Below, in pieces: positions 1-64,000 of a stretch of 64,000 bases of DNA. The stretch covers positions 2,766,625 through 2,830,624 of the forward strand of contig CAVSPI010000001.1 in the NCBI GenBank assembly GCA_963729975.1. The letters run 5' to 3'. Numbering within the stretch: position 1 is the first letter of the stretch; each line of letters opens with the position of its first letter. The notes beneath the pieces are model-generated. The model was not told where the DNA came from. It saw nothing but the letters and a program-made list of their open reading frames with translations, and made no database searches. Position numbers and translations under genes: made by a program. The DNA comes from an uncultured Acidobacteriota bacterium. GTDB taxonomy: Bacteria > Acidobacteriota > Vicinamibacteria > Vicinamibacterales > UBA2999.

Positions 1-574
1 CGGTGCCGGTGTTCTCGAGGCGATGCGTGACCGGGCGCTCGACGTAGCTCGTGGTGCTCGTGGGTCGCGGACCGGCAGCCGCGCCGCGGCCGCCGGCGGG
101 TGAGGCCCCGGCGCCACGCGCCGCGCTCGCCTGCGCCGCCCCGCCCTGTCTGGCGCCGCCCTGCGCCACGGCCGATTGTCCTGCCGGCGCGCCTGCGGCC
201 GTGCCGCGGCCTCGCCCGGCGCCGCCACCACCTCCACCACCTCCCCAGGCCTCGCCCAGGTTCTGCGTGCGCATCTGCCCCTGCGACAGGGTGAGGTAGA
301 GCACGGGCCACTCGTGCGAGTGGAACCACGAGATGTCGCCGGGCGGCAGCTGCAGATCGAGAATCCGCATCGGCCCACGCTGGAACACCTGGCGATGGTG
401 GGGTTCCTTATGTACCGGCACGGCGGGCACCGGCTCGACGCGCTCGCGGCCCGGTACCCCGGCGTCTGGCGTTGCCGCCTGCTGGGCGCGCGCGGCTGCC
501 GGCACCAGCCCGAGCAGGATGGCGACACACGACGCGAACGCCGGCGCACGCAGCAGCACGACGGTTTTCTTCAG
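1..574 (-). CDS. Secreted cupin-domain protein, partial (3' end runs off the window start). The signal peptide MKKTVVLLRAPAFASCVAILLGLVPAAARA precedes a cupin-like HKEPHHRQVFQRGPMRILDLQLPPGDISWFHSHEWPVLYLTL segment and then a Gly-rich stretch. The start is non-ATG: CTG at 574, 6 nt after GAGGAG.
   Basis: Manual minus-strand translation from ~590 down to position 1 gives an open frame with no stop. It is absent from the ORF track because it never terminates inside the window. Signal peptide and cupin motif are read directly from the sequence. The only start candidate with a good RBS spacing is CTG. Confidence 0.45.
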   Translation of the reverse strand, partial: MKKTVVLLRAPAFASCVAILLGLVPAAARAQQAATPDAGVPGRERVEPVPAVPVHKEPHHRQVFQRGPMRILDLQLPPGDISWFHSHEWPVLYLTLSQGQMRTQNLGEAWGGGGGGGGAGRGRGTAAGAPAGQSAVAQGGARQGGAAQASAARGAGASPAGGRGAAAGPRPTSTTSYVERPVTHRLENTGT

Positions 575-855
575 ACGAAGCTCCTCGGACGGCCGGGCCG
601 GGCCGGCCTGACGTTCGCGGACGGTCGGGCCGGGGCACCACGGCTCATCGGTTTCCCCTGGACCAGCGGCTCATTCTAACGCCCGGCGAGTGGCCCTTGT
701 CGGACAAAAAAGACGCAAAGCACCCACCCTGATCCGGCCCAGCCGGAGGCAAAAATCGGTCAAAGGCCTCACCTGGGGATTTCCCTTCACAGGCCGCCCG
801 CCTATACTGCTCCGGTCTCTGCGCAGCCCGTCGCTGCTTCTTTTCGAGGAGTGCC

Positions 856-3147
856 ATGAACCCTTCTACCCGTTCCAGAACGTGGCTCGCGCTGGTATGC
901 GCGGCGCTTCTGGCGCTGACCTCGTCCGGCAGGGCCGGTCAGGCCCAGCCCGCCGCGGCCGCATCGCCGCAGGGCTACATCACAGGCGTCGTTCAGAGCG
1001 GCCAGGGCCCGGAGGCCGGCGTCTGGGTCATTGCCGAGACCAACGACCTCCCGACCCCGTACATCAAGATCGTGGTGACCGACGACCGCGGCCGCTTCGT
1101 CGTCCCGGAACTGCCCAACGCCAACTACAGCGTGTGGGTGCGCGGTTACGGCCTCGCCGACTCGACGAAGACGCAGGTGCGGCCGGGTACGAATACGGTG
1201 ACCCTGCGCGCCGAGAAGGCGAAGACGCCGCAGGAAGCCGCCAAGGTCTTCCCGGGCGACTACTGGCTCTCGCTGCTCGAGCCGCCGGCCGCCAGCGAGT
1301 TCCCGGGCACCGGTCCGCAAGGCAACGGCCTCGGCCCGAGCATGCTCACGCAGAACCACTTCGTCAACTCGCTGAAGTCGGACTGCAACTTCTGCCATCA
1401 GCTCGGCAACCAGCTGACGCGCAGCGTCAATCACGTCTTCAAGGCAAAGCCCGAGCTGAAGACCCATGCCGAGGCCTGGGAATGGCGCCTCGGCACCGGC
1501 GTGCGCGGCAACGGGATGTACGGCGTGCTCAACAGCCAGGGACAGACGCGCGCGCTGAAGGTCTACTCGGACTGGACCGAGCGCATCGCCAAGGGCGAAG
1601 TGCCGCCGACGCCGCCGCGCCCGACCGGCATCGAGCGCAACGTCGTCGTCACGCTGTGGGACTGGGGCACGGACCACTCGTTCATGCACGACGAGGTCTC
1701 GACCGACAAGAACCGTCCCACCGTCAACGCCAACGGACCGATCTACGCCGTGTCCGCCGGGCACGGTTCGCTGACGATGGTCGACCCGGTCACCAACCGC
1801 ACGGAGGAGATCGAGATCCCGACGCGCGCGCCGCGTGAATCGGTACCCTCGCGCTTCCCGCGCCCGAATCGCCCGTCGCTCTGGTGGGGTGACACGCACC
1901 TGTGGTCGAACCCGCCGTACAACCCGGCCGACCCCCACAACGGCATGCTCGACAGCAAGGCGCGCGTGTGGATGACGTCGAAGATCCGGCCGAACCAGAA
2001 CCCGGCGTGGTGCCAGGACCCGGCGAACAAGTTCGCCTCGTGGTTCCCGATGCGGCAGAGCGGACGGCAGGCCTCGTACTACGATCCGAAGACGAAGCAG
2101 TTCGTCCTCATCGACACCTGCTACGCGACGCACCACCTGCAGTTCGACAACGACGCGAACGAGACGCTCTACTTCAACGAGCTGGTCGGCCCGATCGTCG
2201 GCTGGATCGACACCAAGGTCTACGACGAGACCAAGGACGAGCAGAAGGCGGTCGGCTGGTGCGGGCAGGTGGTCGACACCAACGGCGACGGCCGCATCAC
2301 GCGTCCGCCATGGAACCAGATCACCGGCCGCGGCGATTCGATCCTCTACTCGGGTGACACCGGCGGCAACAACGCGGCGGCCGGCCGCGGCGCCGCCGGC
2401 GGTGCACGCGGTGCCGGTCCGGCCGCCGGCGCCGGCGGCGGCCCCGATCCGAAGCTCGACACGCTCGTGAGCTACAGCCTCTACGCCGTGATCCCGAGCC
2501 CGGTCGACAACTCGGTGTGGGGCGTATCGGAACGCTATCCGGGATATCTCGTGCGCATGGACCGCGGCACCAACCCGCCCGAGTCGTGCATGAGCGAGAT
2601 CTACAAGGTGCCGGAGCCGGGCTTCGACCCGCGCGGCGTCGACATCGACAGGAACGGCGTGGTGTGGACGGCGCTGGCCGCCAGCAGCCACATGGCCAGC
2701 TTCGACCGCCGCAAATGCAAGCCGATCACCGGGCCGCGCAAGGCCGACGGCAGCGAGTGCGCGGAGGGCTGGACCCTTTACGAGACGCCGGGCCCCAACC
2801 TGAAGGGCACGAGCATCCCGGCCGACTTCCACTATTACAACTGGGTGGACCAGTTCAACATCCTCGGCATGGGCGAGAACATGCCGATTGCCACCGGCTC
2901 GAACTCCGACTCGCTCCTCGTGCTCGATCCGAAGACGCGCCGCTGGACGACACTGCGCGTGCCGTATCCGCTCGGCTTCTATTCGCGCGGGCTCGACGGC
3001 CGCATCGACGACCCGAAGGGCGGCTGGAAGGGCCGCGGGCTCTACGCCAACTACGGCACGCACTTCGTCTGGCACATCGAAGGCGGCAAGGGCACCAAGG
3101 GCAAGCTGGTGAAGTTCCAGATTCGTCCCGACCCGCTGGCGCGGTAA
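856..3147 (+). CDS. Large secreted protein, 763 aa. It has an N-terminal carboxypeptidase-regulatory-like (CarbopepD_reg) beta-sandwich, a single CxxCH heme-binding motif (CNFCH), an internal Gly/Ala-rich linker and a beta-propeller-like C-terminal half.
   Basis: ATG at 856 follows GAGGAG. Signal peptide MNPSTRSRTWLALVCAALLALTSSGRAG. The motif GYITGVVQSGQGPEAGVWVIAETNDL...DDRGRFVVPELPNANYSVWV is typical of CarbopepD_reg_2. CNFCHQLG is present. There is a low-complexity GGNNAAAGRGAAGGARGAGPAAGAGGG stretch. A long clean ORF followed by a rho-independent terminator. Confidence 0.85.
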   Translation: MNPSTRSRTWLALVCAALLALTSSGRAGQAQPAAAASPQGYITGVVQSGQGPEAGVWVIAETNDLPTPYIKIVVTDDRGRFVVPELPNANYSVWVRGYGLADSTKTQVRPGTNTVTLRAEKAKTPQEAAKVFPGDYWLSLLEPPAASEFPGTGPQGNGLGPSMLTQNHFVNSLKSDCNFCHQLGNQLTRSVNHVFKAKPELKTHAEAWEWRLGTGVRGNGMYGVLNSQGQTRALKVYSDWTERIAKGEVPPTPPRPTGIERNVVVTLWDWGTDHSFMHDEVSTDKNRPTVNANGPIYAVSAGHGSLTMVDPVTNRTEEIEIPTRAPRESVPSRFPRPNRPSLWWGDTHLWSNPPYNPADPHNGMLDSKARVWMTSKIRPNQNPAWCQDPANKFASWFPMRQSGRQASYYDPKTKQFVLIDTCYATHHLQFDNDANETLYFNELVGPIVGWIDTKVYDETKDEQKAVGWCGQVVDTNGDGRITRPPWNQITGRGDSILYSGDTGGNNAAAGRGAAGGARGAGPAAGAGGGPDPKLDTLVSYSLYAVIPSPVDNSVWGVSERYPGYLVRMDRGTNPPESCMSEIYKVPEPGFDPRGVDIDRNGVVWTALAASSHMASFDRRKCKPITGPRKADGSECAEGWTLYETPGPNLKGTSIPADFHYYNWVDQFNILGMGENMPIATGSNSDSLLVLDPKTRRWTTLRVPYPLGFYSRGLDGRIDDPKGGWKGRGLYANYGTHFVWHIEGGKGTKGKLVKFQIRPDPLAR

Positions 3148-3167
3148 ACGGCCATTCGGCACCCTCG

Positions 3168-3203
3168 AGGCCCGCAGGAGTACTCCTCCTGCGGGCTTTT
3201 TTT
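3168..3203 (+). terminator. Rho-independent terminator: hairpin GCCCGCAGGAG-tactc-CTCCTGCGGGC followed by a T7 run.
   Basis: Perfect 11 bp GC-rich stem plus TTTTTTT, 20 nt after the stop at 3147. Confidence 0.85.
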
Positions 3204-3274
3204 CGGGTGGGCCGATCGCGCACCACCTGCCTCCCGGAGTAGACTTCGCGCGATTCAGCTGAAGGATGCGCCCC

Positions 3275-4234
3275 ATGAAAAGCACTGCTGCCGTCGTCGT
3301 CTTCCTGCTGCTCGGCGTTCACACGTTCGCGCAGCGTCCGTCCGACCCGGCGCTGCTCATCCCGCAGGTCGCCCCGGAGTTGGACTACGTCGCCGTGCCG
3401 AGCACGGTCACGCTGCCGGCCGGTACGGCGATGGGGGCGAGTGCGGCGGTGGCGTTCGACGCGAAGGGGCATCTGTTCGTGCTGACGCGCGGCGCGCAGG
3501 CGTTCTTCGAGTTCGATCCGAATGGACAGTTCGTGCGCGCCTTCGGCGACGGCCTGTTCACGCGTGCGCACGGGCTGCGCATCGACCGCGACGGCAACCT
3601 GTGGGCGACCGACGTCGGCGCGCACACGGTGATGAAGTTCAGCACCCAGGGACGGCTTCTGCTGACGCTCGGCGTCAAGGGCGAGGCCGGCGAGTGGAAC
3701 GAAGCGGCGGGCTCGCGCAAGCTCAATCAGCCGAACGACCTCGCCATTGCGCGCAACGGCGACGTGTTCGTTGTGCAGGGGCACACGCCCGGCGAGCGCG
3801 GTGACGCGCGTGTGCTCAAGTTCGACAAGGACGGGAAGTTCCTCACGTCGTGGGGCGGCAAGGGCGCCGGCCCCGGCCAGTTCCAGGTGGCGCACGGCAT
3901 CGCCATCGATGCGCAGGACCGGTTGTGGGTGGCCGACCGCGAGAACCAGCGGCTGCAGGTGTTCGACGCGAACGGCACCTACATCAAGGAAGTGAAGTAC
4001 GCCGGGCTGCCGTGCAGCGTGGAGATTGGCCCGAAGTACATGTACATGGTGAACGGCTTCGCCGGTCAGCTCGTGCAGATGGATCTCGAGGGCAAGGTCC
4101 TCGCCGTCACCGGCCGGCCGGGCAAGGGGCTCGGCGAGTTCGGCGAGGCGCACTTCCTCGCCGTCAGCCCGAAGGACGAGCTCTTCGTCGCCGATTCGGT
4201 GAACGGCGCGCTGGTGAAGTTCGTGAAGAAGTGA
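3275..4234 (+). CDS. NHL-repeat (six-bladed beta-propeller) secreted protein.
   Basis: Signal peptide MKSTAAVVVFLLLGVHTFAQ. AAGGA lies 8 nt upstream of ATG 3275; an alternative ATG is at 3266. Repeated motifs are present: GLRIDRDGNLWATD, PNDLAIARNGDVFVV, AHGIAIDAQDRLWVADRENQRLQVF, GEAHFLAVSPKDELFVAD. Confidence 0.85.
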   Translation: MKSTAAVVVFLLLGVHTFAQRPSDPALLIPQVAPELDYVAVPSTVTLPAGTAMGASAAVAFDAKGHLFVLTRGAQAFFEFDPNGQFVRAFGDGLFTRAHGLRIDRDGNLWATDVGAHTVMKFSTQGRLLLTLGVKGEAGEWNEAAGSRKLNQPNDLAIARNGDVFVVQGHTPGERGDARVLKFDKDGKFLTSWGGKGAGPGQFQVAHGIAIDAQDRLWVADRENQRLQVFDANGTYIKEVKYAGLPCSVEIGPKYMYMVNGFAGQLVQMDLEGKVLAVTGRPGKGLGEFGEAHFLAVSPKDELFVADSVNGALVKFVKK

Positions 4235-4576
4235 CTAGCCGGGCGTGTCCTGCGAGTTGAACGCAGGATCCACCAGGTCGGCATACTGCTTGTGCCGGGC
4301 GATGTACTTCGCGACGAACTTGCAGTACGGCTTCACCGACCAGCCCTGACTGCGCACGTAGTCGAGCATGGCCGCGGTGAGCGCCTCGCCAACGCCCTGG
4401 CCGCGCAGCGACGCCGGCACCTCGGTGTGCATCAGTGACAGCGCGCCCTCGCGCTGCCGGAAATCGATGAAGGCGGTGCCGCTGTCGAACGCCAGTTCGA
4501 AGCGGTTGGTCCGGTCGTCCCTGATGAATGCGTGCGGCGCGCCGTCGACGTCGATCTGTGCGATGGAAGTCTTCAC
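4235..4576 (-). CDS. Small GNAT-family N-acetyltransferase (YjdJ-like, ~113 aa).
   Basis: MKTSIAQIDVDGAPHAFIRDDRTNRFELAFDSGTAFIDFRQREGALSLMHTEVPASLRGQGVGEALTAAMLDYVRSQGWSVKPYCKFV matches the GNAT acetyl-CoA binding segment (RGQGVG). It is convergent with the NHL gene with zero intergenic distance; the stop codons abut at 4232-4237. Confidence 0.8.
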   Translation of the reverse strand: MKTSIAQIDVDGAPHAFIRDDRTNRFELAFDSGTAFIDFRQREGALSLMHTEVPASLRGQGVGEALTAAMLDYVRSQGWSVKPYCKFVAKYIARHKQYADLVDPAFNSQDTPG

Positions 4577-4867
4577 GCCGCGATCCTAGACGATCTGCGT
4601 GGAACGAAACGGCCGGTGCCAGTATCGCACGCACAGGAAGACCGCGAGCCATCGGTGGATACCGTGGCACCTCTGCATGGCCTTCATCGCCGGCGCCATA
4701 GCGGCCGGCTCCGCACACGAGCTGGACGGCGACGGGTATTCACGTCACTGTCCGGTTCTCTTTGCTACAGGGCGCCGCATTCCACGCACCGCGCGCCTCC
4801 ACACACCCTCTCTCCCCTGGCGGGCGCAGCAACTCGGCGCGCGTGAACTGACGCACCACGGCCTCGC

Positions 4868-5623
4868 ATGACCTCGGCGGCGAGGGCCGTCGCGTCGATG
4901 GCGCAGAATACTGACGCGATGAAGCTGCTGCCGGAGCGGATGCTGCAGACGATCGCGCGGGCACGCGCGCTCATTGGCGGCCGCGCGCGCGTCGACCTGC
5001 GCGGCTCGGACGTCGAGATGCTGCAGATCATGGCGCTCGGGTCCGGCGATCCAGAACGGATCCGGCGCGTGCTGGACATCGCCAACCCGCTGTCGCCGGC
5101 CGTCGCCGCGCACGCTATTCCGCTGCTTGGCAGCCAGCGCCTGGCGGGCGACGCCATCCGCGCGCTGCGTCAGGTCGCGGAACCGAATGCCGGCAAGCTT
5201 CTCGACCGGCTTCTCGACACCGCGCAGCCCATCGCCGTGCGCCGTCGTATCCCGCGCGTCCTCTCCGCCTGCTCATCGCCGCGCGTCGTCGACGGCTTGC
5301 TGCTCGGGGTGGGCAGCGCCGAGCCCGACGTCGCCGCCCAATGTGCACGCGCCCTGCTCCTGATCATGCAGCGCCAGCCGGACATACGTCTCGACAAAGA
5401 GGTCATCGTCCGTGCTGTGCAGCGCGAACTGCTGTCACAGCCGCCCTCTCTTGGCATCATCTTCACGCTGCTTACGCTGCTGCTGCCCCCTCCGGCCGTC
5501 CGTACCGCCTATCGCGCCGTCAAAGGCAGCGATCCGCACCTGCGCGGTACCGCGCAGGAATATCTCAGAGGTGTGCTTCCGCTCGGAATCCGCGACGATG
5601 TGCTGCGGACGATCGCACGGTAA
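4868..5623 (+). CDS. Hypothetical protein with alpha-helical, HEAT/ARM-like repeats.
   Basis: A 251-aa ORF with Leu/Ala/Arg-rich helical repeats and no stops. No specific family motif was recognised, so the call rests on ORF length and composition only. Confidence 0.5.
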   Translation: MTSAARAVASMAQNTDAMKLLPERMLQTIARARALIGGRARVDLRGSDVEMLQIMALGSGDPERIRRVLDIANPLSPAVAAHAIPLLGSQRLAGDAIRALRQVAEPNAGKLLDRLLDTAQPIAVRRRIPRVLSACSSPRVVDGLLLGVGSAEPDVAAQCARALLLIMQRQPDIRLDKEVIVRAVQRELLSQPPSLGIIFTLLTLLLPPPAVRTAYRAVKGSDPHLRGTAQEYLRGVLPLGIRDDVLRTIAR

Positions 5624-5986
5624 CGCGGCCACGTGTTCATCGCTGCGATGGCGCACCCGGGGTCGAACCTCACGTTCATGGTGCGTGATCGATGTTCGCG
5701 CGTCAGGCGCGGCTCAGAGCAAGAGAGAACGCCGAGCTTTTGGCGCAGAGAGCCGCAGAGAGCAGAGAAGTCACGCCGGTGGGTGCCGGCCGTGGCCGGC
5801 ACTGGACACGAGCGCTACGCGTCGCCCCACCGGCTCAGTCTTGAGACAGGCAGTCACGGGTAGCTAGCGCGACGCCCCGATCGGGCACAAAGTGGCCACA
5901 GAACCGTTGCCTCTGCTCTCAGCGCTCTCTGCGATGAATCCCGGCGGCCTCTCCTCCCTCAGCGTCCGTTCGGCCTGGAAAACCGT

Positions 5987-6372
5987 TTACCGTGCGCCTG
6001 ATGCCTTGCCGCATGCTCGGCGCCCCGAAGTCAGCAAGAGGCCAACCGGGACGCCCGCCAAGCAGACGTACGTGTGCAACTGGCGAACATGAATGGGCAG
6101 AACGGCGTCGACAGCCTTCACCTCGATCACCACGTGCTCATCGACCACGAAATCAGCTCTGAAAGCACAGTCGATCACGATGCCGTCGTACACCAACGGC
6201 ACGGTCTTCTGACACTCGAAGGAAAGGCCGGCAACCACGACTCGTGCCGGAGGCAGGCGAGATAGGCGCTTTCGAGCAGCCCGGGGCCGAGGTGCCTGTG
6301 AATTCTTATGGCGGACGCGATGATGGCCGACGTCAGGTCGTCGAGGGCGTCGGCACTTCTTCCGGGGCGCAT
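5987..6372 (-). pseudogene. GxxExxY-family protein (PD-(D/E)XK nuclease superfamily) split by a single frameshift near 6237.
   Basis: N-terminal frame (6175..6372): MRPGRSADALDDLTSAIIASAIRIHRHLGPGLLESAYLACLRHE, containing the G-x-x-E-x-x-Y motif GLLESAY. C-terminal frame (5987..~6235): AGLSFECQKTVPLVYDGIVIDCAFRADFVVDEHVVIEVKAVDAVLPIHVRQLHTYVCLAGVPVGLLL. The two ORFs overlap in different frames. Confidence 0.7.
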
Positions 6373-6491
6373 CCAAGGGGCTTGTGCGGAGTTCGTGCCG
6401 GGCGACGACGCTCGGCTGGCGTTACCGAAAGCCCAGGCGGTGCGCAGAAGCTGCGAGGCCGCAAGTGGCGGCGGTGTGGAGTTGATCCACC

Positions 6492-7733
6492 TCAGGCCTC
6501 GACATACAACGCATCCCGCAGCCGCGCGAAGCGCGCGTCGCCGCGAAAGCTGTCGGCCTTGGGATCGACGTTCAGTGAATAGACGAACGCGGAGTTCTCG
6601 TCGAAGGCGCGCTCCAGTTCGTCGAACGCCTCAGCCTGCTGGCCGAGCGCCTGCCGCAGCACGGCCATGTGATACGCGTCCACGTACTCGAAGCGCCGCA
6701 CCTGCTCCAGCTGCTGCAGGATGGCGCGAGCCTCGCGGGTGCGCGTCATCTTGGCCAGGCACGTGCCTTCGAGCGCGCGCAGCCACGGCAGGTCGGGCGA
6801 CATGACCGACGCGAGCTGGTACTGGGCGAGCGCCTCGTCCAGCCGGCCGGAGAACTCGAGCGCCTGCGCGTAGTTGGCGCGTGAGATCTGCAGGTAGGGA
6901 TGCAACTCCACCGCCTTGCGCCCGAGCGTGATCGCCTCGTCGAACTCCCGCCGCCAGACGCGGACGTTGACGATGGTGGCGGGAAGCGTCGGCAGCAGAG
7001 GGTCGGCCTGAGAACCGCGCTCCACGATCTCGAGCGCGGCGTCGAGGCGGCCGAGCGTGGCATAGAGAAGCGCGAGGCGCACGTGCGTAGTGGCGTAGTC
7101 CGGCTTCTCGCGCAACACCTGCAGGAACTCCGCTTCCGCCTCCGCCAGTCGCCGCTCGAACAAGTGCAGCCCGTGCGCGCGGTTGCAGCGCAGCTCGGGG
7201 CGCAGGCCGCCGGCATCCACGGCACGGACGTGCGCGTCGAGGAAATCCTTGTAGACATCGCGCGGCGCACGCATGCCGAAGGTGGCCAGCATCAGGGAAC
7301 AGGTCGACAGCCCCTCGTAGGCGCGGAAGTCGCCCGGACACTCGCCGGCCGCCTGCGTGAAACATTCGATGGCGCGCTCGGCGCCTTCACGCGTGCGGCG
7401 GTTGGAGAAGTGCCAGCCCGTGCGCACGAGCTCGTCGGACGAGGGCACCTCGAGCACGTAGCCAACCTTGGGGCGGTGGCTGATCCAGCCGGCATACTCG
7501 CCAAGGCTCTTCTTCACCGCCGCCACGGTCACGTCGACCGTGTGGCGCGAGACGAACGTGCCTTCCCACGCCTCGGCGATCATCTGGTCGTAGTGGATTG
7601 GCTGCGCGCGGTGACGCAGCAGCACCTGCAGCACGCGCCGCGCCTGCGGGCGCAGCTGCACCTCGACGCCGTCCCGCAGCAGGCGGGTACCGGTCTGGTC
7701 GAACGCGAAGGGCCCGAACGAGGTCTGAGGCAT
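6492..7733 (-). CDS. Transcriptional regulator with an N-terminal OmpR/PhoB-type winged-helix DNA-binding domain and C-terminal TPR repeats.
   Basis: FAFDQTGTRLLRDGVEVQLRPQARRVLQVLLRHRAQPIHYDQMIAEAWEGTFVSRHTVDVTVAAVKKSLGEYAGWISHRPKVGYVLEV matches the trans_reg_C signature. Downstream are TPR-like repeats (LALLYATLGRLDAALEIVERG..., ANYAQALEFSGRLDEALAQYQLA). Confidence 0.85.
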   Translation of the reverse strand: MPQTSFGPFAFDQTGTRLLRDGVEVQLRPQARRVLQVLLRHRAQPIHYDQMIAEAWEGTFVSRHTVDVTVAAVKKSLGEYAGWISHRPKVGYVLEVPSSDELVRTGWHFSNRRTREGAERAIECFTQAAGECPGDFRAYEGLSTCSLMLATFGMRAPRDVYKDFLDAHVRAVDAGGLRPELRCNRAHGLHLFERRLAEAEAEFLQVLREKPDYATTHVRLALLYATLGRLDAALEIVERGSQADPLLPTLPATIVNVRVWRREFDEAITLGRKAVELHPYLQISRANYAQALEFSGRLDEALAQYQLASVMSPDLPWLRALEGTCLAKMTRTREARAILQQLEQVRRFEYVDAYHMAVLRQALGQQAEAFDELERAFDENSAFVYSLNVDPKADSFRGDARFARLRDALYVEA

Positions 7734-7775
7734 GCGGACGTACGGCAGAAATTTTTGGCGTTTCTTCGCGCGCGG

Positions 7776-8429
7776 TCAAGCGGCGGACGGATTGGCGCGC
7801 AGCAGCGCCTCCACCGCGGTCATCTCGTCCTCCACCACGGTATGCCCGAGCGCGCGGTAGATTCGCTCGTCAACGACGGCGCCGAGGCGGCGGTAAACCT
7901 CGGCCGACTCGCGCACGCGGTCGACAGGAATGTGCGCATCGGTGTCGCTGCAGCCGATGAACACCGGCGTCCCGTCGAAGGATCCGGCATAGTCCTGCAA
8001 CCCCCCGCGCGGGCCGATCAGACCGCCGCTCAGCGCGACGACGCCGCCGTAGCGGCGCGGGTTGCGGGCGGCGAACTCGAGCGACAGGCAGGCACCCTGC
8101 GAGAACCCCATGAGCACCACGCGCTCCGGACCGATGCCCTGCTCGCCCAGCGACGCGAGCAGCGCACCGACGCGCCGCAGCGCCGAGGTGAGCGCCGGCT
8201 CATTCTGCGCGATCGGCGACATGAACGACAGCGGATACCAGGTGTGCCCCGCCGCCTCGGGAGCGACGAACGCCACGTCCGGCACGGCGAGCGCGTGCGC
8301 GAGCCCGAGGATGCCGTCGGCGGAATCGCCGCGCCCGTGCAGTAACAGCACGGTGAGACGGGCCTGCACGGGCGGCGGCCCGTATGTGCGGACGGGCTGA
8401 GCGGCGTGCGGGTCGGGTGACGTGGGCAT
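7776..8429 (-). CDS. Phospholipase/carboxylesterase-family alpha/beta hydrolase.
   Basis: MPTSPDPHAAQPVRTYGPP...LTVLLLHGRGDSADGILGLAHAL...VVLMGFSQGACLSLE (GFSQG nucleophile elbow)...FIGCSDTDAHIP. The ATG at 8427-8429 overlaps the MFS stop at 8429-8431 (TAATG), suggesting translational coupling. The 60 codons upstream in the ORF track are non-protein-like. Confidence 0.8.
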   Translation of the reverse strand: MPTSPDPHAAQPVRTYGPPPVQARLTVLLLHGRGDSADGILGLAHALAVPDVAFVAPEAAGHTWYPLSFMSPIAQNEPALTSALRRVGALLASLGEQGIGPERVVLMGFSQGACLSLEFAARNPRRYGGVVALSGGLIGPRGGLQDYAGSFDGTPVFIGCSDTDAHIPVDRVRESAEVYRRLGAVVDERIYRALGHTVVEDEMTAVEALLRANPSAA

Positions 8430-10057
8430 TACGAAGACTCCTGCCGGATCCAGCGGTCGACAAAGGACACGCGCGACGGCCGCGCGTATGGGGCAATCAA
8501 ATGCGAGACGATTGGTGGGTTCGGCCCGACGTGGAACGCGCGCGCACGCGTTTCCACATCGCGATCGCCCATCGTCACACGCGCGTGCTGACGCAGGTGC
8601 TCTTCCCACGATTCGACGAGGAACGTCTCGAAGAACCGCGTGCCGTCCGCCAGGTCCTGGAACATACCCCAGGCCTCGGCGCCGTCGCGCAACCGGATCT
8701 TGCGCACCTGCTCGACCGCTTCGAGGAAGGCTGCCACCGATTCGGCGGCGATGCGGTATTCGACGGTGACGAGCACCGGGCCGTCACGCGGGCCAGGTGT
8801 CAGGATCGTCTCCGGCGTCGTCCAGTGCATCGACGGCGTGAGATCGACGCCTTCGCCGGCGCCAATCGGAAACCAGCGCGTGAGGACGAGCGTACTGGCG
8901 AGCCCCGCCGCGGCAGCCAGGAGCGAGACGTTGAGCGACAGTTGCTCGGCGACGACACCCCAGACCACGCTGCCTGCCGCCATCGATCCCTGGAACACCA
9001 GCAGGTATGTCGAGAGCGCGCGCGCCTTCACCCACGACGGCGCCGTCAGCTGCACCGACACGTTGAAGCTGGACATGATGCCAATCCAGCCCATCCCGCC
9101 AAAGAACAGCGTCACCGCCACCACCGGCAGCGACGTCGTCGTCGCGCAAAGTGCGGTGACGCTGGCAAAGATGATGGTAGAGAGGCGAACGATGCCTTCG
9201 CCGCCGATGCGCGGACGGATACGCGGCAGGCCCACCGAGCTCACCACGGCGCCAGCGCCGATGCAGCCAAGCAGCAGGCCGTAGCCGGCCGAGCCGAGAC
9301 CAAACCGCGTGCGCGCGATGACCGGCAGCAGCGCCCACAGCGCGGTGCCGAACATCATGCAGGCGCCGACACGTACCAGAACGGCGCGCAACGGACCGGC
9401 GTGACGGACGTAGCGGAGCCCCGCGCGCATCGCGCCGGCGAGCCGCTCCGACGGCATGACGTCACGCCGCGGCGGCGACTGCCAGCGCGCCACGACGAAC
9501 AGGATGCCGAGGAAGGACGCGGCATTGACGAGAAACGCCGCGCCGGCGCCAAAGGCGCCGACGAGCACGCCGCCCAGCGCAGGTCCGACGGCGCGCGCGA
9601 CGTTGAAGCTGGCGGAGTTCAGAGCGACGGCCGCCGGAAGCTGCTCGCGGCCAACCACCTCGGGCACCACGGCCTGCCAGGTCGGTGCATTCACCGCCGC
9701 ACCGAGCCCGAGCGCGAAGGTGAGTGCCAGCAGCAGGAGCGGCGTCACCACGCCGGACAGCGTCACCACGCCCAGCAGCGCCGCCGCGACGCACATCCAC
9801 GTCTGCATCACGAGTAGCAGCCGCCGTCGATCGACGATGTCGGCAAGGGCGCCGCCCGGGATGGCGATCAGGAAGACCGGGAGGCTCGTCGCCGTCTGCA
9901 CGAGCGCGATCACCGTGGCCGATTCGGTGAGCGACGTCATCAGCCACGCCGCGGCGACGTTCTGCATCCAGGTGCCGACGTTCGATCCGAGTTGCCCCAG
10001 CCAGAGCGCGCGGAACAGTGGATTGCGCAGCGGGGATCCCGGGTCGACGCTCGCCAC
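8429..10057 (-). CDS. MFS transporter (MFS_3 / enterobactin-exporter-like, 12 TM) with a ~110 aa cytoplasmic C-terminal extension.
   Basis: Hydrophobic repeats throughout, e.g. LFRALWLGQLGSNVGTWMQNVAAAWLM, LPVFLIAIPGGALADIVDRRRLLLVMQ, SFNVARAVGPALGGVLVGAFGAGAAFLVNAASF. Confidence 0.85.
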   Translation of the reverse strand: MASVDPGSPLRNPLFRALWLGQLGSNVGTWMQNVAAAWLMTSLTESATVIALVQTATSLPVFLIAIPGGALADIVDRRRLLLVMQTWMCVAAALLGVVTLSGVVTPLLLLALTFALGLGAAVNAPTWQAVVPEVVGREQLPAAVALNSASFNVARAVGPALGGVLVGAFGAGAAFLVNAASFLGILFVVARWQSPPRRDVMPSERLAGAMRAGLRYVRHAGPLRAVLVRVGACMMFGTALWALLPVIARTRFGLGSAGYGLLLGCIGAGAVVSSVGLPRIRPRIGGEGIVRLSTIIFASVTALCATTTSLPVVAVTLFFGGMGWIGIMSSFNVSVQLTAPSWVKARALSTYLLVFQGSMAAGSVVWGVVAEQLSLNVSLLAAAAGLASTLVLTRWFPIGAGEGVDLTPSMHWTTPETILTPGPRDGPVLVTVEYRIAAESVAAFLEAVEQVRKIRLRDGAEAWGMFQDLADGTRFFETFLVESWEEHLRQHARVTMGDRDVETRARAFHVGPNPPIVSHLIAPYARPSRVSFVDRWIRQESS

Positions 10058-10069
10058 TCGGGTCGGGCC

Positions 10070-11038
10070 TCAGGGCGCCGGCGGGACGGAGCGGCCGCTC
10101 GTGCGGGTGAGAGGCGGCAGTGCCGCCTCGATGCGCGCACGCTGCGGCTCGAGCCACTCGGGCAGCATCAGCCGCTCGCCGAGCTGCTCGAGCGGCTCGT
10201 CGAAGGCAAAGCCCGGCGGGTCGGTCGCAATCTCGAAGAGCACGCCGCCCGGCTCGCGGAAGTAGATCGAGTGGAAGTAGCGGCGGTCCATGATCGGCGA
10301 GACGTTGTAGCCGCGCTCGACGAGCATCTGCTGCCAGGCGCTCTGCTGCTGGTCGTCCGGCGTGCGAAAGGCGATGTGGTGCACCGTGCCGGCGCCGAGG
10401 CGGCCGGGCCGGCTGTCGGGCGTGCAGAGGATGTCCACAATCGCGGCCGGCCCGCTGCCGGCGGAGAACCGGTAGCGGTTCACCTCGTGGCCGACGAGCG
10501 TGAATCCCATCGTGCCGGTCAGGAGCGAGGCGGTCTTCTCGTACCCTTCCTCGGACAGCGTCGCGCTGTGGAAGCCGCAGACCGCATGCTCTGCCGGCAC
10601 GTCACTACGCGACCAGGCGCGCCGCGGATCCGCGGCAGCCGTACCGATGATCTCGAGCGACATGCCGTCGGGATCGAGACAGCGGAGCACGCGCTCGCCG
10701 AAGCGCGTCCCGGCATCCATCGGATAGGCCCCGTGCCCGCCAAGGCGTGCCTGCCAGAAGTCGATCGACGCCGGCGGCACGGCAAACGCCGTGCTCGACA
10801 CCTGGCTGCTGCCAATGACGCCGCGCGGGATGCCGGGCCAGGGAAAGAACGTGAGGACCGATCCAGGCAAGCCTTCGTCGTTGCCGAAGTAGAGGTGGTA
10901 GCTGCCCGGGTCGTCGAAGTTGATCGTCAGCTTGACCAGCCGCAGGCCGAGCACCTGCGTATAGAACTCGAGGTTGGGCTGCGGGTCGCTCGCGATCGCC
11001 GTGACGTGATGAATGCCGGAAATGGTGGGCATCGACAT
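10070..11038 (-). CDS. Ring-cleaving dioxygenase of the VOC / glyoxalase superfamily (YfiE/MhqO-like, two VOC modules).
   Basis: Start MSMPTISGIHHVTAIASDPQPNLEFYTQVLGLRLVKLTINFDDPGSYHLYFGNDEGLPGSVLTFFPW..., with a second module GTVHHIAFRTPDDQQQSAWQQMLVERGYNVSPIMDRRYFHSIYFREPGGVLFEIATD. The first 73 aa of the track ORF are non-protein-like. Confidence 0.8.
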   Translation of the reverse strand: MSMPTISGIHHVTAIASDPQPNLEFYTQVLGLRLVKLTINFDDPGSYHLYFGNDEGLPGSVLTFFPWPGIPRGVIGSSQVSSTAFAVPPASIDFWQARLGGHGAYPMDAGTRFGERVLRCLDPDGMSLEIIGTAAADPRRAWSRSDVPAEHAVCGFHSATLSEEGYEKTASLLTGTMGFTLVGHEVNRYRFSAGSGPAAIVDILCTPDSRPGRLGAGTVHHIAFRTPDDQQQSAWQQMLVERGYNVSPIMDRRYFHSIYFREPGGVLFEIATDPPGFAFDEPLEQLGERLMLPEWLEPQRARIEAALPPLTRTSGRSVPPAP

Positions 11039-11160
11039 GGGATCCGCCGTCAGTGGCCTGGCCGATCGTTGCGCGGGGATCGTACCACGTTGACGCGGGT
11101 CACAACGCGGCGCGGCTGTCGCGTGAGGAGGCCGGTTTGAGGGGCGGCCTGCGTGTAAAG

Positions 11161-11222
11161 CTGCCCGGTCCGAAAGGACCGGCCCTAACCGAAGCTGCCC
11201 GGTCCGAAAGGACCGGCCGCCC
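11161..11222. repeat. REP-like element: two tandem copies of CTGCCCGGTCCGAAAGGACCGGCC (hairpin GGTCC-GAAA-GGACC) between convergent genes.
   Basis: Direct inspection. The same hairpin family recurs at least 8 more times in the window. Confidence 0.8.
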
Positions 11223-11231
11223 GAATGTCGA

Positions 11232-12176
11232 TCAACTCCCCGGGTTCGGCCTCGCAATGCGCATCAGGCTCGGCGCGTCGAGCCGCGGTCCGTTGTACGC
11301 GGGCACATCGCCGAAGCGGCGATGCGCTTCCCAATCAGCGCGCGCCTCGGCGATCTCTTCCGGCGTGCGGGCGACGAAGTTCCACCACATCAGGATGGTC
11401 TCGGGAAACGGCGGACCGCCGAGCAGCAGCACGCGCGCGCCGGCAGCGCTGGCGAACGACGCCGCGGTCCGCTGCGTGCCGAGGTAATACAGCACGCGCT
11501 CCTCGAGCGGCTGCCCTTCGAACGTGCACCGGCCTTCGAGAACGAGGACTGCGTGCTCGAATGCCGCATCGAGCGGCATCGACAGTTCCCGCCCGCCGTA
11601 AATGCGCAGATCGACGCCGAGCAGCGGCGAGAAGTGGCCGGCCGCCGAACGCGCACCTTCGAGTCCACCGGCAAACACCTGCACCAGGCCGCCGGGTGAT
11701 TCGATGACCGGCACCTCGTCCAGATGCTGAAACGCCGCCGCCATGCCGCGCTGCGCGTCGGGCAGCGCCACCCAGATCTGCAGGCCGCTCAGCCGTCCGC
11801 TGTGCGCGCGCGGCGTCGTCTCGGCGTGCGCGATGCCGGCGCCGGCGGTCATCACGTTGACGCCGCCAGGACGCAGCACGGACTGGCAGCCGAGGCTGTC
11901 GTCGTGCGCCACTTCGCCGTCGAGCAGCCAGGTCACCGTCTGCAGGCCGATGTGCGGATGCGGCGCGACGTCCATCGGGCGCCCCTCGGAGAACGTCAGT
12001 GGCCCGTAGCGATCGAGAAAACACCAGGGACCGACGAGCCGTCGATCGCGCACCGGCAGGGCGCGCACAACCGCCAGATCGCCGAGCGCCACCTCGCGGC
12101 TGGGATAGGACTCGAACCGCCGCTGATCAGCTCCCAATGCCACGCATGCTTCGGCAGACACCGTCGGTCGACTCAT
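11232..12176 (-). CDS. Pirin-family protein (bicupin; quercetin 2,3-dioxygenase-like).
   Basis: MSRPTVS...LAVVRALPVRDRRLVGPWCFLDRYGP...MDVAPHPHIGLQTVTWLLDGEVAHDDSLG...GGVNVMTAGAGIAHAETTP...LQIWVALP. ATG confirmed at 12174-12176. The upstream 310 codons of the 625-aa track ORF are non-protein-like. Confidence 0.85.
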   Translation of the reverse strand: MSRPTVSAEACVALGADQRRFESYPSREVALGDLAVVRALPVRDRRLVGPWCFLDRYGPLTFSEGRPMDVAPHPHIGLQTVTWLLDGEVAHDDSLGCQSVLRPGGVNVMTAGAGIAHAETTPRAHSGRLSGLQIWVALPDAQRGMAAAFQHLDEVPVIESPGGLVQVFAGGLEGARSAAGHFSPLLGVDLRIYGGRELSMPLDAAFEHAVLVLEGRCTFEGQPLEERVLYYLGTQRTAASFASAAGARVLLLGGPPFPETILMWWNFVARTPEEIAEARADWEAHRRFGDVPAYNGPRLDAPSLMRIARPNPGS

Positions 12177-12254
12177 CGGTCTACGCTCCTCCTCGATCCT
12201 AGTGCACGGGAACGAATCACGGCTGCCGGTGTCGGATGCTCCCAGGAGGACCCC

Positions 12255-13085
12255 ATGCGTCGTGCGATCGCCGTCGTCGCGCTCCTGGTGCTGCTGCCCG
12301 CGCTGTCCGCCGCGCAGGTGACGCGCAACGAGCCTGGTCCCACGGAACGGCGTGCGAATGCCGTGACCCCCGAGAACCCGATTCCGCGGCGCACGCTCGG
12401 CGTTACCCCTGCGTATCCAGCCGAGGCGGCGGTCATCGACGCCAACGGACGCGTGCAGGTGCGCGTAACGCTGGACGGCCTCGGCCGTGTGGCCGAGGCG
12501 CGGCCGCTCAGTGCCTTCCCGCTCGTCTTCCCCGGCCAGCCGGCCACACCGGACGCGCTGCGCGCCGCGGCCGAAGCGCTTGTCAGATCTGCCGTCGACG
12601 CCGTGCGGCAATGGCAATACGAGTCTCCGGCGCAGCCGCCGATCGCCTTCACGGTCACCATCGACTTCACCCCGGCTGAGGAACCGACGCTCGTCTCGCA
12701 GGACGGTTCCCCACTTCCAGACCCGCGCGCGTGGGACCGCGACCGTCGGATCACGAGACCCGCTAAAGACCCATCGTACGTGCGCAACTGGGCACCAGGC
12801 ACGCTCCGCGTCGGCGACGACGTGCAGCAGCCGAGACGACTCGTGAATGTCGCGCCGGTCTACCCGCAGGGCGCACAGGAGCGGGGCATTCAAGGGCTGG
12901 TGATTGTCGACGCACGCGCCGACTCCACCGGACAGGTCGTCGAGGTGCGCCTGGTGCGCTCGATACCGCTGCTCGACGCGGCGGCGATCGAGGCGGTCCG
13001 GCAGTGGCGCTTCGAGCCGACCATCGTCGACGGCCAGGCGGTGCCGGTGGTGATGACGCTGGCCATCAACTTCAGTCTTCCGTGA
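12255..13085 (+). CDS. Secreted TonB C-terminal-domain protein with two TonB_C-like modules.
   Basis: AGGAGGA RBS at 12244-12250 precedes ATG 12255. Signal peptide MRRAIAVVALLVLLPALSAAQV. Two copies of the TonB-C motif are present (...PAYPAEAAVIDANGRVQVRVTLDGLGRVAEARPL... and ...VAPVYPQGAQERGIQGLVIVDARADSTGQVVEVRLVRSIPLLDAAAIEAVRQWRFEP). Confidence 0.75.
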   Translation: MRRAIAVVALLVLLPALSAAQVTRNEPGPTERRANAVTPENPIPRRTLGVTPAYPAEAAVIDANGRVQVRVTLDGLGRVAEARPLSAFPLVFPGQPATPDALRAAAEALVRSAVDAVRQWQYESPAQPPIAFTVTIDFTPAEEPTLVSQDGSPLPDPRAWDRDRRITRPAKDPSYVRNWAPGTLRVGDDVQQPRRLVNVAPVYPQGAQERGIQGLVIVDARADSTGQVVEVRLVRSIPLLDAAAIEAVRQWRFEPTIVDGQAVPVVMTLAINFSLP

Positions 13086-13161
13086 TCGCACGCATGCGCC
13101 GCCACTCACGCCTCAACCGAGTGCGCCAGCTACAATCCGCCGCATCCACACACATCCTTTC

Positions 13162-13587
13162 GTGCATCGACAGGGGTTCGCCAGCCGCTGGACGTGGGTG
13201 GCGATGCTGGCGCTGGCAGTTGGACTGGCGCTCCGCGTCGGACAGTTCCTCGCCCGTCCATCGCTCTGGGTGGATGAAGCGGCGGTCGCGCGGAACATCC
13301 TCGATCGCGACCTCGCGGGCCTGCTGTCTTCACCACTGGACTACGGCCAGGTCGCACCGCCCGGCTTTCTGCTGCTCGTCGAGTTGTGCAGCCGGCTGTT
13401 CGGCGGCGGCGAATACAGCCTGCGCCTCGTCCCGCTCATCGCCGGCAGCGTATCGCTGTTCGTCTTTCACGCGCTCGCACGCCGCCACCTGTCGCCGCCA
13501 GGAACCGCCGTCGCCCTGCTGTTGTTCGCGGCCACGCCGCTCGTGCTCTTCTCGTCGAATCTGAAGCCGTACGCCTACGAGGCGTAG
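13162..13587 (+). pseudogene. N-terminal ~140 aa fragment of a GT39/ArnT-like membrane glycosyltransferase, truncated by TAG and followed directly by a REP hairpin.
   Basis: MHRQGFASRWTWVAMLALAVGLALRVGQFLARPSLWVDEAAVARNILDRDLAGLL...GFLLLVELCSRLFGGGEYSLRLVPLIAGSVSLFVFHALARRHL resembles the first 3-4 TM segments of 4-amino-4-deoxy-L-arabinose-transferase-like proteins. Full-length members are ~500 aa. Confidence 0.45.
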
Positions 13588-13632
13588 CTATGGCCGGTCG
13601 GACGGACGGGCTACGAGGTCGGGTAGCCGGCG

Positions 13633-13662
13633 GTAGGGCCGGTCCTTTTGGACCGGCCCTAC
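13633..13662. repeat. REP-like perfect palindrome GTAGGGCCGGTCC-TTTT-GGACCGGCCCTAC.
   Basis: Direct inspection. It lies between a convergent gene fragment and alkB. Confidence 0.8.
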
Positions 13663-13669
13663 CGAGCTG

Positions 13670-14329
13670 TCAGTACTGCCGGAACGTCAGGTTGAAGCGG
13701 CCTTGCATCGCCAACGCCGGCGGCGCCGTCCCGGAAACGATGCGCGAGACGCCGTGGTAGCGCAACCGCGCCGGTCCGCCGAATACGAAGACGTCGCCCG
13801 ACTCCAGCCACACGCTCTCCACCGGATCACGGCGGCGCAGGCCGCCGAAGAGAAAGCGCGCAGTGTCGCCGAGCGAGATCGAGACGACCGGCCATCCGGC
13901 ACGGATCGACTCGACCCCTTCATCCTTGTCCTGATGCAGGCCCATGCGGCCGTCAGCGTCGTAGAAGTTGATCACGGCGATGTCAGGATGCAGCGCGAAC
14001 CCCGCACTCGCGGCAAGGTCCGCCGCCATCGCCACCCAGGCGTCGGGCACCGCGGCCACGGGCGCGTTGTCGTAGTCGGCGCGCGTCGCCTCGTAGGTGT
14101 AGGTGCGCGCGTTCCAGTGGCGGCCCAGGCAGGTCATGCGGACACGCATCGTGCCGCCGCCGCGGACGGTCGGCACGTAACCGCCCGCGGGGCCGTCCAT
14201 GATCGCGCGGCTGCGCGCCACCAGCGCGGTCTGCTCGTCGGCCGACAGCCAGGACCTGAGCCAGACGGCGCCAGGTCCCATCTCCACCCGCTCGCGGGGC
14301 CGCTCGAGGCCGGCCAGCAGCGACGCCAT
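13670..14329 (-). CDS. alkB: Alpha-ketoglutarate/Fe(II)-dependent dioxygenase AlkB (DNA/RNA alkylation repair).
   Basis: MASLLAGLERPRERVEMGPGAVWLRSWLSADEQTALV...INFYDADGRMGLHQDKDEGV...PVVSISLGDTARFLF...ESGDVFVFGGPARLRYHGV carries the HxD...H 2OG-Fe motifs. ATG at 14329 has AGGA 4 nt upstream. The track ORF begins 7 codons earlier at a TTG. Confidence 0.85.
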   Translation of the reverse strand: MASLLAGLERPRERVEMGPGAVWLRSWLSADEQTALVARSRAIMDGPAGGYVPTVRGGGTMRVRMTCLGRHWNARTYTYEATRADYDNAPVAAVPDAWVAMAADLAASAGFALHPDIAVINFYDADGRMGLHQDKDEGVESIRAGWPVVSISLGDTARFLFGGLRRRDPVESVWLESGDVFVFGGPARLRYHGVSRIVSGTAPPALAMQGRFNLTFRQY

Positions 14330-14353
14330 CGTTCCTGCGCTCGAGGACAACCG

Positions 14354-15583
14354 CTACCGCGCGGGCTCGAGCGTGAGCAGCGCCCCGTCATCCTCGTCGG
14401 TGAGGACATAGAGCAGTCCATCGGGTCCCTGACGGACGTTGCGGATGCGCTGCCGTAGATCCACGAAGAACGCTTCGCGCCGGACTTCCTCCCAGTTCTC
14501 GTTGAAGACGATGCGATGCATCTGCCCGGTGCCGGGGATGCGGCCAAACTGCAGTCCGCCGACGAACAGGTTGTTCTTCCACGCCGGGAAGCGATCGCCG
14601 GTGTAGAACGTCATGCCGGAAATTGCGATGGAGGGCGTCCACACCAGCACCGGGTCCTCGAATCCCTGCTTCATCGTCTCCGCCGAGACGCGCGCGCCGC
14701 TGTACTGCCGACCGTAGCTGACAATCGGCCAGCCGTAGTTGCCGCCGGCCTTGAGGATGTTGACCTCGTCGCCGCCGAGCGGGCCGTTCTCGTTCTGCCA
14801 CACCGCCCCGGTCGCCGGATGGATGGTCATGCCGAGCATGTTGCGGTGACCGAGCGAGTAAATCTCTGGCTTGTGGCCGGCGCGGCCGACAAACGGGTTG
14901 TCTGGCGGGACGCTGCCGTCGTCGCGGAAGCGCAGGATCTTGCCGAAATGGCTGTTCGGGTTCTGCGCGACTTCGTCGTTGGCGCCGCCGACAGCCATGT
15001 AGAGAAGGCCGTCCCGGCCGAACGTCAGGCCCATGCCGGCTGCCGGGCCGCCGCCCACGGCATCGGCCACGAACAGCTCCTTCACGTCCACCAGCGTCAT
15101 GCCATCGAGACGGCCGCGCAGCAGTGCTGATGTATGTGCCTTCTCACCAACCGACTTGGTGAAACTCATGTAGACGAGCCGCGTCTCGGCAAAGCGCGGA
15201 TGCAGCGCAATGTCCATGAGGCCGCCCAGCGAGGCGTTGTGGACCGCGGGGATGCCGGCGATCGGCGTGGGATCGAGGACACCCTTGCGCATGATGCGCA
15301 GCCGGCCTGGCCGCTCGGTGATGAGCATGTTGCCGTCCGGCATGAACGCCAGACTCCACGGATGCGACAGGCCCTTCGTCACCGTGACGCGCACCGGCCC
15401 CTGCTCGGCGGTGTCGATGCTGAAGGGGCTGTTCGGCAGCGGCTTCGCCGGCATCGCCGGCGCTGGCGGCGGAGCGGCACCTTGCCCGCGTGCCTGGCCG
15501 GACAGCGGCGCAGTGACGGCGACCAGCGCGGCCGCGAGTGTCAGGCCGGACAGCGTGCCACGACGAGATGAGAACATAGACAT
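14354..15583 (-). CDS. Soluble PQQ-dependent sugar (glucose/sorbosone) dehydrogenase, beta-propeller, secreted.
   Basis: ATG at 15583 with GGAG upstream. Signal peptide MSMFSSRRGTLSGLTLAAALVAVTAPLSGQA. GLSHPWSLAFMPDGNMLITERPGRLR...IYSLGHRNMLGMTIHPATGAVWQNENGPLGGDEVNILKAGGNYGWP is typical of the GSDH family. Confidence 0.85.
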   Translation of the reverse strand: MSMFSSRRGTLSGLTLAAALVAVTAPLSGQARGQGAAPPPAPAMPAKPLPNSPFSIDTAEQGPVRVTVTKGLSHPWSLAFMPDGNMLITERPGRLRIMRKGVLDPTPIAGIPAVHNASLGGLMDIALHPRFAETRLVYMSFTKSVGEKAHTSALLRGRLDGMTLVDVKELFVADAVGGGPAAGMGLTFGRDGLLYMAVGGANDEVAQNPNSHFGKILRFRDDGSVPPDNPFVGRAGHKPEIYSLGHRNMLGMTIHPATGAVWQNENGPLGGDEVNILKAGGNYGWPIVSYGRQYSGARVSAETMKQGFEDPVLVWTPSIAISGMTFYTGDRFPAWKNNLFVGGLQFGRIPGTGQMHRIVFNENWEEVRREAFFVDLRQRIRNVRQGPDGLLYVLTDEDDGALLTLEPAR

Positions 15584-15635
15584 CAGGAAGGCTCCAGGAT
15601 GAATACCGCAGTCGGTCGCAGGCTGGGCGGCGCCC

Positions 15636-17155
15636 TCAGCGGCGACGCGACCCGCCGACGATACCACCGAGCAGTCCGCGCAAGATCTGCCGGCCGACCT
15701 GGGTGCCGACGGTGCGCGCCGCCTGCTTGGCCATCGTTTCCATCATGCCCTGCCGCCGGCCCGTACCCCACAGGAAGTCGTTGATGGCGCTGCCCGACTC
15801 GGGCTTTCCTTTCGGCGCTGCGGCCGCCGGTGCGGCGGGGACCGGCGCCGCCGGAACGGGCGGCGGCGCGGTGGCGCGGCGGGCCAGCATCTCGTAGGCC
15901 GACTCGCGGTTGACCGCGGTGTCGTACTTGCGCGCCGACCGGACTGCGCGCACGCACCGCCGCGCGCTCCTCGGCCGTGATCGCACCCATGCGGCAGCGC
16001 GGCGGGCGCGATCAGCGTCCGCTCGACCGGCATCGGCACGCCCTTGTCCTGCAGCGTCGACACCAGCGCCTCGCCGACGCCCAGCTTCGAGATCGCCGCC
16101 GCGACGTCGAGCCTCGGATTCGGCGACGAAGGTCTCGGCGGCCGACGCGCACCGCCTTCTGGTCGCGCGGCGTGTACGCGCGCAGCGCGTGCTGGATGCG
16201 GTTGCCGAGCTGGCCGCAGGATCTCGTCGGGCACGTCGTCGGGGAACTGCGAGCAGAAGTACACGCCCACGCCCTTCGAGCGGATCAGCCGCACCACCTG
16301 CTCGACGCGCTGCCGCAGCGCCGGCGGCGCGTCGTCGAACAGCAGGTGCGCTTCGTCGAAGATGAACACCAGCTTCGGCGTTGTCCAGGTCGCCGACTTC
16401 GGGCAGGTTCTCGAACAGTTCCGACAGCAGCCACAGCAGGAAGCTGGAATAGAGGCGCGGCTTCAGGATCAGCTGATCGGCGGCCAGGACGTTGATGACG
16501 CCGCGGCCGCTCGAGGTCGGTGCGCATGCAGGTCGGCCAGCTCCAGCGCCGGCTCGCCGAAGAAGCGGTCGCCGCCGCTCGCGCTCGAGCGACAGCAGCG
16601 CGCGCTGGATGGCGCCGATCGACTGCGCGCTGACCAGACCGTAGCTCGTCGAGATCTCCTTGCGCGTGTCGGCGACGCAGGCCGAGCAGCGCGCGCAGGT
16701 CGTCCAGGTCGAGCAGCAGCAGGCCGTGGTCGTCGGCCAGCTTGAACGCGATGTCGAGCACGCCGGTCTGCGTGTCGTTCAGCTCGAGGATGCGCGCCAG
16801 CAGCGTCGGGCCCGATCTCGCTGACCGTGGTGCGCACCGGGTGGCCCGGCTTGCCGTACAGGTCCCAGAAGACCACCGGGCTCGGCTCGTGGCGCGTAGC
16901 CGTCGAGCCCGATGCTGTGCGACGCCGCTGCGGCATCGCGTCGTTGCACGTGCCCGGCACGGCCAGTCCGGCGACGTCGCCCTTCACGTCGGCCATGAAC
17001 ACCGGCACGCCCATGCGCGAGAAACCTTCGGCCAGCATCATCAGCGAGACGGTCTTGCCGGTCCCGGTGGCGCCGGCGACCAGCCCGTGGCGGTTGCCAT
17101 ACTTTCCGAGCAGCACGACCGGCTGCTCGCCTTTCCCGATCGTTATCGATGTCAC
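15636..17155 (-). pseudogene. HerA-like ATPase (DUF853, E. coli YjgR family) broken into at least 4 frame segments.
   Basis: In order 5'>3' on the minus strand: 16469..17155 [65 protein letters not shown] (Walker A); 16285..16761 [26 protein letters not shown]; 15743..16369 [51 protein letters not shown] (Walker B DEAH); 15636..15986 ...GMMETMAKQAARTVGTQVGRQILRGLLGGIVGG (YjgR C-terminus). All four segments are in different frames. Confidence 0.75.
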
Positions 17156-17745
17156 CCTTGACTCCGCCCTGTATCGACGGCAGGCAGTCTGAGCTCGCCG
17201 TCGTCATCAGGCCAACCTTCGTAGACGATGTGATCCACGTCACCGAACTGGACGATACGGCCCGGCACGAACCCGAGCCGTTCGGCGACGCGCCGGGACC
17301 GCCCGTTGTCCGCCTGGATCAGCGAGACGACGTGGTCGTAGCGCCATTTCCTGAATGCCGCGTCGCGAACAGCCGTCGCCGCCTGCGTGGCATAGCCGCG
17401 TCCCCAGTACGGCCGATGCAGCAGCCAGCCGACCTCGGCATGTGCCGTCCCTTCGATGACCTGCGTCGCCAGGCCGATCTGACCGACGGGCGTGCCGGTT
17501 GCCCGCTCGGCCGCGAGCCAGAGTCCGTGGCCGTCGCGGCGGTAGCGATCCAGCTGACGGCCAATCCACTCCTCGCACTCCGTGCGGGAGTAGCGATGCC
17601 CGTAGAAGTGCGTCACGTCGGCATCGGCCATCATGACGGCCACGAAGTTCAGGTCGTCGAGCGTCATCTCGCGCAGCAGCAGCTGCTCCGTCTCGAGCAC
17701 GACGCGAGGCAGCCGGTCTGGCACCGTCAGGGCGTTTGCATGCAT
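17152..17745 (-). CDS. GNAT N-acetyltransferase (RimJ/RimL-like, Acetyltransf_3).
   Basis: ...LLLREMTLDDLNFVAVMMADADVTHFYG...WIGRQLDRYRRDGHGLWLAAERATGTPVGQIGL...GWLLHRPYWGRGYATQAATAVRDAAF. ATG confirmed at 17743-17745. Confidence 0.8.
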   Translation of the reverse strand: MHANALTVPDRLPRVVLETEQLLLREMTLDDLNFVAVMMADADVTHFYGHRYSRTECEEWIGRQLDRYRRDGHGLWLAAERATGTPVGQIGLATQVIEGTAHAEVGWLLHRPYWGRGYATQAATAVRDAAFRKWRYDHVVSLIQADNGRSRRVAERLGFVPGRIVQFGDVDHIVYEGWPDDDGELRLPAVDTGRSQG

Positions 17746-17762
17746 GGTGAGAGGGAGGCGTA

Positions 17763-18317
17763 ATGTCGCGTACTACTGCGCTCGGAGTCGTGCTGATCAT
17801 AGCCGTGAGCGGTGCCGCCTGCGACCGGCCGCAGGTGGCCCCGGTCGACGATGTGGGGGGAGCCCCGGTTGCAGAGGTGGGACCGGTCGCCTGGCGCGTG
17901 AGCGAACGCGGCGCCGGCCCCATCCTCGCAGGCATGACGATCGTGGAATCCGAACGGGCGGCGGCCACCGCGCTGACGTTGCCCGATGCGACGAGCGAGT
18001 GCATCTATGCCCGCGTGCCCTCCGGACCGGATGGCCTGCTCTTCATGGTCGTGTCCGGCCGCATCGCCCGCGTCGACGTGACCGCAGCGGGCGTGCCGAC
18101 CGAAGGCGGCATCGTGGTTGGCGACAGCGAAGCCCGGGTGCGCGAGGTCTACGGCGAGCGGGTCACCTCGACGCCGCACAAGTACACCGATGGCCACTAC
18201 CTGATGGTGGCATCCGGCGCCGGCCACCGGCTCGTCTTCGAGACCGATGGGCAGCGGGTCACGCGCTATCGCGGCGGCCGGATGCCGGAAGTCGAGTGGG
18301 TGGAGGGCTGTTCGTAG
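17763..18317 (+). CDS. Hypothetical lipoprotein.
   Basis: MSRTTALGVVLIIAVSGAAC has signal-peptide plus lipobox-like features. A compact 184-aa ORF in a tight gene array. No family signature was recognised. Confidence 0.55.
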   Translation: MSRTTALGVVLIIAVSGAACDRPQVAPVDDVGGAPVAEVGPVAWRVSERGAGPILAGMTIVESERAAATALTLPDATSECIYARVPSGPDGLLFMVVSGRIARVDVTAAGVPTEGGIVVGDSEARVREVYGERVTSTPHKYTDGHYLMVASGAGHRLVFETDGQRVTRYRGGRMPEVEWVEGCS

Positions 18318-18323
18318 GACGAC

Positions 18324-18776
18324 TCAGTCGCTTGCCGGCGGGCCGCTGGCGGCGGCCGACAGCTGGCGGATGGCGCCGACGTGATAGGCCAGGTGGACGA
18401 CACTGCCGAGCGAACCGGTGAGGGCGACCTCGCTGAAGTCCTGCAGCTTACCGGCCGCGTCCATCCAGTCGTGTGCCTGCTGCCGCAGCTGCGCCCGCAG
18501 CTCGCGCCAACCGTCCTCGCTCACCTGCTGCCGTTTCCAGCTGGCAGCGAAGTCTGCCGAAGCCCAGGGATTTTCTTCTCCGTGCGCCCAGCGGTTCAGC
18601 AACTCCAGTCCATACCGCACGTGATCGACGTGTGCGGCAACCGACGACCGGCCGCCCGGACGCGCACTCGCGTCCGCTGCCGACAGCACATCGAGCGAGG
18701 CCAGCAGGCCGGGGTCGCCTTGATTGAGGACGTAGGCCACGCCCCGCGGCGGCCCATCGACGAGCTCGCGCAACAA
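18324..18776 (-). CDS. DinB/YfiT-like (DinB_2) four-helix-bundle metalloenzyme-family protein.
   Basis: ...VAAHVDHVRYGLELLNRWAHGE...WRELRAQLRQQAHDWMDAAG...SVVHLAYHVGAIRQL shows the His triad spacing typical of DinB_2. Confidence 0.6.
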   Translation of the reverse strand: MLRELVDGPPRGVAYVLNQGDPGLLASLDVLSAADASARPGGRSSVAAHVDHVRYGLELLNRWAHGEENPWASADFAASWKRQQVSEDGWRELRAQLRQQAHDWMDAAGKLQDFSEVALTGSLGSVVHLAYHVGAIRQLSAAASGPPASD

Positions 18777-19006
18777 AGAGGCGATCGATTCACGCGGTAC
18801 CGGCTTCGAGCGGCTTCATCTCCCCTCCGGACTCCTTCGGCAGCAAGGCTCACACCGATACCGCCAGCGTTCGCCGTCACATGGCGCCACTGCCAGTTCA
18901 TCGTTCCCTGGTCGCCCTTCTTCTGGAAAATTATAGACGCCGCATTCCACGCGATGTGTCATGCCGGCGCCCTTGCCTCATGCATAGCCGTGCGATCATC
19001 GGACTG

Positions 19007-19777
19007 ATGACTGGCTGGCGTCTCGCGCGAACGGCTGCTTGTGCCACACTGCTGTCGATGGCGGGCATCGCCCCGGGCGCCGCGCAAAGCCCGTCCGATG
19101 AATACGCCGCCCTCTTCGTGACGCTGGCAGAGCAGGCGCTGCGCGATTCGCGCCTGTCCGCGGCCATGCCCTGCCTGCCGCACTGGCTGGCAGGCAGCAA
19201 TCACCTGGTCGTCGCGGTATCGATGGACGGAAGCCGTGCGGGACTCGCACGCGGCGATCGGCTGCGGCAGATCGGCACGGTGACGTTGACCGGCAGCGGC
19301 ACCGGCCTGTGGGACGCAGCGGTCCGCGCACTCAGCCGCGGACAGCCGCGTTATCGCGTGGACGTGGTGAGAGACGGGCGCGGCGTGCAGCTCGATCTGC
19401 CATGCGCCGCGGACCGCGCGGAACGATTGTTCACCGCGGAACGCGAGATGTGGACGTCGATCACGCGCCGCGCGTGGGACCTGTGCGTGGCGCGCGGGGC
19501 GGACATGGTGGACGCGTTCGGCGCCGACTTCTCGCCACCGTTGATGATCATGGCGCGCTGCACGGCGGCGCGATCGTCGGGCGCCGATGCGGCGGTCGTC
19601 AATCGACTCGCGCACGCCCTGCTGTCGGAGCTCGCATCAGATCCGCAGCCTTCGCCCGACCTGCACGAGCAGCTGCTGCTGACGCTGCGCGACCTCGACG
19701 ACAGCCGCGCGGCAGGAGGCACCGACTACGCCACGCCGTTGCGCACGCGCATGTTGCAACTCGGCATCATGCCGTGA
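19007..19777 (+). CDS. Hypothetical secreted protein.
   Basis: MTGWRLARTAACATLLSMAGIAPGAAQ (signal peptide) followed by a 230-aa Ala/Arg/Leu-rich ORF. No recognisable family. The start is uncertain; the ORF track opens at 18881. Confidence 0.4.
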   Translation: MTGWRLARTAACATLLSMAGIAPGAAQSPSDEYAALFVTLAEQALRDSRLSAAMPCLPHWLAGSNHLVVAVSMDGSRAGLARGDRLRQIGTVTLTGSGTGLWDAAVRALSRGQPRYRVDVVRDGRGVQLDLPCAADRAERLFTAEREMWTSITRRAWDLCVARGADMVDAFGADFSPPLMIMARCTAARSSGADAAVVNRLAHALLSELASDPQPSPDLHEQLLLTLRDLDDSRAAGGTDYATPLRTRMLQLGIMP

Positions 19778-19796
19778 CTGGCAACATTCCCGGCTG

Positions 19797-20363
19797 TCAG
19801 GCGAACAGCACGTCGAGAGGCAGCGCAAACCCCGTGAGGAGCGGTGTGGTGAGCTGATCGTGCGCGCGTGTCGACAGCGTCTCCTCCACCGACAGCGCGT
19901 CGGTTGCCGCGCGGCGGCACACCGTGACCGACTGCCGATGCGGATCCACCAGCCAGTACTCCCGCACGCCAGCCCGGTCGTAGAGCTGCCGCTTCAGCCG
20001 TTCGTCGCGCCGGCGCGTGCCTTCCGATAGCACTTCGACCACGAGCGCTGGCGCACCCTGCACGTTGGCCTTCGTGAGGATGTCCGACTGGTCGCCGGTG
20101 ACCATGAGCAGATCGGGTTCGACCACATCCCATCGACCCATCACGACGTCGAGCGGCGCAACAAACACGCGCGCGGTGCCCGGATGCCAGCGCAGGTGCT
20201 GTTCGATCTCGAAGTGCAGGCGGCCCACGAGCTCCTGATGCCGAAGGTTCGGACTGGCTGTCACGTAGTGCTCGCCGTCGATGATCTCGTGTCGCATCCC
20301 ATCGTCGGGGATGCGAACGAAGTCGTCGTAGGTAAGCCGATGATCGTGCTGTGGTGGGTACAT
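19797..20363 (-). CDS. Uma2-family endonuclease (DUF820, putative PD-(D/E)XK restriction-endonuclease-like).
   Basis: MYPPQHDHRLTYDDFVRIPDDGMRHEIIDGEHYVTASPNLRHQELVGRLHFEIEQHL...VFVAPLDVVMGRWDVVEPDLLMV...PALVVEVLSEGTRRRDERLKRQLYDRAGVREYWLVDP is a classical Uma2 signature. ATG confirmed at 20361-20363. Confidence 0.85.
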   Translation of the reverse strand: MYPPQHDHRLTYDDFVRIPDDGMRHEIIDGEHYVTASPNLRHQELVGRLHFEIEQHLRWHPGTARVFVAPLDVVMGRWDVVEPDLLMVTGDQSDILTKANVQGAPALVVEVLSEGTRRRDERLKRQLYDRAGVREYWLVDPHRQSVTVCRRAATDALSVEETLSTRAHDQLTTPLLTGFALPLDVLFA

Positions 20364-20539
20364 CGCCTTTCTCCTCGCGCCATCGTACATCGTCACTCCT
20401 TGCGGAGCGACAGTTGCTAGAGCGATGCCGGCGCGATTCACGCGTGAATGCCGCGGCAGGAGGGCCACGGTACGCAGAAACTGCAATGTGGCGAAACCAG
20501 CAACTGGCAGCAACCGCGACGCGCTGCAGCGGTCGACGC

Positions 20540-20929
20540 TCACGTGCCTTGCGTCGATACCCACCACGTGTTGCCGGCCGGGTCCTTGACCCCGCCGCGC
20601 TTATCGGGATCGCCGTCGCTCCGCTTCGGCGGCTGGACCGCGACACCGCCTGCGTCGAGCGCGCGCTGGTAGGCCGCGTCCACGTCCTTCACATAAAGGT
20701 GCATCCACACCGGAAACGCCGGGAACTCCGGCGACGCGTCCGCCATCATCACCACGGTGTCGTCGATCTTCATCTCCGCATGCATCACCGAGCCATCGGG
20801 CTTGTCGAAGCGGCGCAGTTCCGTGGCGCCGAAGGCCTGCTTCAGGAAGTCGACGACGCGCTGCACACTGGGCACCACGAGATAGGGCGCCAGGCTGGTG
20901 TAGCCGTCAGGCTTGTAGTCGATGCTCAT
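20540..20929 (-). CDS. VOC-family protein (glyoxalase/bleomycin-resistance fold, PhnB-like).
   Basis: MSIDYKPDGYTSLAPYLVVPSVQRVVDFLKQAFGATELRRFDKPDGSVMHAEMKIDDTVVMMADA...MHLYVKDVDAAYQRALDAGGVAVQPP...DPAGNTWWV. Confidence 0.8.
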   Translation of the reverse strand: MSIDYKPDGYTSLAPYLVVPSVQRVVDFLKQAFGATELRRFDKPDGSVMHAEMKIDDTVVMMADASPEFPAFPVWMHLYVKDVDAAYQRALDAGGVAVQPPKRSDGDPDKRGGVKDPAGNTWWVSTQGT

Positions 20930-20940
20930 CGACGTCTCGT

Positions 20941-21040
20941 CCGTTATCGCGCGGCGCCGTTCCTGCTCCGGCTCAAACCGGAGCCTACACGCCCAGCTCC
21001 GACGTTCTTGCTCCGGCTGAATCCGGAGCCTACGTTTCCT
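20941..21040. repeat. REP-like pair CTCCGGCT-CAAA-CCGGAGCCTAC ... CTCCGGCT-GAAT-CCGGAGCCTAC.
   Basis: Direct inspection. Two hairpins with the shared CCTAC tail between convergent genes. Confidence 0.75.
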
Positions 21041-21888
21041 TACTCGCCGCGATGCGCGTCCGCGTGGTGCGGAATCGAGACGTGCTGCACGATCTCGGAG
21101 CCGATGCCAAGCTGTGCGATCACGCGCTGAGCGTGCTCGGGACGGCCCGTGGTCCAGAACTCCGTGCGCCCGTCCCGATCGCCCGCCGTCAGGCCATGCT
21201 GCTCGAGCCGCCGCCTCAGCTCGCGCGCGACGGCCACGGCCGGATTGACGATCGTCACCTGCGCGCCAGCGGCCTCCGCGATGAGCGGCGTGAGAAACGG
21301 GTAGTGCGTGCAGCCGAGGACGATGACGTCGGCGCCCTGGTCGACGAGCGGCCGCACATATTGTGCGACGAGGGCGCGCGTCTCGTCGCTCGCCAGTTCA
21401 CCGGCTTCCACACGTTCCACCAGTCCCGGGCACGGCTGCGCGGCAATGCGCGCGCCCTGCGCGTGTGCCGCCACGAGCCTGGCGAAGCGCGGGCTCGAGA
21501 GCGTTCGTGTCGTGGCCATGACGCCCACGACTCCCGTTCGCGTCAGCGCCGCGGCCGGTTTCACCGCGGGCTCGATGGCGACGATCGGCAGCGTGAAGCG
21601 CTGCCGCAGCAGGTCCACCGCGATGCCGGTCGCGGTGTTGCACGCGACGACGGCCGCCTTCACGCCACGAGCGTGCAGCCATTCGACGACGGCATGGGAG
21701 CGTGCGCGAATGACGTCGGGATCGCGATCCCCGTACGGCGCGTAGGCGGAGTCGGCGACATAGAGGAGGTGCTCGGACGGCAAGGCACGGCGGATCTCGC
21801 GCAGCACCGACAGGCCGCCGACGCCCGAGTCGAAGATACCGATGGGGCGCGTATCGTCGACGCGCGCTGAGGCCGCGTCAGCGGCCAC
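21040..21888 (-). CDS. murI: Glutamate racemase.
   Basis: IGIFDSGVGGLSVLREIRRALPSEHLLYVADSAYAPYG...AVVACNTATGIAVDLLRQRF.LPIVAIEP...VIVLGCTHYPFL. Catalytic Cys motifs CNTA and GCTHYP are present. Confidence 0.9.
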   Translation of the reverse strand: MAADAASARVDDTRPIGIFDSGVGGLSVLREIRRALPSEHLLYVADSAYAPYGDRDPDVIRARSHAVVEWLHARGVKAAVVACNTATGIAVDLLRQRFTLPIVAIEPAVKPAAALTRTGVVGVMATTRTLSSPRFARLVAAHAQGARIAAQPCPGLVERVEAGELASDETRALVAQYVRPLVDQGADVIVLGCTHYPFLTPLIAEAAGAQVTIVNPAVAVARELRRRLEQHGLTAGDRDGRTEFWTTGRPEHAQRVIAQLGIGSEIVQHVSIPHHADAHRGE

Positions 21889-21994
21889 AGGTCATCCGCG
21901 TGGCGGCGCCGCACGATGCGCAGGTGGTTACCGGCGTGATGCCTCCGATGGCGGCTATTGTCGCCGGAGCTGCGCCGCCGGCGCAATCAACCCG

Positions 21995-23244
21995 TCAGCA
22001 GGCCAGTTCCTTCAGGCGCTTCTCGAGGAAGCGGCGCTCGGGCGCCTGCCGCACCAGTTCAAGCGCCCGGGTGTACGCCGCGCAGGCGTCCGCGTGACGG
22101 CCGAGCCGGCGGCAGAGATCGGCGCGCGCCGAATGGGCGAGGTAATAGTCCACGAGATCGCCGCGCGCGAGGATCTGGTCGATCAGCGCCAGGCCCGCCT
22201 CGGCACTGTCGCGCATGGCCACCGCCGCCGCGCGGTTGAGCTCGACGACAGGCGAGGGATCCGCCCGCAGCAGCACGTCGTAGAGACCGACGATCTGCGT
22301 CCAGTCGGTGGCCGACGCCTCGCGCGCGTCGGCGTGCACCGCGGCAATGGCCGCCTGCAGCGTGTATGGCCCGAATCGCCGGGAGACGAGCGCCGCTTCG
22401 ACGAGCGCCGCGCCCTCGGTCATCAGCTGTCGATCCCACCGCGAGCGATCCTGCTCGGCCAGCAGGATCAGTTCGCCGTCGGCAGCGGTGCGCGCCGGGC
22501 GCCGCGATTCGTGCAGCAGCATCAGCGCAAGCAGCCCCATGGCCTCCGGCTCCGGCAGCAGCTCGACGAGCAGCCGGCCCAGGCGAATCGCCTCCGCCGA
22601 CAGGTCGTGCCGCGTGAGCGAATCGCCAGACGAGGCCGAATAGCCCTCGTTGAAGACGAGGTAGATCACGTGCAGGACGATGTCGAGCCGCGCCGGCAGT
22701 TCGTCGCGCGACGGCACCTGATACGGAATGCGGGCGTCGCGAATCTTCGACTTGGCGCGGACGATCCGCTGCGCCACGGTCGCCGGCGCAACCAGGAAGG
22801 CGCGCGCGATCTCTTCGGTGGTCAGGCCGCACACTTCGCGCAGCGTCAGCGCGACCTGCGCATCGGGCGTAAGCGCCGGATGGCAGCAGGTGAAGATCAG
22901 CCGCAGCCGGTCATCGTCAATCGATTCGTCGGCGGCGGAGGAGGCCGCGGCGCGGGCATCGCTTTCCTGAGCGATGGCGTCGAGCGAGGCGTCGAACCGC
23001 GCGCGGCGTCGAGCGGCGTCGATGGCCTTGAAGCGGCCGGTCGAGACGAGCCAGGCGCGGGGTTGACCGGAATGCCGTCGCGCGGCCACTGCTCGACGGC
23101 GGCCGTGAAGGCATCGTGCAGCGCCTCCTCGGCGCGATCGAAGTCGCCGAGGAGACGAATGAGCGTGGCGAGCACGCGGCGCGACTCGGTGCGATAGACG
23201 GTCTCGACCGCGACGCGCACCGCTTCCGTCGAATCGCCGCTCAC
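21995..23244 (-). pseudogene. ECF-type RNA polymerase sigma-70 factor with a long C-terminal extension (SigJ-like), interrupted by one frameshift near 23060.
   Basis: N-terminal frame 22897..23244: MSGDSTEAVRVAVETVYRTESRRVLATLIRLLGDFDRAEEALHDAFTAAVEQWPRDGIP (region 2). Remainder in frame 21995..23089: PRAWLVSTGRFKAIDAARRRARF...LRLIFTCCHPALTPDAQVALTLREVCGLTTEEIARAFLVAPATVAQRIVRAKSKIRD (region 4) plus a ~200 aa tail. Confidence 0.75.
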
Positions 23245-23254
23245 CCGCGTGAAC

Positions 23255-23617
23255 TCAGCTGGCGGCTGCCGAGAAATCCTCGACCGGTCGTACTTCGATC
23301 GAGCCGTCGCGCGCCGACGGAATGCGCGACGCGATCTGGATGGCGTCGTTCAGGTCGCGCGCGTCGATCAGGTAGAAGCCGCCGAGCTGCTCCTTGGTTT
23401 CGGCGAACGGGCCGTCGGTCGTCGACAGCTTGCCGTTGCGCAGCCGTACCGTGGTTGCCGTGTGCACCGGCTGCAGCGCTTCGCCAGCGACGTAGTTGCC
23501 GCTCTTCTTGACCGCCTCGGTGAAAGCCCAGTAGTCCGCCATCATGGCGTCGGACTCGCTCTTGGACATCGAGGCCATCTGCGATTCCTGGCTGTAAATC
23601 AGACATAGATACTTCAT
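23255..23617 (-). CDS. YciI-family (DGPF-domain) protein, the usual partner of SigJ-type ECF sigma factors.
   Basis: MKYLCLIYSQESQMASMSKSESDAMMADYWAFTEAVKKSGNYVAGEALQPVHTATTVRLRNGKLSTTDGPFAETKEQLGGFYLIDARDLNDAIQIASRIP. Its stop lies 11 bp upstream of the sigma start. Confidence 0.85.
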   Translation of the reverse strand: MKYLCLIYSQESQMASMSKSESDAMMADYWAFTEAVKKSGNYVAGEALQPVHTATTVRLRNGKLSTTDGPFAETKEQLGGFYLIDARDLNDAIQIASRIPSARDGSIEVRPVEDFSAAAS

Positions 23618-23640
23618 GAACGTCCTCCAACGCCCTTCGA

Positions 23641-23870
23641 CCGGGGCCGGCTGGAGCCGGATCCTACGACAGGGCAGGGTCGACTATTCGACGTGACACC
23701 AGCTAGTCGTTGGCGCGCGCCGGAATCGACAACGGTGCCGGAATTTCTTGGGCAGGTCCGAAAGGACCCGCCCTACAGACCGCTCCGGCTGACGCCGGAT
23801 CCCACGACTCGTAGGGCGTCGACCCGGCTGACGCCGGAGCCCGCGACAGCGTGAAACCGCTGCGGCTACT
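23641..23870. repeat. Cluster of REP-like hairpins (GGCTGGAGCCGGATCCTACG; CAGGTCCGAAAGGACCCGCCCTACAG; CTCCGGCTGACGCCGGATCCCACG; CCCGGCTGACGCCGGAGCCCGCG).
   Basis: Direct inspection of the 250 bp intergenic region between the yciI-like gene and the PQQ-ADH. Confidence 0.75.
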
Positions 23871-25515
23871 CGCGTAAGCCGAACGTCACCAGCGAGTTGC
23901 CCGAGATCACCGACACGTACTGACGGCCGTCGATGGCGTAGGTGATCGGCCCCATCACGATCTGGCCGCCGAGGCTGGCCTTCCACAGCAGCGCGCCGCT
24001 GCGGGCGTCGAGCGCGTGGAAGTAGCCTTCGCGACCACCGGTGAAGAGCAGGTCGCTGGCGGTGGTGAGGATGCCGCTGTCGGTGACGTCGAACTGCTCG
24101 AAGGTCCACTTCTTCGCGCCGGTGCGCGGGTCGATCGCCATCACCGTGCCGCGGCCGACCGCATCGGTCCACGTGTTGATGGGACTGGCGCGGCCGATGC
24201 GCACCACCGGCGCGCCGGGTACCGGGGTCACCACCTGATGCCCGCCGCCGGCGAAATTGCGCCCCGGCACGTACTCCGCCTGCTCTTTCCTGAAGATCGA
24301 CGCGTAGCCTTCCCAGGCCGACACGTAGAACAGCTCCGTGCGCGGGCTATAGGATGGCGAATACCAGTTGGTGCCGCCCTGGTTGCCCGGCCACGTGGGC
24401 TGGCCCGGAGGCTGCGGCGTCTGCCGCGGCCGGCCGTTCTCATCGAGCCCGCTTGCCCAGTTCGCCTTCACGAAGGGCGTGCCGAACAGGAACTTGCCGG
24501 TGGTGCGATCGAGCGCGTAGAAGAAGCCGTTGCGGTTCGCCCAGAACATCGCCCTGGTTGGCGTGCCGCGCCAGTCGAGGTCGGCCAGCACCGCAATCTG
24601 CACCGCGTCGTAGTCGTAGGTGTCGTTCGGCGTGAACTGGAAATGCCACTTCAGCGCGCCGGTATCGGCGTCGAGCGCAACGACCGAATCGGTGTAGAGG
24701 TTGTCGCCCGGACGCTGATCGGAGTTCCAGTCGGGCCCGGGGTTCCCGACGCCCCAGTAGGTCAGGTTGAGCGCCGGGTCGTACGACGGCGTCAGCCAGA
24801 TGGAGCCGCCACCGGTCTTCCACGTCTCGCCGCGCCAGGTCTCGTGGCCCGGCTCACCCGGCCCAGGCACTGTGTGGAAACGCCACACTTCCTTGCCGGT
24901 CGCGGCGTCGAAGGCGGCAATGTAGCCGCGGATGCCGTACTCGCCGCCGCCGACGCCCACCAGCACCTTGTCCTTCACCACCAGCGGCGCCATGGTCATC
25001 GAGTAGCCAAGCTTCGGCTCGCCCACGGCCGTCTTCCACAGCGGACGGCCGGTGCGCGCATCGAGCGCGATCAGCTGCGCGTCGAGCGTGGCGAGATACA
25101 GCGTGTCGCCGAGGATGGCGACGCCGCGGTTGTTCGAGCCGCAGCAGACGCGCGCGTCCGGCGAGACGGTGTGGCGGTACAGCCAGAAGACACGCCCGGT
25201 CTTCGCGTCGAGCGCGAGGACGTCGTTCGGGCGCTGGGTGAGATACATCACGCCGTCGACGACGAGCGGCGTCGACTGCCAGGCACCGAACACCTGGTTC
25301 GGCAGCATCCATTTCAGTTCGAGGTTCTTGACGTTCCCGGGATCGATCTGGCGCAGCGTGCTGTAGCGCTGGCTGGCGTAACCGCCGGAGTAGGTGAGCC
25401 AGTTGTGCGGCTCGTCGGCCGCGCGCAGCAGGCGGTCGGGGGTGACCTGCGCGCCGGCACCGTGCCCGGCCACGACGGCCAGCAGCAGAACCACGAGGGA
25501 CAGACGGGCCTTCAT
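23866..25515 (-). CDS. PQQ-dependent alcohol (methanol/ethanol-type quinoprotein) dehydrogenase, periplasmic.
   Basis: Signal peptide MKARLSLVVLLLAVVAGHGAGA. W-motif-rich 8-bladed propeller with the hallmark vicinal disulfide VCCGSNNRG. ...TPLVVDGVMYLTQ...ALDAKTGRVFW...TGKEVWRF are PQQ repeats. AAGGAG RBS lies 7 nt before ATG 25515. Confidence 0.9.
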   Translation of the reverse strand: MKARLSLVVLLLAVVAGHGAGAQVTPDRLLRAADEPHNWLTYSGGYASQRYSTLRQIDPGNVKNLELKWMLPNQVFGAWQSTPLVVDGVMYLTQRPNDVLALDAKTGRVFWLYRHTVSPDARVCCGSNNRGVAILGDTLYLATLDAQLIALDARTGRPLWKTAVGEPKLGYSMTMAPLVVKDKVLVGVGGGEYGIRGYIAAFDAATGKEVWRFHTVPGPGEPGHETWRGETWKTGGGSIWLTPSYDPALNLTYWGVGNPGPDWNSDQRPGDNLYTDSVVALDADTGALKWHFQFTPNDTYDYDAVQIAVLADLDWRGTPTRAMFWANRNGFFYALDRTTGKFLFGTPFVKANWASGLDENGRPRQTPQPPGQPTWPGNQGGTNWYSPSYSPRTELFYVSAWEGYASIFRKEQAEYVPGRNFAGGGHQVVTPVPGAPVVRIGRASPINTWTDAVGRGTVMAIDPRTGAKKWTFEQFDVTDSGILTTASDLLFTGGREGYFHALDARSGALLWKASLGGQIVMGPITYAIDGRQYVSVISGNSLVTFGLRE

Positions 25516-26295
25516 TTATGGCTCCTTGAGCGTCAGCAGGTAGCCAATCAGGTCGGAGACCTCGGCCGGGGTCAGGCGATCGGCGTATGACGGCATCGGC
25601 GACACGGTCTCGACGACGAGTGTGCGCACGTCGGCCTTGGCAATGGAATGCAGGCGCTCGCGCTCGTCGATGAGTTGCACCGTGTAGGTGTCCTCGTTCA
25701 GGCGGCGGCCGTTGATGGTGCGGCCGTCCTTCATGACGACGCGCACGGGGCGGTTGATCGGCATCATGCCGGTCGAGGGCGCGAGGATGGAGCGCTGCAG
25801 CGCCGCCGGGGTGCGGGCGAGACCGATATCGCTGAGGTCTGGCGCCGCGCGCGGTCCGCGGCCGTTCACCCGATGACAGCTGCCGCAGCCGCCCTTGCCG
25901 TCGTAGACCTCGCGCCCCTTCGCGGCGCTGCCGATGTTCACCGTGCTGGTGCGATCGAAGCCGGCGCGGATGTAGGCGATGATGCCGGTGAGTTCGGCGG
26001 GCTGCAGCGGGAACGGAGGCATTCCCGCGCCGGGCACACCCTTCAACACCACCTGCGCCAGGTCCTCATCGCTGGACGCGCGGCGGAAGAGGCCGCGCCG
26101 CAGGTCGACGCCGGTCACCATGTCGCCATTGACCCCGTGGCATTGCGAGCATTGCGTCCCGTACACGCGGGCGCCCGCGTCGATCTCGGCCTGGCCGTAC
26201 TGTCCAGGATGATCGGTCGTCGCGACCTGGGCGGCCGCTGCGGAAACGGTCAGCGCGACGAGAAGCGCGGCGACCGCGAGGCGAGCTGATAGCAT
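25516..26295 (-). CDS. Diheme c-type cytochrome, probable electron acceptor of the downstream PQQ-ADH.
   Basis: Signal peptide MLSARLAVAALLVALTVSAAAAQ. Two CxxCH motifs (CSQCH, CGSCH), each followed by a Met-containing distal segment (AGMPPF / GMMP). The stop abuts the ADH start codon. Confidence 0.85.
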   Translation of the reverse strand: MLSARLAVAALLVALTVSAAAAQVATTDHPGQYGQAEIDAGARVYGTQCSQCHGVNGDMVTGVDLRRGLFRRASSDEDLAQVVLKGVPGAGMPPFPLQPAELTGIIAYIRAGFDRTSTVNIGSAAKGREVYDGKGGCGSCHRVNGRGPRAAPDLSDIGLARTPAALQRSILAPSTGMMPINRPVRVVMKDGRTINGRRLNEDTYTVQLIDERERLHSIAKADVRTLVVETVSPMPSYADRLTPAEVSDLIGYLLTLKEP

Positions 26296-26474
26296 GCGCT
26301 GATCCTGCGGCGAGTTGTAACCCGAGGAGCGAGCGGTTGTCCATCGCGTTCGTATCGCTTGCCAACAACCGCGAAGGAATTCCTACACGACCGCGGGAGG
26401 GCGCGCAACGCATTGCGCGCAATTCATCGGATTGCGACCGAGAATGACATTTGCTTCGATCAGAGGCTCGCAGC

Positions 26475-27155
26475 ATGCCAGCAACTCCGTTCAAGCGCCG
26501 CTCCACGCGTGATGGAGGCGCCGATCTCCGCGTCGTCAGCCCGTTGCCGCACCTCGCGCTCGTCCCGGCAGCACCCCCAGCCAAGGCAGACGGATCGGAG
26601 CCGGTTCGCACCGCCGAGCGGCTGGCGCCTGGTGCCCCAGGACGCACACCGCAGGAGCTGTTCTGCGCGCGCCTGCGGGCGACGCGCGAACGGCACGGAC
26701 TGACGGTGGATGCCGTCGCCAGCTCGACGAAGGTAGCGGCCTCGCACTTTACCGCCCTCGAACGAGGTGACGTGTCGCGGTGGCCGAAAGGGTTGTACCG
26801 GCGTTCGTTCTTCCGCAGCTATGCCGTGGCCATCGGCCTTCCGGCCGACTCGGCGGTGGACGAATTCCTCTCGCTCTTTCCGGACGAGGATCAGCCGGTC
26901 GCCGAACCTGCGGCCAAGCCCGGCGCCGAGCCAGCCCTGCGCCTGACGATGGGCATCGACACGCGGCGCGATGCCTGGCAGCGCGCGCTCTCGCCAGCCG
27001 TCATCCTCGACGGCCTGGCCGTGCTCGTCCTGGCGCTCGCGCTGGTCTGGTGGCTGGGCGCCAGCATCTGGGCGGCCGTCGCGGTCATCGTCCTCTGCTA
27101 CTACCCCTCGCTGGCGCGGTCGGTGCGGCGCCGCGTCAAGCGCCGGATCCATTAG
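26475..27155 (+). CDS. Membrane-anchored helix-turn-helix (XRE/RodZ-like HTH_25) protein.
   Basis: QELFCARLRATRERHGLTVDAVASSTKVAASHFTALERGDVSRWP is the HTH, with a C-terminal TM segment AVILDGLAVLVLALALVWWLGASIWAAVAVIVL. The start is ambiguous (26451 or 26475). Confidence 0.55.
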   Translation: MPATPFKRRSTRDGGADLRVVSPLPHLALVPAAPPAKADGSEPVRTAERLAPGAPGRTPQELFCARLRATRERHGLTVDAVASSTKVAASHFTALERGDVSRWPKGLYRRSFFRSYAVAIGLPADSAVDEFLSLFPDEDQPVAEPAAKPGAEPALRLTMGIDTRRDAWQRALSPAVILDGLAVLVLALALVWWLGASIWAAVAVIVLCYYPSLARSVRRRVKRRIH

Positions 27156-27300
27156 AACGCCGGTCCAAAAGGACCGGCCCTACGCGACAGCCGGTCCACG
27201 TAGGGCACGTCCTTTGGGACTTGCCAACGATGGCCGCTCCGCGAGGACCGGCCGTACGCGACAGCCCGTCCGCGCAGGGCACGTCCTTTGGGACGTGCCG
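27156..27300. repeat. REP-like cluster: GGTCCAAAAGGACCGGCCCTACGCGACAGCCGGTCC...GGGCACGTCCTTTGGGAC...CCGGCCGTACGCGACAGCCCGTCC...GGGCACGTCCTTTGGGACGTGCC.
   Basis: Direct inspection. An internal ~70 bp direct duplication is present. The CCCTACGCGACAGC tail is shared with elements at 53958-54125. Confidence 0.8.
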
Positions 27301-27323
27301 ACTCCCTCCGCTATCCTTGGATC

Positions 27324-27680
27324 GTGAGCAGCGATCGCAACGCCCGCACGGTGTACTCCACCGAAACCGGCACCATCTGCCCCGGCTGCGGCTGGCCGAA
27401 GTCCAGGTGCGTGTGCAGCAGCCAGCGTTCGGACGCGCCGCTTCCCGCAAAACTGGTTGCCAAGCTGCGTATCGAGAAGAAGGGGCGCGGCGGCAAGACG
27501 GTGACGGTCATCTACGACCTGCCGCGCAACACGGCCTTCCTGCGCGACCTCACGCAGGATCTCAAGCGCACCTGCGGCACGGGCGGAACGGCGGCCGAGG
27601 AATCCGTCGAACTGCAGGGCGATCACCGGGAGCGCGTGCGCGAGTTCCTGCTGAAGAAGGGTTACACGGTGAAGGGCTAG
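27324..27680 (+). CDS. yciH: Translation initiation factor SUI1 / YciH.
   Basis: ...TVYSTETGTICPGCGWPKSRCVC...KLRIEKKGRGGKTVTVIYDLPRNTAFLRDLTQDLKRTCGTGGTAAEESVELQGDHRERVREFLLKKGYTVKG matches the SUI1 fold end to end. No in-frame ATG exists. GTG at 27324 gives the family-typical length, and TTG at 27288 is the alternative. Confidence 0.8.
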   Translation: MSSDRNARTVYSTETGTICPGCGWPKSRCVCSSQRSDAPLPAKLVAKLRIEKKGRGGKTVTVIYDLPRNTAFLRDLTQDLKRTCGTGGTAAEESVELQGDHRERVREFLLKKGYTVKG

Positions 27681-28183
27681 CGTTCCACGCGATAGCCGAC
27701 CTGCACGGCGGTCGCCCGAAGCACCTGGACCAGCACCCGCGGCGAGAGACCGACGAGAAACCCGCGCTTGCCGCCGTTGATGAAGATACGGTCGAGCGCC
27801 AGCACGCTCTCCTCGACATAGACCGGCAGCGCGGTGCGCGTACCGAACGGGCTGACGCCGCCCGGCTGGTAGCCGGTATGCCGCTCGACGGCCGCTTCCG
27901 ACGCCGGTTCGATTGTCTTCACGCCCAGCGTGCGGGCGAGCTGCTTCGTCGAAATCTCGCGGTCGCCGTGCATCAGCACGACGAGCGGTTGGGCGCGCGC
28001 GTCATCACCCCTCGCCTCGAGCACGATGGTCTTGATGACGCCATGCTCGTCGACGCCGAGGCTCGCCGACGACTGCCGCGTGCCGCCACGTTCGACGTAG
28101 GGATAGGGGTGCGGGGTGAACTCGACACGGGCGGCGCGCAGGGCGCGCACTGCGCGGGTGACTGGAATCTCCAGAGCCTTCAT
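27677..28183 (-). CDS. ybaK: Cys-tRNA(Pro)/Cys-tRNA(Cys) deacylase YbaK.
   Basis: MKALEIPVTRAVRALRAARVEFTPHPYPYVERGGTRQSSASLGVDEHGVIKTIVLEARGDDARAQPLVVLMHGDREISTKQLARTLGVKTIEPA...GYQPGGVSPFGTRTALPVYVEESVLALDRIFINGGKRG. ATG confirmed at 28181-28183. The upstream part of the 343-aa track ORF is non-protein-like. Confidence 0.85.
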   Translation of the reverse strand: MKALEIPVTRAVRALRAARVEFTPHPYPYVERGGTRQSSASLGVDEHGVIKTIVLEARGDDARAQPLVVLMHGDREISTKQLARTLGVKTIEPASEAAVERHTGYQPGGVSPFGTRTALPVYVEESVLALDRIFINGGKRGFLVGLSPRVLVQVLRATAVQVGYRVER

Positions 28184-28194
28184 CGCCGGGCCGG

Positions 28195-28653
28195 TTACGG
28201 CGTCTGCGCCGCCACCTTCGTGCTCTGGCTGGCGACGCACTGCCAGCGGCCGTCGCGCATCACCCACACGTCCACATACTGATACGTGATCTCGGTGGGC
28301 TTTCCCTGCACGGGCCCGACCAAGTGTTGCGTCATCCAGACAACCGCCGTATTGCCATACACCTTGACAACGAAGTCCTCGAGTCGCCGCGAGTCCACCT
28401 GTTGATTGAAGGTGGCGGCAATCGACACTTCCTTGGCCTTGTCGCCACGCGAGCCGTCGCTGTAGGTGGCGATGAACTCGTCGGCGAGGAGATTGGCAAT
28501 GGCCGCCGCGTCGCGGCGCTGAAACGCGGCGTCCCAGTCGCGTTCCAACTGGATCAGGATCTCCTGGTCCGACAGCACAGGCTTCTGCTGCGCGCCGGCG
28601 GTCGCCGCCGCCAGCAGCATCAGTGCCACGCCCAGTACGGCTCGCGTCCTCAT
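28195..28653 (-). CDS. Secreted SnoaL-like / DUF4440 (NTF2 fold) protein.
   Basis: Signal peptide MRTRAVLGVALMLLAAATAGAQQ. DQEILIQLERDWDAAFQRRDAAAIANLLADEFIATYSDG...VYGNTAVVWMTQ...VWVMRDGRWQCVASQ. Confidence 0.7.
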   Translation of the reverse strand: MRTRAVLGVALMLLAAATAGAQQKPVLSDQEILIQLERDWDAAFQRRDAAAIANLLADEFIATYSDGSRGDKAKEVSIAATFNQQVDSRRLEDFVVKVYGNTAVVWMTQHLVGPVQGKPTEITYQYVDVWVMRDGRWQCVASQSTKVAAQTP

Positions 28654-28754
28654 CCACACTCCTCGGCCGTCCGCTCGCGGCTGATTCGCACACCCGACGA
28701 TAACCCATCCCGCCCGGAGCTGCCCGGTACGCAATCGCACTGGACGCCGGCGCG

Positions 28755-29258
28755 TCAGCCCATGGTCGCGGTGATCGCCGGCGGACGGCGCAGCGTCTGC
28801 AGCACGACGCAGTAGCGCTCGGTCAGCTTCAACAGGGTCGCCCGCTGTTCGTCAGTCGCGTCCGTGTCGAGCTCGAACCGCAGCCGGATGTCCGTAAACC
28901 CCACGGCGGCTTCCTTGGAGACGCCGAGCGTGCCGCGAAAGTCGAGGTCGCCTTGCGCCGCGATCGTCGCATGCCGCAGCTCGATACCGAGCGCCGTGGC
29001 GACGGCGCGAAGGGTCACGCCGGCACAGGCCACGAGTGCCTCGAGCAGCATGTCTCCCGAGCACGCGGCCAGCCCATCACCGCCGGTCGCCGGGTGCAGC
29101 CCGGCCTCGACCAGCGCTGTGCCCGTGGCCACCTTGCAGGTCAGGGCGTCGGTTGCCTCGCCCGTGGCACGCAGCGTGACGACGGCGGCCGACGGATCAT
29201 CACGATAGCGCTGCTTCAGCGGCGCCTGCCGCTCGCGCAATTGGTCGCCAGTCAACAT
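28755..29258 (-). CDS. OsmC/Ohr-family protein.
   Basis: ...LTCKVATGTALVEAGLHPATGGDGLAACSGDMLLEALVACAGVTL...TLGVSKEAAVGFTDIRLRFELDTDATDEQRATLLKLTERYCVV. The two conserved Cys of the OsmC fold are present. Confidence 0.85.
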   Translation of the reverse strand: MLTGDQLRERQAPLKQRYRDDPSAAVVTLRATGEATDALTCKVATGTALVEAGLHPATGGDGLAACSGDMLLEALVACAGVTLRAVATALGIELRHATIAAQGDLDFRGTLGVSKEAAVGFTDIRLRFELDTDATDEQRATLLKLTERYCVVLQTLRRPPAITATMG

Positions 29259-29268
29259 GCTGCGGACC

Positions 29269-30855
29269 CTACCAGTCGGTGGGCCGGTAGTCCTTCAGGA
29301 ACTGCCCCCAGACATGCCGGCCGGTGTTGACGCCGTCGATGATCGGATCGACGATGCGCGCGGCGCCGTCGATGGCGTCGAGCGGCGGGTGAAAGCGGTG
29401 CTCGATCGTCTTGCGGGCGGCAATCTCGATCGCATCCTCGTCGGTGATCCAGCCGGTGTCCACGCTGTTCATGTGGATGCCGTCCTGGTGATAGTCGGTC
29501 GCCGACGTGCGCGTCATCATGTTGAGCGACGCCTTCGCCATGTTCGTGTGCGGATGCCGCGTCGTCTTGAACGTGCGATAGAACTGCCCCTCGACCGCCG
29601 AGACGTTGACGATGTGCTTGTCGCGCTCCGGCGTGGCGAGCATGAGCGGCTTGAGGCGCGCGTTGAGGATGAAGGGCGCCACCGCGTTCACCAGCTGCAC
29701 CTCGAGCAGTTCGACGGCCGATACCTCGGCCAGCAGCAGGCGCCACGAATTGCGGTCGCGCAGGTCCACCTGCTGCAGGTCCTGATCGAGGCGGCCCTGC
29801 GGGAACAGGTCGCGCTGCGCGGCGAGCTCCTCCGGCAGGAGCGGCACCTGCGACCGCTGCGCCGCGTGCGTCAGCCCGGAGATCTCCGACAGGCGGCGTT
29901 CGAGCGCCGGCGCCGCGGCGTCGGCTTCGGGCAGCAGGTGGTAGCCGCGCAGCCCCTCGTACGCTCCCACCAGGCGGCGCACGTGCTCGGGCATCTCGCG
30001 CAGCGTTGCCGTCTCGCCCGCCATCATGTGCGCGTAGAAATCCGGCGGGCGGCGCACGGTCTGGCAGGCGTTGTTGACGATGAAGTCGAGGCGCGTGCGG
30101 GTGGCGAGCAGCTCGCGGCAGAAGGCCTCCACACTTGGCGTGTGGCGCAGATCGAGCCCGAAGATCTCCAGCCGGTGTTCCCACTCGGCGAAGTCCGGTT
30201 CACGGGCGTAACGCATCGCGGAATCGCGCGGGAAGCGCGTCGTGACGATGACGTGCGCGCCGCAGCGCAGGAGCTTGAGACCCGCCTGGTAGCCGATCTT
30301 GACGCGTCCGCCGGTGAGCAATGCCACCCGGCCGCGCAGATCGGCCAGCTCGGTACGCTTGGCAAAGTTGACCTCGGCGCACGGTGGACAGAGCTGGTCG
30401 TAGAAGTGGTGCACGACCGCGTATCGCGTCTTGCAGACGTAGCAGACCTGCGGCTCGGAGGCCACGCGCGCGTCCGACTGCGGTGGCGGCGCTGCTTCCT
30501 CGTCGCGCGGATCGTCGGGCCCGACATCGCGCGGCTCGAAGCCTGCCGGCGCCTGAATGTTCGGCGAATGGTAGAGCGGGCGGCCGCGCAGCGTCCGGAT
30601 GCCCGTAGCGGCGCGGACGTCGTCCACCTGCCGCATCCGCGCGGCCTTGCGGTTGCGCGTCAGCACCCGGGACATGCGCCGCCGCTCGGTGCGGTCGGGG
30701 CTGTAGACAGCCGCAATGGCCTCGAGCAGCCGCTTGCGCTCGTCGTCGGGCACTGTGTCCAGCATGCGGCCGTCGCCGGCGATGGTTTCGAGCAGTTCGA
30801 TCGCTTCGCGCAGCCGCTGAGCCAGATCGAGGGCTTCTCCGCTTGACGCTCCCAC
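29269..30855 (-). CDS. SDR-family oxidoreductase with a ~150 aa N-terminal extension carrying a CxxC...CPPC zinc-ribbon.
   Basis: VCYVCKTRYAVVHHFYDQLCPPCAEVNF precedes a Rossmann segment GRVALLTGGRVKIGYQAGLKLLRCGAHVIVTTRF. NNACQTV follows, and the active-site region is NVSAVEGQF...HPHTNMAKASLNMMTRT. An intact 528-aa ORF. Confidence 0.8.
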   Translation of the reverse strand: MGASSGEALDLAQRLREAIELLETIAGDGRMLDTVPDDERKRLLEAIAAVYSPDRTERRRMSRVLTRNRKAARMRQVDDVRAATGIRTLRGRPLYHSPNIQAPAGFEPRDVGPDDPRDEEAAPPPQSDARVASEPQVCYVCKTRYAVVHHFYDQLCPPCAEVNFAKRTELADLRGRVALLTGGRVKIGYQAGLKLLRCGAHVIVTTRFPRDSAMRYAREPDFAEWEHRLEIFGLDLRHTPSVEAFCRELLATRTRLDFIVNNACQTVRRPPDFYAHMMAGETATLREMPEHVRRLVGAYEGLRGYHLLPEADAAAPALERRLSEISGLTHAAQRSQVPLLPEELAAQRDLFPQGRLDQDLQQVDLRDRNSWRLLLAEVSAVELLEVQLVNAVAPFILNARLKPLMLATPERDKHIVNVSAVEGQFYRTFKTTRHPHTNMAKASLNMMTRTSATDYHQDGIHMNSVDTGWITDEDAIEIAARKTIEHRFHPPLDAIDGAARIVDPIIDGVNTGRHVWGQFLKDYRPTDW

Positions 30856-30913
30856 CCTGCCATTCTATCCATCCGCGCCGGCGGGGCGCGCCCGACCTGG
30901 CCCGCGCCGCGGT

Positions 30914-32013
30914 CAGTTCTGGCTGAATATCGCCACGACGATCAGGACCAGCACGGCCAGCAGGACGAGCAGCAGGATCTTCCAGACGCTGTACGGATGG
31001 CGGCCGGCGATCCGTCCCGGTATAGCCGTTGACGATGACCTGGAACGCCTTCGAGCCGTAGTTGTACGACAGGAGCCACACCGGCACCAGCACGTGCTTG
31101 AACGTCTGGCCGGAGTACTGCGGGTCGATGCGCAGGTTGCGGTAGGTATCGCCCGGGACCTGCTGCGCGCACAGCTGCTCCAGCTGCGCGTGCATCTGCT
31201 GCTGCGACCGCTGCGCGGCCTCGACCAGCACCACCTTGTAGTGCTCGACGACGTGGCCGGACAGGAACGCCGTGTCGTAGGCGACGACCTCCTGGTCGGG
31301 AACGGCTCGACCTGCTTGCAGCAGGTCGAGCGGCAGTCCCTGTGTCCCCGGCACCGCCTCGTCGTCGAAGGCGTGATCGATGGCGCCGGACGCGGGCTCC
31401 CAGCGGGTGCGCCGTTCCTGCCGCATGATCGGGCGCCCTTTCGCGTCGCGCCCCGGCACGGTCACGTAGTAGTAGTGGCCGGCCTCCGCCTGCCACGGAC
31501 AGTGCACGCGGGCGTCGAAGGTCCAGTACGGAATGTAGAGGCTGTGCACCGTGTCGACCAGGGCGGCCTGCGACAGCCGGCCGGGCGCCAGCCACTTGCT
31601 CTCGCCACCAGCGGCGGATGTCGTCGCGCACCGCGACGCGATCGACGCGGAACGGCAGCAGCCCTGCGGCCGGATCGGCGACTTGATCTCCGTCGTAGTC
31701 GACCAGCGCCGGCGAGCCGCAGAACTCGCAGTTCTGGCCGACGCGCTCCGGGTCGAAGACCATCACGGCGCGGCACGACTGGCACTGCACGCTGCGCCGC
31801 GCGGTCAGCCAGCCGCGCTCGTCCTCGGGCAGCTCGCGCAGCGCCGCGCACCAGGTCGACCTCGACGACCGTGCCGGTGTCGCGGTCGACCTGGTACGGC
31901 GATTCGGTGCCGCAGAACGCGCACCGCAGCTTCTGCGTCGTCGGATTCCATTCCGCCTGCGCGCCGCAGGCCGGGCAGGCGTGCTTCTCGAGCGCCGCAA
32001 TCTCCGTCGCCAT
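30914..32013 (-). pseudogene. Multi-zinc-ribbon protein with a C-terminal TM anchor, split by at least 3 frameshifts.
   Basis: N-terminal frame: MATEIAALEKHACPACGAQAEWNPTTQKLRCAFCGTESPYQVDRDTGTVVEVDL. Middle frame: ...SVQCQSCRAVMVFDPERVGQNCEFCGSPALVDYD...LLPFRVDRVAVRDDIRRWW. Third frame: HSLYIPYWTFDARVHCPWQAEAGHYYYVTV...VPVWLLSYNYGSKAFQVIVNGYTGT. Tail: KILLLVLLAVLVLIVVAIFSQN*, stop at 30914-30916. Confidence 0.6.
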
Positions 32014-32017
32014 CCGG

Positions 32018-33060
32018 CTACGACGAGAGGTAGCTGGTGACGGCGGCGCGCGCGATGCGCCAGGTCGAGCCGATCTTCTTGCCCTTCAGATCGCCCGATT
32101 CGAGCACCGCCATCACGTCGGCCTCGCAGACGCCGAGCGCCTGCGCCGCCTCGGCCACCGACATCAGCTCCGGCAGGCTCGGCGCCACCGTCGGCGTGGC
32201 CTGTCCGCCGGCAAAGCCGTCGCGCATCATCTGCTGCGCGAGGCCGAAGCCGACCGCGAGCTCGGCGGCGGTGCCGGCCGGCGCCGCCGCCGCCGGCTTC
32301 GAGGCCCTTCCCCATCTGATACTTCACGAAGTCGTTGAGGTTGCCGATCGCCGTCATGCTCGAACGCTTGTCGATCGCCTGCTCGACCTCCGGCGGCACC
32401 GACACGTTCTCGACGATGAAGCTGGTGATCTCGATGCCGTATTTTGCGGTGACCGCCGGGTTGATCAGCGGCAGCAGCGCGTCGCCGAGCTCGGTGTAGC
32501 GCGAGGCCACGTCGAGCACGGGCACCTTCGCCGAGGCGATCGCGTCGGTGAAGATGCTGACGATGCGCGAGCGCATCGTGTCGCTGAACTCGTCGAGCCG
32601 GAAGTTGTGATCGGAGCCGGCGACTTCGCGCAGGAAGGTCTTCGGCTCGACGATCTTGAAGTCGTAGGTGCCGAACGCGCGGACGCGCACGACGCCGAAG
32701 TCGGTGTCGCGCAGCATCACCGGGTTGGACGTGCCCCACTTGTTGCCGGTGAACAGGCGCGTGACGACGTAGTAGACGTCGGCCTTGAACGGCGAGTCGA
32801 AGCCGAACGGCCACGACTTGATCCGCGTCAGGACCGGGATGTTGTCGGTGGTGAGGGTGTGCTTGCCGGGACCGAAGGTGTCGCCGAACTCGCCGAGGTA
32901 GACGAACTGCGCCACCTGCGATTCGCGCACGATCAGCTGCGCGCCGTTCTTGATCGCCTTGTCCTCGTCGGGAAACCGCCACGAGAGCGTGTCGCGCGAG
33001 TCGTCGGTCCACTCGATGATGTCGAGCAGCTCGCCCTTGATGAAGTCCATGATGCCCACG
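32018..33060 (-). pseudogene. SPFH / band-7 (flotillin-like, YdjI-type) protein with a C-terminal excisionase-type HTH, interrupted by one frameshift inside a GGC repeat run at ~32281-32295.
   Basis: (V)GIMDFIKGELLDIIEWTDDSRDTLSWRFPDEDKAIKNGAQLIVRESQVAQFVYLGEFGDTFGPGKHTLTTDNIPVLTRIKSWPFGFDSPFKADVYYV...NLNDFVKYQMGKGLEAGGGGA, then after the shift TAAELAVGFGLAQQMMRDGFAGGQATPTVAPSLPELMSVAEAAQALGVCEADVMAVLESGDLKGKKIGSTWRIARAAVTSYLSS*. Start is GTG 33060 or ATG 33051. GAAGGAG lies upstream. Confidence 0.75.
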
Positions 33061-33794
33061 GCGGTGTCACTCCTTCTCTGCGTCGTCCCTTGAGCCACCT
33101 CGCGACGGCAACCAGGCCGGCACCCACCAGTCCATTCGAAGTTACGTCCTGCAGCCAGACATCGTTCCCCGCACGGCCTGCGAACGCCATGTCCGCCTCG
33201 CGACGGGCGCGCGCCAGCCGCAGCGGCAGCGCCGGATCGACCGGCTGCGACGTCCGGTCTTCGGCCTTCTGCAGTTGGGCGACCAGGCGCTGCGCCTGCT
33301 GCAGGTCGAGCATCGAGAGCGGCGATCCACAGTGCGGGCACCCCGCGCCGGCGGCAAGATCGACGGGCGCACCGCAGTTCGAGCAGTTGACGGCCTGCAG
33401 CGACTGCCGCAGCTGATCGATCTGCGGCGGCGTGAGCGGGCGGATGAAATCCTTCTCGCGCAGGAAGTCGAAAAACGTCGTGAACCGGCCATGCTCGTGC
33501 GGGCAGCGCCAGATACTCGAAGCGCGTGGCACGCTGCATGTCCGAGGTGCGCCGCAGCCGCGCCCGGCAGCGCGGACACTTGGCGAGGTCGGCACGGCCC
33601 GCCTGCGGCGCTGCCGCGCGCTCGCCGATCAGCCGGAAGAGCGCGAGCGTGGAGGCCGGCGTGAGGCTGAGGCTCTCGCGGGCGTCGAACCAGAACGCCT
33701 GACAGGAAAAGCAGATGTCGATCGTGACCGCGCGACGCAGGTGAGCGTCGAAGGTCTGCTCGAGCATCGGCGAAGCACAGCGCGGGCATTGCAC
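33061..33794 (-). pseudogene. TFIIB-type zinc-ribbon protein (YdjG-like), frameshifted near 33500. The 3' end is not resolved.
   Basis: Frame A: MQCPRCASPMLEQTFDAHLRRAVTIDICFSCQAFWFDARESLSLTPASTLALFRLI...KCPRCRARLRRTSDMQRATRFEYL. Frame B: CPHEHGRFTTFFDFLREKDFIRPLTPPQIDQLRQSLQAVNCSNCGAPVDLAAGAGCPHCGSPLSMLDLQQAQRLVAQLQKAEDR...GLVGAGLVAVARWLKG. Confidence 0.55.
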
Positions 33795-33843
33795 GGTCAG
33801 CGATGGTCCGCGGACAGCCTACCGCAAGTGGCGCCGGCCGCCG

Positions 33844-34698
33844 TCACTTCTCCGAGGCGATACGCGCACGCAGACGGCCGCGGGCGGCCTCCACGTAGCG
33901 GCGGCATGCCGCAGGGTCGACAAGCGTGCCCTTCGCGAGACGCTCCCAGAGATCCGAGGCATCCGCATGCGGCGTCAACAGCACGTCGCACGGCAGACGG
34001 CTGAGCGTGGCGAAGCCGCGTTCGAAGTCCTGGATGGCCTGCGGATAGGTTCGGCTTGCCGTGTATTTGAATCCGTCGGCCGAGACGGCCGTCAGGCTGT
34101 CGGCGTAGACCATGTCGAGGCAGCGGCCGTCCTGGCACGAGCGCCAGCTCCACGTCGTCCCGCCCGGCGTGTGCCCTCCTGTCGCATGCGCGGTCAGCGC
34201 CAGGTCGCCAACGCGCAGCGTCTCCCCGTCCTGCACTACGCGCACGCCCTTGACGCGAGCGATATCCAGCGACAACCCGAACTGCGGATCGTCGTCGCCG
34301 GACTTGCCCGACTCGAGCACGCGGGCGCTCGACGCCGTCGCCGCCACCGCCGCGCCGCTCAACCGCTGCAGCTCGCCGATGCCGCCGGCATGGTCGTAGT
34401 GCACGTGCGAGTTGAGGATCAGCTCGACGTCCTCGACGCGGAAGCCAAGCGCGCGGATGCCGCTGACGATGCCGGCGACCGATTCGGGCAGCGCGCCGTC
34501 GAGCAGCACGTGACCCGCGTCCGAGGTGATGAGGATGGCGCTCACGCCGCGCGGGCCGACGTAGTAGACGTTGCCGAAGAGCCGCGCCGGCGCCTGCGGC
34601 GCATTCCAGGCAGCGCGTGCATCCTGCGCCACCGCCGCCATCGTCATGCCGGTCGCGCAGGCGAGGGCAAGCAGAGCCTTTCGGATTGTATCCGGCAT
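33844..34698 (-). CDS. Subclass B3 metallo-beta-lactamase-fold hydrolase, secreted.
   Basis: Signal peptide MPDTIRKALLALACATGMTMAAVAQ. Zinc motif LNSHVHYDHAGG (HxHxDH), then ...HATGGHTPGGTTW...LLTPHAD. The global pattern matches the L1/GOB/THIN-B-type B3 enzymes. Confidence 0.85.
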   Translation of the reverse strand: MPDTIRKALLALACATGMTMAAVAQDARAAWNAPQAPARLFGNVYYVGPRGVSAILITSDAGHVLLDGALPESVAGIVSGIRALGFRVEDVELILNSHVHYDHAGGIGELQRLSGAAVAATASSARVLESGKSGDDDPQFGLSLDIARVKGVRVVQDGETLRVGDLALTAHATGGHTPGGTTWSWRSCQDGRCLDMVYADSLTAVSADGFKYTASRTYPQAIQDFERGFATLSRLPCDVLLTPHADASDLWERLAKGTLVDPAACRRYVEAARGRLRARIASEK

Positions 34699-34718
34699 GC
34701 CGATCAGTATCTCTACTC

Positions 34719-34832
34719 AATGCCCAATGCTCAATGCGCAAGAGAGAAGGCGACGGGCTGTAGGCGACAGGCACAGCCTCACCCGGTTGCCCAGATTTCG
34801 GGCGCTTCCGCATTGCGCATTGCGCATTGAAA
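34719..34832. repeat. Composite element in a divergent promoter region. It is a 23 bp imperfect inverted repeat built from three tandem CAATGC heptamers (TCAATGCCCAATGCTCAATGCGC ... GCGCATTGCGCATTGCGCATTGA), flanking a ~65 bp core that contains a further hairpin (GGCTGTAGGCGACAGGCACAGCC).
   Basis: Direct inspection. The arms are reverse complements of each other with 2 mismatches. Confidence 0.7.
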
Positions 34833-34858
34833 TTCACCCCCCAGCCTATACTCCGACG

Positions 34859-35830
34859 GTGAGAGCATCCCTTCTCGCGCTTGCGTGCGCGCTCGTCGCC
34901 GGCTGCGCCATCCCTCGCGCCGCCGTCACGACCCGGCCCGACTCGCCATCAGCCCTCGAGACCTCGCTGCGCGCGCACATGGAGTTTCTCGCCAGTGACG
35001 CGCTGAATGGCCGTGGCAGCGGCACACGCGACGAGTGGATCGCCGCCACGTACGCCGCGGCACAGATGCGACGGCTCGGGCTCGAGACGATGGATGCGGC
35101 CGGCTATGTGCAGACGATCGTCCGCGGCACGGCGCGCACCTGGAATGCCGTCGGTCGTCTTGCCGGTGCCGATGCCGCTGGCCGGCAGGAGGTGATCCTG
35201 CTCAGCGCCCACATCGATCACCTCGGCAGTCGCGCCGGACAGGCCAACGCACCGGCCGACGCCATCTACAACGGCGCCGATGACGACGCCTCGGGAACGG
35301 TGGCGGTGCTCGAGCTGATGGAGCTGCTGGCGCGCGGGCCGCGGCCGCGGCGATCGATCGTCTTCGCGTTCTTCGGCAGCGAGGAACGCGGCGGGCTCGG
35401 CTCGCAGCACTTCGCCGACACACCCACGGTGCCGCTGCCGCAGATCGTCGCCAACCTGCAGTTCGAGATGATCGGCCGCCCCGACGGCGCGGTGGCGCCG
35501 CGCACGCTCTGGCTCACGGGCTTCGAGCGCTCCACGCTGGGAGCCGAGCTGGCCAGGCGCGGTGCCCGGCTCGTGCCGGACCCGCATCCCGAGATGAACT
35601 TCTTCGAACGCTCCGACAACATCCAGTTCGCGCGCCGCGGCGTCGTCGCCCACACGGTGGCGAGCTACGGGCTGCACACGGACTACCACACGCCGGCCGA
35701 CCAGCTCGATCGCATCGACTTCGCGCACATGGCCGACGCCATCGCGTCGCTGGCCGAGCCAATCCGCCGGCTGGCGGACTCGGACTTCAGGCCGGCGTGG
35801 AAGCCGGGGATGAAGCCAGAGAGCAAGTAG
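34859..35830 (+). CDS. M28-family zinc aminopeptidase, lipoprotein.
   Basis: GTG 34859 gives MRASLLALACALVAGCAIP (lipobox LVAGC). ...LLSAHIDHLG...YNGADDDASGTVAVLELMELLA...IVFAFFGSEERGGLGSQHF...NLQFEMIGRP are the M28 Zn-ligand motifs (H, D, EE, D, H). The upstream part of the track ORF is non-protein-like. Confidence 0.8.
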   Translation: MRASLLALACALVAGCAIPRAAVTTRPDSPSALETSLRAHMEFLASDALNGRGSGTRDEWIAATYAAAQMRRLGLETMDAAGYVQTIVRGTARTWNAVGRLAGADAAGRQEVILLSAHIDHLGSRAGQANAPADAIYNGADDDASGTVAVLELMELLARGPRPRRSIVFAFFGSEERGGLGSQHFADTPTVPLPQIVANLQFEMIGRPDGAVAPRTLWLTGFERSTLGAELARRGARLVPDPHPEMNFFERSDNIQFARRGVVAHTVASYGLHTDYHTPADQLDRIDFAHMADAIASLAEPIRRLADSDFRPAWKPGMKPESK

Positions 35831-35879
35831 GACGTTCGACGTTGGAACTTTGCAGGGAAGTCTGCGTATCTCTCCTTGG

Positions 35880-36408
35880 CAATCTACAAGAGTGATGTTT
35901 GCGTGAGTGACCAGACCGACCTGATCCAGGGCACGCTCGACCTGCTCATCATGCGGACCATCGCGCTCGAGCGGATGCATGGCTGGGCTATCGCGCAGCG
36001 GATCCAGCAGCCCGCGCACGCGTGCCAGCAGCTTCTGTCCCGGGAACGACACGTCGTCGCTGGCGGCGACGACCAGCGTCGGCATCGGCAGACGGCGCAG
36101 ATCCGCGTCGGTCACAAGCGGCGGGATGCGCAGGTCGAGCACGAAGTGGCGAATGGCGTCGCCCATGTACTGCGCCCAGTCGTCGTCCCAGGTGCTGAAG
36201 AGCGGCTCGACGAAGCGGCGCAGGCGCGCCGGCGACGGATCACGAGCGGCGGATTGCGCGGATCGCCGGCCAGCAGCACATGCGACGGCCCGTGCGCAGT
36301 CGCCACGTCACGCTGCTCGACCGGCACCGGTAGGCGCTGCAGGAACCGCTCGTACCACCCTTCGAGCCGAGCGCGGCCTGCCTCACTCTTGAAGATTCCG
36401 GCCGCCAC
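35880..36408 (-). pseudogene. Alpha/beta-hydrolase-fold gene remnant, frameshifted and too short.
   Basis: Frame 1: MAAGIFKSEAGRARLEGWYERFLQRLPVPVEQRDVATAHGPSHVLLAGDPRNPPLV. Frame 2: ...MGDAIRHFVLDLRIPPLVTDADLRRLPMPTLVVAASDDVSFPGQKLLARVRGLL. Together this is under 180 aa, against ~270 aa for intact family members. Confidence 0.4.
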
Positions 36409-36430
36409 GCGTCGATCGTATCAGGACGGT

Positions 36431-36465
36431 TGGCAGGTCCGGCTGAAGCCGGACCCCACGCCTCT
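36431..36465. repeat. REP-like hairpin CAGGTCCGGCTGAAGCCGGACCCCACGCC.
   Basis: Direct inspection. Confidence 0.7.
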
Positions 36466-36523
36466 GCGCCAGCTATAATCCGCCGACAGCTGGACGTGGC
36501 CAGCCGTGAATCGAGGAGGCTGC

Positions 36524-37324
36524 ATGCGTGCGACTGACGGCGTCCTGGCGCGACGGTGGCGAGTGGCGGCCTGTGCGATCGTCGCAGCGCTTCTCGCGGT
36601 ACCGGCCACCGCACAGTGGCTGAAACATCCCGACCCGCGCGTGCCGCGGACGGCGGACGGCAAGCCGAACCTGGCGGCGCCTGCCCCGCGCCTGGCTGAC
36701 GGCAAGCCCGATCTCAACGGTCTGTGGAACGCGACGGACGGCCGCTTCCTGACAAACCTGAGCCGGCGTGCCGGCGTCGAGCCGCCATTCCAGCCGTGGG
36801 CGAAGGCGGTCTTCGACGAGCGGCAGGCCAACCAGGGGCGCGATCGGCCGGCCGGGTTCTGCCTGCCGCACGGCGTGCCCGATGCGATGCTCGTGCCCGG
36901 CTACCCCTGGAAGTTCGTGCAGACGCCGGGGCTGACGATCATCCTCTACGAGAACTTCACCGATTTCCGGCAGATCTTCACTGACGGCCGCGACTTCCCC
37001 ACCGAACGCGCGGGCACCTGGTTCGGCTACTCGATCGGCAAGTGGGAGGGCGACGTCTTCGTGGTCGAGAGCACCGGCTTCAACGGCAAGACGTGGCTCG
37101 ACGACGGCGGGCATCCGATTACCGAGGCGATGCGGATCACCGAGCGCTTCCGCCGTCGCGACTTCGGACACCTGGACGTCGAGTTCACGTTCGACGATCC
37201 GAAGACCTACACGAAGCCGTGGACCGTCACGGTGCCGTTCGAGCTGCTCGCCGACACCGAGATCATCGAGAATGTGTGCGAGAACGAGCGCGACGCCGCG
37301 CGCATCGGCGGGATCCGGCCGTAA
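36524..37324 (+). CDS. Secreted hypothetical protein; member 1 of a three-paralog family in this window.
   Basis: Signal peptide MRATDGVLARRWRVAACAIVAALLAVPATAQW. Shared family motifs: PFQPWAKAVFDERQ, FCLPHGVP, GTWFGYSIGKWEGDVFVVESTGFNGKTWLDDGGHPITEAMRITERFRRRDFGHLDVEFTFDDPKTYTKPWTV. Confidence 0.75.
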   Translation: MRATDGVLARRWRVAACAIVAALLAVPATAQWLKHPDPRVPRTADGKPNLAAPAPRLADGKPDLNGLWNATDGRFLTNLSRRAGVEPPFQPWAKAVFDERQANQGRDRPAGFCLPHGVPDAMLVPGYPWKFVQTPGLTIILYENFTDFRQIFTDGRDFPTERAGTWFGYSIGKWEGDVFVVESTGFNGKTWLDDGGHPITEAMRITERFRRRDFGHLDVEFTFDDPKTYTKPWTVTVPFELLADTEIIENVCENERDAARIGGIRP

Positions 37325-37359
37325 GTCCTCACCTCGCTGAATTCAGCAGGAGACCGCCC

Positions 37360-37455
37360 ATGTCCGACGCGACCGCAGCCAATCACAAGGCGATTCTTGC
37401 CAACCAGAAGCAGATCCTGGCCAACCAGAAACTGATCCTGAAGAAACTGGGCTAG
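37360..37455 (+). CDS. Small ORF (31 aa) with heptad-like repeats: MSDATAANHKAILANQKQILANQKLILKKLG.
   Basis: ATG 37360 is preceded by AGGAGAC at an 8 nt spacing. It lies 35 bp downstream of the paralog-1 stop. The periodic ILANQK repeat suggests an amphipathic helix. Confidence 0.35.
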   Translation: MSDATAANHKAILANQKQILANQKLILKKLG

Positions 37456-37486
37456 CGAGTGCGGCCCGAAGTCGGGCTGATCTCTC

Positions 37487-37780
37487 GTGCCCGGCTGCGA
37501 GGAGACGATTCGCGTCAACGGCCGCGCGCGGCTCACCTCACCCGCGATCCGGCGCTGCTCCAGCCGTGCATCGTCGAAGGCAGGAAACACTGCTCGGCAT
37601 CGGCGTCGAGGTCGAGCAGTGCTTCCTGCATTGCGCCAAGGCCTTCCGTCGCTCCGGCCGGCGGCCGCCGATCTGGCCTCGCCCGCCTGTGTGCTGTTCG
37701 ACCAGATCAAGCCGGAGGGCGTGACCGTGAAGGATTACGAGCGCGCCCTCGCCCAAGGCCACGCGACGCGCCTCTATTGA
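37487..37780 (+). pseudogene. C-terminal fragment of a PPOX-class (pyridoxamine 5'-phosphate oxidase-like, FMN-binding split-barrel) gene, frameshifted.
   Basis: ETIRVNGRARLTSDPALLQPCIVEGRKH ... FDQIKPEGVTVKDYERALAQGHATRLY lie in two frames; the N-terminal half is missing. Confidence 0.4.
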
Positions 37781-37848
37781 GGCGCACGTCGCGCCGGGGC
37801 ACAAGGCGTCGGCCGCGGGTCGAATAGGGTATAAGAAGCGGACAAAGG

Positions 37849-39900
37849 ATGACCGTGTCTATGAGAACTCTTTCGTGCGTGCTGGTGTCGCTCGGTATCG
37901 GGCTCCTGGCCGCGTCGGCGCAGACGCGCGCGGCGCAGGCGCCGGCGCCGGCCGCCCCCTGTGAACCGGCGGGACCAATCCGCTTCGTCTGCAACCAGGC
38001 CGGCCCGGAAGACCTGGTCCAGGTACCCGGCACGCCGTTCCTGATCGCGTCGGCCTACGGTCCCGAGGGCGGCGTGCATCTCGTCGACACCAAGACGGCC
38101 TCGTCGACGCGGCTGTTCCCGGGCGCCACCGCACGCGAACGGCTCGATGCGAAAACCTACGCCACCTGCCCAGGGCCACTGCAGGGCACCGACCGCGAGC
38201 GCTTCCGTACGCACGGGCTCGCCATCAAACGCGGCAGCGGAACGGTGCACACGCTCTACGTCGTGCATCACGGCACGCGCGAGTCGGTGGAGGTGTTCGA
38301 GCTGGACGTGCGGCCGAATCCGCCGGCGATCACCTGGATCGGCTGCGCCATCGCCCCGGATCCGATCGGGCTGAACGCTGTGGTTCCACTCCCCGACGGC
38401 GGCTTCGCCGCCACCAACTTCCAGCCGCGCGTGCCGGCCGGCGGCCGCGGCGGCGGCTTTCCGGCAGAGATGCTCGCCGGACAGCGCAACGGCGAAGTGT
38501 GGGAATGGCACACGGCGTCGGGCTGGGCCAAGGTGCCCGGCAGCGAGTCGGCCGCGGCCAACGGTTTGGAGATCTCGCCTGACGGCCGCTGGTACTACGT
38601 GGCGCAGTGGGGCAACCGCGCGTTCATGCGGCTGTCGCGCGGACAGACGCCGGTGCGCCGCGACGAAATCTCGCTGGGCTTCCGCGTCGACAATGTGCGC
38701 TGGGCGCCGGACGGCACGCTGCTCGTCGCCGGGCAGGGCGGCCCCGACACGGCGATCTTCGGGCGCGGGCGCGGCACACCGGCGCCAGATGCCGGCGTAG
38801 CCACGTCGACGATTGGCAAGGTCGATCCGCAGACGCTGACCTACCGCGAGATCATCAACTACCCGACGAGCACGGCGGTCAGCTTTGCGACCGTGGCCGT
38901 GCAGGTCGGCAACGAATTCTGGGTGGGCTCGGCCTTTGGCGATCGCGTCGCCCGCTATCCCGTGAGCGGGCTGGGGCCGGTGCGCGCCGCCTCCCTCGCA
39001 CCGCCGGTCTTCCATCATCTGCACTTCAACTCCACCGATCCGGCGGCGACCATCGCCGGCTACCAGAAGCTCTGGCCCGAGACGACGAAGAAGGCCACGA
39101 TCGGCGGCTTCGAGGGCCTCGAGAACGGCCGACTCTACCTGCTGTGGAACAAGGTGTCGAGCGCCCCTCCGGTGCAGCCGCAGAGCGCGTACTGGCATCA
39201 GGTGTGGCTGACGCCTGACGTGCGCCGCTACGTCGCCCGCGCGCGCTCGCACGGCATGCAGCCGGAGCCGCTCTACACCTCGGACGAGGGCGGGACGGTG
39301 GAGATCAGCAGCGACACGCTGCCCGGCACGTTGACAAAGAGCGCGCTCGCAGAGGCCAAGGCGAAAGGCGTCGCGCCCACGCGCCAGGCGGGCTACACCT
39401 ACATCGCGGGACCGGACGGTCTCTCGGTCGAGGGCTTCGAGCGCGCCGGCGAGACCGAGCGGCTCGGCCAGATCGACATGTGGCAGGACAACCCGGTGTG
39501 CGCGGAACTCTGGTACGCGAGGCATCTGGGCGCGACGCGGCGGGCGCCGGCGGGCAACGCACCGCAACCCACGGAAAGCACCTGCATGGTGGCGACCGGC
39601 GAGCCGAGCTGGCCGTCGACGATGCCGCAGGGCACGCGGCGGACGCCGAGCGGACGCGCGGCGTATGGCGACGTCGCGTTGTTCTGGTACACCCGCCCGG
39701 GCAATCAGCCGCTGGCGAGCACACGCGGCCAGAAGGTGGATCACCTCGCGTTCGCGGTACGCGATCTCGAGGCCTGGGTGGCCAAGCTGAAAAGCGAGAA
39801 CGTCACGATCCTGCGCGGCCCATACAACTTCGGCACGTCGAAGGCCGTGCTGATCGAAGGCCCGAGCCACGAAGCCATCGAACTGGTGGAAGAGCGGTGA
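37849..39900 (+). CDS. Secreted fusion protein: N-terminal SMP-30/gluconolactonase/paraoxonase-like beta-propeller plus C-terminal VOC (glyoxalase-like) domain.
   Basis: Signal peptide MTVSMRTLSCVLVSLGIGLLAASAQ. Propeller-like segments follow (HGLAIKRGSGTVHTLYVVHHG, ANGLEISPDGRWYYVAQWGNRAF, LLVAGQGGPD). VOC signatures are VFHHLHFNSTDPAATIAGYQKLW...VDHLAFAVRDLEAWVAKLKSENVTILRGPYNFGTSKAVLIEGPSHEAIELVE. An intact 683-aa ORF. Confidence 0.85.
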   Translation: MTVSMRTLSCVLVSLGIGLLAASAQTRAAQAPAPAAPCEPAGPIRFVCNQAGPEDLVQVPGTPFLIASAYGPEGGVHLVDTKTASSTRLFPGATARERLDAKTYATCPGPLQGTDRERFRTHGLAIKRGSGTVHTLYVVHHGTRESVEVFELDVRPNPPAITWIGCAIAPDPIGLNAVVPLPDGGFAATNFQPRVPAGGRGGGFPAEMLAGQRNGEVWEWHTASGWAKVPGSESAAANGLEISPDGRWYYVAQWGNRAFMRLSRGQTPVRRDEISLGFRVDNVRWAPDGTLLVAGQGGPDTAIFGRGRGTPAPDAGVATSTIGKVDPQTLTYREIINYPTSTAVSFATVAVQVGNEFWVGSAFGDRVARYPVSGLGPVRAASLAPPVFHHLHFNSTDPAATIAGYQKLWPETTKKATIGGFEGLENGRLYLLWNKVSSAPPVQPQSAYWHQVWLTPDVRRYVARARSHGMQPEPLYTSDEGGTVEISSDTLPGTLTKSALAEAKAKGVAPTRQAGYTYIAGPDGLSVEGFERAGETERLGQIDMWQDNPVCAELWYARHLGATRRAPAGNAPQPTESTCMVATGEPSWPSTMPQGTRRTPSGRAAYGDVALFWYTRPGNQPLASTRGQKVDHLAFAVRDLEAWVAKLKSENVTILRGPYNFGTSKAVLIEGPSHEAIELVEER

Positions 39901-39902
39901 TG

Positions 39903-40012
39903 AGGTCCGGCGAAAGCCGGACCCTGTAAGCAGGTCCGGCGAAAGCCGGACCCTGTAAGCAGGTCCGGCGAAAGCCGGACCCTGAAGCAGGTCCGGCGAA
40001 AGCCGGACCTCA
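39903..40012. repeat. Four tandem copies of a 28-29 bp unit AGGTCCGGCGAAAGCCGGACCCTGTAAGC (hairpin GTCCGGC-GAAA-GCCGGAC).
   Basis: Direct inspection. Copies begin at 39903, 39932, 39961 and 39989. The last two copies are degenerate in the tail. Confidence 0.9.
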
Positions 40013-40054
40013 CAACACAGACTGACGAAGCATCATAGGGTCCGGCCCGGGCCC

Positions 40055-40387
40055 TCAGAATCGCTCGCGCCTGTGTGTCGAGAGATGCGTGGCGAGCAGC
40101 GCCAGCGCCGCCGGTGTCGCCTGCACGAAGAGGATCGACAGCTTCGCCGTGAGCGCGCCGAAGACCCCGGCGGCCACAATGCAGCCGAGGAAGAACATCT
40201 TCACGTCGCGGCGATCGGTCCACAATCCCCACCCGAGACCTGCCGCAAGGAAGCCGTTGTAGAGGCCCTGGCTCTTGGCCAGCACGGCAGACGCCGCCGA
40301 CTCCTGCACCGTCAGGTTGAAGACCTCGCGCCCGATCGGATGATCCCAGAAGAACATCTCGAGCACGAGGAAGACGAGGTGGCTCAC
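40055..40387 (-). CDS. DUF1304-family small membrane protein.
   Basis: (GTG)MSHLVFLVLEMFFWDHPIGREVFNLTVQESAASAVLAKSQGLYNGFLAAGLGWGLW...MFFLGCIVAAGVFGALTAKLSILFVQATPAALALL. Three to four TM helices. Confidence 0.7.
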   Translation of the reverse strand: MSHLVFLVLEMFFWDHPIGREVFNLTVQESAASAVLAKSQGLYNGFLAAGLGWGLWTDRRDVKMFFLGCIVAAGVFGALTAKLSILFVQATPAALALLATHLSTHRRERF

Positions 40388-40497
40388 CGCAACGAGCGCC
40401 GTCAGCGCGATCGAGATCGACTTCAGAGAGACCTCCCCGTTCTAAACGCTCGAGACGCCATCCCGACGCTCACTCGACAGCTCGAACTCCTCGCTTG

Positions 40498-40530
40498 AGC
40501 ATTGAGCATTGAGCATTGAGCATTGGACGC
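40498..40530. repeat. Tandem heptamer (GAGCATT x4, equivalent to CAATGCT x4 on the minus strand), upstream of the DUF1304 gene.
   Basis: Direct inspection. It is the same CAATGC heptamer family as the inverted pair at 34719-34832. Confidence 0.85.
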
Positions 40531-40534
40531 CCTG

Positions 40535-41161
40535 CTACGGCTTCGGAATGCGGATGGTGCTGATCATCGCACTGCCGCTGGCTGCGTAAACGAGCGCCAA
40601 CGGGTGCAGCAGCGCCGGCCCCACCTGCAGCGCGCCGAACCAGAGATCGGCGTCCGTCCGCTCCAGCCTGAACGCCAGCGCCAGAAGCCCGACGATGACG
40701 ATGCTGGTGGGGATGGGGGTGCCTTCGAAGTACTTCACCTTGCCGGTCGTCGTATCGGAGAGCGCCGCCGCGGTGACATTGAACCGGGCGAGGCGGCTGA
40801 CGCCGCAGACGACGAAGTAAGTGAGGCACAGCATGTCCCAGCCGCCGCGCAGCCCGAGCGTGAATCCGAGCACGGCTGGCGCCACGCCAAAGGAGATGAC
40901 GTCCGCCAGCGAGTCGAGGTCGCCGCCGAGCACCGACTGCCGGTGCTTCTGCGCGCGCGCGACCTGGCCGTCGAGGACATCGCACAGCAGCGCCAGCGCC
41001 AGCAGTACGAACGCGATCCAGAGGAAGCGGTTGCTGCCGGTGGCGACGTAGTCGAGGCAGAGGAACAGGGCAATCGTGCCGCAGCTGGCGTTGCCGATCG
41101 TCAGCGCGTCGGCGGCGGTGTAGGACCGCAGCATCGAGAAGGGCGGGTGGCGGTCGGCCAT
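40535..41161 (-). CDS. CDP-alcohol phosphatidyltransferase (PssA-type CDP-diacylglycerol--serine O-phosphatidyltransferase-like).
   Basis: MADRHPPFSMLRSYTAADALTIGNASCGTIALFL...LLCDVLDGQVARAQKHRQSVLGGDLDSLADVISFGVAPA carries the CDP-OH_P_transf motif D-G-x2-A-R-x8-G-x3-D-x3-D. ATG confirmed at 41159-41161. The upstream 110 codons of the track ORF are non-protein-like. Confidence 0.8.
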   Translation of the reverse strand: MADRHPPFSMLRSYTAADALTIGNASCGTIALFLCLDYVATGSNRFLWIAFVLLALALLCDVLDGQVARAQKHRQSVLGGDLDSLADVISFGVAPAVLGFTLGLRGGWDMLCLTYFVVCGVSRLARFNVTAAALSDTTTGKVKYFEGTPIPTSIVIVGLLALAFRLERTDADLWFGALQVGPALLHPLALVYAASGSAMISTIRIPKP

Positions 41162-41264
41162 GACACAGCATAGGTTACGCGGTCGGGCGATGCCGCCGCT
41201 CGGGAAGGGCGATAGAATCGCCCACACAGGAGCTGGCGTTCCGGCGTTCTGAATGGAGTGTTCG

Positions 41265-42797
41265 ATGAAACAAGCTGTGAATCGCTCGCGGGTGCGTCCG
41301 GTCTGGCGGTCGGCGATGCTCGCATGTGCCGGGGTCCTCGGGACGGCGGTCGTTCTCGTCGGCCAGCAGAATTCCACGGTGCCGCAGCCGCGCGCCGATC
41401 GGCTGCCGCCGCCTGGTCCGGCCAGTCCCAAGCCGAGCCGTGGCGTGCCGCGTGCTGATGGCATGATGCCGACGGTGCCCGCCGGCTTCACAGTGACGAG
41501 CTATGCCGAGCTGCAGGCGCCGCGGATGATGGTCTACGCGCCGAACGGCGACCTGTTCGTCAGCTCGCCGGCCGCCAACAACATCACGGTGTTGCGCGAC
41601 GCCAACAACGATGGCGTCTTCGAGTCGCGCGGCGTCTTTGCGCAGGGCGACCCGCCCGCCGGACGCCGCGGCGGCGGCCCGCCGCCGAGCGCCCCAAGCC
41701 GCACCGCAGGCGCCGCGCGCCGGCGCAGCGAATCCCGCGCAGGCGGGTGCCGCTCCGCAGGCGGGCGCTCAGCCGGCTGCGCCGCAAGCCGCGGCGCCGC
41801 AGGCCGCACGCGGCGCCGGCGCACCGCCGCCAGCACCAGCGGCCGGCCGCGGTCCCTCGATTCTCGGCGCCAACGCGCCGGCGTGCGAGGCGCCGCCGGA
41901 GTTCGTGAAGCGCGGTGCCCGGTGCGATCCAGGCGCCGTTCGGCCTCGCCTTCCACGATGGCTATCTCTACGTCGGCAACACGGCCTCGCTCGTCCGCTA
42001 CAAGTACGCCGAGCGGCGATCTGCAGGCGCAGGGCGCGCCCGAGAAGCTGATGGACCTGCCGCCCGGCGGTCACTACCACGCGCAACATCCTGTTCAACC
42101 GCGCCGGCACGAAGATGTACATCGCCGTCGGCTCGCGCTCGAACAACGACGCCGGCGAAGACTGCCGCCGCGCCGCCATTCTCGAGTTCAATCCCGGACG
42201 GCAGCGGTTTCCGCGTGTACGCGTCGGGCATTCGCAACCCGGTCGGCCTGGCGTTGCAGCCGGGCACCGACATCATCTGGACGGCGATGAACGAGCGCGA
42301 CAACCTCGGCGACGATCTCGTGCCCGACTACGCGACGTCGGTCAAGGAAGGCGGCTTCTACGGCTGGCCGTATTCCTACATCGGCAAGAACTACGACCCG
42401 CGCTACGTCGGCGCGTTTCCCGATCTCGTCAACAAGCACGATCGTTCCCGACGTGCTGATGCCGGCGCATGCGGCCGCGCTCGGCATCACGTTCTACACC
42501 GGCACGCAGTTCCCGCAGCGCTATCGCAATGGCGGCTTCGTGGCGCTGCACGGCTCGTGGAACCGCTCGGTGGCCTCGGGCTACAAGGTCGTCTTCTTTC
42601 CGATGAACAACGGCACGACCGGGACCGATCGAGGACTTCCTGTCCGGCTTCCTCACGACCACCGGCACGGACGGGACGCCCATCCAGACGTGGGGCCGCC
42701 CGGTCGGCGTCACCGTCGCACCCGATGGCGCGCTGCTCGTCTCCGACGACGGCAGCAACCGGATCTGGAAAATCAGCGCGTCGGCGAGCGCGCGGTA
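41265..42797 (+). pseudogene. PQQ-dependent sugar / L-sorbosone dehydrogenase-like beta-propeller, secreted, broken by at least 4 frameshifts.
   Basis: Segments in different frames: MKQAVNRSRVRPVWRSAMLACAGVLGTAVVLVGQ...FTVTSYAELQAPRMMVYAPNGDLFVSSPAANNITVLRDANNDGVFESRGVFAQG / ...[27 protein letters not shown] / [16 protein letters not shown] / ...[72 protein letters not shown] / ...[46 protein letters not shown] / ...[35 protein letters not shown]. Confidence 0.7.
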
Positions 42798-42841
42798 GTG
42801 CACGACTCGCGACTAGACAGCGCACCCTTCGGGGTGCGCTG

Positions 42842-42940
42842 ATGTCGCGCAGGGCCTTCATCGTCGGCGCCGGCATCGGCGGACTTGCCGCCGGCCTGGC
42901 GCAGCGGCGATCAGGCGGCCGCCGCGCGCACACAGATCAG
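42842..42940 (+). pseudogene. Approximately 25-codon remnant of an FAD-dependent monooxygenase N-terminus (Rossmann GxGxxG), overlapped by the downstream convergent gene.
   Basis: [26 protein letters not shown], then loss of protein-like sequence. Only the dinucleotide-binding motif survives. Confidence 0.3.
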
Positions 42941-43446
42941 CGTGCGGCCGGCGGCGGCGTGTCGTTCGATGCCGTGCGGCGCTTGAAGCGCCAGCGGCCG
43001 CCCTCGCGCACCAGCATGTCGTCGTAACGGCCGGCCTGGGAGATGACGGTGCCCTGCGGGCCGGGCACGACGAACGCCCAGCGCGACCACGCCGTGGCCG
43101 TATCACCCTCGACCGTGATGACGAAGTTCGAGAGCAGGTGGTAGTTGTTCGCGCGGTTGGGCCCGGTGCCCATATTCTTCTCCATGAACGCCTTGATCGA
43201 GGCCGGTCCGGACACCTTGCCGAAGCCGCCGATCCACTCGCCATCCTTGGCGAAGAGGCTCGAGTAGGCGGCGAAGTCGCGGCCATCGAGATGCCGGCCG
43301 TAGTCGAGCAGCAGCCGCTGGATCTCGTCCTTGTCCTCCAGCCGCTGCAGCCGCACGTCGGCCGATTCCGTCGAACGCGGCGCCTGCGCCGACGCCGTCG
43401 GCGCGAACGCGATCAGCAGCAGGATGGCCGCGGTGGCCTGTCGCAT
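42937..43446 (-). CDS. Secreted SnoaL-like / DUF4440 (NTF2 fold) protein; second copy in the window.
   Basis: GGAGGG lies 9 nt before ATG 43446. Signal peptide [22 protein letters not shown]. ...[34 protein letters not shown]...[26 protein letters not shown]...[19 protein letters not shown]. Confidence 0.75.
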
Positions 43447-43449
43447 GAA

Positions 43450-44799
43450 CATGAACCCTCCTTCACTTGGTCGTTGCATCGCGTTGAATCTGCCCAACCA
43501 GCTTTGCCGGATGGCATCGGGCTGCGGCGCGAACTTCTGCACGCGGCCGCCGAAGCAGTCTGCCACGTATAGATTGCTCTCCTGATCGGTGGACACGCTG
43601 TGCGGACAGGTCAGACGCCCAGGCTGACCACCGGGCGCGCCCCAGCTGTAGAGAAAGTTGCCGTCGAGATCGAACTTCATGATCCGGTTGGTCCCGGTGT
43701 CGCCCGCCCAGATGAACTGGTCTGTGGTGATGAGGTGATTCACGACCAGCGTGTTCAGCCCCTTCCGGCCAGTGCGGCGAGCGCAGCGGCCACATGTCGA
43801 GGAACGTGCCGTTCACGTCGAACACCTGCATCCGCTGATGACCGCGGTCGACGCGAAGACGCGGCGGTCGGCGCTGATGGCGATGCTGTGCGGGACGCTG
43901 AACTCCGACGGACCGGGATTGGCCGGATCGACGGGCGGCGCTCCCCAGTCCATCAGGAAGCGATCGCTGGCGTCGAACTTGGCGACGCGCGCACCGCCGT
44001 AGCCGTCGCTGATGAAATAGGTGCCGTCCGGAAGCCAGGCGATGTCGGTCGGCCGGTCGAAGGTGTTCGGGCCGCGGCCGCGCACGCCGGCCTGACCGAG
44101 CGTGTGCTCGAGGCGGCCGTCGTAGGTGAAGCGATGGATGACGTGCAGCTGGTCGTCGATCACCCAGACGTGCTTGTCGGGATCGTACGGGTTCATCTTG
44201 ATCGAATGCGGTCCGCGTCCGCATGGCAGCTGACCGAAGAGCGCGTCGTGCCGCGGCCACTCGTCGACCAGCGCACCGGTGCGGTCGACGACGATGATCA
44301 CGTGCTCGAAGCGGCGCTCCCAGCCGCGGCGTGTGGCCGTCGGCTCGCAGGTGGCGGTGACGCCGTCGGTGTTGCTGTTGCTGATGCCGCGCGACGGCTC
44401 GAGGCTCGCGTACGGCGTCCAGGGCGCAGCGCCCTCGGGCAGCGGCAGTTCACCGCGCTGCGCGATCCAGATCCGGTCCGGCGTCTCGGCGAAGACCCCA
44501 CCCATCGACCCCCATGTCCAGCCATCGTGCGCATGCCGTGTGTCGGGCAGCGGCCGCGGCCAGTTCTCCACGATCTGGTACGGGCCAAACGGCCAGTCCT
44601 GCGTGCTGTGCCGCACCGCGGCCGGCAAAGCCGGCGCTGACGAGGCCGGCGCCGTCGAGGCTGGCACTGTAGCGGCCGGCTCGTCGCTCGACGACCCGCA
44701 CGCCGACAACAATAACGCCACCGACGACACGGCCACCAGCCGACGCACCCGACGCTGCTCCTGTAAACGCACGCACGCTCCCTTGCTGTTGACGCTCAC
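43450..44799 (-). pseudogene. NHL-repeat lipoprotein, frameshifted at least twice. Its last segment reads through into the downstream SnoaL gene with no stop.
   Basis: 43813..44799: MSVNSKGACVRLQEQRRVRRLVAVSSVALLLSACGSS...PHSIAISADRRVF. 43463..44260: ...LRVDRGHQRMQVFDVNGTFLDMWPL. 42937..43743: ...HLITTDQFIWAGDTGTNRIMKFDLDGNFLYSWGAPGGQPGRLTCPHSVSTDQESNLYVADCFGGRVQKFAPQ. Confidence 0.6.
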
Positions 44800-44803
44800 G
44801 CGC

Positions 44804-45543
44804 TCACGACGCCGGCGGCAGACGCTTGAGCAGCGCCTCCGCCGTGCGGAACCATGGCCGCTCCCGGCGCTGCAGGTAGCGGGGCATCGTCGGCTTCTTG
44901 GCGAGGACCCGCTGCGCCCACTCGCGCGCCTCGCTGCTGCGCTGCAGCGACGCCAGGAACGAGGCGTAGTAACAGTAGGCCTCGGACGACGTGGACATCT
45001 CCGTCGCCTGGCGGAAGAGCGCCTCGGCCTTCACCGGCTCGCCAGTGTTCGCATACGCGTGCGCCAGCAGCGCCATCGCGCGATGGAAGTCGTACTTCGC
45101 GTCGAGGGCGGCCACGCGCTCGAGGTCGGCCACGGCTGCGGCATAGTCGCCCAGGCGGATGGCCGCATAGCCGCGGCGGTAGAGCGGGTCGGCGTGGGTC
45201 GTGCGCGCCGAGATTGCCTTGTCGTAGCAGTCGCGTGCCCGCGTGAACTGTTCCTCGTCGAGATACAGGTCGCCAAGCTCCTCGTAGTTGCCGGCCGCCG
45301 GATTCTCGAGCACCACCGCCTCGAGCTGCCGAATCCGCTTGCGGCGTCCCACGGCGTCGAGCGTCTGCCGCAGCAGACCGAGGTCCGGCACCATCTCCAT
45401 CAGGATGTAGACGAGCGCGCCCGGCGGACCCAGGAAGATGATCACCCACAGCCACATCGTCTCCGGCCGCCGGCGGATGAAGTGCACGACCGCCGCCGCC
45501 TGCAGCACGATGCCCCACGGGTACAGGAAGGAGAAGAAACCCA
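44804..45543 (-). CDS. Membrane protein with two N-terminal TM helices followed by TPR repeats.
   Basis: MGFFSFLYPWGIVLQAAAVVHFIRRRPETMWLWVIIFLGPPGALVYILMEMVPDLGLL is followed by TPR-like repeats (GDLYLDEEQFTRARDCYDKAISA, YRRGYAAIRLGDYAAAVADLERVAALD, MALLAHAYANTGEPVKAEALFRQA). ATG confirmed at 45541-45543. The upstream 197 codons of the track ORF are non-protein-like. Confidence 0.75.
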
Positions 45544-45589
45544 TGCCTCGATCAGCGGATGCGTGCGCAGTATAGCCCCGACGCAGCGC

Positions 45590-45790
45590 GACGCACGGGC
45601 CGGTTCGAGCCGCCCGGCAGGCGGCGCGTCCGACAGGACGCGCCCTACGATGCAAAAGGACACGCCCTACGGTCGAAGGTCGCGCCGGGCCAGGGGAACG
45701 AACGCGCGACGGTGGGAAAAACGCGTCGGACGAGGGGAACGAACGCGCCGGGCGAGGGAATGACGTAGGGCCGGTCCGTTCGAACCGGCC
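45590..45790. repeat. REP-like cluster. Elements: GCGTCCGACAGGACGCGCCCTACG; GGACACGCCCTACGG; palindrome GTCGCGCCGGGCCAGGGGAACGAACGCGCGAC; direct repeat AGGGGAACGAACGCGC x2; and GTAGGGCCGGTCCGTTCGAACCGGCC.
   Basis: Direct inspection of the intergenic region between two convergent minus-strand genes. Confidence 0.75.
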
Positions 45791-45795
45791 AGCGA

Positions 45796-46770
45796 TCACG
45801 GCCGATAGGGGCGTTCGCTGGCGCGCGCGGCGCTGAGCATGTTCGCCAGGCCGTAGTTGCCTTCGTGACAGGCGTACTCGTAGATCTCGTAGTCTGGCCT
45901 GGTGTCGAGGTCGAAGCGTACCGTCCACGGCTGCGTGTAGGTGGCCGGGTCGTGCACCGTGAACTCGTCGCGCAGTGTATCGGCATCCGTGCGCGTGAAC
46001 CGCTCGACGAGCCGCAGCGCCTGGCTGTGCGTCGCGCCGTTGCCGTTGCCGCCAATGCCGGTCCGATCGGTGAAGTTCGTCGTCTCGACGACGAGCGTGT
46101 CGCCGTCCCAGTGGCCGCGCGAATCGCCCATCCACATGGCCACGCCGGCACCGGCGTGCGCACGGCCGTCGAGCGGCACCACGCGCGCCTCGTGAATCAT
46201 CTCGTGGCTGATGACGACGACGCCGGGCGCCTGCAGGATGGAGGTGCCGTTGCCGTAGATCACCGGGATGATCGATCCGGCGACGCCGCGGCTGATGCAG
46301 CGGTCGTAGTTGGAGAAGTCGAGATGCGACGCTGGCAAGCCGCGTCCCTTCTGCGCCGCCTGCTGTGCATCGGCCCGGCGCTGCGCGTCGGGCGTCAGCG
46401 GCGGCACGCGGCCGTCGGGCGGATCGACGATCAGAGACGTCGCTCGCGACGGCAGCTCCGGCCGCTCGAGCCAGTGCCGAGACGCGTTGATCGCGGACGG
46501 GTCGCGCCGAGAACTCGCTCTCGGGCGCGCGGCCAGGTCCTTCGCCAGCTGCTCCTGGTTGCCCTTGACGCGCTCGGCGTACTCGTCGTCGGTGAGCCTG
46601 GACCGTGTGCCGAACGGCTCCGGCCGCTCAAATGGCACGCCGATCGAGTTGTCGCTCGTGTACGTGCCCTGCAGGTCGGGGTCGCCCCACGCCGTGCGCG
46701 GGGCCTGCGCGGCGAGTGCCGGCCGCAACAGTGCGAGCAGCAGGGCGGTCACGAGTGGCGGCTTCGTCAT
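45796..46770 (-). CDS. Secreted hypothetical protein; member 2 of the three-paralog family.
   Basis: Signal peptide MTKPPLVTALLLALLRPALAAQA. Shared motifs: ...HWDGDTLVVETTNFTDRTGIGGNGNGATHSQALRLVERFTRTDADTLRDEFTVHDPATYTQPWTV. Confidence 0.75.
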   Translation of the reverse strand: MTKPPLVTALLLALLRPALAAQAPRTAWGDPDLQGTYTSDNSIGVPFERPEPFGTRSRLTDDEYAERVKGNQEQLAKDLAARPRASSRRDPSAINASRHWLERPELPSRATSLIVDPPDGRVPPLTPDAQRRADAQQAAQKGRGLPASHLDFSNYDRCISRGVAGSIIPVIYGNGTSILQAPGVVVISHEMIHEARVVPLDGRAHAGAGVAMWMGDSRGHWDGDTLVVETTNFTDRTGIGGNGNGATHSQALRLVERFTRTDADTLRDEFTVHDPATYTQPWTVRFDLDTRPDYEIYEYACHEGNYGLANMLSAARASERPYRP

Positions 46771-46848
46771 TGGTCCTCCCCTTGTGTATAGCCGCGCACG
46801 CCTGGGCCGTCAACGGCGGCGGCCGCCGCTGCGCGCTATAGTCGGGCC

Positions 46849-47926
46849 ATGCCCTCCTTCGCCATCGACCCGCCGATCGAGCCGATGCTCGCCAAGCTGT
46901 CCGAGGAGGTCCCGGACGGCCCCTTCCTCTACGAGCCGAAGTGGGACGGCTTCCGCGCCATCGTGTTCCGTGGCGGCCAGGAGGTGTTCATCCAGAGCCG
47001 CGACCTGCGGCCGCTCGATCGCTACTTCCCCGAGCTGCACGACGCGCTGGCGCTGCGCCTGCCGGACGGCTGCGTCGTCGACGGCGAGATCGTCATCGCC
47101 ACGCCGCACGGTCTCGATTTCGACGCGCTGCAGCTGCGCCTGCATCCCGCCGCCTCACGCGTGGCGAAGCTGGCGACGGAATCGCCGTCGTCGTTCGTCG
47201 CCTTCGATGCCGCTTGCCGTCGGCGGACGCGATCTGCGCGCCGTGCCGCAGGACGAGCGGCGCGTGCTGCTCGAGAAGATGCTCGAGGGCGCCACGCCGC
47301 CGCTGCACCTGACGCCGGTGACGCGCGACCGGGCACTGGCCGTCGAGTGGCTGGCGCGCTTCGAGGGCGCCGGGCTCGACGGCGTGATCGCCAAGCCGAT
47401 GCGCGCTGAGTACGAGCCGGGCAAGCGGACGATGCTGAAGATCAAGCACGCGCGAACCGCCGACTGCGTCGTCGCCGGGTTCCGCTGGCACAAGGCGGGC
47501 AAGGGCGAGCGCATCGGATCGCTGCTGCTCGGCCTCTACGACAACGATGGAGCCCTGCATCACGTCGGCGTGACGTCGGCCTTCACGATGGCGATGCGCG
47601 CGCAGCTGGCGGCGGAGCTGGCGCCGCTGCGCGACGGCGCGCTCGAGGCGCACCCCTGGCGCGACTGGGCCGATGCCGGCGGCGGCGAGTCGACGCGCAT
47701 GCCCGGCGGGCAGAGCCGCTGGAGCGCGGGCAAGGACCTGTCGTGGGAGCCGCTGCGCATCGAGCGGGTGTGCGAGGTGAAATACGACCACATGCAGGGG
47801 ACGCGCTTCCGGCACGCGGCGATCTTCCTGCGCTGGCGGCCGGACAAGCCCGCCTCGGCGTGCCGCTACGATCAGCTCGACGTCACCACGCCGTACGAGC
47901 TGGCCAAGGTGTTCGGCTCGACATGA
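46849..47926 (+). pseudogene. ATP-dependent DNA ligase (LigC-type, ligase domain only), with one frameshift near 47215.
   Basis: 46849..~47215: MPSFAIDPPIEPMLAKLSEEVPDGPFLYEPKWDGFRAIVFRGGQEVFIQSRDLRPLDRYFPELHDAL...VDGEIVIATPHGLDFDALQLRLHPAASRVAKLATESPSSFVAFD. This holds motif I KxDG and motif III. Then in the 46310..47926 frame: LAVGGRDLRAVPQDERRVLLEKML...GAGLDGVIAKPMRAEYEPGKRTMLKIKHARTADCVVAGF...GSLLLGLYDNDGALHHVGVTSAF... to the stop. Confidence 0.8.
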
Positions 47927-47946
47927 GCTGGGGAGCGTGATACGTC

Positions 47947-48642
47947 TTGCACATGCGTTCATCCACGCCGTTCTTCGCCGGCGCCGTCGTGGCGCTCGCG
48001 CTCGCCATCACTGCACCGGCCGTTCAGGCACAGACCGATGAAGCCGACCGCGTGCGTGAGTCCTCGACCGTCCTCGACGAAATCATGGCCGCCTCCGACA
48101 GCGCGATTCCGGCGTCGGTGCTCGGCAAGGCCGTCGGCATCGCCGTGTTCCCCGGCACCCTGCGCGGCGGCTTCATCGTCGGCGCCGAGCGCGGCCGCGG
48201 CATCCTCAGCGTGAAGGACACCAATGGCGTGTGGTCGCCGCCGGCGTTCATCACCATCACCGGCGGCAGCGTCGGCCTGCAGATTGGCGTGCGCGCCACC
48301 GACCTCGTGCTCGTCATCCAGAACCGGCGCGGCCTCGAGAACCTGGTGCGCAACGAGTTCAAGATCGGCGCGGGTGCGGCGGTGACCGGCGGCCCGGTCG
48401 GGCGCGACGCGCAGGCGGCAACCGACATCCAACTGCGCGCCGAGATCCTGAGCTACTCCCGCAGCCGCGGACTCTTTGCCGGCGCCACGCTCGACGGGTC
48501 GACCATCCGCGAGGATCGCGACGCGAACGGGCGCTTCTACGGGCAGCGCTTCGCCACGCGTGATGTGGTGCTCGACAGCAAGGCGACGGCGCCGGAGACG
48601 ACGGCGGTGTGGCGCGACGCCCTCGTCAAGCACGCCCGCTGA
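47947..48642 (+). CDS. SYLF (YSC84/DUF500) lipid-binding domain protein, secreted.
   Basis: Signal peptide MHMRSSTPFFAGAVVALALAITAPAVQAQ. ...IPASVLGKAVGIAVFPGTLRGGFIVGAERGRGILSVKDTNGVWSPPAFITITGGSVGLQIGVRATDLVLVIQNRRGLENLV...AGAAVTGGPVGRDAQAATD. Confidence 0.8.
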   Translation: MHMRSSTPFFAGAVVALALAITAPAVQAQTDEADRVRESSTVLDEIMAASDSAIPASVLGKAVGIAVFPGTLRGGFIVGAERGRGILSVKDTNGVWSPPAFITITGGSVGLQIGVRATDLVLVIQNRRGLENLVRNEFKIGAGAAVTGGPVGRDAQAATDIQLRAEILSYSRSRGLFAGATLDGSTIREDRDANGRFYGQRFATRDVVLDSKATAPETTAVWRDALVKHAR

Positions 48643-48670
48643 CAGGGGTTCGCCGTCGGCGGCCGCGACG

Positions 48671-49732
48671 CTAGCGCGCGGCGCCGAACTGCGGCAGCAG
48701 GCGCAGCGGATTGTCGCGTTCGATGGCGCGGATCTCGGCAGCCGCAAGGCCGCTGTTGCGCAGGCCGTTCACGGTGGCCATCCCGTCGAAGAACGGGACG
48801 TCGGTGCCGAACACCACCTGCGACAGCGACACCAGCGTCTTGAGCGCCTGCATGTTGATCGGGTTGGTGGCGCCGGCGGTGTCGTAGAAGAAGCGCCGCA
48901 GGTGATGCAGCCGCGAGTCGGGCTCGGCCGGCTTCGCCAGGCTGTCGGCGCCGGCGGCGGCGCCAAGGAAGCGCCCCGCCACGCCGGTCAGCGAGCCGCC
49001 GGCATGCGAGAAGACGTAGCGCACGTCGGGCGTGCGCGTCGCCGTGCCGCCGACGATCAGGCTCACGATCGTGCGCGTCGTGTCGTTCGGATACTCGAGC
49101 ATCTGCGGCGGGATGCCCGGGATCAGGTTCGGGCAGCAGGCAGCGTCGGTAGGATGCACGTAGACGACGGCGCGGCGCCGGTTCAATTCGTCGAAGATCG
49201 GCGCCAGCGTCTTGTCGCCCAGCCAGCTATTGCCGTAACTCGATAACAGGCCGACGCCGTCCGCCTTCAGCGTGTCGAAGGCGTAGGCGATCTCGCCCAG
49301 GCTGCCATCGACATCCGGCAGCGGCAGCACCGCGAACAACCCGAACCGTCCGCGGTAGGCGCTCACCATCTGCGCGGCCGCGTACTCGTTCAGTTCGCGC
49401 GCCAGCCGCCGTGCCTCCTGCGGATCACCAAACCAGACACCGGGCGCCGTTATCGACAGCAGCGCGGTGGCGACACCCAGGCGATCGAGGTCTTCGACGG
49501 CGCGTGCCGGGGTGAACGCCTTCCAGTTGGCGAGGCCCGGTACCGGCGCCGTGGCGTTCCGTCGATTGAGCATCGCGTAGTAGTCGGGGGACACGAAGTG
49601 CTGGTGCACGTCGATGCGCTCGGGTCTCGCACCCGGCTGCTGCGCGAACACCGCGGAGCCACGCGTGGAAGCTGCCGCGGCGAGCGCAGCCAGTCCGGTC
49701 AACAGGTCGCGCCGGGTCATCGATGCGGTCAT
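48671..49732 (-). CDS. Amidohydrolase-2-family (TIM-barrel metal-dependent hydrolase/decarboxylase) protein with a Tat signal.
   Basis: MTASMTRRDLLTGLAALAAAAS is a twin-arginine motif. IDVHQHFVSP (metal-binding HxH)...VVYVHPTDAACCPNLIPG...VFSHAGGSL...FGTDVPFF (terminal D). Confidence 0.85.
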   Translation of the reverse strand: MTASMTRRDLLTGLAALAAAASTRGSAVFAQQPGARPERIDVHQHFVSPDYYAMLNRRNATAPVPGLANWKAFTPARAVEDLDRLGVATALLSITAPGVWFGDPQEARRLARELNEYAAAQMVSAYRGRFGLFAVLPLPDVDGSLGEIAYAFDTLKADGVGLLSSYGNSWLGDKTLAPIFDELNRRRAVVYVHPTDAACCPNLIPGIPPQMLEYPNDTTRTIVSLIVGGTATRTPDVRYVFSHAGGSLTGVAGRFLGAAAGADSLAKPAEPDSRLHHLRRFFYDTAGATNPINMQALKTLVSLSQVVFGTDVPFFDGMATVNGLRNSGLAAAEIRAIERDNPLRLLPQFGAAR

Positions 49733-49987
49733 GGCGCGCCTATCATGCACTGGCTCGACTGTTCCGGCGCAATTACCGTACGCTCTCAAAGCTGAGCCTT
49801 GGAAAGTGTTCAGCTGACGAACGCCAGAGCGTTCACGTCATAGAGGTCAGCGGCGCTCAACCCGATATACCATCTGACACCATCGGAACAGACTCTGCCG
49901 TTCCCCGGGATCTGCCGGCGGCTGCAGGGAAGGCGAATCGGCAGGACGCCATTTTCATTCGAGGATTCGTTCGATGAGGCGCTCGCG

Positions 49988-51487
49988 ATGACACGACGAA
50001 CTGCGCTGGCGCTGGCCACGGCCATTGCCCTGCTGGCCCTGCCGGGCTTTGACCTCATCAATGCACGCGCCATCGCGCAGGTGGTGGCGGACCCGCAGGC
50101 GGTCATCTCAGCCGAATCCGGGAATCGCGTCGTCCTTCGCCGCCGCGACGACCTCACGGCGATGCAGACGTTCCGGCCGGGCTATACCTTCTGGCAATAC
50201 ATCTTCACGATCCCTGATGGCTCCATCGCCTTCGGCAGTGCCGTCGACGGCCGACTGCTCGCGTCCTTCCCCGCCAAGGGCGACTGGGTACGCGAGGCGA
50301 ACTGGGCCGACCCCGCGCTGGCCGATCTGCTCACGGGCCAGCCGTTGTCGTCCAACCTCGACGAGCGGCGCGACCAGGTGGCGCTTTTACTCGAACGCGT
50401 CGCCGGTCCGGTGCTGCACAACCCGACGCGCGGCAACTTCCTCCTGCCGAACGCACGCCGCTACGGCGGCTTCCTCGCCGAATGGGGCGCCATCTACGAG
50501 CGCTTTGGCGTACCGGCGGACATCGGGCTGGCGCAGGTGATTCTCGAGTCGGGCCTGAACGGCACGCGCCGCTCGGAGGCCAACGCGATCGGCTTCTGCC
50601 AGTGGCTGCGCGGCAACTGGAATCGCCTGAACCGCCTGTCGCCGACCGAGATCGAAGGCCACAACCAGACGACACAGGCGCCGTACTGCGCCGCCTACCT
50701 GACGATTCTCGCCACCAAGTACGGCTCGTTCATCCCGGCGCTGTCGGAACACAATGCCGGCGGCACCAACGTCGGGCGCACGCTGATCAACGGCGAGCGG
50801 CTCGGCGCCGCCGATCTCCGCACGCGCTACCTGCTCGGCTCGCGCTTCCAGCGCGACCTGCGCGTCCTCGATCTCGACACGTTCCGCGATATCTTCCGCA
50901 CCTACGGGCCGCGCTCGTACCTCTACGCGGAGATGGTGTTCGGCAACACCGTCAACGTCCGCAACCTGACCGCGTCCACGCCGCAAGTACCCATTCACGC
51001 CATGCGCACGCCGCGGGCGATCGCCTTGACCGAGATCACGAAGCGGACGGGCCTCTCGGCCGACGATGTGCGCCGCTTCAACCCGGCGCTGCTCAAGCAA
51101 GTGCCGGCCAGGGCCACCCTCTATCTGCCGGCCCACGTCAAGGAGTTCGGCAGCGACGTGGCGTTCTGGCACCGGCCGCCCTCGCCCGCCTACGCCAAGG
51201 CGCTCGACGATTTCGTCCGCATCGAGGCGAGTCCAGCGGAGTGGGACGAGCCGGCGTTCGAGCCTGTTCTCAGGGAGTTCCAGCGCCGCTTCCGGGAGAC
51301 GAAGACGGAGGAAGGCACGGTCATGGCGACGGTGCTCGCCTACGCGATGCAGGACGCCTTCTCGAGCGGCCGGCGTGCGCTCCTCGACGAATACCGCACC
51401 AGCAACGACGTGCTGCGGCTGTTCGAGCGCGGCGTGCAGGCGCTCGACGCGCTGCGCACGAGACAGGCGCAGAACGCCACGCCGTAG
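49988..51487 (+). CDS. Secreted lytic transglycosylase (SLT-domain) protein.
   Basis: Signal peptide MTRRTALALATAIALLALPGFDL. SLT core ADIGLAQVILESGLNGTRRSEANAIGFCQWLRGNW...YCAAYLTILATKYG has the catalytic Glu in ES, followed by a long C-terminal region. Confidence 0.85.
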   Translation: MTRRTALALATAIALLALPGFDLINARAIAQVVADPQAVISAESGNRVVLRRRDDLTAMQTFRPGYTFWQYIFTIPDGSIAFGSAVDGRLLASFPAKGDWVREANWADPALADLLTGQPLSSNLDERRDQVALLLERVAGPVLHNPTRGNFLLPNARRYGGFLAEWGAIYERFGVPADIGLAQVILESGLNGTRRSEANAIGFCQWLRGNWNRLNRLSPTEIEGHNQTTQAPYCAAYLTILATKYGSFIPALSEHNAGGTNVGRTLINGERLGAADLRTRYLLGSRFQRDLRVLDLDTFRDIFRTYGPRSYLYAEMVFGNTVNVRNLTASTPQVPIHAMRTPRAIALTEITKRTGLSADDVRRFNPALLKQVPARATLYLPAHVKEFGSDVAFWHRPPSPAYAKALDDFVRIEASPAEWDEPAFEPVLREFQRRFRETKTEEGTVMATVLAYAMQDAFSSGRRALLDEYRTSNDVLRLFERGVQALDALRTRQAQNATP

Positions 51488-51517
51488 CCGCGCCTGCCGC
51501 TCCCTCGCCGGCAGCGT

Positions 51518-52351
51518 TCAGCGCTGGCAGACGGGGCAGAAGAAGGTTGAACGGCCTCCCTGCACGATGCGTTTGACGACGCCGGTACAGCCGCGTCGCA
51601 GGCAGCGTTCTCCCTCACGGTCGTAGACGCGAAACGGCTGCCCGCGATAGGCCCGGCTGGCGCGATCGATCGCCTCGGTCAGCACCGTGCGAATGGCGGC
51701 AGCCAGTGCGGTCGCTGCGGCGGTCGGTTCGCCGGCGCGCGAGACGATGGTGGATGCCCGCCGCTTCGGCGACAGCCGTGCGCGGTGCAGCGCTTCACAG
51801 ACGTAGATGTTGCCGAGGCCGGCGATCACGCGCTGGTCCGACAACGCGATCTTGAGCGACGTCTTCCGGCCGCACAGCCCGCGCGCCAGCACGAGGGCGT
51901 CGAACGCGCGATCGAGCGGCTCCGGTCCCAGCGCGCCGAGCGTCACGTCCTGCGCGGCTTCCGCCGCCGGAATCAGTTTCATGAAGCCGAAGCGGCGTGG
52001 ATCGTTGAAGACGACGACGGCACGCGACGACATCTCGAACACCACGTGATCGTGCGTGTCGTAGACCAGGGACGCGGCGTCGCGCGGGTGTGGGCCCTGC
52101 CGCTCCACCCGGAACGACCCGGACATCCCCAGGTGCATCAGCAGGATTTCCCCGGATGAGAGCGTGGCCACGAGGTACTTCGCACGCCGCGCGAGCGTAC
52201 GCACCGTGTGCCCTTCGAGACGCCGGGCAAAGTCGGGCGGAAAGGGAAACCGCAGGTCGGGACGGCGAGTGATGACGCGGTCGAACCGCGCACTCTCCAT
52301 GACCGGCCGCAGCTGCCGGCGAACGGTTTCGACTTCAGGAAGCTCAGGCAA
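51518..52351 (-). CDS. mutM: Formamidopyrimidine-DNA glycosylase.
   Basis: (M)PELPEVETVRRQLRPVMESARFD...ILLMHLGMSGSFRV...FNDPRRFGFMKL...ALLDQ-equivalent...C-terminal zinc finger CLRRGCTGVVKRIVQGGRSTFFCPVCQR. The catalytic N-terminal Pro requires initiation immediately before PELPEV. The only start there is TTG at 52351, preceded by AGGAAG. The track's GTG at 52366 would add 5 residues and bury Pro2. Confidence 0.9.
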   Translation of the reverse strand: MPELPEVETVRRQLRPVMESARFDRVITRRPDLRFPFPPDFARRLEGHTVRTLARRAKYLVATLSSGEILLMHLGMSGSFRVERQGPHPRDAASLVYDTHDHVVFEMSSRAVVVFNDPRRFGFMKLIPAAEAAQDVTLGALGPEPLDRAFDALVLARGLCGRKTSLKIALSDQRVIAGLGNIYVCEALHRARLSPKRRASTIVSRAGEPTAAATALAAAIRTVLTEAIDRASRAYRGQPFRVYDREGERCLRRGCTGVVKRIVQGGRSTFFCPVCQR

Positions 52352-52423
52352 GCTTCCTATTCTCACTCGTGTTCGACGTCACGATGGCAGCGCGCTTGCT
52401 CCGGCTTTGAACGGAGGAGCTGA

Positions 52424-52990
52424 ATGGCCAACGCCGCGCGCAGGAAGCGAACACGACAACAGGCGGTGACCACCGCCGCAGCCACGGCACGCCGGGCCAT
52501 CGGGCGAACGGTTGCGTCGGTCGTCGCCCGCGTGGCGCCGCCGGCGCACGACGCCGTCGCCCTGCTCGAGCGCGATCACCGGCGGATCGAGGACCTCGTG
52601 GCCCGCGGCGAGAAGACGACGGCACGGGCGACGACGCGGCGGCGGGAGCTGCTTCAGACGCTCACGGACGAGCTCGCTGCGCACGAGAAGATCGAGGAGC
52701 AGATCTTTTATCCGGCGCTCAAGCGCCACAGCAAAGCGCGCGAGCTCGTCCTCGAAGGCTACCAGGAGCATCACGTCGCCGACATCCTGGTGCGTGAGCT
52801 GCACGCCCTGCCGCCCACCGACGAACGCTGGGGCGCGAAGTTCAAGGTCCTCAAGGAGAACCTCGAGCATCACATCGAGGAAGAAGAAGGCGAGATGTTC
52901 AAGACGGCGCGCTCGGTGCTCAGCCCGGCCCAGATACAGGCGCTGGGTCAGCGGATGGCGGCCCTGAAGGAGCGCAACGGCCACCGCTGA
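52424..52990 (+). CDS. Hemerythrin (HHE cation-binding) domain protein.
   Basis: ...AVALLERDHRRIEDLVARGEKTT...LTDELAAHEKIEEQIFYPALKRH...VLEGYQEHHVADILVRELHALP...LKENLEHHIEEEEGEMFKTAR. The His/Glu ligand pattern is present. Confidence 0.8.
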   Translation: MANAARRKRTRQQAVTTAAATARRAIGRTVASVVARVAPPAHDAVALLERDHRRIEDLVARGEKTTARATTRRRELLQTLTDELAAHEKIEEQIFYPALKRHSKARELVLEGYQEHHVADILVRELHALPPTDERWGAKFKVLKENLEHHIEEEEGEMFKTARSVLSPAQIQALGQRMAALKERNGHR

Positions 52991-53070
52991 GGGCCAAAAT
53001 CCTGCGCTGGAGCCGCGGGTGACGATCGCGCTACACTTCCGCGCCCGGGATGTCCGGAGCTGGAGGTCGA

Positions 53071-53961
53071 ATGACAGCGCTCGCCCGCTCGCTCGCCGTC
53101 GTCGGTGTGCTTGGTGTCTTCTCCGCGTCGCTTTCGGCTCAATGGCCGGAGCAGAAGGATCCGCGCGCGCCGCGGACGGCGGACGGAAAAGTGGACCTGA
53201 CGGCACCAGCGCCCAAAACCGCGGACGGCAAGCCTGACCTGTCCGGCGTCTGGCAGAACGTCGGGCGCGGGCAGGGAGCGCCGCGCGAGGCGCTCAGCCT
53301 CGACGAAAAACCGACGGCCACCTTTGGCAACATCGGTGCGGGATTCAAGGATGGGTTGCCGCTGCAGCCGTGGGCGAAGGCGCTGCTCGACAAGCGCCGC
53401 GCCGACAACAGCAAGGACAACCCGGACGTCTGGTGCCTGCCGCTCGGCAACCAGCAGTTCAACGTGCACAGCTTCCCGCGCAAGATCATCCAGACCCCTG
53501 GTGTCATCGTGATGCTCTACGAGACACACATGGGCATCCGGCAGATCTTCACCGACGGCCGGGCGCTGCCGAAGAACGACCCGCAGCCGTGGTACTTCGG
53601 CTACTCGGTCGGCCGCTGGGAGGGCGACACCCTGGTGGTGGAATCGACCGGCTTCAAGGACGAGGGGTGGCTGGACATCAACGGCAGCCCGCTGACCGAG
53701 CAGGGGCGCACCATTGAACGGTTCCGCCGGACCAACTACGGGACGATCGAGATCGAACAGACGATCGACGACCCGAAGGCCTATACGCGACCGTTCACGG
53801 TGCGGCTCAACTGGCGGCTGATGCCCGACAGCGAGATCATGGAAATGGTCTGCCTCGAGAACAACCAGTCGATCCATCACCTGGTGGGTGCGGCCGGCCC
53901 CGACGGTCCGCCGCCGGCGGCAAGCGCACCGGTGCCCGCGGTGGCGCGGCCGACGAACTAG
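53071..53961 (+). CDS. Secreted hypothetical protein; member 3 of the three-paralog family.
   Basis: Signal peptide MTALARSLAVVGVLGVFSASLSAQW. Shared motifs: LQPWAKALLDKRR, WCLPLGNQ, PWYFGYSVGRWEGDTLVVESTGFKDEGWLDINGSPLTEQGRTIERFRRTNYGTIEIEQTIDDPKAYTRPFTV. Confidence 0.75.
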   Translation: MTALARSLAVVGVLGVFSASLSAQWPEQKDPRAPRTADGKVDLTAPAPKTADGKPDLSGVWQNVGRGQGAPREALSLDEKPTATFGNIGAGFKDGLPLQPWAKALLDKRRADNSKDNPDVWCLPLGNQQFNVHSFPRKIIQTPGVIVMLYETHMGIRQIFTDGRALPKNDPQPWYFGYSVGRWEGDTLVVESTGFKDEGWLDINGSPLTEQGRTIERFRRTNYGTIEIEQTIDDPKAYTRPFTVRLNWRLMPDSEIMEMVCLENNQSIHHLVGAAGPDGPPPAASAPVPAVARPTN

Positions 53962-54125
53962 GCTTGGCGGGTCCGAAAGGACCCGCCCTACGCAACAGCG
54001 GGTCCGAAAGGACCCGCCCTACGCAACAGCAGTCCGAAAGGACCGGCTCTACTCTCACGGTCACCAGCAGGCCGGTCCGGATAGACCCGCGGCCACCGTA
54101 GGGCCGGTTCTTTCGGACCGGCCCT
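53958..54125. repeat. REP-like cluster: GGGTCCGAAAGGACCCGCCCTACGCAACAGC x2, then AGTCCGAAAGGACCGGCTCTAC, then GTAGGGCCGGTTCTTTCGGACCGGCCCTCC.
   Basis: Direct inspection. About 170 bp of hairpin repeats directly after the paralog-3 stop. Confidence 0.85.
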
Positions 54126-54293
54126 CCGCCCCCCATTCGTGGGACCTACCGTCTCTCACCGTCGGGTTATCCTCACGCCACGCTGGCCGCGCAGATCTGG
54201 GCGAGGTCGTGTCGTTCCTGAAGACGACGCTGGGCACGGGGGCCGCGGCGGTCTGAGGTAGTCTGAAGCGTCAATCACGACGCGGGAGAATGC

Positions 54294-54932
54294 ATGCGAA
54301 GCAGAATGCTGAATTCGGTGATGGTGCTGGTGATGGCGGGCGCGCTCGGCGTCGCCGTCGCCGCGCAGGGTGGTGGTCAGGCCGCGCCGGGCGCGCAGGC
54401 GCCGCCGGCAGGCGGGCAGGGCGGCCGGGCCGGCGGCGGACGCGGCGGCGGGCGCGGGTTCAACCTTCCGCCACTGCTGATGGAAACCGATGCCTTCGCC
54501 GACGGCGGGATCGTACCGCAGAAGTACACCGGACGCGGCGGCGTGCAGCCGGCCTTCAAGTTCTCCGGCGCTCCGGCCACGACCGTGAGCTACGCGATCA
54601 TCTTCCACGACATCGACGTGTCGCTGCAGGGCGGCACCGGTGACGTGCTGCACTGGATCGCCTGGAACATTCCGGCGTCGGCGAACGGCATTCCCGAAGG
54701 CAAGCTCCCGGAGGGATCGGTGCAGGGCAACAACCTCACCGGGCAGCCGGCCTACATGGGTCCTGGCGCGCCGGCTGGTCCGCGCTATCACCACTACGTG
54801 TTCGAACTCTACGCGCTCAGCTCGAATCTCGACATTCCCGCCACGGCGAGCCGCGACGACGTGCTGAAGGCGATGCAGGGGAAGATCGTCGCCAAGTCGG
54901 CGTACGTCGGCCGCTTCCGCAGCGGCGAATAA
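54294..54932 (+). CDS. YbhB/YbcL-family (PEBP / Raf-kinase-inhibitor-like) protein, secreted, with a Gly-rich N-terminal linker.
   Basis: Signal peptide MRSRMLNSVMVLVMAGALGVAVAAQG, then GGQGGRAGGGRGGGRG. ...TVSYAIIFHDIDVSLQGGTGDVLHWIAWNIP...PGAPAGPRYHHYVFELYAL carries the PEBP motifs D-x-D and HRY/HHY. Confidence 0.85.
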   Translation: MRSRMLNSVMVLVMAGALGVAVAAQGGGQAAPGAQAPPAGGQGGRAGGGRGGGRGFNLPPLLMETDAFADGGIVPQKYTGRGGVQPAFKFSGAPATTVSYAIIFHDIDVSLQGGTGDVLHWIAWNIPASANGIPEGKLPEGSVQGNNLTGQPAYMGPGAPAGPRYHHYVFELYALSSNLDIPATASRDDVLKAMQGKIVAKSAYVGRFRSGE

Positions 54933-54999
54933 CCGTCCTCACCATCCGATGACGCCGCGCCGGTCACGGCCGGCGTCGTCGAGCGCCGCGCTCCGGGCT

Positions 55000-55914
55000 C
55001 AGCGCCCGCCCGCCGCGACGCGCTCGCTGCGCACCATGTCGACGCTGACGTGCAGCGCATGGCTCCCACCCCCGAGAATCACCCCGCGAATCGGACTGAT
55101 GTCGCCGTACTCGCGTCCGCGCGCCAGCGTGACGTGCGCGGTGGTCGGCAGGACGTTGTTGGTCGGATCGGCTTCAATCCACCCGACATCCGGGCAGAAC
55201 ACCGCGACCCAGGCATGCGAGGCGTCGGCGCCAATGCGCCGCGGCCGGCCGGGCGGCGGCTGCGTCTCGAGATAGCCGCTGATGTACCGCGCGGAAAGCC
55301 CGAGCGACCTGAGGCAGGCGATCTCGAGGCCCGCGAAGTCCTGGCACACACCGCGGCGGAGGCGGAACACTTCGGCGACGTTCGTGGCGACGGTCGTCGT
55401 CCCCGGCTCGAAGGTGAACTCTTCGTAGATGCGGCGCGTGAAGTCGCGCAGGGCGTCGAGCAGCGGCCGGCCCGGCGTGAACGACGGCCGCGCGTAATCG
55501 GCAAACTCCGGAGACGCCTGAATCGACGGCGAGTCGTACAGGCAATCGACCGCGTCGATCGGCATCGCCTCGGGGTTCATCGCCTGCTCCCACGCCGGCG
55601 TGTCGTCGTCCTCGAGGATGGGACGCGGCTGAACGCGGACGCGGCTGCGCGCCGTCACGGTCAGGCGGCGGTGGCCGCCCTGCATGGCGAAGAAGGTGGT
55701 CCGGTTGCCGAAATAGTCGAAATGCTCCGCGCGAACGGCCGGCGGCGGCTCGATCTGCAGGCTGCGTTCGAAGCACTGCTGATGCGGCAGCACGCGCGGG
55801 CTCAGGCGGGCCACGTGCTGCGAAACGGAGACGGCGTCGCTGTAGTCGTAGCGGGTCGTGTGCGCGACCTCGTACGTCACCGCCGCGGTGTCAACTGATT
55901 CGCTGTTCGGCATG
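55000..55914 (-). CDS. Transglutaminase-like family protein (Bact_transglu_N plus transglutaminase core), the terminal gene of the ATP-grasp/alpha-E/TGase cluster.
   Basis: MPNSESVDTAAVTYEVAHTTRYDYSDAVSVSQHVARLSP...RGVCQDFAGLEIACLRSLGLSARYISGYL...ASHAWVAVFCPDVGWIEADPTNN is the Cys-His-Asp core. Its ATG at 55912-55914 lies inside the last 8 codons of the upstream gene, a ~23 nt overlap. Confidence 0.85.
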
Positions 55915-58409
55915 GCTGAAGTAGTAGTAGGTGACCGTGTCGGACAACGCGCGCAGATGATCGTCGATCGCGTGCAGCAGTTGCGAGAGCGGATCGTAGG
56001 TACCGTGCGCGTCGGGCTGGCCGAGCGCATCGAGGTCGGCGCTGGCGAGCAGCTCCGCCACCTCCGCCACGTGCCGCTGCTCGCGCGTCGGCGACGGCGC
56101 CGCCTTGTCACGCGGCAGCTGCTCGACATGATCGGTGAGCACCGCGACCTGGAACGCCAGCGAGCGGGCGTTGGTGCCGTCGGCGAGCAGCAGGTCGAGC
56201 ACCGGCGGCAGCTGCGGCTGCGCGAAGTAGCGGCGCCGGTAGGTCATGGCGCTGTCGGCGATGTCGAGCAGCGGGCCGAGCATGGCTGGCGGCGTCGGCA
56301 CCGCGGTCACCGTGGTGTCGAGCAGCCGCGCCATGTTGACCGAGCGCTCCAGCCGGCGGCCGATGTCGAGGAACCGCCAGCCGTGGCCGCGGGTCATGTT
56401 CTCCATCTCCATGCCGCTGAAGGCCGCGAGGTCGGCGATCATCCGGTTCAGGTGCAGCAGCACGTCGTCGAGCTGAATGCGTCCGTGCCGCAGCCGGAAG
56501 TCCTGCCGCAGCTGGTTGAGGATGCGCCAGGTATCGGCCGACAGGCGGTCGCGCACGGCGCTGGCGTTGCGGCGCAGCTCCGCCAGCGTGCGGCGCATCC
56601 CCACCTGGTGGGTGCTCTGCTTGAAGAGCAGCAGCATGAGGTCCTGCTCGAGCTCGCGCAGCGGCATGCGCTTGCGCAGCCGCGCCGGCAGCAGGTCGAG
56701 ATCGACGAGCACGTGCAGCAGCGCCACCAGTTCCGGGGTGTCCTGGTGCGTGTCCTCGTCGGTCAGGCAGGCGACGATCGAGCGCAGCAGGCGAACGGTG
56801 TGTTCGGCGCGCTCGGCATGGCGCCCGAGCCAGAACAGGTTGTCGGCCACGCGGCTGGGCAGGTCGCCGCCGCGGCGCTCACGGCGAATCGTCACCGACG
56901 GCGGGGCGAGCAGCGAGACGGCGCTGACCGGACCGTCCGACATCACCCACGTATCCTTGCTGCCGCCGCCGCGCTGCATCGAGACGATCGGCACGTCGCC
57001 GTCGCCGGCGACGCGCGTCAGGCCGCCCGGCATCACCACGAAGGAGTCGCCAGCCGCGGCCACGTAGACGCGCAGCACCAGCGGGCGCGGCTCCATGCGC
57101 TGCGCGAACCAGACCGGCGCGCGTGACAGCCGCACTTCCTCCTGCCCGACGAAGTCATCCGGCCTGGCGCGAATCTCGTCGGCGAGGGCGGCGCGCTGGC
57201 CGGCGGTCGCGATGCGCCCGAACACCGGCTGCCCGGTGAGCGACGGGAACGTCCGCTTGATGACGAGCCGCTCGAGGTTGCCCAGCACGTACTCGCGCTC
57301 CGCCGGATCGCCGCACCAGTGCACCGGCACCGACGGCAGCTTCAGCTCCTCGCCGAGCAGATCGCGGCAGAGCGCCGGCAGGAACGGCGCATACGCCGGC
57401 GACTCGACGACGCCGGAGCCGAGCGCGTTGGCGATCGCCACGTTGCCGCAGCGCGCGGCTTCGACCAGGCCGGGCACGCCCAGCGTCGAATCGCCGCGCA
57501 GTTCCAGCGGATCGCAGAAACTGTCGTCGAGACGGCGCAGGATCACGTCCACCGGACGCAGGCCGTCGAGCGTCTTGATGAACACGCGGCGGTCGCGGAC
57601 CGTGAGGTCGCCGCCCTCGACCAGGGTGAAGCCGAGATAGCGCGCCAGGTACGCGTGCTCGAAGTAGGTCTCGTTGAGCGGTCCGGGCGTCAGCAGCACG
57701 ACGCGCGGTGTGTCGCGCGGCGCCAGCCCGATCAGCGTGTCGCGCTGCGCGCGGAAGAACGGCGCCAGCCGCTGCACCTGGCAGTCGCGGAACGCTTCCG
57801 GCAGGCTGCGCGACAGCACGATGCGGTTCTCGAGCGCGTAGCCGGCGCCCGAGGGCGCCTGCGTGCGATCGCCGAGCACCGCCCATTCGCCGTCCGGCGA
57901 GCGCGCCAGGTCGACCGCGTGCAGGTGCAGGTGCAGCCCCTTCGGGACGGGAATGCCGTGGCAGGGCCGCAGGAACGCCGGATTGCCGAGGACGAGCGCT
58001 GCCGGCAGCCGCCGCTCACGCACCAGCCGCTGCGGGCCGTAGAGGTCCGCGAGCACCGCATTGAGCAGCCGCGTGCGCTGCAGCAGCGCCGCCTCGAGAC
58101 GGCTCCATTCCTCGGGCGGAATGAGGAGCGGCATCATGTCGAGCGTCCACGGGCGGTCGACGCCCTGCGGATCGCCGTAGACGTTGTAGGTGACGCCGTT
58201 GTCGCGGATGGTGCGCTTGGCGTTCTCCCAGCGCGAGACGAGCTCGTGCCGGCCGAGCCCCTCGATCGAGCCGACGAACCGGTCGCAGTGCGGCCTACGG
58301 CTCCGTTTGCGCCGAGCATTTCGTCGAAGACCTTGGCGTCCGGCCGGTAGTCGTCGAGAAAGCGCCACGGTGTGGTCGATCCGGGAGGCTGTGTCGCAGA
58401 AGGTTGCAT
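55892..58409 (-). CDS. Fused circularly-permuted ATP-grasp plus alpha-E domain protein (M. tuberculosis Rv2567-like), with one apparent frameshift near 58300 at the 5' end.
   Basis: True N-terminus in frame 58134..60125: MQPSATQPPGSTTPWRFLDDYRPDAKVFDEMLGANG. After the shift it continues in frame 55891..58368: RPHCDRFVGSIEGLGRHELVSRWENAKRTIRDNGVTYNVYGDPQGVDRPWTLDMMPLLI...VVLLTPGPLNETYFEHAYLARYLGFTLVEGGDLTVRDRRVFIKTLDGLRPVDVILRRLDDSFCDPLEL...VAIANALGSGVVESPAYAPFLP...[12 protein letters not shown] (ATP-grasp). Alpha-E domain: ...ADNLFWLGRHAERAEHTVRLLRS. ATG 58409 sits 1 nt after the TGA of the upstream DUF2126 gene. Confidence 0.85.
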
Positions 58410-58410
58410 C

Positions 58411-61400
58411 TCAGACGGTGCCGAGCACGCTCGACTCCACTCCGTGACGGGGAGGGCGCCGCAGGTCGAGCGTGAACGGAAAGTCCGGGTTCCGTTCTTC
58501 GGGTGGAGCCGCCGTGGCTCCGGGCGTATGGCCGAGCGGAGAACCGCGCCAGCCGCCGGCTTTCGGCCTCGTAGGCGTTCACCGGGAACGTCTCGTAGCT
58601 GCGCCCGCCGGGATGCGCGACATGATAGGTGCAGCCGCCGATCGCGCGCTCGTTCCAGTCGATCGAGCAGGTCGAACACCAGCGGCGCATGCACCGGCGA
58701 TCGTCGGGTGCAGACAGCACGGCGGCTGCCAGGCGCGGTAGCGCACGCCGGCCACGAACTCGCCGGCCGTCCCGGTCGGATGCAGCGGCACGCGCCGGCC
58801 GTTGCAGGCGACGACGTGCCGCGGCGCCGGTCAGCCCGCGCACCTTCACCTGCAGGCGCTCGACCGACGAATCGACGTAGCGCGACCGTGCCGCCGCCGC
58901 CGGCTCTTCGCCGAGCACGTGCCACGGCTCGATCGCCTGCCGCAGCTCGAGCTCGACGCCGCGCTGCGCGACGCGCGCCGCAGCGCGGGAAGCGGAACTC
59001 GAAGTGCGGCGCGAACCAGTCGGGCTCGAATCGGATAGCCGCGCTGCGCGCAGATCCGCGAGCACGTCGTCGAAGTCCTGCGCGACGAAGTGCGGCAGCA
59101 GGAAGCGGTCGTGCAGCTCGGTGCCCCAGCGCACCAGCGGCTCGTCGTACGGCGCTCGCCAGAACCGCGGCGAGCAGCGCGCGCAGCAGCAGCTGCTGCG
59201 TCAGGCTCATGCGCGCGTGCGGCGGCATTTCGAAGGCGCGCAACTCGACCAGCCCCAGCCGGCCCGGTGCTCGCTGTCGGGCGAGTACAGCTTGTCGATG
59301 CAGAACTCGGCGCGATGCGTGTTGCCGGTGACGTCGACGAGCAGATGGCGGAAGACGCGGTCGACGAGCCACGGCGGCGCAGCTCGGCGCCGTCGGGCAA
59401 TCTGCTGAAGCGCGATTTCGAGTTCGTAGACCGCGTCGTCCCGCGCTTCGTCGACGCGCGGCGCCTGGCTCGTCGGGCCGATGAACAGGCCGGAGAACAG
59501 GTACGACAGCGACGGATGGTTGTGCCAGTAGCGCGACCAGGCTGCGCAGCAGATCGGGCCGCCGCAGGAACGGGCTGTCGGCCGGCGTCGGGCCGCCGAG
59601 CACGACGTGATTGCCGCCGCCGGTGCCGGTGTGGCGGCCGTCGAGCATGAACTTCTCGGTGCCGAGCCGCGTCAGCCGCGCTTCGTCGTAGAGCGTCGGT
59701 CGTGTTGTCGACCAGCTCGTCCCAGCTGTCGCGCCGGCTGCACGTTGACTTCGATCACGCCGGGGTCGGGCGTGACCTTGAGGTGTTGCAGCCGCGGATC
59801 GTGCGGCGGCGGTAGCCTTCGATGATGCACCGGCGATCTGCAGCGCGCGCCGCCGTCTGCTTCGATCGGCGGCGACCAGGTCGAGATAGTCTTCGGCCGA
59901 TGCGCACCGGCGGCATGAAGACGTGCAGCCGGCCCGTCGCGCGGCTCGACGCACAAGCGCCGTGCGCACGACCGGCGCCGACTGGCCGCAGCGGCGGACT
60001 GCTCGGCGCCAGCGGCACGGCCTGCGTCTGCCAGCGCCGTGCGCCGCGATCGCCGGGTCACGCCCGGCCGGCTCGCCGCGAGCGAGCTGCCGACTGCGCC
60101 GCCGGTCGCGCGGCCGCCGCTGCATCGCGATCGGCTGCCGCGACGGCGCGGCAGCGGCGGTCCAGCGGCGCGATCGGATCGGCCTCGTGCAGATACGGAT
60201 CGTGCCGGCGCGCCACCCACGGCAGCGAGTCGAGCGGCAGGCGAAAGCCCATCGGCGAATCGCCCGGCATCAGGAACAGGTGCTCGCGCGCGCAGGAACC
60301 ACGGCCCGCTCGCCAGCGCCGGCGCCGTCCGTTCGCTCGCGCACGCCGCGCTGCAGCGGCAGCACGTAGCCGACGACGTGCCCAGCCCCTGCTCGAAGAC
60401 GCGCGCCAGCCGCTCGCGCTCCTCGGGATTCTTCGAGCTCGGCTGTCGAGCGGATCGACGTTGACCGGCAGCCGGCGCTCCTTCCACAGGTAGTACCAGG
60501 CGTCTTCGTAGGCCGGCATGCACGTGCTCGGGATCGACCCGCAGCCGCTCGCGCCAGCGTCGGCGATGAAGCGCTGCGCCTCGCTCGCGGCCGAAGCCGT
60601 AGTCGTCGTCGCTCGTCGGCGATCGAGTGCGTCGATCGTGCCAGATCGGCTCGCCGTCGCGGCGCCAGTAGCAGCCGAGCGCCCAGCGCGGCAGCGACTC
60701 GCCGGGATACCACTTGCCCTGCCCGAAGTGCAGCAGGCCGCCCGGCGCGAAGCGATCGCTGCAGCCGGCGTGATGCAGCTCGCCGGCCAGCTCGCGCTTG
60801 CGTCGGGCCCAGCGCCGCCGTGTTCCACTCCGCGCCGTCCATGTCGTCGATCGAGACGAACGTCGGCTCGCCGCCCATCGTCAGCCGCACGTCGCCGGCC
60901 GTCGAGCTCCGCGTCGACGCGGTCGCCCGAGCGCGTCGATCGCGTCCCACTGCTCGTCGGTGTACGGCTTGGTGACGCGCGGGATCTTCGTGAATGCGCG
61001 TGACGCGTCATCTCGTGGTCGAACTCGACCTCGGCACTCGTCGACGCGCGCCGGTGACCGGCGCGGCGCCGACGCGGGTCGGGCGTCGCGGCCAGCGGAA
61101 TGTGCCCTTCGCCGGCGAGCAGGCCGGACGTCGGGTCGAGGCCGACCCAGCCGGCGCCGGGCAGGTAGACTTCCGCCCAGGCGTGCAGATCGGTGAAGTC
61201 GACGTCGGCGCCGGCCGGGCCGTCGAGCGACTTCACGTCGGGCGTGAGCTGAATCAGGTAGCCGGAGACGAAGCGCGCCGCCAGCCCCAGGTGGCGCAGC
61301 ATCTGCACCAGCAGCCAGCCGAGTCGCGGCACGAGCCGCTGCCGCGTCGCCGAGCGTCTCTTCGCGGCGTCTGCACGCCCGGCTCCAGGCGGATGACGTA

Positions 61401-61882
61401 GCCGACGTCCTGCTGCAGCGCGGCGGTTCAGCTCGACCAGGAAGTCGATCGTGCGCTGCGGCGTGCGATCGATGCGTGGCGAGAAACTGCGTGCAGACAG
61501 CGGCCCGGCCGGCTGCACTTCGCAGATACGGCGCCAGCTCCTTGCGCAGCAGCGGCGTCGTAGTCGAACGGAAACTGCTTCGGCGTACGGCTCGAGGAAG
61601 AAGTCGAACGGGTTGATGACCGCCATCTCGGCGACGAGATCGACCTCGACGGCGAGACTCGCGCGTCTGTCTCCGGGAAAGACGAGCGCGCGCCAGGTAG
61701 TTGCCGTGCGGATCCTGCTGCCAGTTGAGGAAGTGCTCGGCCGGCTCGATCCGCAGCGAGTAGCTGAGGATCGGCGTGCGGCGATGCGGCGCCGGACGCA
61801 GCCGGACGACCTGCGGCGACAGCGTGACCGGGCGGTCGTAGCGGTAGACGGTCTTGTGATGGAGCGCGACGCGAATGGCCAT
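58411..61882 (-). pseudogene. Large transglutaminase-family protein with a DUF2126 C-terminal region (M. tuberculosis Rv2566-like, ~1150 aa expected), shattered by at least 10 frameshifts.
   Basis: Recognisable segments in different frames: [65 protein letters not shown]; ...[26 protein letters not shown]; ...[89 protein letters not shown]; [32 protein letters not shown]; MPAYEDAWYYLWKERRLPVNVDPLDSR; [60 protein letters not shown]; RWGTELHDRFLLPHFVAQDFDDVLADL...[40 protein letters not shown]. Confidence 0.7.
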
Positions 61883-61889
61883 GCGGGTA

Positions 61890-62949
61890 TCGTGCGGACG
61901 CGCCGGACGTCCGGTCGGCCGATCGAGGACGGACGCGGCGGCGTCGCGCGCTTTGCGACTGGCTGCGGCGTGCCGGCGGCACCGGCGCCTGGCGGCAAAG
62001 AACGTCTCGTGAATGCCGGCGCTCGACCTGCGTTCATGCTTGCTCTGCAGCTCGTCGAGGTACTCGTGCAAGCCCGCCGTGGATGATGTCGTCGACCGAG
62101 CGTGAAGTCGAGCTCGGCGCAGAGCTGCCCGAGCAGCTGCTCGGCCGCGGTTGCGGAACGTGCCCGGCGGCGTGCCGGTGATCGCGTGCAGCGATTCGCG
62201 GCGCGGCGTCAGGCAGTAGCGCACGGCGCGCGGGAACTCGCGGTCGAGCAGCAGGAACTCGACGACGTCGGTCGGCGCGATGCGGCCGTGCCGCTTGCGG
62301 TACATCTCGAAGCGCGCTGGCCGACCGCAGCACCGCCGCCCACTGGATGTCGTCGAACGGCGTGCCGACGTCGCGCGATCGTCGGCAGCAGCAGGAAGTA
62401 CTTCACGTCGAGAATGCGCGACGTCTTGTCGGCGCGCTCGAGCAGCCGGCCGAGGCGGCAGAAGTGCCAGGCCTCGCCGTGCGACATCGTCGCGTCGGTG
62501 ACGCCCGCGAACAGGTGGCTGCGCCAGCTTGACCTCGGCGAAGAAGTCGTGCGGCGTCGCTCGGGCGTCGTGCCGCGACGCGCCGCGTCTGCGACCATGC
62601 AGGTAGAACTCGTTGACCTGCTCCCACATCTCCGACGAGATGATCTCGCGCACCGTGCGCGCGTTCTCGCGCGCCGACGCGCAGGCACGAGAGGATCGAG
62701 TTCGGGTTCTCGCGGTCGAAGGTGAGGAACTCGATGACGTTGTCGCTGCGTCGGCCGCGCCGTAGCGCTCCTCGAACGCGCTCGTGCGTCGCCGGTGGTG
62801 TCGACGAGCGGCTCCCACTGCTGCGCCGGAGCCGATCGGGCAGGTCGAGCATGCAGGTTCAGGTTGACGTCGATGAAGCGCGCGACGTTCTCGGCGCGCT
62901 CGATGTAGCGGCTCATCCAGTAGATCGAGTCGGCGACGCGGCTCAGCAT
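61890..62949 (-). pseudogene. Stand-alone alpha-E domain protein, multiply frameshifted.
   Basis: [32 protein letters not shown] (N-terminus at 62949); ...[21 protein letters not shown]; ...[25 protein letters not shown]; ...[45 protein letters not shown]; ...[34 protein letters not shown]...[10 protein letters not shown]...IHETFF. All lie in shifting frames. The 3' end is approximate. Confidence 0.65.
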
Positions 62950-64000
62950 CGGTCACGCTGCCCGATTCGCGCTGCGTCGATGACGCGCCGGTCGATGCCA
63001 CGCCGTTCAGCCAGCACCCAGGTGTCCTTGCTGCCGCCGCCCTGCGACGAGTTGACGACCAGCGATCCCTTCTTCAGCGCGACGCGCGTCAGCCCGCCCG
63101 GCAGCACGTAGATGTCTTCGCCGTAGAGGATGTACGGCCGCAGGTCGACGTGCCGGCCTTCGAGGTGGTCGTCGACGATCGTCGGGCACGCGCGACAGCG
63201 CCAGCGTCGGCTGCGCGATGTAGTTGCGCGGGTTCGGCCGCGATCCGCTCGGCGAACTCGTCGCTGCTCCGCCTGCGTCGCGTGCGGCCCGACCAGCATG
63301 CCGTAGCCGCCCGACTCGTTGGCCGCCTTCACGACCAGCTTGTCGAGGTTCTCCAGCACGTGCTGCGCGGTCCTTCTCGTCGCCAGCAGACGATACGTCG
63401 GCACGTTCGGCAGGATGGCGTCTTCGCCGAGGTAGTACTTGATGATCTGCGGCACGTAGGCGTAGACCACCTTGTCGTCGGCGACGCCGGTGCCCGGCGC
63501 GTTGGCCAGCGCCACGCGGCCGGCCGCGGTAGACGTCCATCAGGCCGGGCACGCCGAGCATCGAGTCGGCGCGGAACGCCTCGCGGGTCGAGGAAGTCGT
63601 CGTCGATGCGGCGGTAGATCACGTCGACCCGCTCGAAGCCCTTGCGTCGTCCGCATGCAGACGAAGCCGTCGGCGACGACGAGGTCGCGCCCTTCGACGA
63701 GCTCGACGCCCATCTGCTGCGCCAGGAAGCGAGTGCTCGAAGTAGGCCGAGTTGTAGATGCCCGGCGTGAGCACGACGACACGCGGCGACTCGACGTCGG
63801 CGGCGCCAGGTACTCGCAGCATGTCGCAGCAGCCGGCTCGGGTAGTCGTCGCACCGGGCGGATCCGCGACGCCTCGAACACCTGCGGGAAGGTGCGCTTC
63901 ATCACCTCGCGGTTCTCGAGCACGTAGGACACGCCCGACGGGCAGCGCAGGTTGTCTTCGAGCACGTAGATCTTGCCGTCGCCGTCGCGCACCAGGTCGG
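62943..64000 (-). pseudogene. Stand-alone circularly-permuted ATP-grasp (type 2) protein, 5'-truncated by the window edge and multiply frameshifted.
   Basis: ...[42 protein letters not shown]; ...[20 protein letters not shown]; ...[30 protein letters not shown]; ...[13 protein letters not shown]; [45 protein letters not shown]...[27 protein letters not shown]; ...[72 protein letters not shown]. These lie in several frames. Confidence 0.65.

Follow-up and report, generated by a model that had tools for sequence, protein, structure and literature searches.

The window analysed here is a 64-kb stretch of DNA with 69% GC. At nine intergenic sites it carries some 24 short hairpin units, well above the number in shuffled sequence. 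The initial annotation had listed nine hairpin sites, and we found hairpins at all of them. Family A has a 9-bp stem and a four-nucleotide loop (GGC[CG][GC]GTCC-[G/A]AAA-GGAC[GC][CG]GCC) followed by CTAC. A second REP type, B/C, comprises families B and C (GTCCGGC-TGAA/GAAA-GCCGGAC followed by a degenerate foot) and coexists with family A in the window. The sites are as follows.

Site 1, 11162-11222, plus strand: a direct pair of family A units at 11162-11188 and 11196-11222, with the hairpin CCGGTCC-GAAA-GGACCGG and feet that have decayed to CTAA and GCCC; pirin stop 11232-11234 (minus) on one side, the next minus-strand glyoxalase gene on the other.
Site 2, 13633-13662, unstranded: "double-foot" family A palindrome GTAGGGCCGGTCC-TTTT-GGACCGGCCCTAC, folding as DNA with 15 bp at -21.7 kcal/mol; between convergent ORFs, 8 nt from an AlkB-like stop at 13670-13672 (minus).
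Site 3, 20965-21034, plus strand: two family B units in direct orientation (20965-20989, 21010-21034), GCTCCGG-CTSAAN-CCGGAGC-CTAC; between racemase stop 21040-21042 (minus) and glyoxalase start 20929 (minus).
Site 4, 23645-23845, plus strand: mixed cluster of B (23645-23668), A (23751-23776, plus, GGC-A-GGTCC-GAAA-GGACC-C-GCC-CTAC), B (23782-23806) and B (23821-23845), with an orphan GTAGGGC head at 23811-23817; between PQQ-dehydrogenase stop 23866-23868 (minus) and YCII start 23617 (minus).
Site 5, 27158-27299, both strands: four family A units that alternate in orientation and form a BIME-like array, 27158-27183 (plus), 27200-27225 (minus), 27232-27257 (plus, foot GTAC) and 27274-27299 (minus, foot CTGC), with two alternating stem subtypes, CCGG and CACG/CGTG; 3' of HTH_25 stop 27153-27155 (plus), ahead of an SUI1 gene.
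Site 6, 36436-36460, plus strand: lone B/C unit, GGTCCGGC-TGAA-GCCGGACC-CCAC; upstream of a secreted-protein paralogue (36506-37324, plus), downstream of a truncated PadR fragment.
Site 7, 39903-40013, plus strand: four family C units head-to-tail (period 29, 98% matches), AGGTCCGGC-GAAA-GCCGGACC-CTGTAAGC; starting 3 nt past the stop (39898-39900, plus) of a 683-aa gene that is convergent with DUF1304 (stop 40055-40057, minus).
Site 8, 45623-45790, both strands: A (45623-45648, plus, GGCGCGTCC-GACA-GGACGCGCC-CTAC), a half unit (45652-45670, plus) and A (45765-45790, minus); between the stop of a secreted-protein paralogue (45796-46770, minus) and a TPR gene (minus).
45681-45758: an unrelated 22-nt tandem repeat, lying amid the site 8 units.
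Site 9, 53966-54123, both orientations: three direct family A units (53966-53991, 53997-54022 and 54027-54052, period 31), followed by a degenerate stretch and one unit in inverted orientation (54098-54123, minus); starting 5 nt past the stop of a secreted-protein paralogue (53050-53961, plus), upstream of a PBP gene (54294).

Repeat counts and hairpin anatomy

Pattern counts in the window were compared with dinucleotide-preserving shuffles. GGTCCGAAAGGACC matched 10 times with up to two mismatches (0.42 expected); with up to three mismatches, GTCCGGCGAAAGCCGGAC matched 6 times (0.19 expected) and CTCCGGCTGANNCCGGAG 10 times (1.94 expected). GCCCTAC occurred 12 times against 3.73 expected, and for none of the four patterns did any shuffle reach the observed count. 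With filters off, a family A covariance model recovered 14 physical units in the window, all of them non-genic; no other hit rose above noise.

Alignment of 15 family A reads gave the consensus GGC[CG][GC]GTCC-GAAA-GGAC[GC][CG]GCC-CTACG. Read on the opposite strand, this is a 5' GTAG foot followed by a hairpin, which is the canonical REP layout. The stem is maintained by compensatory change: 91% of family A stem cells in the window are paired, with 7 double-sided changes, a result equalled by 0 of 500 shuffles, and slid controls gave pairing of 25-48%. As DNA, the hairpins fold at -9 to -22 kcal/mol (z-scores -3.5 to -8.7). The stem GGTCCG-AAAG-GACC of the initial annotation was a mis-parsing of this structure, since the real hairpin has a 9-bp stem and a GAAA loop (GGCGGGTCC-GAAA-GGACCCGCC).

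A GNRA tetraloop had also been put forward as a general trait. GAAA occurs in only 7 of the 14 family A units, the others carrying AAAA, CAAA, GCGA, GACA or GAAC. Copies in related genomes have GAAA in 79 and AAAA in 54 of 150 loops, so GNRA is not a defining feature. The conserved tail claimed for the family held in part: the CTAC foot is real, but the longer G(C)RACAGC extension is present in only about five window units and is not conserved in other genomes. Feet are decayed in several window units (CTAA, GCCC, GTAC, CTGC, CCCAC, CCCGC, CCTGT). Since this affects many units, some family members may have ceased to be transposase substrates.

TRF confirmed two tandem arrays, one at 39903-40009 (3.7 copies with a period of 29) and the other at 53967-54052 (2.8 copies with a period of 31), which bears out the reported tandem occurrence; singlets and one array of alternating orientation are found as well. 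Array periods of 29-31 nt and a palindromic core, as in operators, might suggest another class of repeat (MITEs, a degenerate CRISPR array, or operator sites of a DNA-binding protein), but we regard this as extremely improbable. The 25-30 nt units lack terminal inverted repeats and target-site duplications, and the arrays have no spacers, with abutting units and a period equal to the unit length. The copies are scattered past the stops of unrelated genes rather than in promoters, and the same element recurs at hundreds of places in many genomes.

Placement relative to genes

The siting after stops and between genes was confirmed: each of the nine sites is flanked by Pfam-supported genes and falls 3-20 nt from a stop codon, and no divergent gene pair encloses any of them. 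Of 156 copies in relatives, 11 were "coding-through", compared with 49% of random positions. Most window units share one genomic orientation. Orientation relative to transcription is mixed, with four sites after minus-strand genes and three after plus-strand genes; transcript loops are therefore GAAA at some sites and UUUC at others. The four sites with minus-strand flanking genes are those where the transcript would have UUUC, a further point against a general GNRA tetraloop.

Such positions just past stops, together with the stability of the hairpins and reported effects of E. coli REPs on mRNA stability and termination (PMC8266576), are what would be expected if these were RNA hairpins selected by the host as intrinsic terminators or 3'-end stabilisers, with REP likeness and proximity to RAYT genes incidental. 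We consider that explanation very unlikely. The suggested terminator role finds no support: the stems are not followed by a T-run, and a terminator scan of 11000-28000 called none of the REP hairpins themselves. The GTAG/CTAC foot is conserved beyond the stem and has no role in termination, which requires neither tandem nor alternating arrays. The mixed orientation also speaks against it, as does the lack of a match to any Rfam family.

RAYT loci and repeat turnover in related genomes

The family is not genome-specific, as had been proposed. Pattern GTCCRAAAGGACNNGCCCTAC matched in more than 111 8-kb tiles from 23 assemblies, 22 of them labelled Vicinamibacterales/Acidobacteriota, and an identical core and foot occur in at least 22 species-level assemblies (MAGs) of this group. 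In the relatives' matching tiles, the covariance model found 157 copies with 99.6% of stem cells paired, including the 5' arm, which the search pattern leaves free. These copies show 75 double-sided stem changes and six stem variants.

Both tblastn and a motif scan found no RAYT in the 64-kb window, in agreement with the initial annotation. The cognate enzyme was therefore inferred from relatives: a RAYT is probably encoded elsewhere in the source genome, judging from genomes with 62-79% amino-acid identity to the window in a housekeeping-type gene (93% for one metagenome contig). In all eight relatives examined, the RAYT gene has GTAG-footed hairpins on both sides, in both orientations, and the REP variant shifts along with the RAYT across the eight loci. 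This makes the window units plausible RAYT targets, as first suggested, and argues against the repeats being host-selected RNA hairpins. Family B/C never flanked a RAYT among the loci examined.

The RAYT proteins of the eight relatives are 157-207 aa long. One of them (L041, 194-664) is a 157-aa protein with motifs DHVH, LWQ and YIVANP and a Pfam Y1_Tnp match (E 4e-12). Its score with NCBIfam NF047646 ("REP-associated tyrosine transposase", cutoff 80) was 114.7 bits, and four homologues scored 93-122 bits, so that all five proteins scanned pass the cutoff. The best solved-structure match of a related RAYT is E. coli TnpAREP (4ER8, E 9e-9).

Copy number differs at one orthologous site. A related sequence, L117, is 88-90% identical to window 53026-59380 and carries a single REP in place of the window's three tandem units and one inverted unit. 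This single unit looks as if the first window unit's 5' half had been joined to the 3' tail of the third. Direct-repeat slippage or unequal recombination can account for such a difference, which would suit fossil REPs: a family spread by an ancestral RAYT that has since been lost, leaving relics that change only by slippage or tandem recombination. The lack of a RAYT in the window, mutated feet or stem mismatches in about half of the units, and the reported existence of genomes with REPs but no tnpAREP (PMC6006769) are also consistent with this scenario. We nevertheless think it unlikely. RAYT genes are usually single-copy and the window covers just 64 kb, so absence from it says little. Several perfect units are identical to REPs flanking relatives' RAYTs (GGCGGGTCCGAAAGGACCCGCCCTAC at 53966 recurs exactly at L041 733-771), and the window is about six times as dense in REPs as related contigs sampled without bias.

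Comparison with known REP systems and proposed mechanism

The repeats are very probably GTAG-type REPs, partly in BIME-like arrays, of a member of the Vicinamibacterales, and by analogy they would be the substrate of a genome-encoded RAYT. The REP/BIME-type identity first proposed is supported by the GTAG foot adjoining a short GC-rich hairpin, by the extragenic location near stops, and by the occurrence as singlets, tandem arrays and alternating arrays.

The closest known systems are the group 3 / subclass 2.5 REPtrons of Stenotrophomonas maltophilia and Pseudomonas (PMC2817692, PMC8266576, PMC6006769). Shared features are short, perfect GC-rich REPs with an 8-9 bp stem, a 3-4 nt loop and a 5' GTAG foot; two or more REP types in a genome; and, in the relatives, a RAYT of about 150-160 aa with motifs D-H-u-H, WQ and YI[VI]ANP and REPs flanking it in both orientations. 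The E. coli TnpAREP positions that contact GTAG (W94, Q95, R104) align with W, Q and R in the relatives' RAYTs, and positions 100 and 101 are occupied by D and R, in agreement with the description of subclasses 2.5 and 2.7. Going by motifs only, RAYT length (median 158 aa) and motifs and the short perfect REPs appear to match group 3 / subclass 2.5 as previously defined (PMC6006769, PMC8266576). However, that subclass is described mostly in xanthomonads and pseudomonads, whereas the host here belongs to the Acidobacteriota (Vicinamibacterales). At the middle HUH position, the Vicinamibacterales RAYTs mostly have V or A in place of L or F, and the stem GGCGGGTCC and A-rich loop are particular to this lineage.

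E. coli REP/BIME elements (TnpAREP, group 2 / subclass 2.2, PDB 4ER8) share the GTAG foot and an extragenic position past stops, between unidirectional or convergent genes, and the alternation of two REP subtypes in opposite orientation at 27158-27299 is BIME-like. E. coli REPs, however, are longer with an obligatory stem bulge, whereas the stems here are short and perfect, and the E. coli RAYT motifs are DHLH / WE / YIHYNP compared with DHVH / WQ / YIVANP here.

Within the same phylum, TIRYTs and class 3 TnpA-Y1 have been described in Terriglobus, Koribacter, Acidobacterium and Granulicella (PMC3733652, PMC6006769). These and the Vicinamibacterales enzymes are alike tyrosine HUH nucleases of the IS200-like superfamily. 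The former are flanked by long TIRs or atypical CnGA-foot structures and, in class 3 TnpA-Y1, have motif Y----Q, whereas the latter have canonical GTAG REPs and Y---NP. Short-spacer inverted pairs at 27158-27225, 27232-27299 and 54027-54123 recall REPINs, the inverted REP doublets of Pseudomonas fluorescens. Unlike REPINs, the window units are mostly singlets or direct tandem copies; thus the spreading unit in the window is not evidently the doublet.

The kind of repeat is already known; the host lineage, the acidobacterial order Vicinamibacterales, has been little studied. By analogy with studied REP systems (PMC8266576, PMC2817692), single-stranded 5'-GTAG plus hairpin would be the substrate of a genome-encoded RAYT (TnpAREP), a single-copy HUH/Y1 nuclease that would bind the folded hairpin. 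The GTAG foot would position cleavage at a nearby CT dinucleotide, with strand transfer to follow. We infer that the window REPs are cleaved and moved in this way, and such activity would spread and reshuffle REPs in intergenic DNA. Hairpins inserted just past stops would be transcribed into mRNA 3' ends, which they may stabilise; this RNA-level effect would be a by-product, rather than the cause, of sequence conservation.

Hairpin units in the window

The nine intergenic sites at which the initial annotation had placed short GC-rich hairpins were each read, and hairpins were present at all of them. The flanking ORFs were scanned against Pfam and NCBIfam to set the gene boundaries. The sites, in window coordinates, are as follows.

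Site 1, 11162-11222: downstream of the pirin stop codon; minus strand
Site 2, 13633-13662: AlkB-like stop codon at 8 nt; convergent ORFs on either side
Site 3, 20965-21034: racemase stop codon 6 nt away
Site 4, 23645-23845: PQQ-dehydrogenase stop codon on one side, YCII start on the other
Site 5, 27158-27299: begins 3 nt past the stop codon of an HTH_25 gene
Site 6, 36436-36460: downstream of a truncated PadR fragment
Site 7, 39903-40013: begins 3 nt past a stop codon; convergent genes
Site 8, 45623-45790: adjoins the stop codon of gene 45796-46770
Site 9, 53966-54123: begins 5 nt past the stop codon of gene 53050-53961

We tallied 14 units plus one half unit of family A (a 9-bp-stem hairpin with a CTAC foot) and 6 and 4 units of families B and C (a second REP type), or about 24 units over the 64 kb. 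Expected pattern counts came from dinucleotide-preserving shuffles of the window, which has a GC content of 69%. Matches to GGTCCGAAAGGACC with up to two mismatches numbered 10 where 0.42 were expected; for the GTCCGGC-GAAA-GCCGGAC core the observed and expected figures were 6 and 0.19, for the CTCCGGCT-GANN-CCGGAG core 10 and 1.94, and for GCCCTAC 12 and 3.73. None of the four observed counts was reached by any shuffle.

Family A aligns in a single register, GGC[CG][GC]GTCC-GAAA-GGAC[GC][CG]GCC-CTACG. This is a 9-bp stem with a 4-nt loop, followed by the CTAC foot; on the complementary strand it reads as 5'-GTAG plus the hairpin. The stem first proposed, GGTCCG-AAAG-GACC, is off by one relative to this register. 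CTAC lies directly 3' of the stem in 10 of the 14 units, with point variants in the others. Two features first ascribed to the family do not describe it: the GNRA loop (GAAA in just 7 of 14 units) and an extended tail, G(C)RACAGC, found in only about five units. The core of families B and C is (G)GTCCGGC-TGAN/GAAA-GCCGGAC(C) or CTCCGGC...GCCGGAG, with CCTAC, CCCAC or CCTGT as feet in the window.

In family A, 91% of stem cells are paired, and compensatory changes are present; the two inner variable positions covary (CG/CG, GG/CC, AC/GT, GC/GC). This pairing was matched by 0 of 500 shuffles, and partner columns that had been slid out of register paired at only 25-48%. As single-stranded DNA, family A units fold at -9 to -13 kcal/mol and the double-foot palindrome at 13633-13662 at -21.7 kcal/mol, with DNA-fold z-scores of the units between -3.5 and -8.7. 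A family A covariance model run on the whole window with filters off recovered the known units alone, none of them genic. The elements show every testable defining feature of GTAG REPs.

The tandem copies reported by the initial annotation were seen with TRF as two clean arrays, at 39903-40009 (period 29, 3.7 copies, 98% matches) and 53967-54052 (period 31, 2.8 copies). A CRISPR array was rejected at both places: the periods of 29 and 31 nt equal the unit length and there are no spacers. A MITE reading of the repeats was also rejected, and the probability that the units belong to some other repeat class is close to negligible.

Placement beside genes and turnover of the arrays

Each of the nine sites is bounded by Pfam-supported genes, at a distance of 3-20 nt from a stop codon, which bears out the intergenic, post-stop bias first noticed; none of the nine lies between divergent genes. 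Site 5 is a BIME, with four units in the order +,-,+,- and alternating stem subtypes CCGG and CACG. The remaining sites in the window are singlets or direct arrays and are not BIMEs. When the sites were compared with REPINs, inverted REP pairs were found at sites 5 and 9, and direct or single units only at the other seven.

Roles as mRNA-stabilising hairpins or terminators had been proposed for the units. The terminator role has to be dropped: the stems are followed by CCCTACG, or by GC-rich sequence on the other strand, without T-runs. Purely RNA-functional hairpins are highly unlikely more generally, since besides this absence of a terminator T-run the units have mixed orientation relative to transcription and a conserved foot without RNA rationale. 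RNA-level effects such as stabilisation by a 3' hairpin are possible; the data offer no support for selection on such effects. A scan of 11000-28000 for intrinsic terminators called none of the REP hairpins themselves. Over the whole window, there were no Rfam matches at gathering score and ARAGORN returned no match.

Several other features were seen beside the sites. Three secreted-protein paralogues of 272-324 aa, at 36506-37324 (+), 45796-46770 (-) and 53050-53961 (+), each have a signal peptide and directly adjoin a REP site. They have no Pfam or NCBIfam match, and many homologues (30-53% identity) occur in REP-bearing Vicinamibacterales tiles, i.e., 8-kb pieces of related DNA (L093, L066, L026, L030, L027, L076 and others). 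Two REP units of one intergenic region have an imperfect 22-nt tandem repeat between them, at 45681-45758 (3.7 copies, consensus CGCGCCGGACGAGGGGAACGAA); repetitive sequence of similar GAAC richness comes after the RAYT (REP-associated tyrosine transposase) gene of a related contig (L113, 10530-10620). A perfect heptamer, (TTGAGCA) x 4.4, is found at 40495-40525, between a DUF1304 gene and the next minus-strand gene. Two apparently truncated ORFs stand just upstream of REP sites and are possibly pseudogenes or mis-framed. The ORF at 35876-36478 (+) aligns, through its first ~48 residues, to no more than positions 1-32 of TIGR03433, the acidobacterial PadR paralogue model of 101 positions, and the 141-aa ORF at 13162-13587 (+) matches just the N-terminal quarter of a PMT_2/Agl23-type glycosyltransferase.

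Turnover could be followed at site 9 with L117, a JGI contig that is 88-90% identical to window positions 53026-59380. Immediately past the shared stop codon, the orthologous spot in L117 carries a single unit, GGCGGGTCC-GGAA-GGACCCGTC. The window is ~137 nt longer here, owing to two more tandem units followed by degenerate sequence and a unit in inverted orientation. This difference indicates that the arrays change on a short evolutionary scale; the copy number may have been altered by either RAYT action or direct-repeat recombination. In L117, the stretch 5081-5888, compared with window 54131-54294, also has a dienelactone-hydrolase gene (DLH, 236 aa) that separates the PBP gene from the REP site. 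In the window, only the sequence upstream of DLH and ~75 nt from the 3' end of the gene remain, so that its loss looks like a recent internal deletion beside the expanded REP array.

Copies and RAYT genes in related genomes

We scanned one genome per GTDB species with the pattern GTCCRAAAGGACNNGCCCTAC and found it in at least 111 tiles from at least 23 assemblies. Of the 23 assemblies listed, 22 are labelled Vicinamibacterales, Acidobacteriota or Acidobacteria. The other is a 'Bifidobacteriaceae' MAG whose 3.9-kb contig (L063, CAZGLC010000341.1) is probably a mis-binned Vicinamibacterales contig, since it carries a REP that scores 42 bits with the family A model. The family had been described as genome-specific; with family A in at least 22 Vicinamibacterales/Acidobacteriota assemblies and families A and B/C both found in the tiles of relatives, it is instead lineage-wide.

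The best DNA match of the window among the tiles listed is 77%. Two findings place the window in or near Vicinamibacterales. Its circularly permuted ATP-grasp protein has named Vicinamibacterales homologues at ~74% identity and one of 93% on a soil contig from JGI, and the window also contains part of a member of the acidobacterial family of PadR paralogues. One gene cluster of the window has distant Burkholderia/Ralstonia matches of 75-78% (megablast against plasmids).

The covariance model found 157 family A copies at E <= 1e-3 in the tiles listed. Pairing extends to 99.6% of their stem cells and holds in the 5' arm too, which the pattern had left free; double-sided changes number 75, and six stem variants recur. 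Loops are mostly GAAA (79 of 150 copies) or AAAA (54), and there is no conservation past CTAC. The foot was demanded by the collecting pattern, so foot counts in relatives are not independent evidence; the GTAG foot was seen independently of the pattern in the hairpins flanking 8 of 8 RAYT genes. By a rough test of frame and GC3, a coding frame reads through only 11 of 156 copies in the tiles listed (7%), compared with 49% of randomly chosen positions. The extragenic bias extends beyond the window. Family B/C was found at ~30 places in the tiles listed, typically as GGTCCGGC-TGAA-GCCGGAC-ACTAC, with the foot ACTAC and often adjoining a family A unit.

Strict GTAG-footed perfect hairpins are about six times denser in the window (0.125 per kb) than in related contigs (0.02 per kb). 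The comparison sample was 860 kb of metagenome contigs, and it is unbiased for REPs because the contigs were picked by a PQQ-dehydrogenase homologue. REPs typically exceed 100 copies per genome; for the window's genome, this density, the ~24 units and the at least 111 matched tiles may point indirectly to a high copy number. The closest relative in the metagenome scan with the window's PQQ-dehydrogenase was 79%. Downstream of some orthologues of this gene there are GTAG hairpins with other stem variants (e.g., contig L123 at 6757); one orthologue (L065, 70% aa) has no REP downstream, but its neighbour gene differs, which makes it no guide to conservation of the window's site.

The initial annotation found no RAYT in the window, and we agree: an HUH plus Y..NP motif scan and a tblastn search with a RAYT from a related contig (L041) were both negative. 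Also missing from the 64 kb are the genes found next to RAYT in relatives. The predicted RAYT gene flanked by inverted REPs was found in 8 of 8 related genomes examined, though not within the window itself. An HUH ... Y..NP scan of all ORFs of the tiles listed gave one match, a 157-aa protein (L041 194-664, minus strand) with DHVHLL, LWQ and YIVANP motifs. It matches Pfam Y1_Tnp (E 4e-12) and the NCBIfam equivalog NF047646, 'REP-associated tyrosine transposase' (114.7 bits, cutoff 80), and its closest solved structure is E. coli TnpAREP (4ER8, E 9e-9). It has 2157 homologues at E <= 1e-10; some sources use the name RayT. Family A REPs, of two subtypes and facing either way, crowd the sequence on each side of the gene; among them is GGCGGGTCCGAAAGGACCCGCCCTAC, which has exactly the sequence of the window unit at 53966.

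Seven more loci encode homologues (57-78% identity), all flanked by GTAG-footed hairpins (the eight loci being L041, L112, L113, L114, L116, L198, L199 and L200). The five relatives' RAYTs that were scanned score 93-122 bits with NF047646 (cutoff 80); NCBI's current RAYT model already recognises the Vicinamibacterales enzyme. GGCGGG and GCCGGG subtypes alternate in the L041 and L112 flanks. Across the eight loci, stem bottoms are conserved (GTAGGGCGGGT.., GTAGGCCGGGT..) and upper stems and loops vary by RAYT lineage; RAYT-lineage-specific stems match the REPtron co-evolution pattern described previously (PMC2817692). No B-type unit stood beside a RAYT at any of the eight loci, so no dedicated family B/C RAYT was found there.

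Gene order around RAYT is conserved in two pairs of genomes: Sortilin/BNR - RAYT - Metallophos - MacB in L112 and L198, and NAD_binding_2 - RAYT - ABC_tran - FtsX - aaRS in L113 and L200. These neighbourhoods indicate that at least two RAYT lineages have probably been inherited vertically, each with its own REP variant (short or long stems), and fit a resident single-copy gene rather than a hopping IS. The RAYT link is demonstrated in relatives, and from them we infer it for the window's genome. That the window's units are instead fossil REPs, in a genome with no living RAYT, is unlikely.

Strand orientation and place among known systems

As established for E. coli, S. maltophilia and Marinomonas, TnpAREP enzymes bind the folded single-stranded REP, cleave at a nearby CT that the GTAG foot positions, and rearrange or spread REPs by strand transfer. 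By analogy, the substrate of the Vicinamibacterales RAYT would have the form 5'-GTAG-GGCGGGTCC-TTTC-GGACCCGCC. The 120 RAYT homologues compared carry DH[VAL]H, LWQ and Y[IV]xxNP motifs and have a median length of 158 aa. On these motifs, the enzymes are closest to subclass 2.5 (Bertels group 3) of Quentin et al. 2018, which has DH[LF]H, WQ, YI[VI]ANP, 151 aa and short REPs (PMC6006769). The group 3 enzyme of S. maltophilia recognises REPs that are short and perfect, and its cleavage at a CT dinucleotide depends on the GTAG foot (PMC8266576).

The hairpin-CTAC strand is the plus strand in 20 of the ~24 units in the window, whatever the direction of the flanking genes, which puts their GTAG-hairpin strand on the minus strand. 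Plus-strand units are the majority at 7 of the 8 non-palindromic sites. IS200/IS605 transposases act on the lagging-strand template. The asymmetry might be real and mechanistic, a footprint of RAYT on the lagging-strand template left by a subclass-2.5-like system inherited vertically at syntenic positions across an acidobacterial order; we consider this rather unlikely. Local tandem duplication plus chance could equally produce the orientation bias. Over 110 tiles, REP orientation was not significantly correlated with GC skew (Spearman -0.15, p 0.11) or with coding-strand bias (Spearman -0.06, p 0.55); there were too few same-contig tiles for an orientation comparison, and GC skew in the window is flat. 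If the lagging-strand reading is true, the asymmetry would be a genomic read-out of the mechanism by which REPs spread, from a system outside the gammaproteobacteria in which subclass 2.5 was described.

REPs, BIMEs and RAYTs have long been known and are well studied in gammaproteobacteria. The literature searched gave no link between Vicinamibacteria and REPs, so this is a known kind of element in a new host lineage. A 2013 survey named Proteobacteria, Cyanobacteria, Chloroflexi and PVC as carriers of GTAG REPs; in Acidobacteria it found tyrosine transposases flanked by TIRs instead (PMC3733652). In a 2018 survey, Acidobacteria had class 3 (Y----Q, CnGA foot; PMC6006769); both surveys thus give the phylum TIR-flanked or atypical tyrosine transposases only (PMC3733652, PMC6006769).

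The understanding of what REPs are is unchanged by the Vicinamibacterales system. What it adds is that an abundant soil lineage has a canonical REP/RAYT system with two REP families. This is of use in strain typing, as in REP-PCR, in comparing RAYT/REP co-evolution, and in the annotation of intergenic DNA and of MAG assemblies, in which contigs break at REP arrays and the arrays resemble small ORFs.

Follow-up and report, generated by a model that had tools for sequence, protein, structure and literature searches.

This locus raises the question of whether short tandem heptamers flanking a divergent promoter region are a binding array for a regulatory protein, the arms of a structural or mobile element, or simple sequence repeats (SSRs) with no bearing on the genes beside them. 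In the 64-kb stretch of DNA that was analysed (the window; 69% GC), three tandem arrays of a 7-base unit, GCATTGN (NCAATGC on the other strand), are present at two loci, and all of them are intergenic, as listed in Table 1. The left and right arrays form an inverted pair between the divergent genes for a B3 metallo-beta-lactamase (MBL) and an M28 peptidase. TRF assigns the window arrays a period of 7 and 3.0-4.4 copies and places the third at 40495-40525 (4.4 copies). The two-unit pattern CAATGCNCAATGC, with at most 1 mismatch, matches the window 7 times where 0.23 matches are expected, and the three-unit pattern, with at most 3 mismatches, also matches 7 times (0.05 expected); the three arrays are real repeats of one unit, far above chance expectation. 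By itself, the hexamer CAATGC shows no enrichment in the window (26 seen and 28 expected), which indicates that the tandem arrangement is what is special.

Table 1. Coordinates of the heptamer arrays, putative promoter elements and adjoining genes in the window.
Feature	Position	Strand	Details
B3-type MBL	33844-34698	-	Pfam
-10-like hexamer GATACT	34706-34711	-	7 nt before MBL ATG (34698); kept in L121 and L122; putative
Left array	34717-34739	-	Forward letters TCAATGC CCAATGC TCAATGC GC; three heptads; on the minus strand, towards the MBL gene, GCGCATTGA GCATTGG GCATTGA
Spacer (core) between arms	34740-34807		68 bp
Right array	34808-34830	+	CC GCATTGC GCATTGC GCATTGA; three heptads towards the M28 gene
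-10-like hexamer TATACT	34847-34852	+	6 nt before M28 GTG (34859); putative
M28 peptidase	34859-35830	+	Pfam
DUF1304	40055-40387	-	Pfam
Third array	40497-40525	+	GAGCATT x4.4, that is, GCATTGA x3 then GCATTGG
CDP-alcohol phosphatidyltransferase	40535-41491	-	Pfam; stop codon 40535-40537

The first-pass annotation of this DNA had reported tandem heptads at the divergent promoter region, and these do form a real family, with some changes in detail. The left arm, which it placed at 34719-34741, is off by 2 and actually occupies 34717-34739. The right arm was correctly located at 34808-34830, but its first base is C, not G, and it reads CCGCATTGCGCATTGCGCATTGA; because of this misread base the two arms match at 20/23 positions instead of 21/23, and the mismatches number three where two had been counted. 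The core is 68 bp long rather than ~65 bp. At the third site, GAGCATT does occur in four copies, at 40497-40524 and not at 40498-40530. Nor is this array immediately upstream of the DUF1304 gene, as had been written: it follows the CDP-alcohol phosphatidyltransferase stop codon by 9 nt and precedes the DUF1304 start by ~70-110 nt. The probable start of DUF1304 is a CTG at 40426 (minus strand) with GGAGG ahead of it; the interval 40388-40426 adds 13 codons ahead of the listed GTG, and its changes relative to the syntenic contig L121 (described below) are mainly synonymous.

The gene identities given earlier for the MBL, the M28 peptidase and DUF1304 are supported by Pfam, and the starts at 34698 and 34859 are upheld as well. 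The closest named homologs of the MBL come from Gemmatimonadaceae and Longimicrobium (~63-66% identity), an affinity that would suggest a Gemmatimonadota-like soil bacterium as the host. In the M28 peptidase, an N-terminal lipobox is kept both in the window and in L121, which supports the GTG start. A Shine-Dalgarno sequence is absent before both starts, and the position of a -10-like box 6-7 nt before the start codon suggests that the MBL and M28 mRNAs are leaderless, a feature that may be frequent in this genome. Hexamers of this kind (TAGAAT, TAGGGT, TAGGAT, GATACT or TATACT) are observed 6-7 nt before five starts, namely 34698(-), 34859(+), 30855(-), 29258(-) and 4576(-), and all five are without a Shine-Dalgarno sequence. 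The left array ends 4 nt from the GATACT hexamer, and the right array ends 16 nt from TATACT, which is kept in L121 along with a C-rich stretch upstream. The left array contains a TTGAGC, 16-17 bp from the -10 box on its upstream side in the window and in the two related contigs, and the array would supply this sequence at the -35 position of the MBL promoter. Scans for terminators at the array region and for known RNA families of the Rfam type in 33500-41800 gave no hits.

How the arrays change over time can be followed in two relatives. L121 is a syntenic metagenome contig whose MBL is 85% identical to that of the window in protein and whose genes are ~80-87% identical in DNA. It carries arrays of the GCATTGN unit at all three matching intergenic sites, with copy numbers of ~11 against 3 and ~9 against 3 in the MBL/M28 spacer and of 2.4 against 4.4 at the third site (L121 against the window). 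L122, from another sample, is identical to L121 at 1175/1177 positions outside the array, and inside it the two differ by one 7-nt unit and by substitutions; the L122 array reaches up to 11.9 copies by TRF. A one-unit difference between such near-identical sequences is the behaviour of an SSR that changes by slippage, in which whole 7-nt units are gained or lost, as slipped-strand mispairing would produce. The first-pass annotation had held that a simple sequence repeat would count against a binding array; SSR behaviour is indeed what is found, as copy number varies both among relatives and between near-identical strains. A protein-binding role is plausible as well. Elsewhere in the comparison, L121 has an intact alpha/beta-hydrolase gene (5707-6636), to which two fragments at 36005-36428 of the window correspond; ~360 bp of the gene is deleted in the window, where it is likely a pseudogene.

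The spacer behaves differently from the genes on either side of it. The 68-bp core has no detectable similarity to the L121 spacer, although the genes are 80-87% identical, and the arm-to-arm element measures ~114 bp in the window and ~190 bp in L121. These results bear on the proposal of a MITE-like mobile element of ~113 bp, with the arrays as terminal inverted repeats, which was suggested by the two inverted arms around a core; MITE and REP sequences are likewise small intergenic elements with inverted arms. The check for a target-site duplication that had been recommended found none (the flanks are CTAC and AATT), and for this reason, together with the unconserved core and the variable size, which includes a three-fold change in arm length, the proposal was rejected. 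Additionally, the core occurs just once in the window, the third site consists of a direct array without a partner, and the arms are themselves tandem repeats, unlike those of MITE or REP elements; the probability left to a mobile element is negligible.

Other repeats of the window look like a REP- or terminator-like family with GAAA loops. Four tandem 29-bp units at 39904-40009, between convergent genes, each form the hairpin GGTCCGGC-GAAA-GCCGGACC (fold z -10), and they are absent from the syntenic L121, where the spacer is 8 bp long. A single related hairpin is located at 36436-36455, and a second tandem hairpin array, with a 31-bp unit of GCGGGTCC-GAAA-GGACCCGC, occupies 53967-54052.

The inverted layout of the MBL/M28 arms might also reflect pairing, in which the arms form a DNA cruciform or an RNA stem-loop that serves as a terminator, a stabiliser or a supercoil sink. 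The 128-nt region as a whole has a better fold than its shuffles (z -3.9), the sizes of the two arms co-vary (3/3 in the window and ~11/9 in L121), and in other phyla and viral contigs inverted partner arrays are enriched near CAATGC-type arrays (19/123, compared with 0-5 for control motifs), with tight hairpins between genes in three contigs (L011, L204 and L237). However, long loops disfavour cruciform extrusion, and the loop here would be 50-68 nt; the putative leaderless starts would put the arms upstream of both transcription starts, so that they would not be transcribed; and the seventh positions of the units mismatch between the arms. The third array is without a partner and unstructured (z +0.75). 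The hairpin ascribed to the core in the first-pass annotation does have a 6-bp stem, GGCTGT/ACAGCC, but its fold is no better than that of shuffled sequences in the window (z -0.88) or in L121 (z +0.03), neither value being significant. The two arms share one orientation, with GCATTGN reading towards the gene of each, which explains the inverted layout without a hairpin. We therefore regard a structural role as highly improbable; the arrangement would reflect a pair of arrays, each close to its promoter, and neither a hairpin nor a transposon. Inverted CAATGC-type pairs with short loops are seen between genes at L011 267-352, L110 236-354, L204 ~3142-3230 and L237 ~3161-3215, and in cyanobacteria the usual order is a GCATTG array followed by a CAATGC array, the reverse of that in the window.

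The pattern of variation within the arrays is uneven. In 29 in-register units, 2/174 core sites vary, compared with 14/29 seventh positions (Fisher p = 5e-12), and the degenerate units are those at the array ends distal to the genes. Additionally, one hexamer is found at two unlinked loci, for which the chance probability is ~0.003. The near-invariant core, the free seventh base and the sharing of the hexamer by two loci together indicate that something constrains the hexamer; the source of this constraint could be protein recognition or a mechanistic bias in the way the repeats change. Since the arms also adjoin the -10 boxes, an operator-like role is plausible, and from the sequence we put its chance at even or slightly below. 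The arrays as a whole are best explained, at about even confidence, as a lineage-specific heptanucleotide SSR family of the STRR or long-SSR (LSSR) kind, which would form an operator-like reiterated site and whose copy number is driven by slippage. One hexamer per 7 bp would be the recognition site of a sequence-specific DNA-binding factor, repeated along the array, and the number of copies would drift as units slip.

A neutral or selfish SSR, which arises by slippage in AT-richer intergenic DNA, is upheld by concerted evolution and has no cis-regulatory role, is nearly as likely as the operator-like reading, although on its own terms it is less likely than not. It would account for the three-fold copy difference between orthologs and the single unit that separates near-identical strains; the MBL promoters of distant relatives work without arrays, and heptamer arrays are common whatever their sequence. 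The passage of PMC4679880 that cites Mrazek 2007 puts the excess of heptamers down to polymerase slippage. However, the occurrence of one hexamer at two unlinked loci does not sit well with neutrality, nor does a heterogeneous seventh base beside an invariant core, as single-unit slippage should homogenise both. All three arrays, moreover, are kept in both lineages despite the diverged spacer.

Slippage could itself be put to use, and the locus would then be a contingency locus at which phase variation switches or tunes the expression of DUF1304 and of two secreted enzymes, the MBL and the M28 peptidase. The polymorphic copy number and the location of the arrays in a promoter region common to two divergent genes are consistent with this possibility, and phase variation mediated by SSRs is presented as well established in the portion of PMC4679880 that treats it. 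The arrays, however, lie upstream of the -10 box and not between the -35 and -10 elements, and the MBL TTGAGC keeps its distance of 16-17 bp from the -10 box at every copy number, in the window, L121 and L122 alike. The host, furthermore, belongs to a free-living soil lineage. From its sequence, we consider phase variation at this locus distinctly unlikely.

The operator-like reading also has evidence against it. A strict sigma-70 scan of the array region returned no promoter. A -35 role for the array at the M28 promoter was considered and rejected, as its TTG hexamers lie 14 or 21 bp (window) and 12 or 19 bp (L121) from the -10 box, spacers that misfit a usable -35 distance. In the third array the orientation is reversed, with CAATGCT reading towards the downstream gene. 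Copy numbers from 3 to 11 give no sign of constraint. As for a regulator, the 18 window proteins scanned against Pfam include no RHH match, and the protein in question may be unlinked. Both candidates put forward earlier, the wHTH-TPR protein (6492-7733; a Trans_reg_C domain and TPR repeats, with no match to BTAD) and the HTH_25 protein, lack a demonstrable link to the arrays in the domain scan.

The distribution of the unit is narrow. The sequence of the array-bearing lineage covered here comprises the 64-kb window and a further ~10 kb. Within ~600 kb of sequence, from 80 contigs that encode MBL homologs, CAATGC arrays occur only in close relatives, and no array precedes the MBL genes of more distant relatives, which is a further point against an operator. 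Other lineages have heptamers of their own, such as GTGCTGA/AGTGCCA, AAACCCC, TGATTAA and GGCTTC[C/G]. In other soil lineages with MBL homologs, arrays of GTGCTGA x8.6 plus AGTGCCA x5.7, AAACCCC, TGATTAA, GGCTTCG and AAGGCTC are observed (L160 7120-7214, L137 6673-6718, L141 3640-3686, L195 16023-16049 and L178 4812-4836), and that of L178 overlaps the start codon of the MBL.

A CAATGC family spanning several phyla was considered and rejected. In a three-unit scan of 185,579 genomes, cyanobacteria made up most of the matches listed, with CAATGCC as their uniform unit, and some of those listed came from Bacteroidota, Firmicutes, Acidobacteriota and Planctomycetota. In IMG/VR viral contigs, CAATGCN x3 was found in 39 stretches, compared with 32, 18 and 63 for three composition-matched heptamers. 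Since the controls are as frequent in this set, CAATGCN is not special across taxa, a result that also weighs against an operator, and the occurrences in different phyla look independent.

Among known repeats, the closest resemblance is to the STRR and long-SSR families. Heptamers are the most abundant class of long SSR in many genomes, above all large, high-GC ones (PMC4679880, PMC4692102). Described heptameric families include TAACTGA in Beggiatoaceae, cyanobacteria and Bacteroidetes (PMC4679880) and GGGNATC in Xanthomonas and Nostoc (PMC4692102); cyanobacterial STRR heptamers and heptameric long SSRs are attributed to Mrazek 2007 in the part of PMC4679880 that cites it. According to a preprint, the expression of recO and recF in Nostoc 7120 is modulated by heptamer repeats that lie close to promoters (10.1101/2022.06.06.494920). 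The arrays share with these families a head-to-tail 7-nt unit in 2 to ~11 copies, an intergenic location, a unit common to more than one locus (two in the 64 kb of the window), a copy number that varies among relatives, one degenerate position, as in GGGNATC, and hosts with large, high-GC genomes. They differ in that the GCATTGN unit and its host lineage are new and that the unit has no G-quadruplex potential; in that TAACTGA lies on the ribosome-binding site, whereas the GCATTGN arrays do not; and in that two arrays of the window are inverted around divergent, apparently leaderless promoters. STRR in the strict sense requires a cyanobacterial host, which the host of the window is not.

The first-pass annotation had likened the arrays to binding sites of response regulators or other multimeric DNA-binding proteins. 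The constrained hexamer, the kept positions and the shared orientation of the arms towards their genes are consistent with a binding array, but the period does not suit the first of these classes. Response-regulator and SARP sites are spaced ~10-11 bp apart, and SARP repeats recur every 11 bp, each 7-nt repeat being followed by a 4-nt spacer. The window repeats are contiguous and have a 7-bp period, in contrast to sites ~10-11 bp apart on one helix face, and for this reason response-regulator and SARP sites do not fit. A likeness to the SARP/OmpR family lies in the heptameric direct repeats that replace or overlap the -35 region near the -10 box (PMC5930380).

For contiguous direct and inverted heptads at promoters, the nearest mechanistic analogue by layout appears to be the operator of the omega repressor of inc18 plasmids. 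In the omega (RHH) repressor system and in MetJ met-box arrays, 7-8-bp repeats are contiguous, and one protein dimer binds each repeat. The window arrays resemble these in having contiguous repeats, direct and inverted, that overlap putative promoter regions, and a factor could bind contiguous heptads here as omega does. The likeness is one of layout: the omega consensus is WATCACW, compared with GCATTGN, and the context of GCATTGN is chromosomal. A bolder extension of this analogy is a global regulator, specific to the lineage, that has the GCATTGN heptads as its operator and would polymerise along the 7-bp repeats at the leaderless promoters of secreted enzymes, with slippage-driven copy number tuning expression. 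We regard this extension as unlikely; if true, it would amount to a chromosomal heptad regulon in Gemmatimonadota-like soil bacteria.

Knowledge of heptameric repeat families in cyanobacteria and in large, high-GC genomes goes back decades, and the present arrays extend this class of repeat by one new unit and one new host lineage without revealing a new mechanism. The locus provides a clean comparative case, in which orthologous promoter-proximal arrays are kept, the hexamer is under constraint while the seventh base varies freely, and copy number changes fast. A cultured relative would make the choice between a binding array and neutral slippage testable.

Follow-up and report, generated by a model that had tools for sequence, protein, structure and literature searches.

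A five-gene ATP-grasp/Alpha-E/transglutaminase operon of common order in an Acidobacteriota contig, with upstream frameshifts that point to sequence error

We analysed a window of 64,000 nt from a contig of an uncultured Acidobacteriota bacterium, which contains five consecutive minus-strand genes of the predicted CP-ATP-grasp/Alpha-E/transglutaminase amidoligase system. The genes form two modules: upstream, a stand-alone CP-ATP-grasp gene, a stand-alone Alpha-E gene and a large transglutaminase-DUF2126 gene; downstream, a fused CP-ATP-grasp + Alpha-E gene and a small transglutaminase-like gene. The best joint explanation, which we consider highly likely, is an amidoligase operon of common gene order whose upstream disruption is caused by insertion errors in the sequence; all five genes are very probably intact in the organism itself. 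The main value of the analysis is a correction: the duplicated arrangement is normal for the family, and what looked like a decaying copy would be a sequence-quality artefact.

Results and discussion

Five co-directional genes of one predicted system

Pfam searches with raw open reading frames and frameshift-repaired translations placed each of the five genes in a named family. The earlier note had proposed these families and asked for profile searches on repaired translations, which uphold all five assignments. The stand-alone CP-ATP-grasp gene (62943..64000, minus strand) is complete at its 3' end, with its stop codon at 62945-62943, and carries 8-11 apparent frameshifts; its N-terminus of ~140-150 aa lies beyond base 64000, the end of the window. 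The repaired translation matches CP_ATPgrasp_2 over positions 74-374 of 374 (452 bits), the raw pieces also match, and frameshift-aware alignment gives 83% identity to the orthologue in the related locus L004 and 78% to that in L083. Directly downstream lies the stand-alone Alpha-E gene (61944..62949, minus strand; ATG at 62949), for which alignments to the same two loci indicate 10-12 apparent frameshifts and whose repaired translation covers the entire profile (positions 1-294 of 294, 354 bits).

The third gene (58411..61882, minus strand; ATG at 61882, TGA at 58413-58411) encodes a predicted transglutaminase-DUF2126 protein of ~1,150 aa. Frameshift-aware alignment yields 71-73% identity after correction of 35-41 apparent frameshifts, and ungapped tblastn reveals at least 23 frame changes. 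Once repaired, the protein spans DUF2126, which we take to be COG4196, from position 1 to 826 of 826 (1346 bits), in addition to Bact_transglu_N and Transglut_core. The motifs of its Cys-His-Asp triad, as read from the translation, are GSCRD, DLHAW and GLDPTS.

In the downstream module, the fused gene (55891..58409, minus strand; ~839 aa) scores 516 bits for CP_ATPgrasp_2 and 231 bits for Alpha-E. It is 73% identical to its counterpart in L001, with one frameshift needed, and 93% identical at the protein level to P0001 of locus L081. An 825-aa reading frame listed from a GTG at 58368 has the wrong start for this gene: a 1-nt deletion near 58297 disturbs the N-terminal part, and the true ATG lies at 58409-58407. 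The small transglutaminase-like gene (54999..55913, minus strand; 304 aa) is intact, requires zero frameshifts against its L083 orthologue and matches Bact_transglu_N (87.5 bits) and Transglut_core (64.6 bits). Its translation shows triad motifs for Cys (GVCQDF), His (ASHAW) and Asp (EADPTN), and the triad of the transglutaminase fold (C180, H229, D245) is invariant across 42 homologues.

At the junction between the large and the fused gene, the arrangement reads TGA(58413-58411)-G-ATG(58409-58407). The fused and the small gene overlap by 23 nt, from the ATG at 55913-55911 to the TGA at 55893-55891, and the same overlap recurs in L081 and L082; it had previously been placed at 55914, one nucleotide off. 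The operon structure with translational coupling proposed earlier is borne out by the shared strand, the TGA-G-ATG junction and this overlap. All defining domains of the amidoligase system are present and clustered, in agreement with the membership that had been suggested for these genes.

Gene order in related genomes

The same five-gene order was found in 17 of the 58 related loci with enough upstream flank, spanning five phyla by our count (Acidobacteriota, Verrucomicrobiota, Planctomycetota, Myxococcota and Betaproteobacteria), and two closer Acidobacteriota contigs show it as well, with no gene disrupted. In 48 of 63 loci, the gene immediately upstream of the fused one is that for the large transglutaminase. 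Relatives therefore keep these genes clustered rather than dispersed, as the earlier note had expected; its view that two modules back to back are unusual does not hold, given how common the order is.

Counterparts in the upstream and downstream modules are 42%, 25% and 29% identical. At this level of divergence the two modules can be taken as ancient paralogues and not as the product of a recent duplication, so the label "redundant copy" is not apt. Judging by gene neighbourhood, the large transglutaminase is not redundant either, since it belongs to a conserved three-gene core.

The closest known counterpart is the amidoligase system (Iyer, Abhiman, Burroughs & Aravind 2009; COG2308, COG2307, COG1305), which, as described in papers that cite this source, has the same domains in co-directional, coupled genes whose order recurs across phyla. 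Nothing substantive differs here; there is no adjacent Anbu gene, and the accessory Peptidase_Mx of some relatives is missing within the window. The Anbu operons of Proteobacteria and Cyanobacteria (ATP-grasp, Alpha-E, transglutaminase, Anbu; Pseudomonas putida PP_2685-PP_2688, Yersinia bercovieri) share the order of the first module, and regulation through nitrogen limitation or sigma-54 is, by analogy, likely common to both. Here, however, the first module ends with a 1,150-aa transglutaminase-DUF2126 fusion and is followed by a second, fused one. The gene for Anbu, an Ntn-hydrolase, is absent among the downstream neighbours (a PEBP-family gene on the opposite strand, an unknown gene, hemerythrin and Fpg), while the upstream side lies beyond the window.

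Rv2566-Rv2569c of Mycobacterium tuberculosis, which we take to comprise a large transglutaminase/DUF2126 gene, a fused ATP-grasp + Alpha-E gene and a small transglutaminase gene, resembles the three downstream genes of our cluster. The mycobacterial locus presumably lacks the stand-alone ATP-grasp/Alpha-E pair, with Rv2568c and Rv2569c presumably encoded on the opposite strand. Rv2569c has been assigned the role of a host-directed protease, which makes no sense for a soil acidobacterium. That the small transglutaminase is, like Rv2569c, a lone secreted protease whose operon context is incidental strikes us as highly improbable. Serine-protease inhibitors block the protease activity of Rv2569c and cysteine-protease inhibitors do not, a profile that misfits a Cys-His-Asp fold. 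Moreover, the small gene is coupled to its neighbour by an overlap conserved in relatives, no signal-peptide-like N-terminus is apparent when its translation is read by eye, and the bacterium that carries it is an environmental acidobacterium.

Origin of the upstream frameshifts

Homologue-guided, frameshift-aware alignments required 55-62 frameshift corrections in the upstream 5.6 kb and one in the downstream 3.4 kb; base-level alignment of the latter stretch to L081 likewise gave one net frameshift. The earlier distinction between a heavily disrupted upstream module and an essentially intact downstream one thus stands, with a small correction for the lesion and the start codon of the fused gene. 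The disruption takes the form of a patch of dense single-base insertions (58297..64000) with about one frameshift per 90-100 nt, which continues up to the end of the window. GC3 frame plots and an ab initio codon-model Viterbi with frameshift states delineated at least three similar patches elsewhere in the window, at 15636-17700, 30913-33767 and 41463-42798. Such insertion-dominated patches also affect unrelated genes (HerA_C, Band_7_1 and GSDH-like), and the HerA_C gene, at ~15.9-17.2 kb, matches its profile over positions 8-502 of 502 only after 12 repairs. Overall, 73 frameshift events fell into the +1-nt class and 22 into the other class.

The lesions are almost all single-base insertions, at ~1.3% per base. 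Compared with L081, which is 89% identical and has an open frame, the last 968 nt of the large gene contain 13 single-base insertions. After repair, no in-frame stops were present with L001, L002 or L004 as reference. The codon-position signature of purifying selection is intact in the disrupted gene: mismatches to L081 at the three codon positions amount to 0.10/0.056/0.238 in the large gene and to 0.092/0.059/0.32 in the intact small gene. Because stops are essentially lacking, profiles match end to end, divergence is concentrated at third positions and unrelated genes are hit as well, the apparent decay points to patchy sequence error in the form of random single-base insertions, and not to biology; we infer this origin from the pattern alone. 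Some observations run against it. Only about 2 of the 13 insertions in the large gene adjoin an identical base, so most lie outside homopolymers, unlike what the commonest error mode of long reads typically produces. In addition, the stop codon of the stand-alone Alpha-E gene was not found in any of three frames over 62010-61860, a stretch that includes the whole interval from the Alpha-E C-terminus to the following ATG, and with L083 as reference a single in-frame stop remains, at 60058, within a linker that aligns poorly.

The earlier note had considered that the disruption, if biological, would be decay of a redundant copy. In such a case the upstream module would truly be degrading to pseudogenes and the downstream module would be the functional one, as might be read from the concentration of frameshifts in three genes and their near absence from the other two; furthermore, L001, the closest relative in the genome collection, is without the stand-alone ATP-grasp/Alpha-E pair, and the pair can therefore be lost. 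We nevertheless judge decay to be very unlikely. The hallmarks of pseudogenes (nonsense codons, deletions and a third-position bias lost relative to an intact orthologue) were not found in the upstream genes: more than 55 indels are accompanied by zero or one stop and by no multi-base deletions, and the codon-position bias is kept. Deletions normally dominate in bacterial pseudogenes, whereas the indels here are overwhelmingly +1 insertions. The patch cuts across gene boundaries, with the first of its lesions inside the fused gene near 58297, identical patches occur in unrelated genes of the same window, and one of the affected genes, the large transglutaminase, is part of the conserved core. 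Annotators of this contig should expect patchy insertion-type frameshifts and avoid calling pseudogenes from them.

Predicted chemistry and regulation

The best reading of the cluster is an ATP-dependent amide-bond ligase and cysteine amidase system. Going by their folds, the two ATP-grasp:Alpha-E units and the putatively glutamine-synthetase-like DUF2126 would couple a carboxylate, activated as its acyl-phosphate, to an amine, and the two Cys-His-Asp transglutaminase-fold domains would hydrolyse or transfer the resulting amide bond. Peptides, gamma-glutamyl-type conjugates and protein side chains are candidate substrates. In line with the earlier note, the literature searched names no established substrate or product for any member of the system. 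The family counts thousands of homologues in many phyla; the window adds one more, poorly sequenced, member, with which the question is no more testable than with any intact orthologue.

PDB 3N6X, presumably a structural-genomics deposit, matches the N-terminal, ATP-grasp half of the fused protein along its full length (E = 1.6e-87, residues 10-452 vs 32-474). It is a stand-alone protein of 474 aa without an Alpha-E fusion, and its annotation as a "putative glutathionylspermidine synthase" is a guess, not a demonstrated activity. The ATP-grasp protein of the Yersinia operon releases phosphate from ATP (PMC6376114). For DUF2126, a low-confidence AlphaFold model (mean pLDDT 56, which is poor) suggests glutamine-synthetase-like ligases as the nearest fold. 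Sequence-level searches returned no glutamine-synthetase-like match for DUF2126, which has no detectable sequence similarity to GlnA, GshA, gamma-glutamylmethylamide synthetase, PafA or Dop; at ~830 aa it is also much larger than such ligases, and it is fused to a transglutaminase domain. These possible fold neighbours are one of two small leads from this work, the other being an enrichment of sigma-54-like promoters before the cluster.

Of the 17 five-gene loci, which include many close phylogenetic relatives, 10 have sigma-54-like -24/-12 boxes ahead of the first gene of the cluster, compared with 2 of 17 on the opposite strand and an average of 0.95 in shuffles. The window's own operon has its promoter beyond base 64000; by extrapolation from relatives, it would probably be expressed from a sigma-54 promoter under nitrogen limitation. 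The promoters in related loci fit the induction by nitrogen limitation reported in Pseudomonas: the Pseudomonas putida homologues PP_2685 and PP_2688 are ~16-fold up on nitrate versus ammonium (PMC8050072), and Anbu is up in nitrogen-limited cultures (PMC5666114).

Candidate functions

The promoter enrichment and the induction of Pseudomonas homologues and Anbu when nitrogen is poor or limiting would suit a role in small-molecule metabolism, in which glutamate or another acid is ligated to amines or short peptides and the amides are hydrolysed again, serving nitrogen scavenging or storage when ammonium is scarce. We regard such a role as a tentative possibility: no gene for a transporter or for amine catabolism recurs consistently beside the cluster across the loci inspected, and large multidomain proteins with paired transglutaminase domains are atypical of simple gamma-glutamylation pathways.

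Peptide tagging was, according to citing papers, proposed by Iyer et al. 2009. The cluster might accordingly tag and de-tag proteins much as pupylation does, with ligases attaching an amino acid or peptide to side chains of target proteins and transglutaminase folds removing or processing the tag. PafA, which ligates Pup, and the depupylase Dop both belong to the superfamily nearest to the DUF2126 model, and Anbu, a proteasome homologue, is the last gene of related four-gene operons (PMC3235984; PMC5666114). We still find tagging unlikely, as neither Anbu nor another proteasome-like gene adjoins the cluster, whose downstream neighbours are unrelated, and no small tag gene is evident. Pull-downs with the Yersinia operon gave no stable complexes, and Anbu had no peptidase activity (PMC6376114).

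Doubtful as well is a more specific proposal, in which a machine under sigma-54 and nitrogen-limitation control would assemble covalent marks of peptide or gamma-glutamyl type on proteins, trim them and thereby constitute an unrecognised bacterial tagging system. If true, it would be a parallel to pupylation that is widespread outside Actinobacteria, and it would concern the whole family. By domain count, the machinery would have three domains for ATP-dependent ligation and two or three of peptidase type, encoded by five genes, or by six where Peptidase_Mx is attached.

Gene families and junctions of the cluster

Pfam searches of the long minus-strand ORFs placed Bact_transglu_N and Transglut_core at 54999-56129, and CP_ATPgrasp_2 (516 bits) followed by Alpha-E (231 bits) at 55891-58368. 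Over 58.3-64 kb (minus strand), pieces of DUF2126, Transglut_core, Bact_transglu_N, Alpha-E and CP_ATPgrasp were recovered from several frames. The window has a G+C content of ~70%, and its raw ORF lists are therefore crowded by spurious frames. The stop/start couplings described in the earlier note are present: the TGA of the large transglutaminase/DUF2126 gene (58413-58411) is separated by a single G from the ATG of the fused CP-ATP-grasp+Alpha-E gene (58409-58407), and the ATG of the small transglutaminase gene (55913-55911) precedes the fused-gene TGA (55893-55891) by 23 nt. The resulting 23-nt overlap (55913-55891) is kept in two relatives. The first gene of the cluster, encoding the stand-alone ATP-grasp, extends past the window end at base 64000. 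On the 3' side of the small gene lie a convergent PEBP-family gene and then unrelated genes; none of the downstream neighbours inspected is an Anbu-like gene (Anbu being the proteasome homologue that ends related operons), and neither a terminator-like nor a sigma-70-like site was found beyond the last cluster gene. An exact-sequence look-up found no identical record for the small transglutaminase.

Extent of the upstream disruption

In a GC3 frame plot, one frame holds steady over 55-58.3 kb, and beyond 58.3 kb the frame shifts constantly up to the end of the window. Since gapped tblastn masks frameshifts by joining frames through weak similarity, we relied on ungapped tblastn and on frameshift-aware protein-to-DNA alignment with reference orthologues from four relatives' loci (L001, L002, L004 and L083). 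Ungapped tblastn with the orthologue from L001, the closest locus in the genome collection, showed that the large gene changes frame at least 23 times. The frameshift-aware alignments required 35-41 corrections in the large gene, 10-12 in the Alpha-E gene, 8-11 in the visible part of the stand-alone ATP-grasp gene, one in the fused gene (near 58297) and zero in the small gene. Because of this single lesion, the fused gene truly starts at the ATG at 58409 and not at the GTG at 58368 of the ORF list. After repair, the translations matched their Pfam families over DUF2126 positions 1-826 of 826 (1346 bits), Alpha-E positions 1-294 of 294 (354 bits) and CP_ATPgrasp_2 positions 74-374 of 374 (452 bits), so that raw ORFs and repaired translations agree on the families assigned in the earlier note. 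From the Alpha-E C-terminus to the large-gene ATG (61882-62010), all three minus-strand frames lack a stop codon; the Alpha-E stop was probably destroyed or displaced by the insertions.

Nature of the disruption

In a protein search, the best match to the fused protein was P0001 (93% identical), encoded on a 6.8-kb metagenome contig, L081. This contig and the window are collinear from the final part of the large gene to past the PEBP gene. At 89% nucleotide identity, indels between the two can be placed to the base. Over the final 968 nt of the large gene, 13 extra single bases are present in the window versus one in L081, whose large-gene frame is open; over the 3.4 kb that follow, the only net frameshift relative to L081 is a deletion at ~58297. 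The 2-nt insertions and deletions of the protein-level alignment resolved into single-base insertions in this base-level comparison. Two technical explanations were rejected: homopolymer-length error, since of the 13 insertions placed to the base only ~2 adjoin an identical one, and a chimeric join at 58.3 kb, since L081 runs collinear through that point.

Mismatches to L081 at the first, second and third codon positions amount to 0.10/0.056/0.238 in the disrupted large gene, 0.037/0.016/0.216 in the intact fused gene and 0.092/0.059/0.32 in the intact small gene. Repair left no in-frame stops with three of the references and one, in a poorly aligned linker, with the fourth, and the disrupted genes contain no multi-base deletions. 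The repaired ATP-grasp shares 83% identity with an orthologue from Verrucomicrobiota.

A codon-model Viterbi search with frameshift states, in which start and stop codons were required, located dense frameshift patches elsewhere in the window at 15636-17700 (minus strand, 12 events), 30913-33767 (minus, 7 events) and 41463-42798 (plus, 8 events), and most other window genes had zero events; a further frameshift-dense patch lies at 43611-44616 (minus). The +1-nt class predominates in every patch (73 events vs 22 overall). The patch at 15636-17700, insertion-dominated like 58.3-64 kb, covers a GNAT acetyltransferase ORF and then a HerA_C/DUF853-type ATPase gene, which after ~12 repairs gave a full-length match (positions 8-502 of 502, 629 bits); patch repair also yielded a Band_7_1 protein and a GSDH-like protein. 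The other three patches hit a zinc-ribbon protein, a Band_7_1/SPFH protein that has an HTH_17 tail, a glucose/sorbosone-dehydrogenase-like gene and, next to it, a beta-propeller-like gene. Near the cluster, the patch starts within the fused gene and not at a gene border.

The disruption had been read as possible decay of the upstream module. Against decay stand the single-base nature of the insertions, the near-absence of stops, the retained third-position bias and the patches in unrelated genes. Given the indel type, the lack of other damage, the selection signature, the conservation and the patches elsewhere, we conclude that the disruption is very probably patchy single-base insertion error in the sequence.

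The PEBP-family gene (plus strand) differs from L081 by 12 nt, in frame, at window positions 54441-54453, in a GC-rich CCGCCGCC repeat encoding the Gly/Ala-rich N-terminal region of the protein. The difference resembles normal variation in repeat length and is of another kind than the single-base insertions found elsewhere. Among relatives, the large transglutaminase gives split, overlapping tblastn segments in two MAGs (L003 7343-9845 and L076 6354-8748), a sign that other assemblies may likewise carry frameshift errors in this gene; the MFD prefix of their isolate names is that of the long-read Microflora Danica project.

Arrangement in relatives

The fused protein was used to scan a single genome per species, and the resulting 80 loci were classified by local tblastn, with arrangements counted in the 58 loci whose upstream flank reaches 6.5 kb or more. 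The exact five-gene order of the window occurs in 17 of these 58, spanning Acidobacteriota, Verrucomicrobiota, Planctomycetota, Myxococcota and Betaproteobacteria; 21 loci have the three-gene core (large, fused and small genes), and in six further loci a stand-alone ATP-grasp occurs at another position within 10 kb. The same five genes, at normal lengths, are carried by two closer Acidobacteriota contigs, with 74-75% identity between their fused proteins and that of the window. Domain for domain, the two modules are 42%, 25% and 29% identical, and each has its own well-conserved orthologues. They are old paralogues, and for these reasons are better viewed as parts that cooperate than as redundant copies.

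The observation, the family assignment and the clustering itself, which recurs among the relatives' loci, hold up. Neither of the two features that the earlier note considered unusual does: the back-to-back modules are shared with 17 of 58 loci in five phylum-level groups and with both closer contigs, and the apparent decay of the upstream module, which is an old paralogue and not a redundant copy, is very probably sequence error. The cluster is a further member of a known, uncharacterised system, seen through a badly sequenced stretch.

A Zn_ribbon_DZR_6/Peptidase_Mx gene lies directly upstream of the cluster in one of the two closer Acidobacteriota contigs and adjoins it in six other loci; the window holds no copy. 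The gene is directly upstream in L082 (1727-2830) and L083 (2915-4015), downstream of the small transglutaminase in L003 (about 13434-14569) and L057 (13324-14382), and attached to the cluster in L019, L026 and L059.

Functional model and candidate promoters

The operon type was noticed together with Anbu in 2008 (PMC3235984) and, according to papers citing Iyer et al. 2009, was interpreted there as a peptide-synthesis or tagging system (PMC5666114, PMC6376114). The ATP-grasp protein of Yersinia liberates phosphate from ATP, the operon proteins there yielded no complexes with one another, and Anbu was without peptidase activity (PMC6376114). The operon is dispensable under standard conditions, with Anbu up under nitrogen limitation (PMC5666114), and Pseudomonas putida PP_2685 and PP_2688 are ~16-fold up on nitrate vs ammonium (PMC8050072). 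For the small gene's homologue in M. tuberculosis, a role as a host-directed protease has been reported, with an inhibitor profile at odds with the fold of that protein (PMC11081392). The literature searched gives no substrate for the operon type, and our searches found no work since 2019 on Anbu with ATP-grasp, and none on DUF2126. Sequence and profile searches of DUF2126 against the PDB matched the transglutaminase domain only, and a relaxed Pfam scan of 42 homologues contained no glutamine-synthetase-like family.

The folds and the operon structure are established here; for chemistry, substrate and regulation in the window organism, we infer that a ligase/amidase system responding to nitrogen limitation is most likely. 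Three ligase domains and two cysteine amidase or transamidase domains would form an ATP-dependent carboxylate-amine ligase system. Nitrogen limitation would turn it on, and its targets would be peptides, gamma-glutamyl-type conjugates or protein side chains.

Relatives' loci were searched for sigma-54-like -24/-12 boxes in the ~400 nt ahead of the first cluster gene; in the window, the promoter of the cluster is located past base 64000. Boxes occur in 10 of 17 five-gene loci (opposite strand 2 of 17; shuffles average 0.95, maximum 3) and in 10 of 33 other loci (opposite strand 3 of 33; shuffles average 1.43), counts that are not independent, as many loci are related to one another. TGGCAC-N5-TTGC boxes are thus enriched on the gene strand close to the cluster; they lie upstream of the first cluster gene in L004, L005, L007, L011, L015, L025, L026, L058, L064 and L077, and upstream of the large transglutaminase in L062, L069, L071, L072, L074 and others. 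In several Betaproteobacteria, the sigma-54-like box lies ~48 nt ahead of the start codon.
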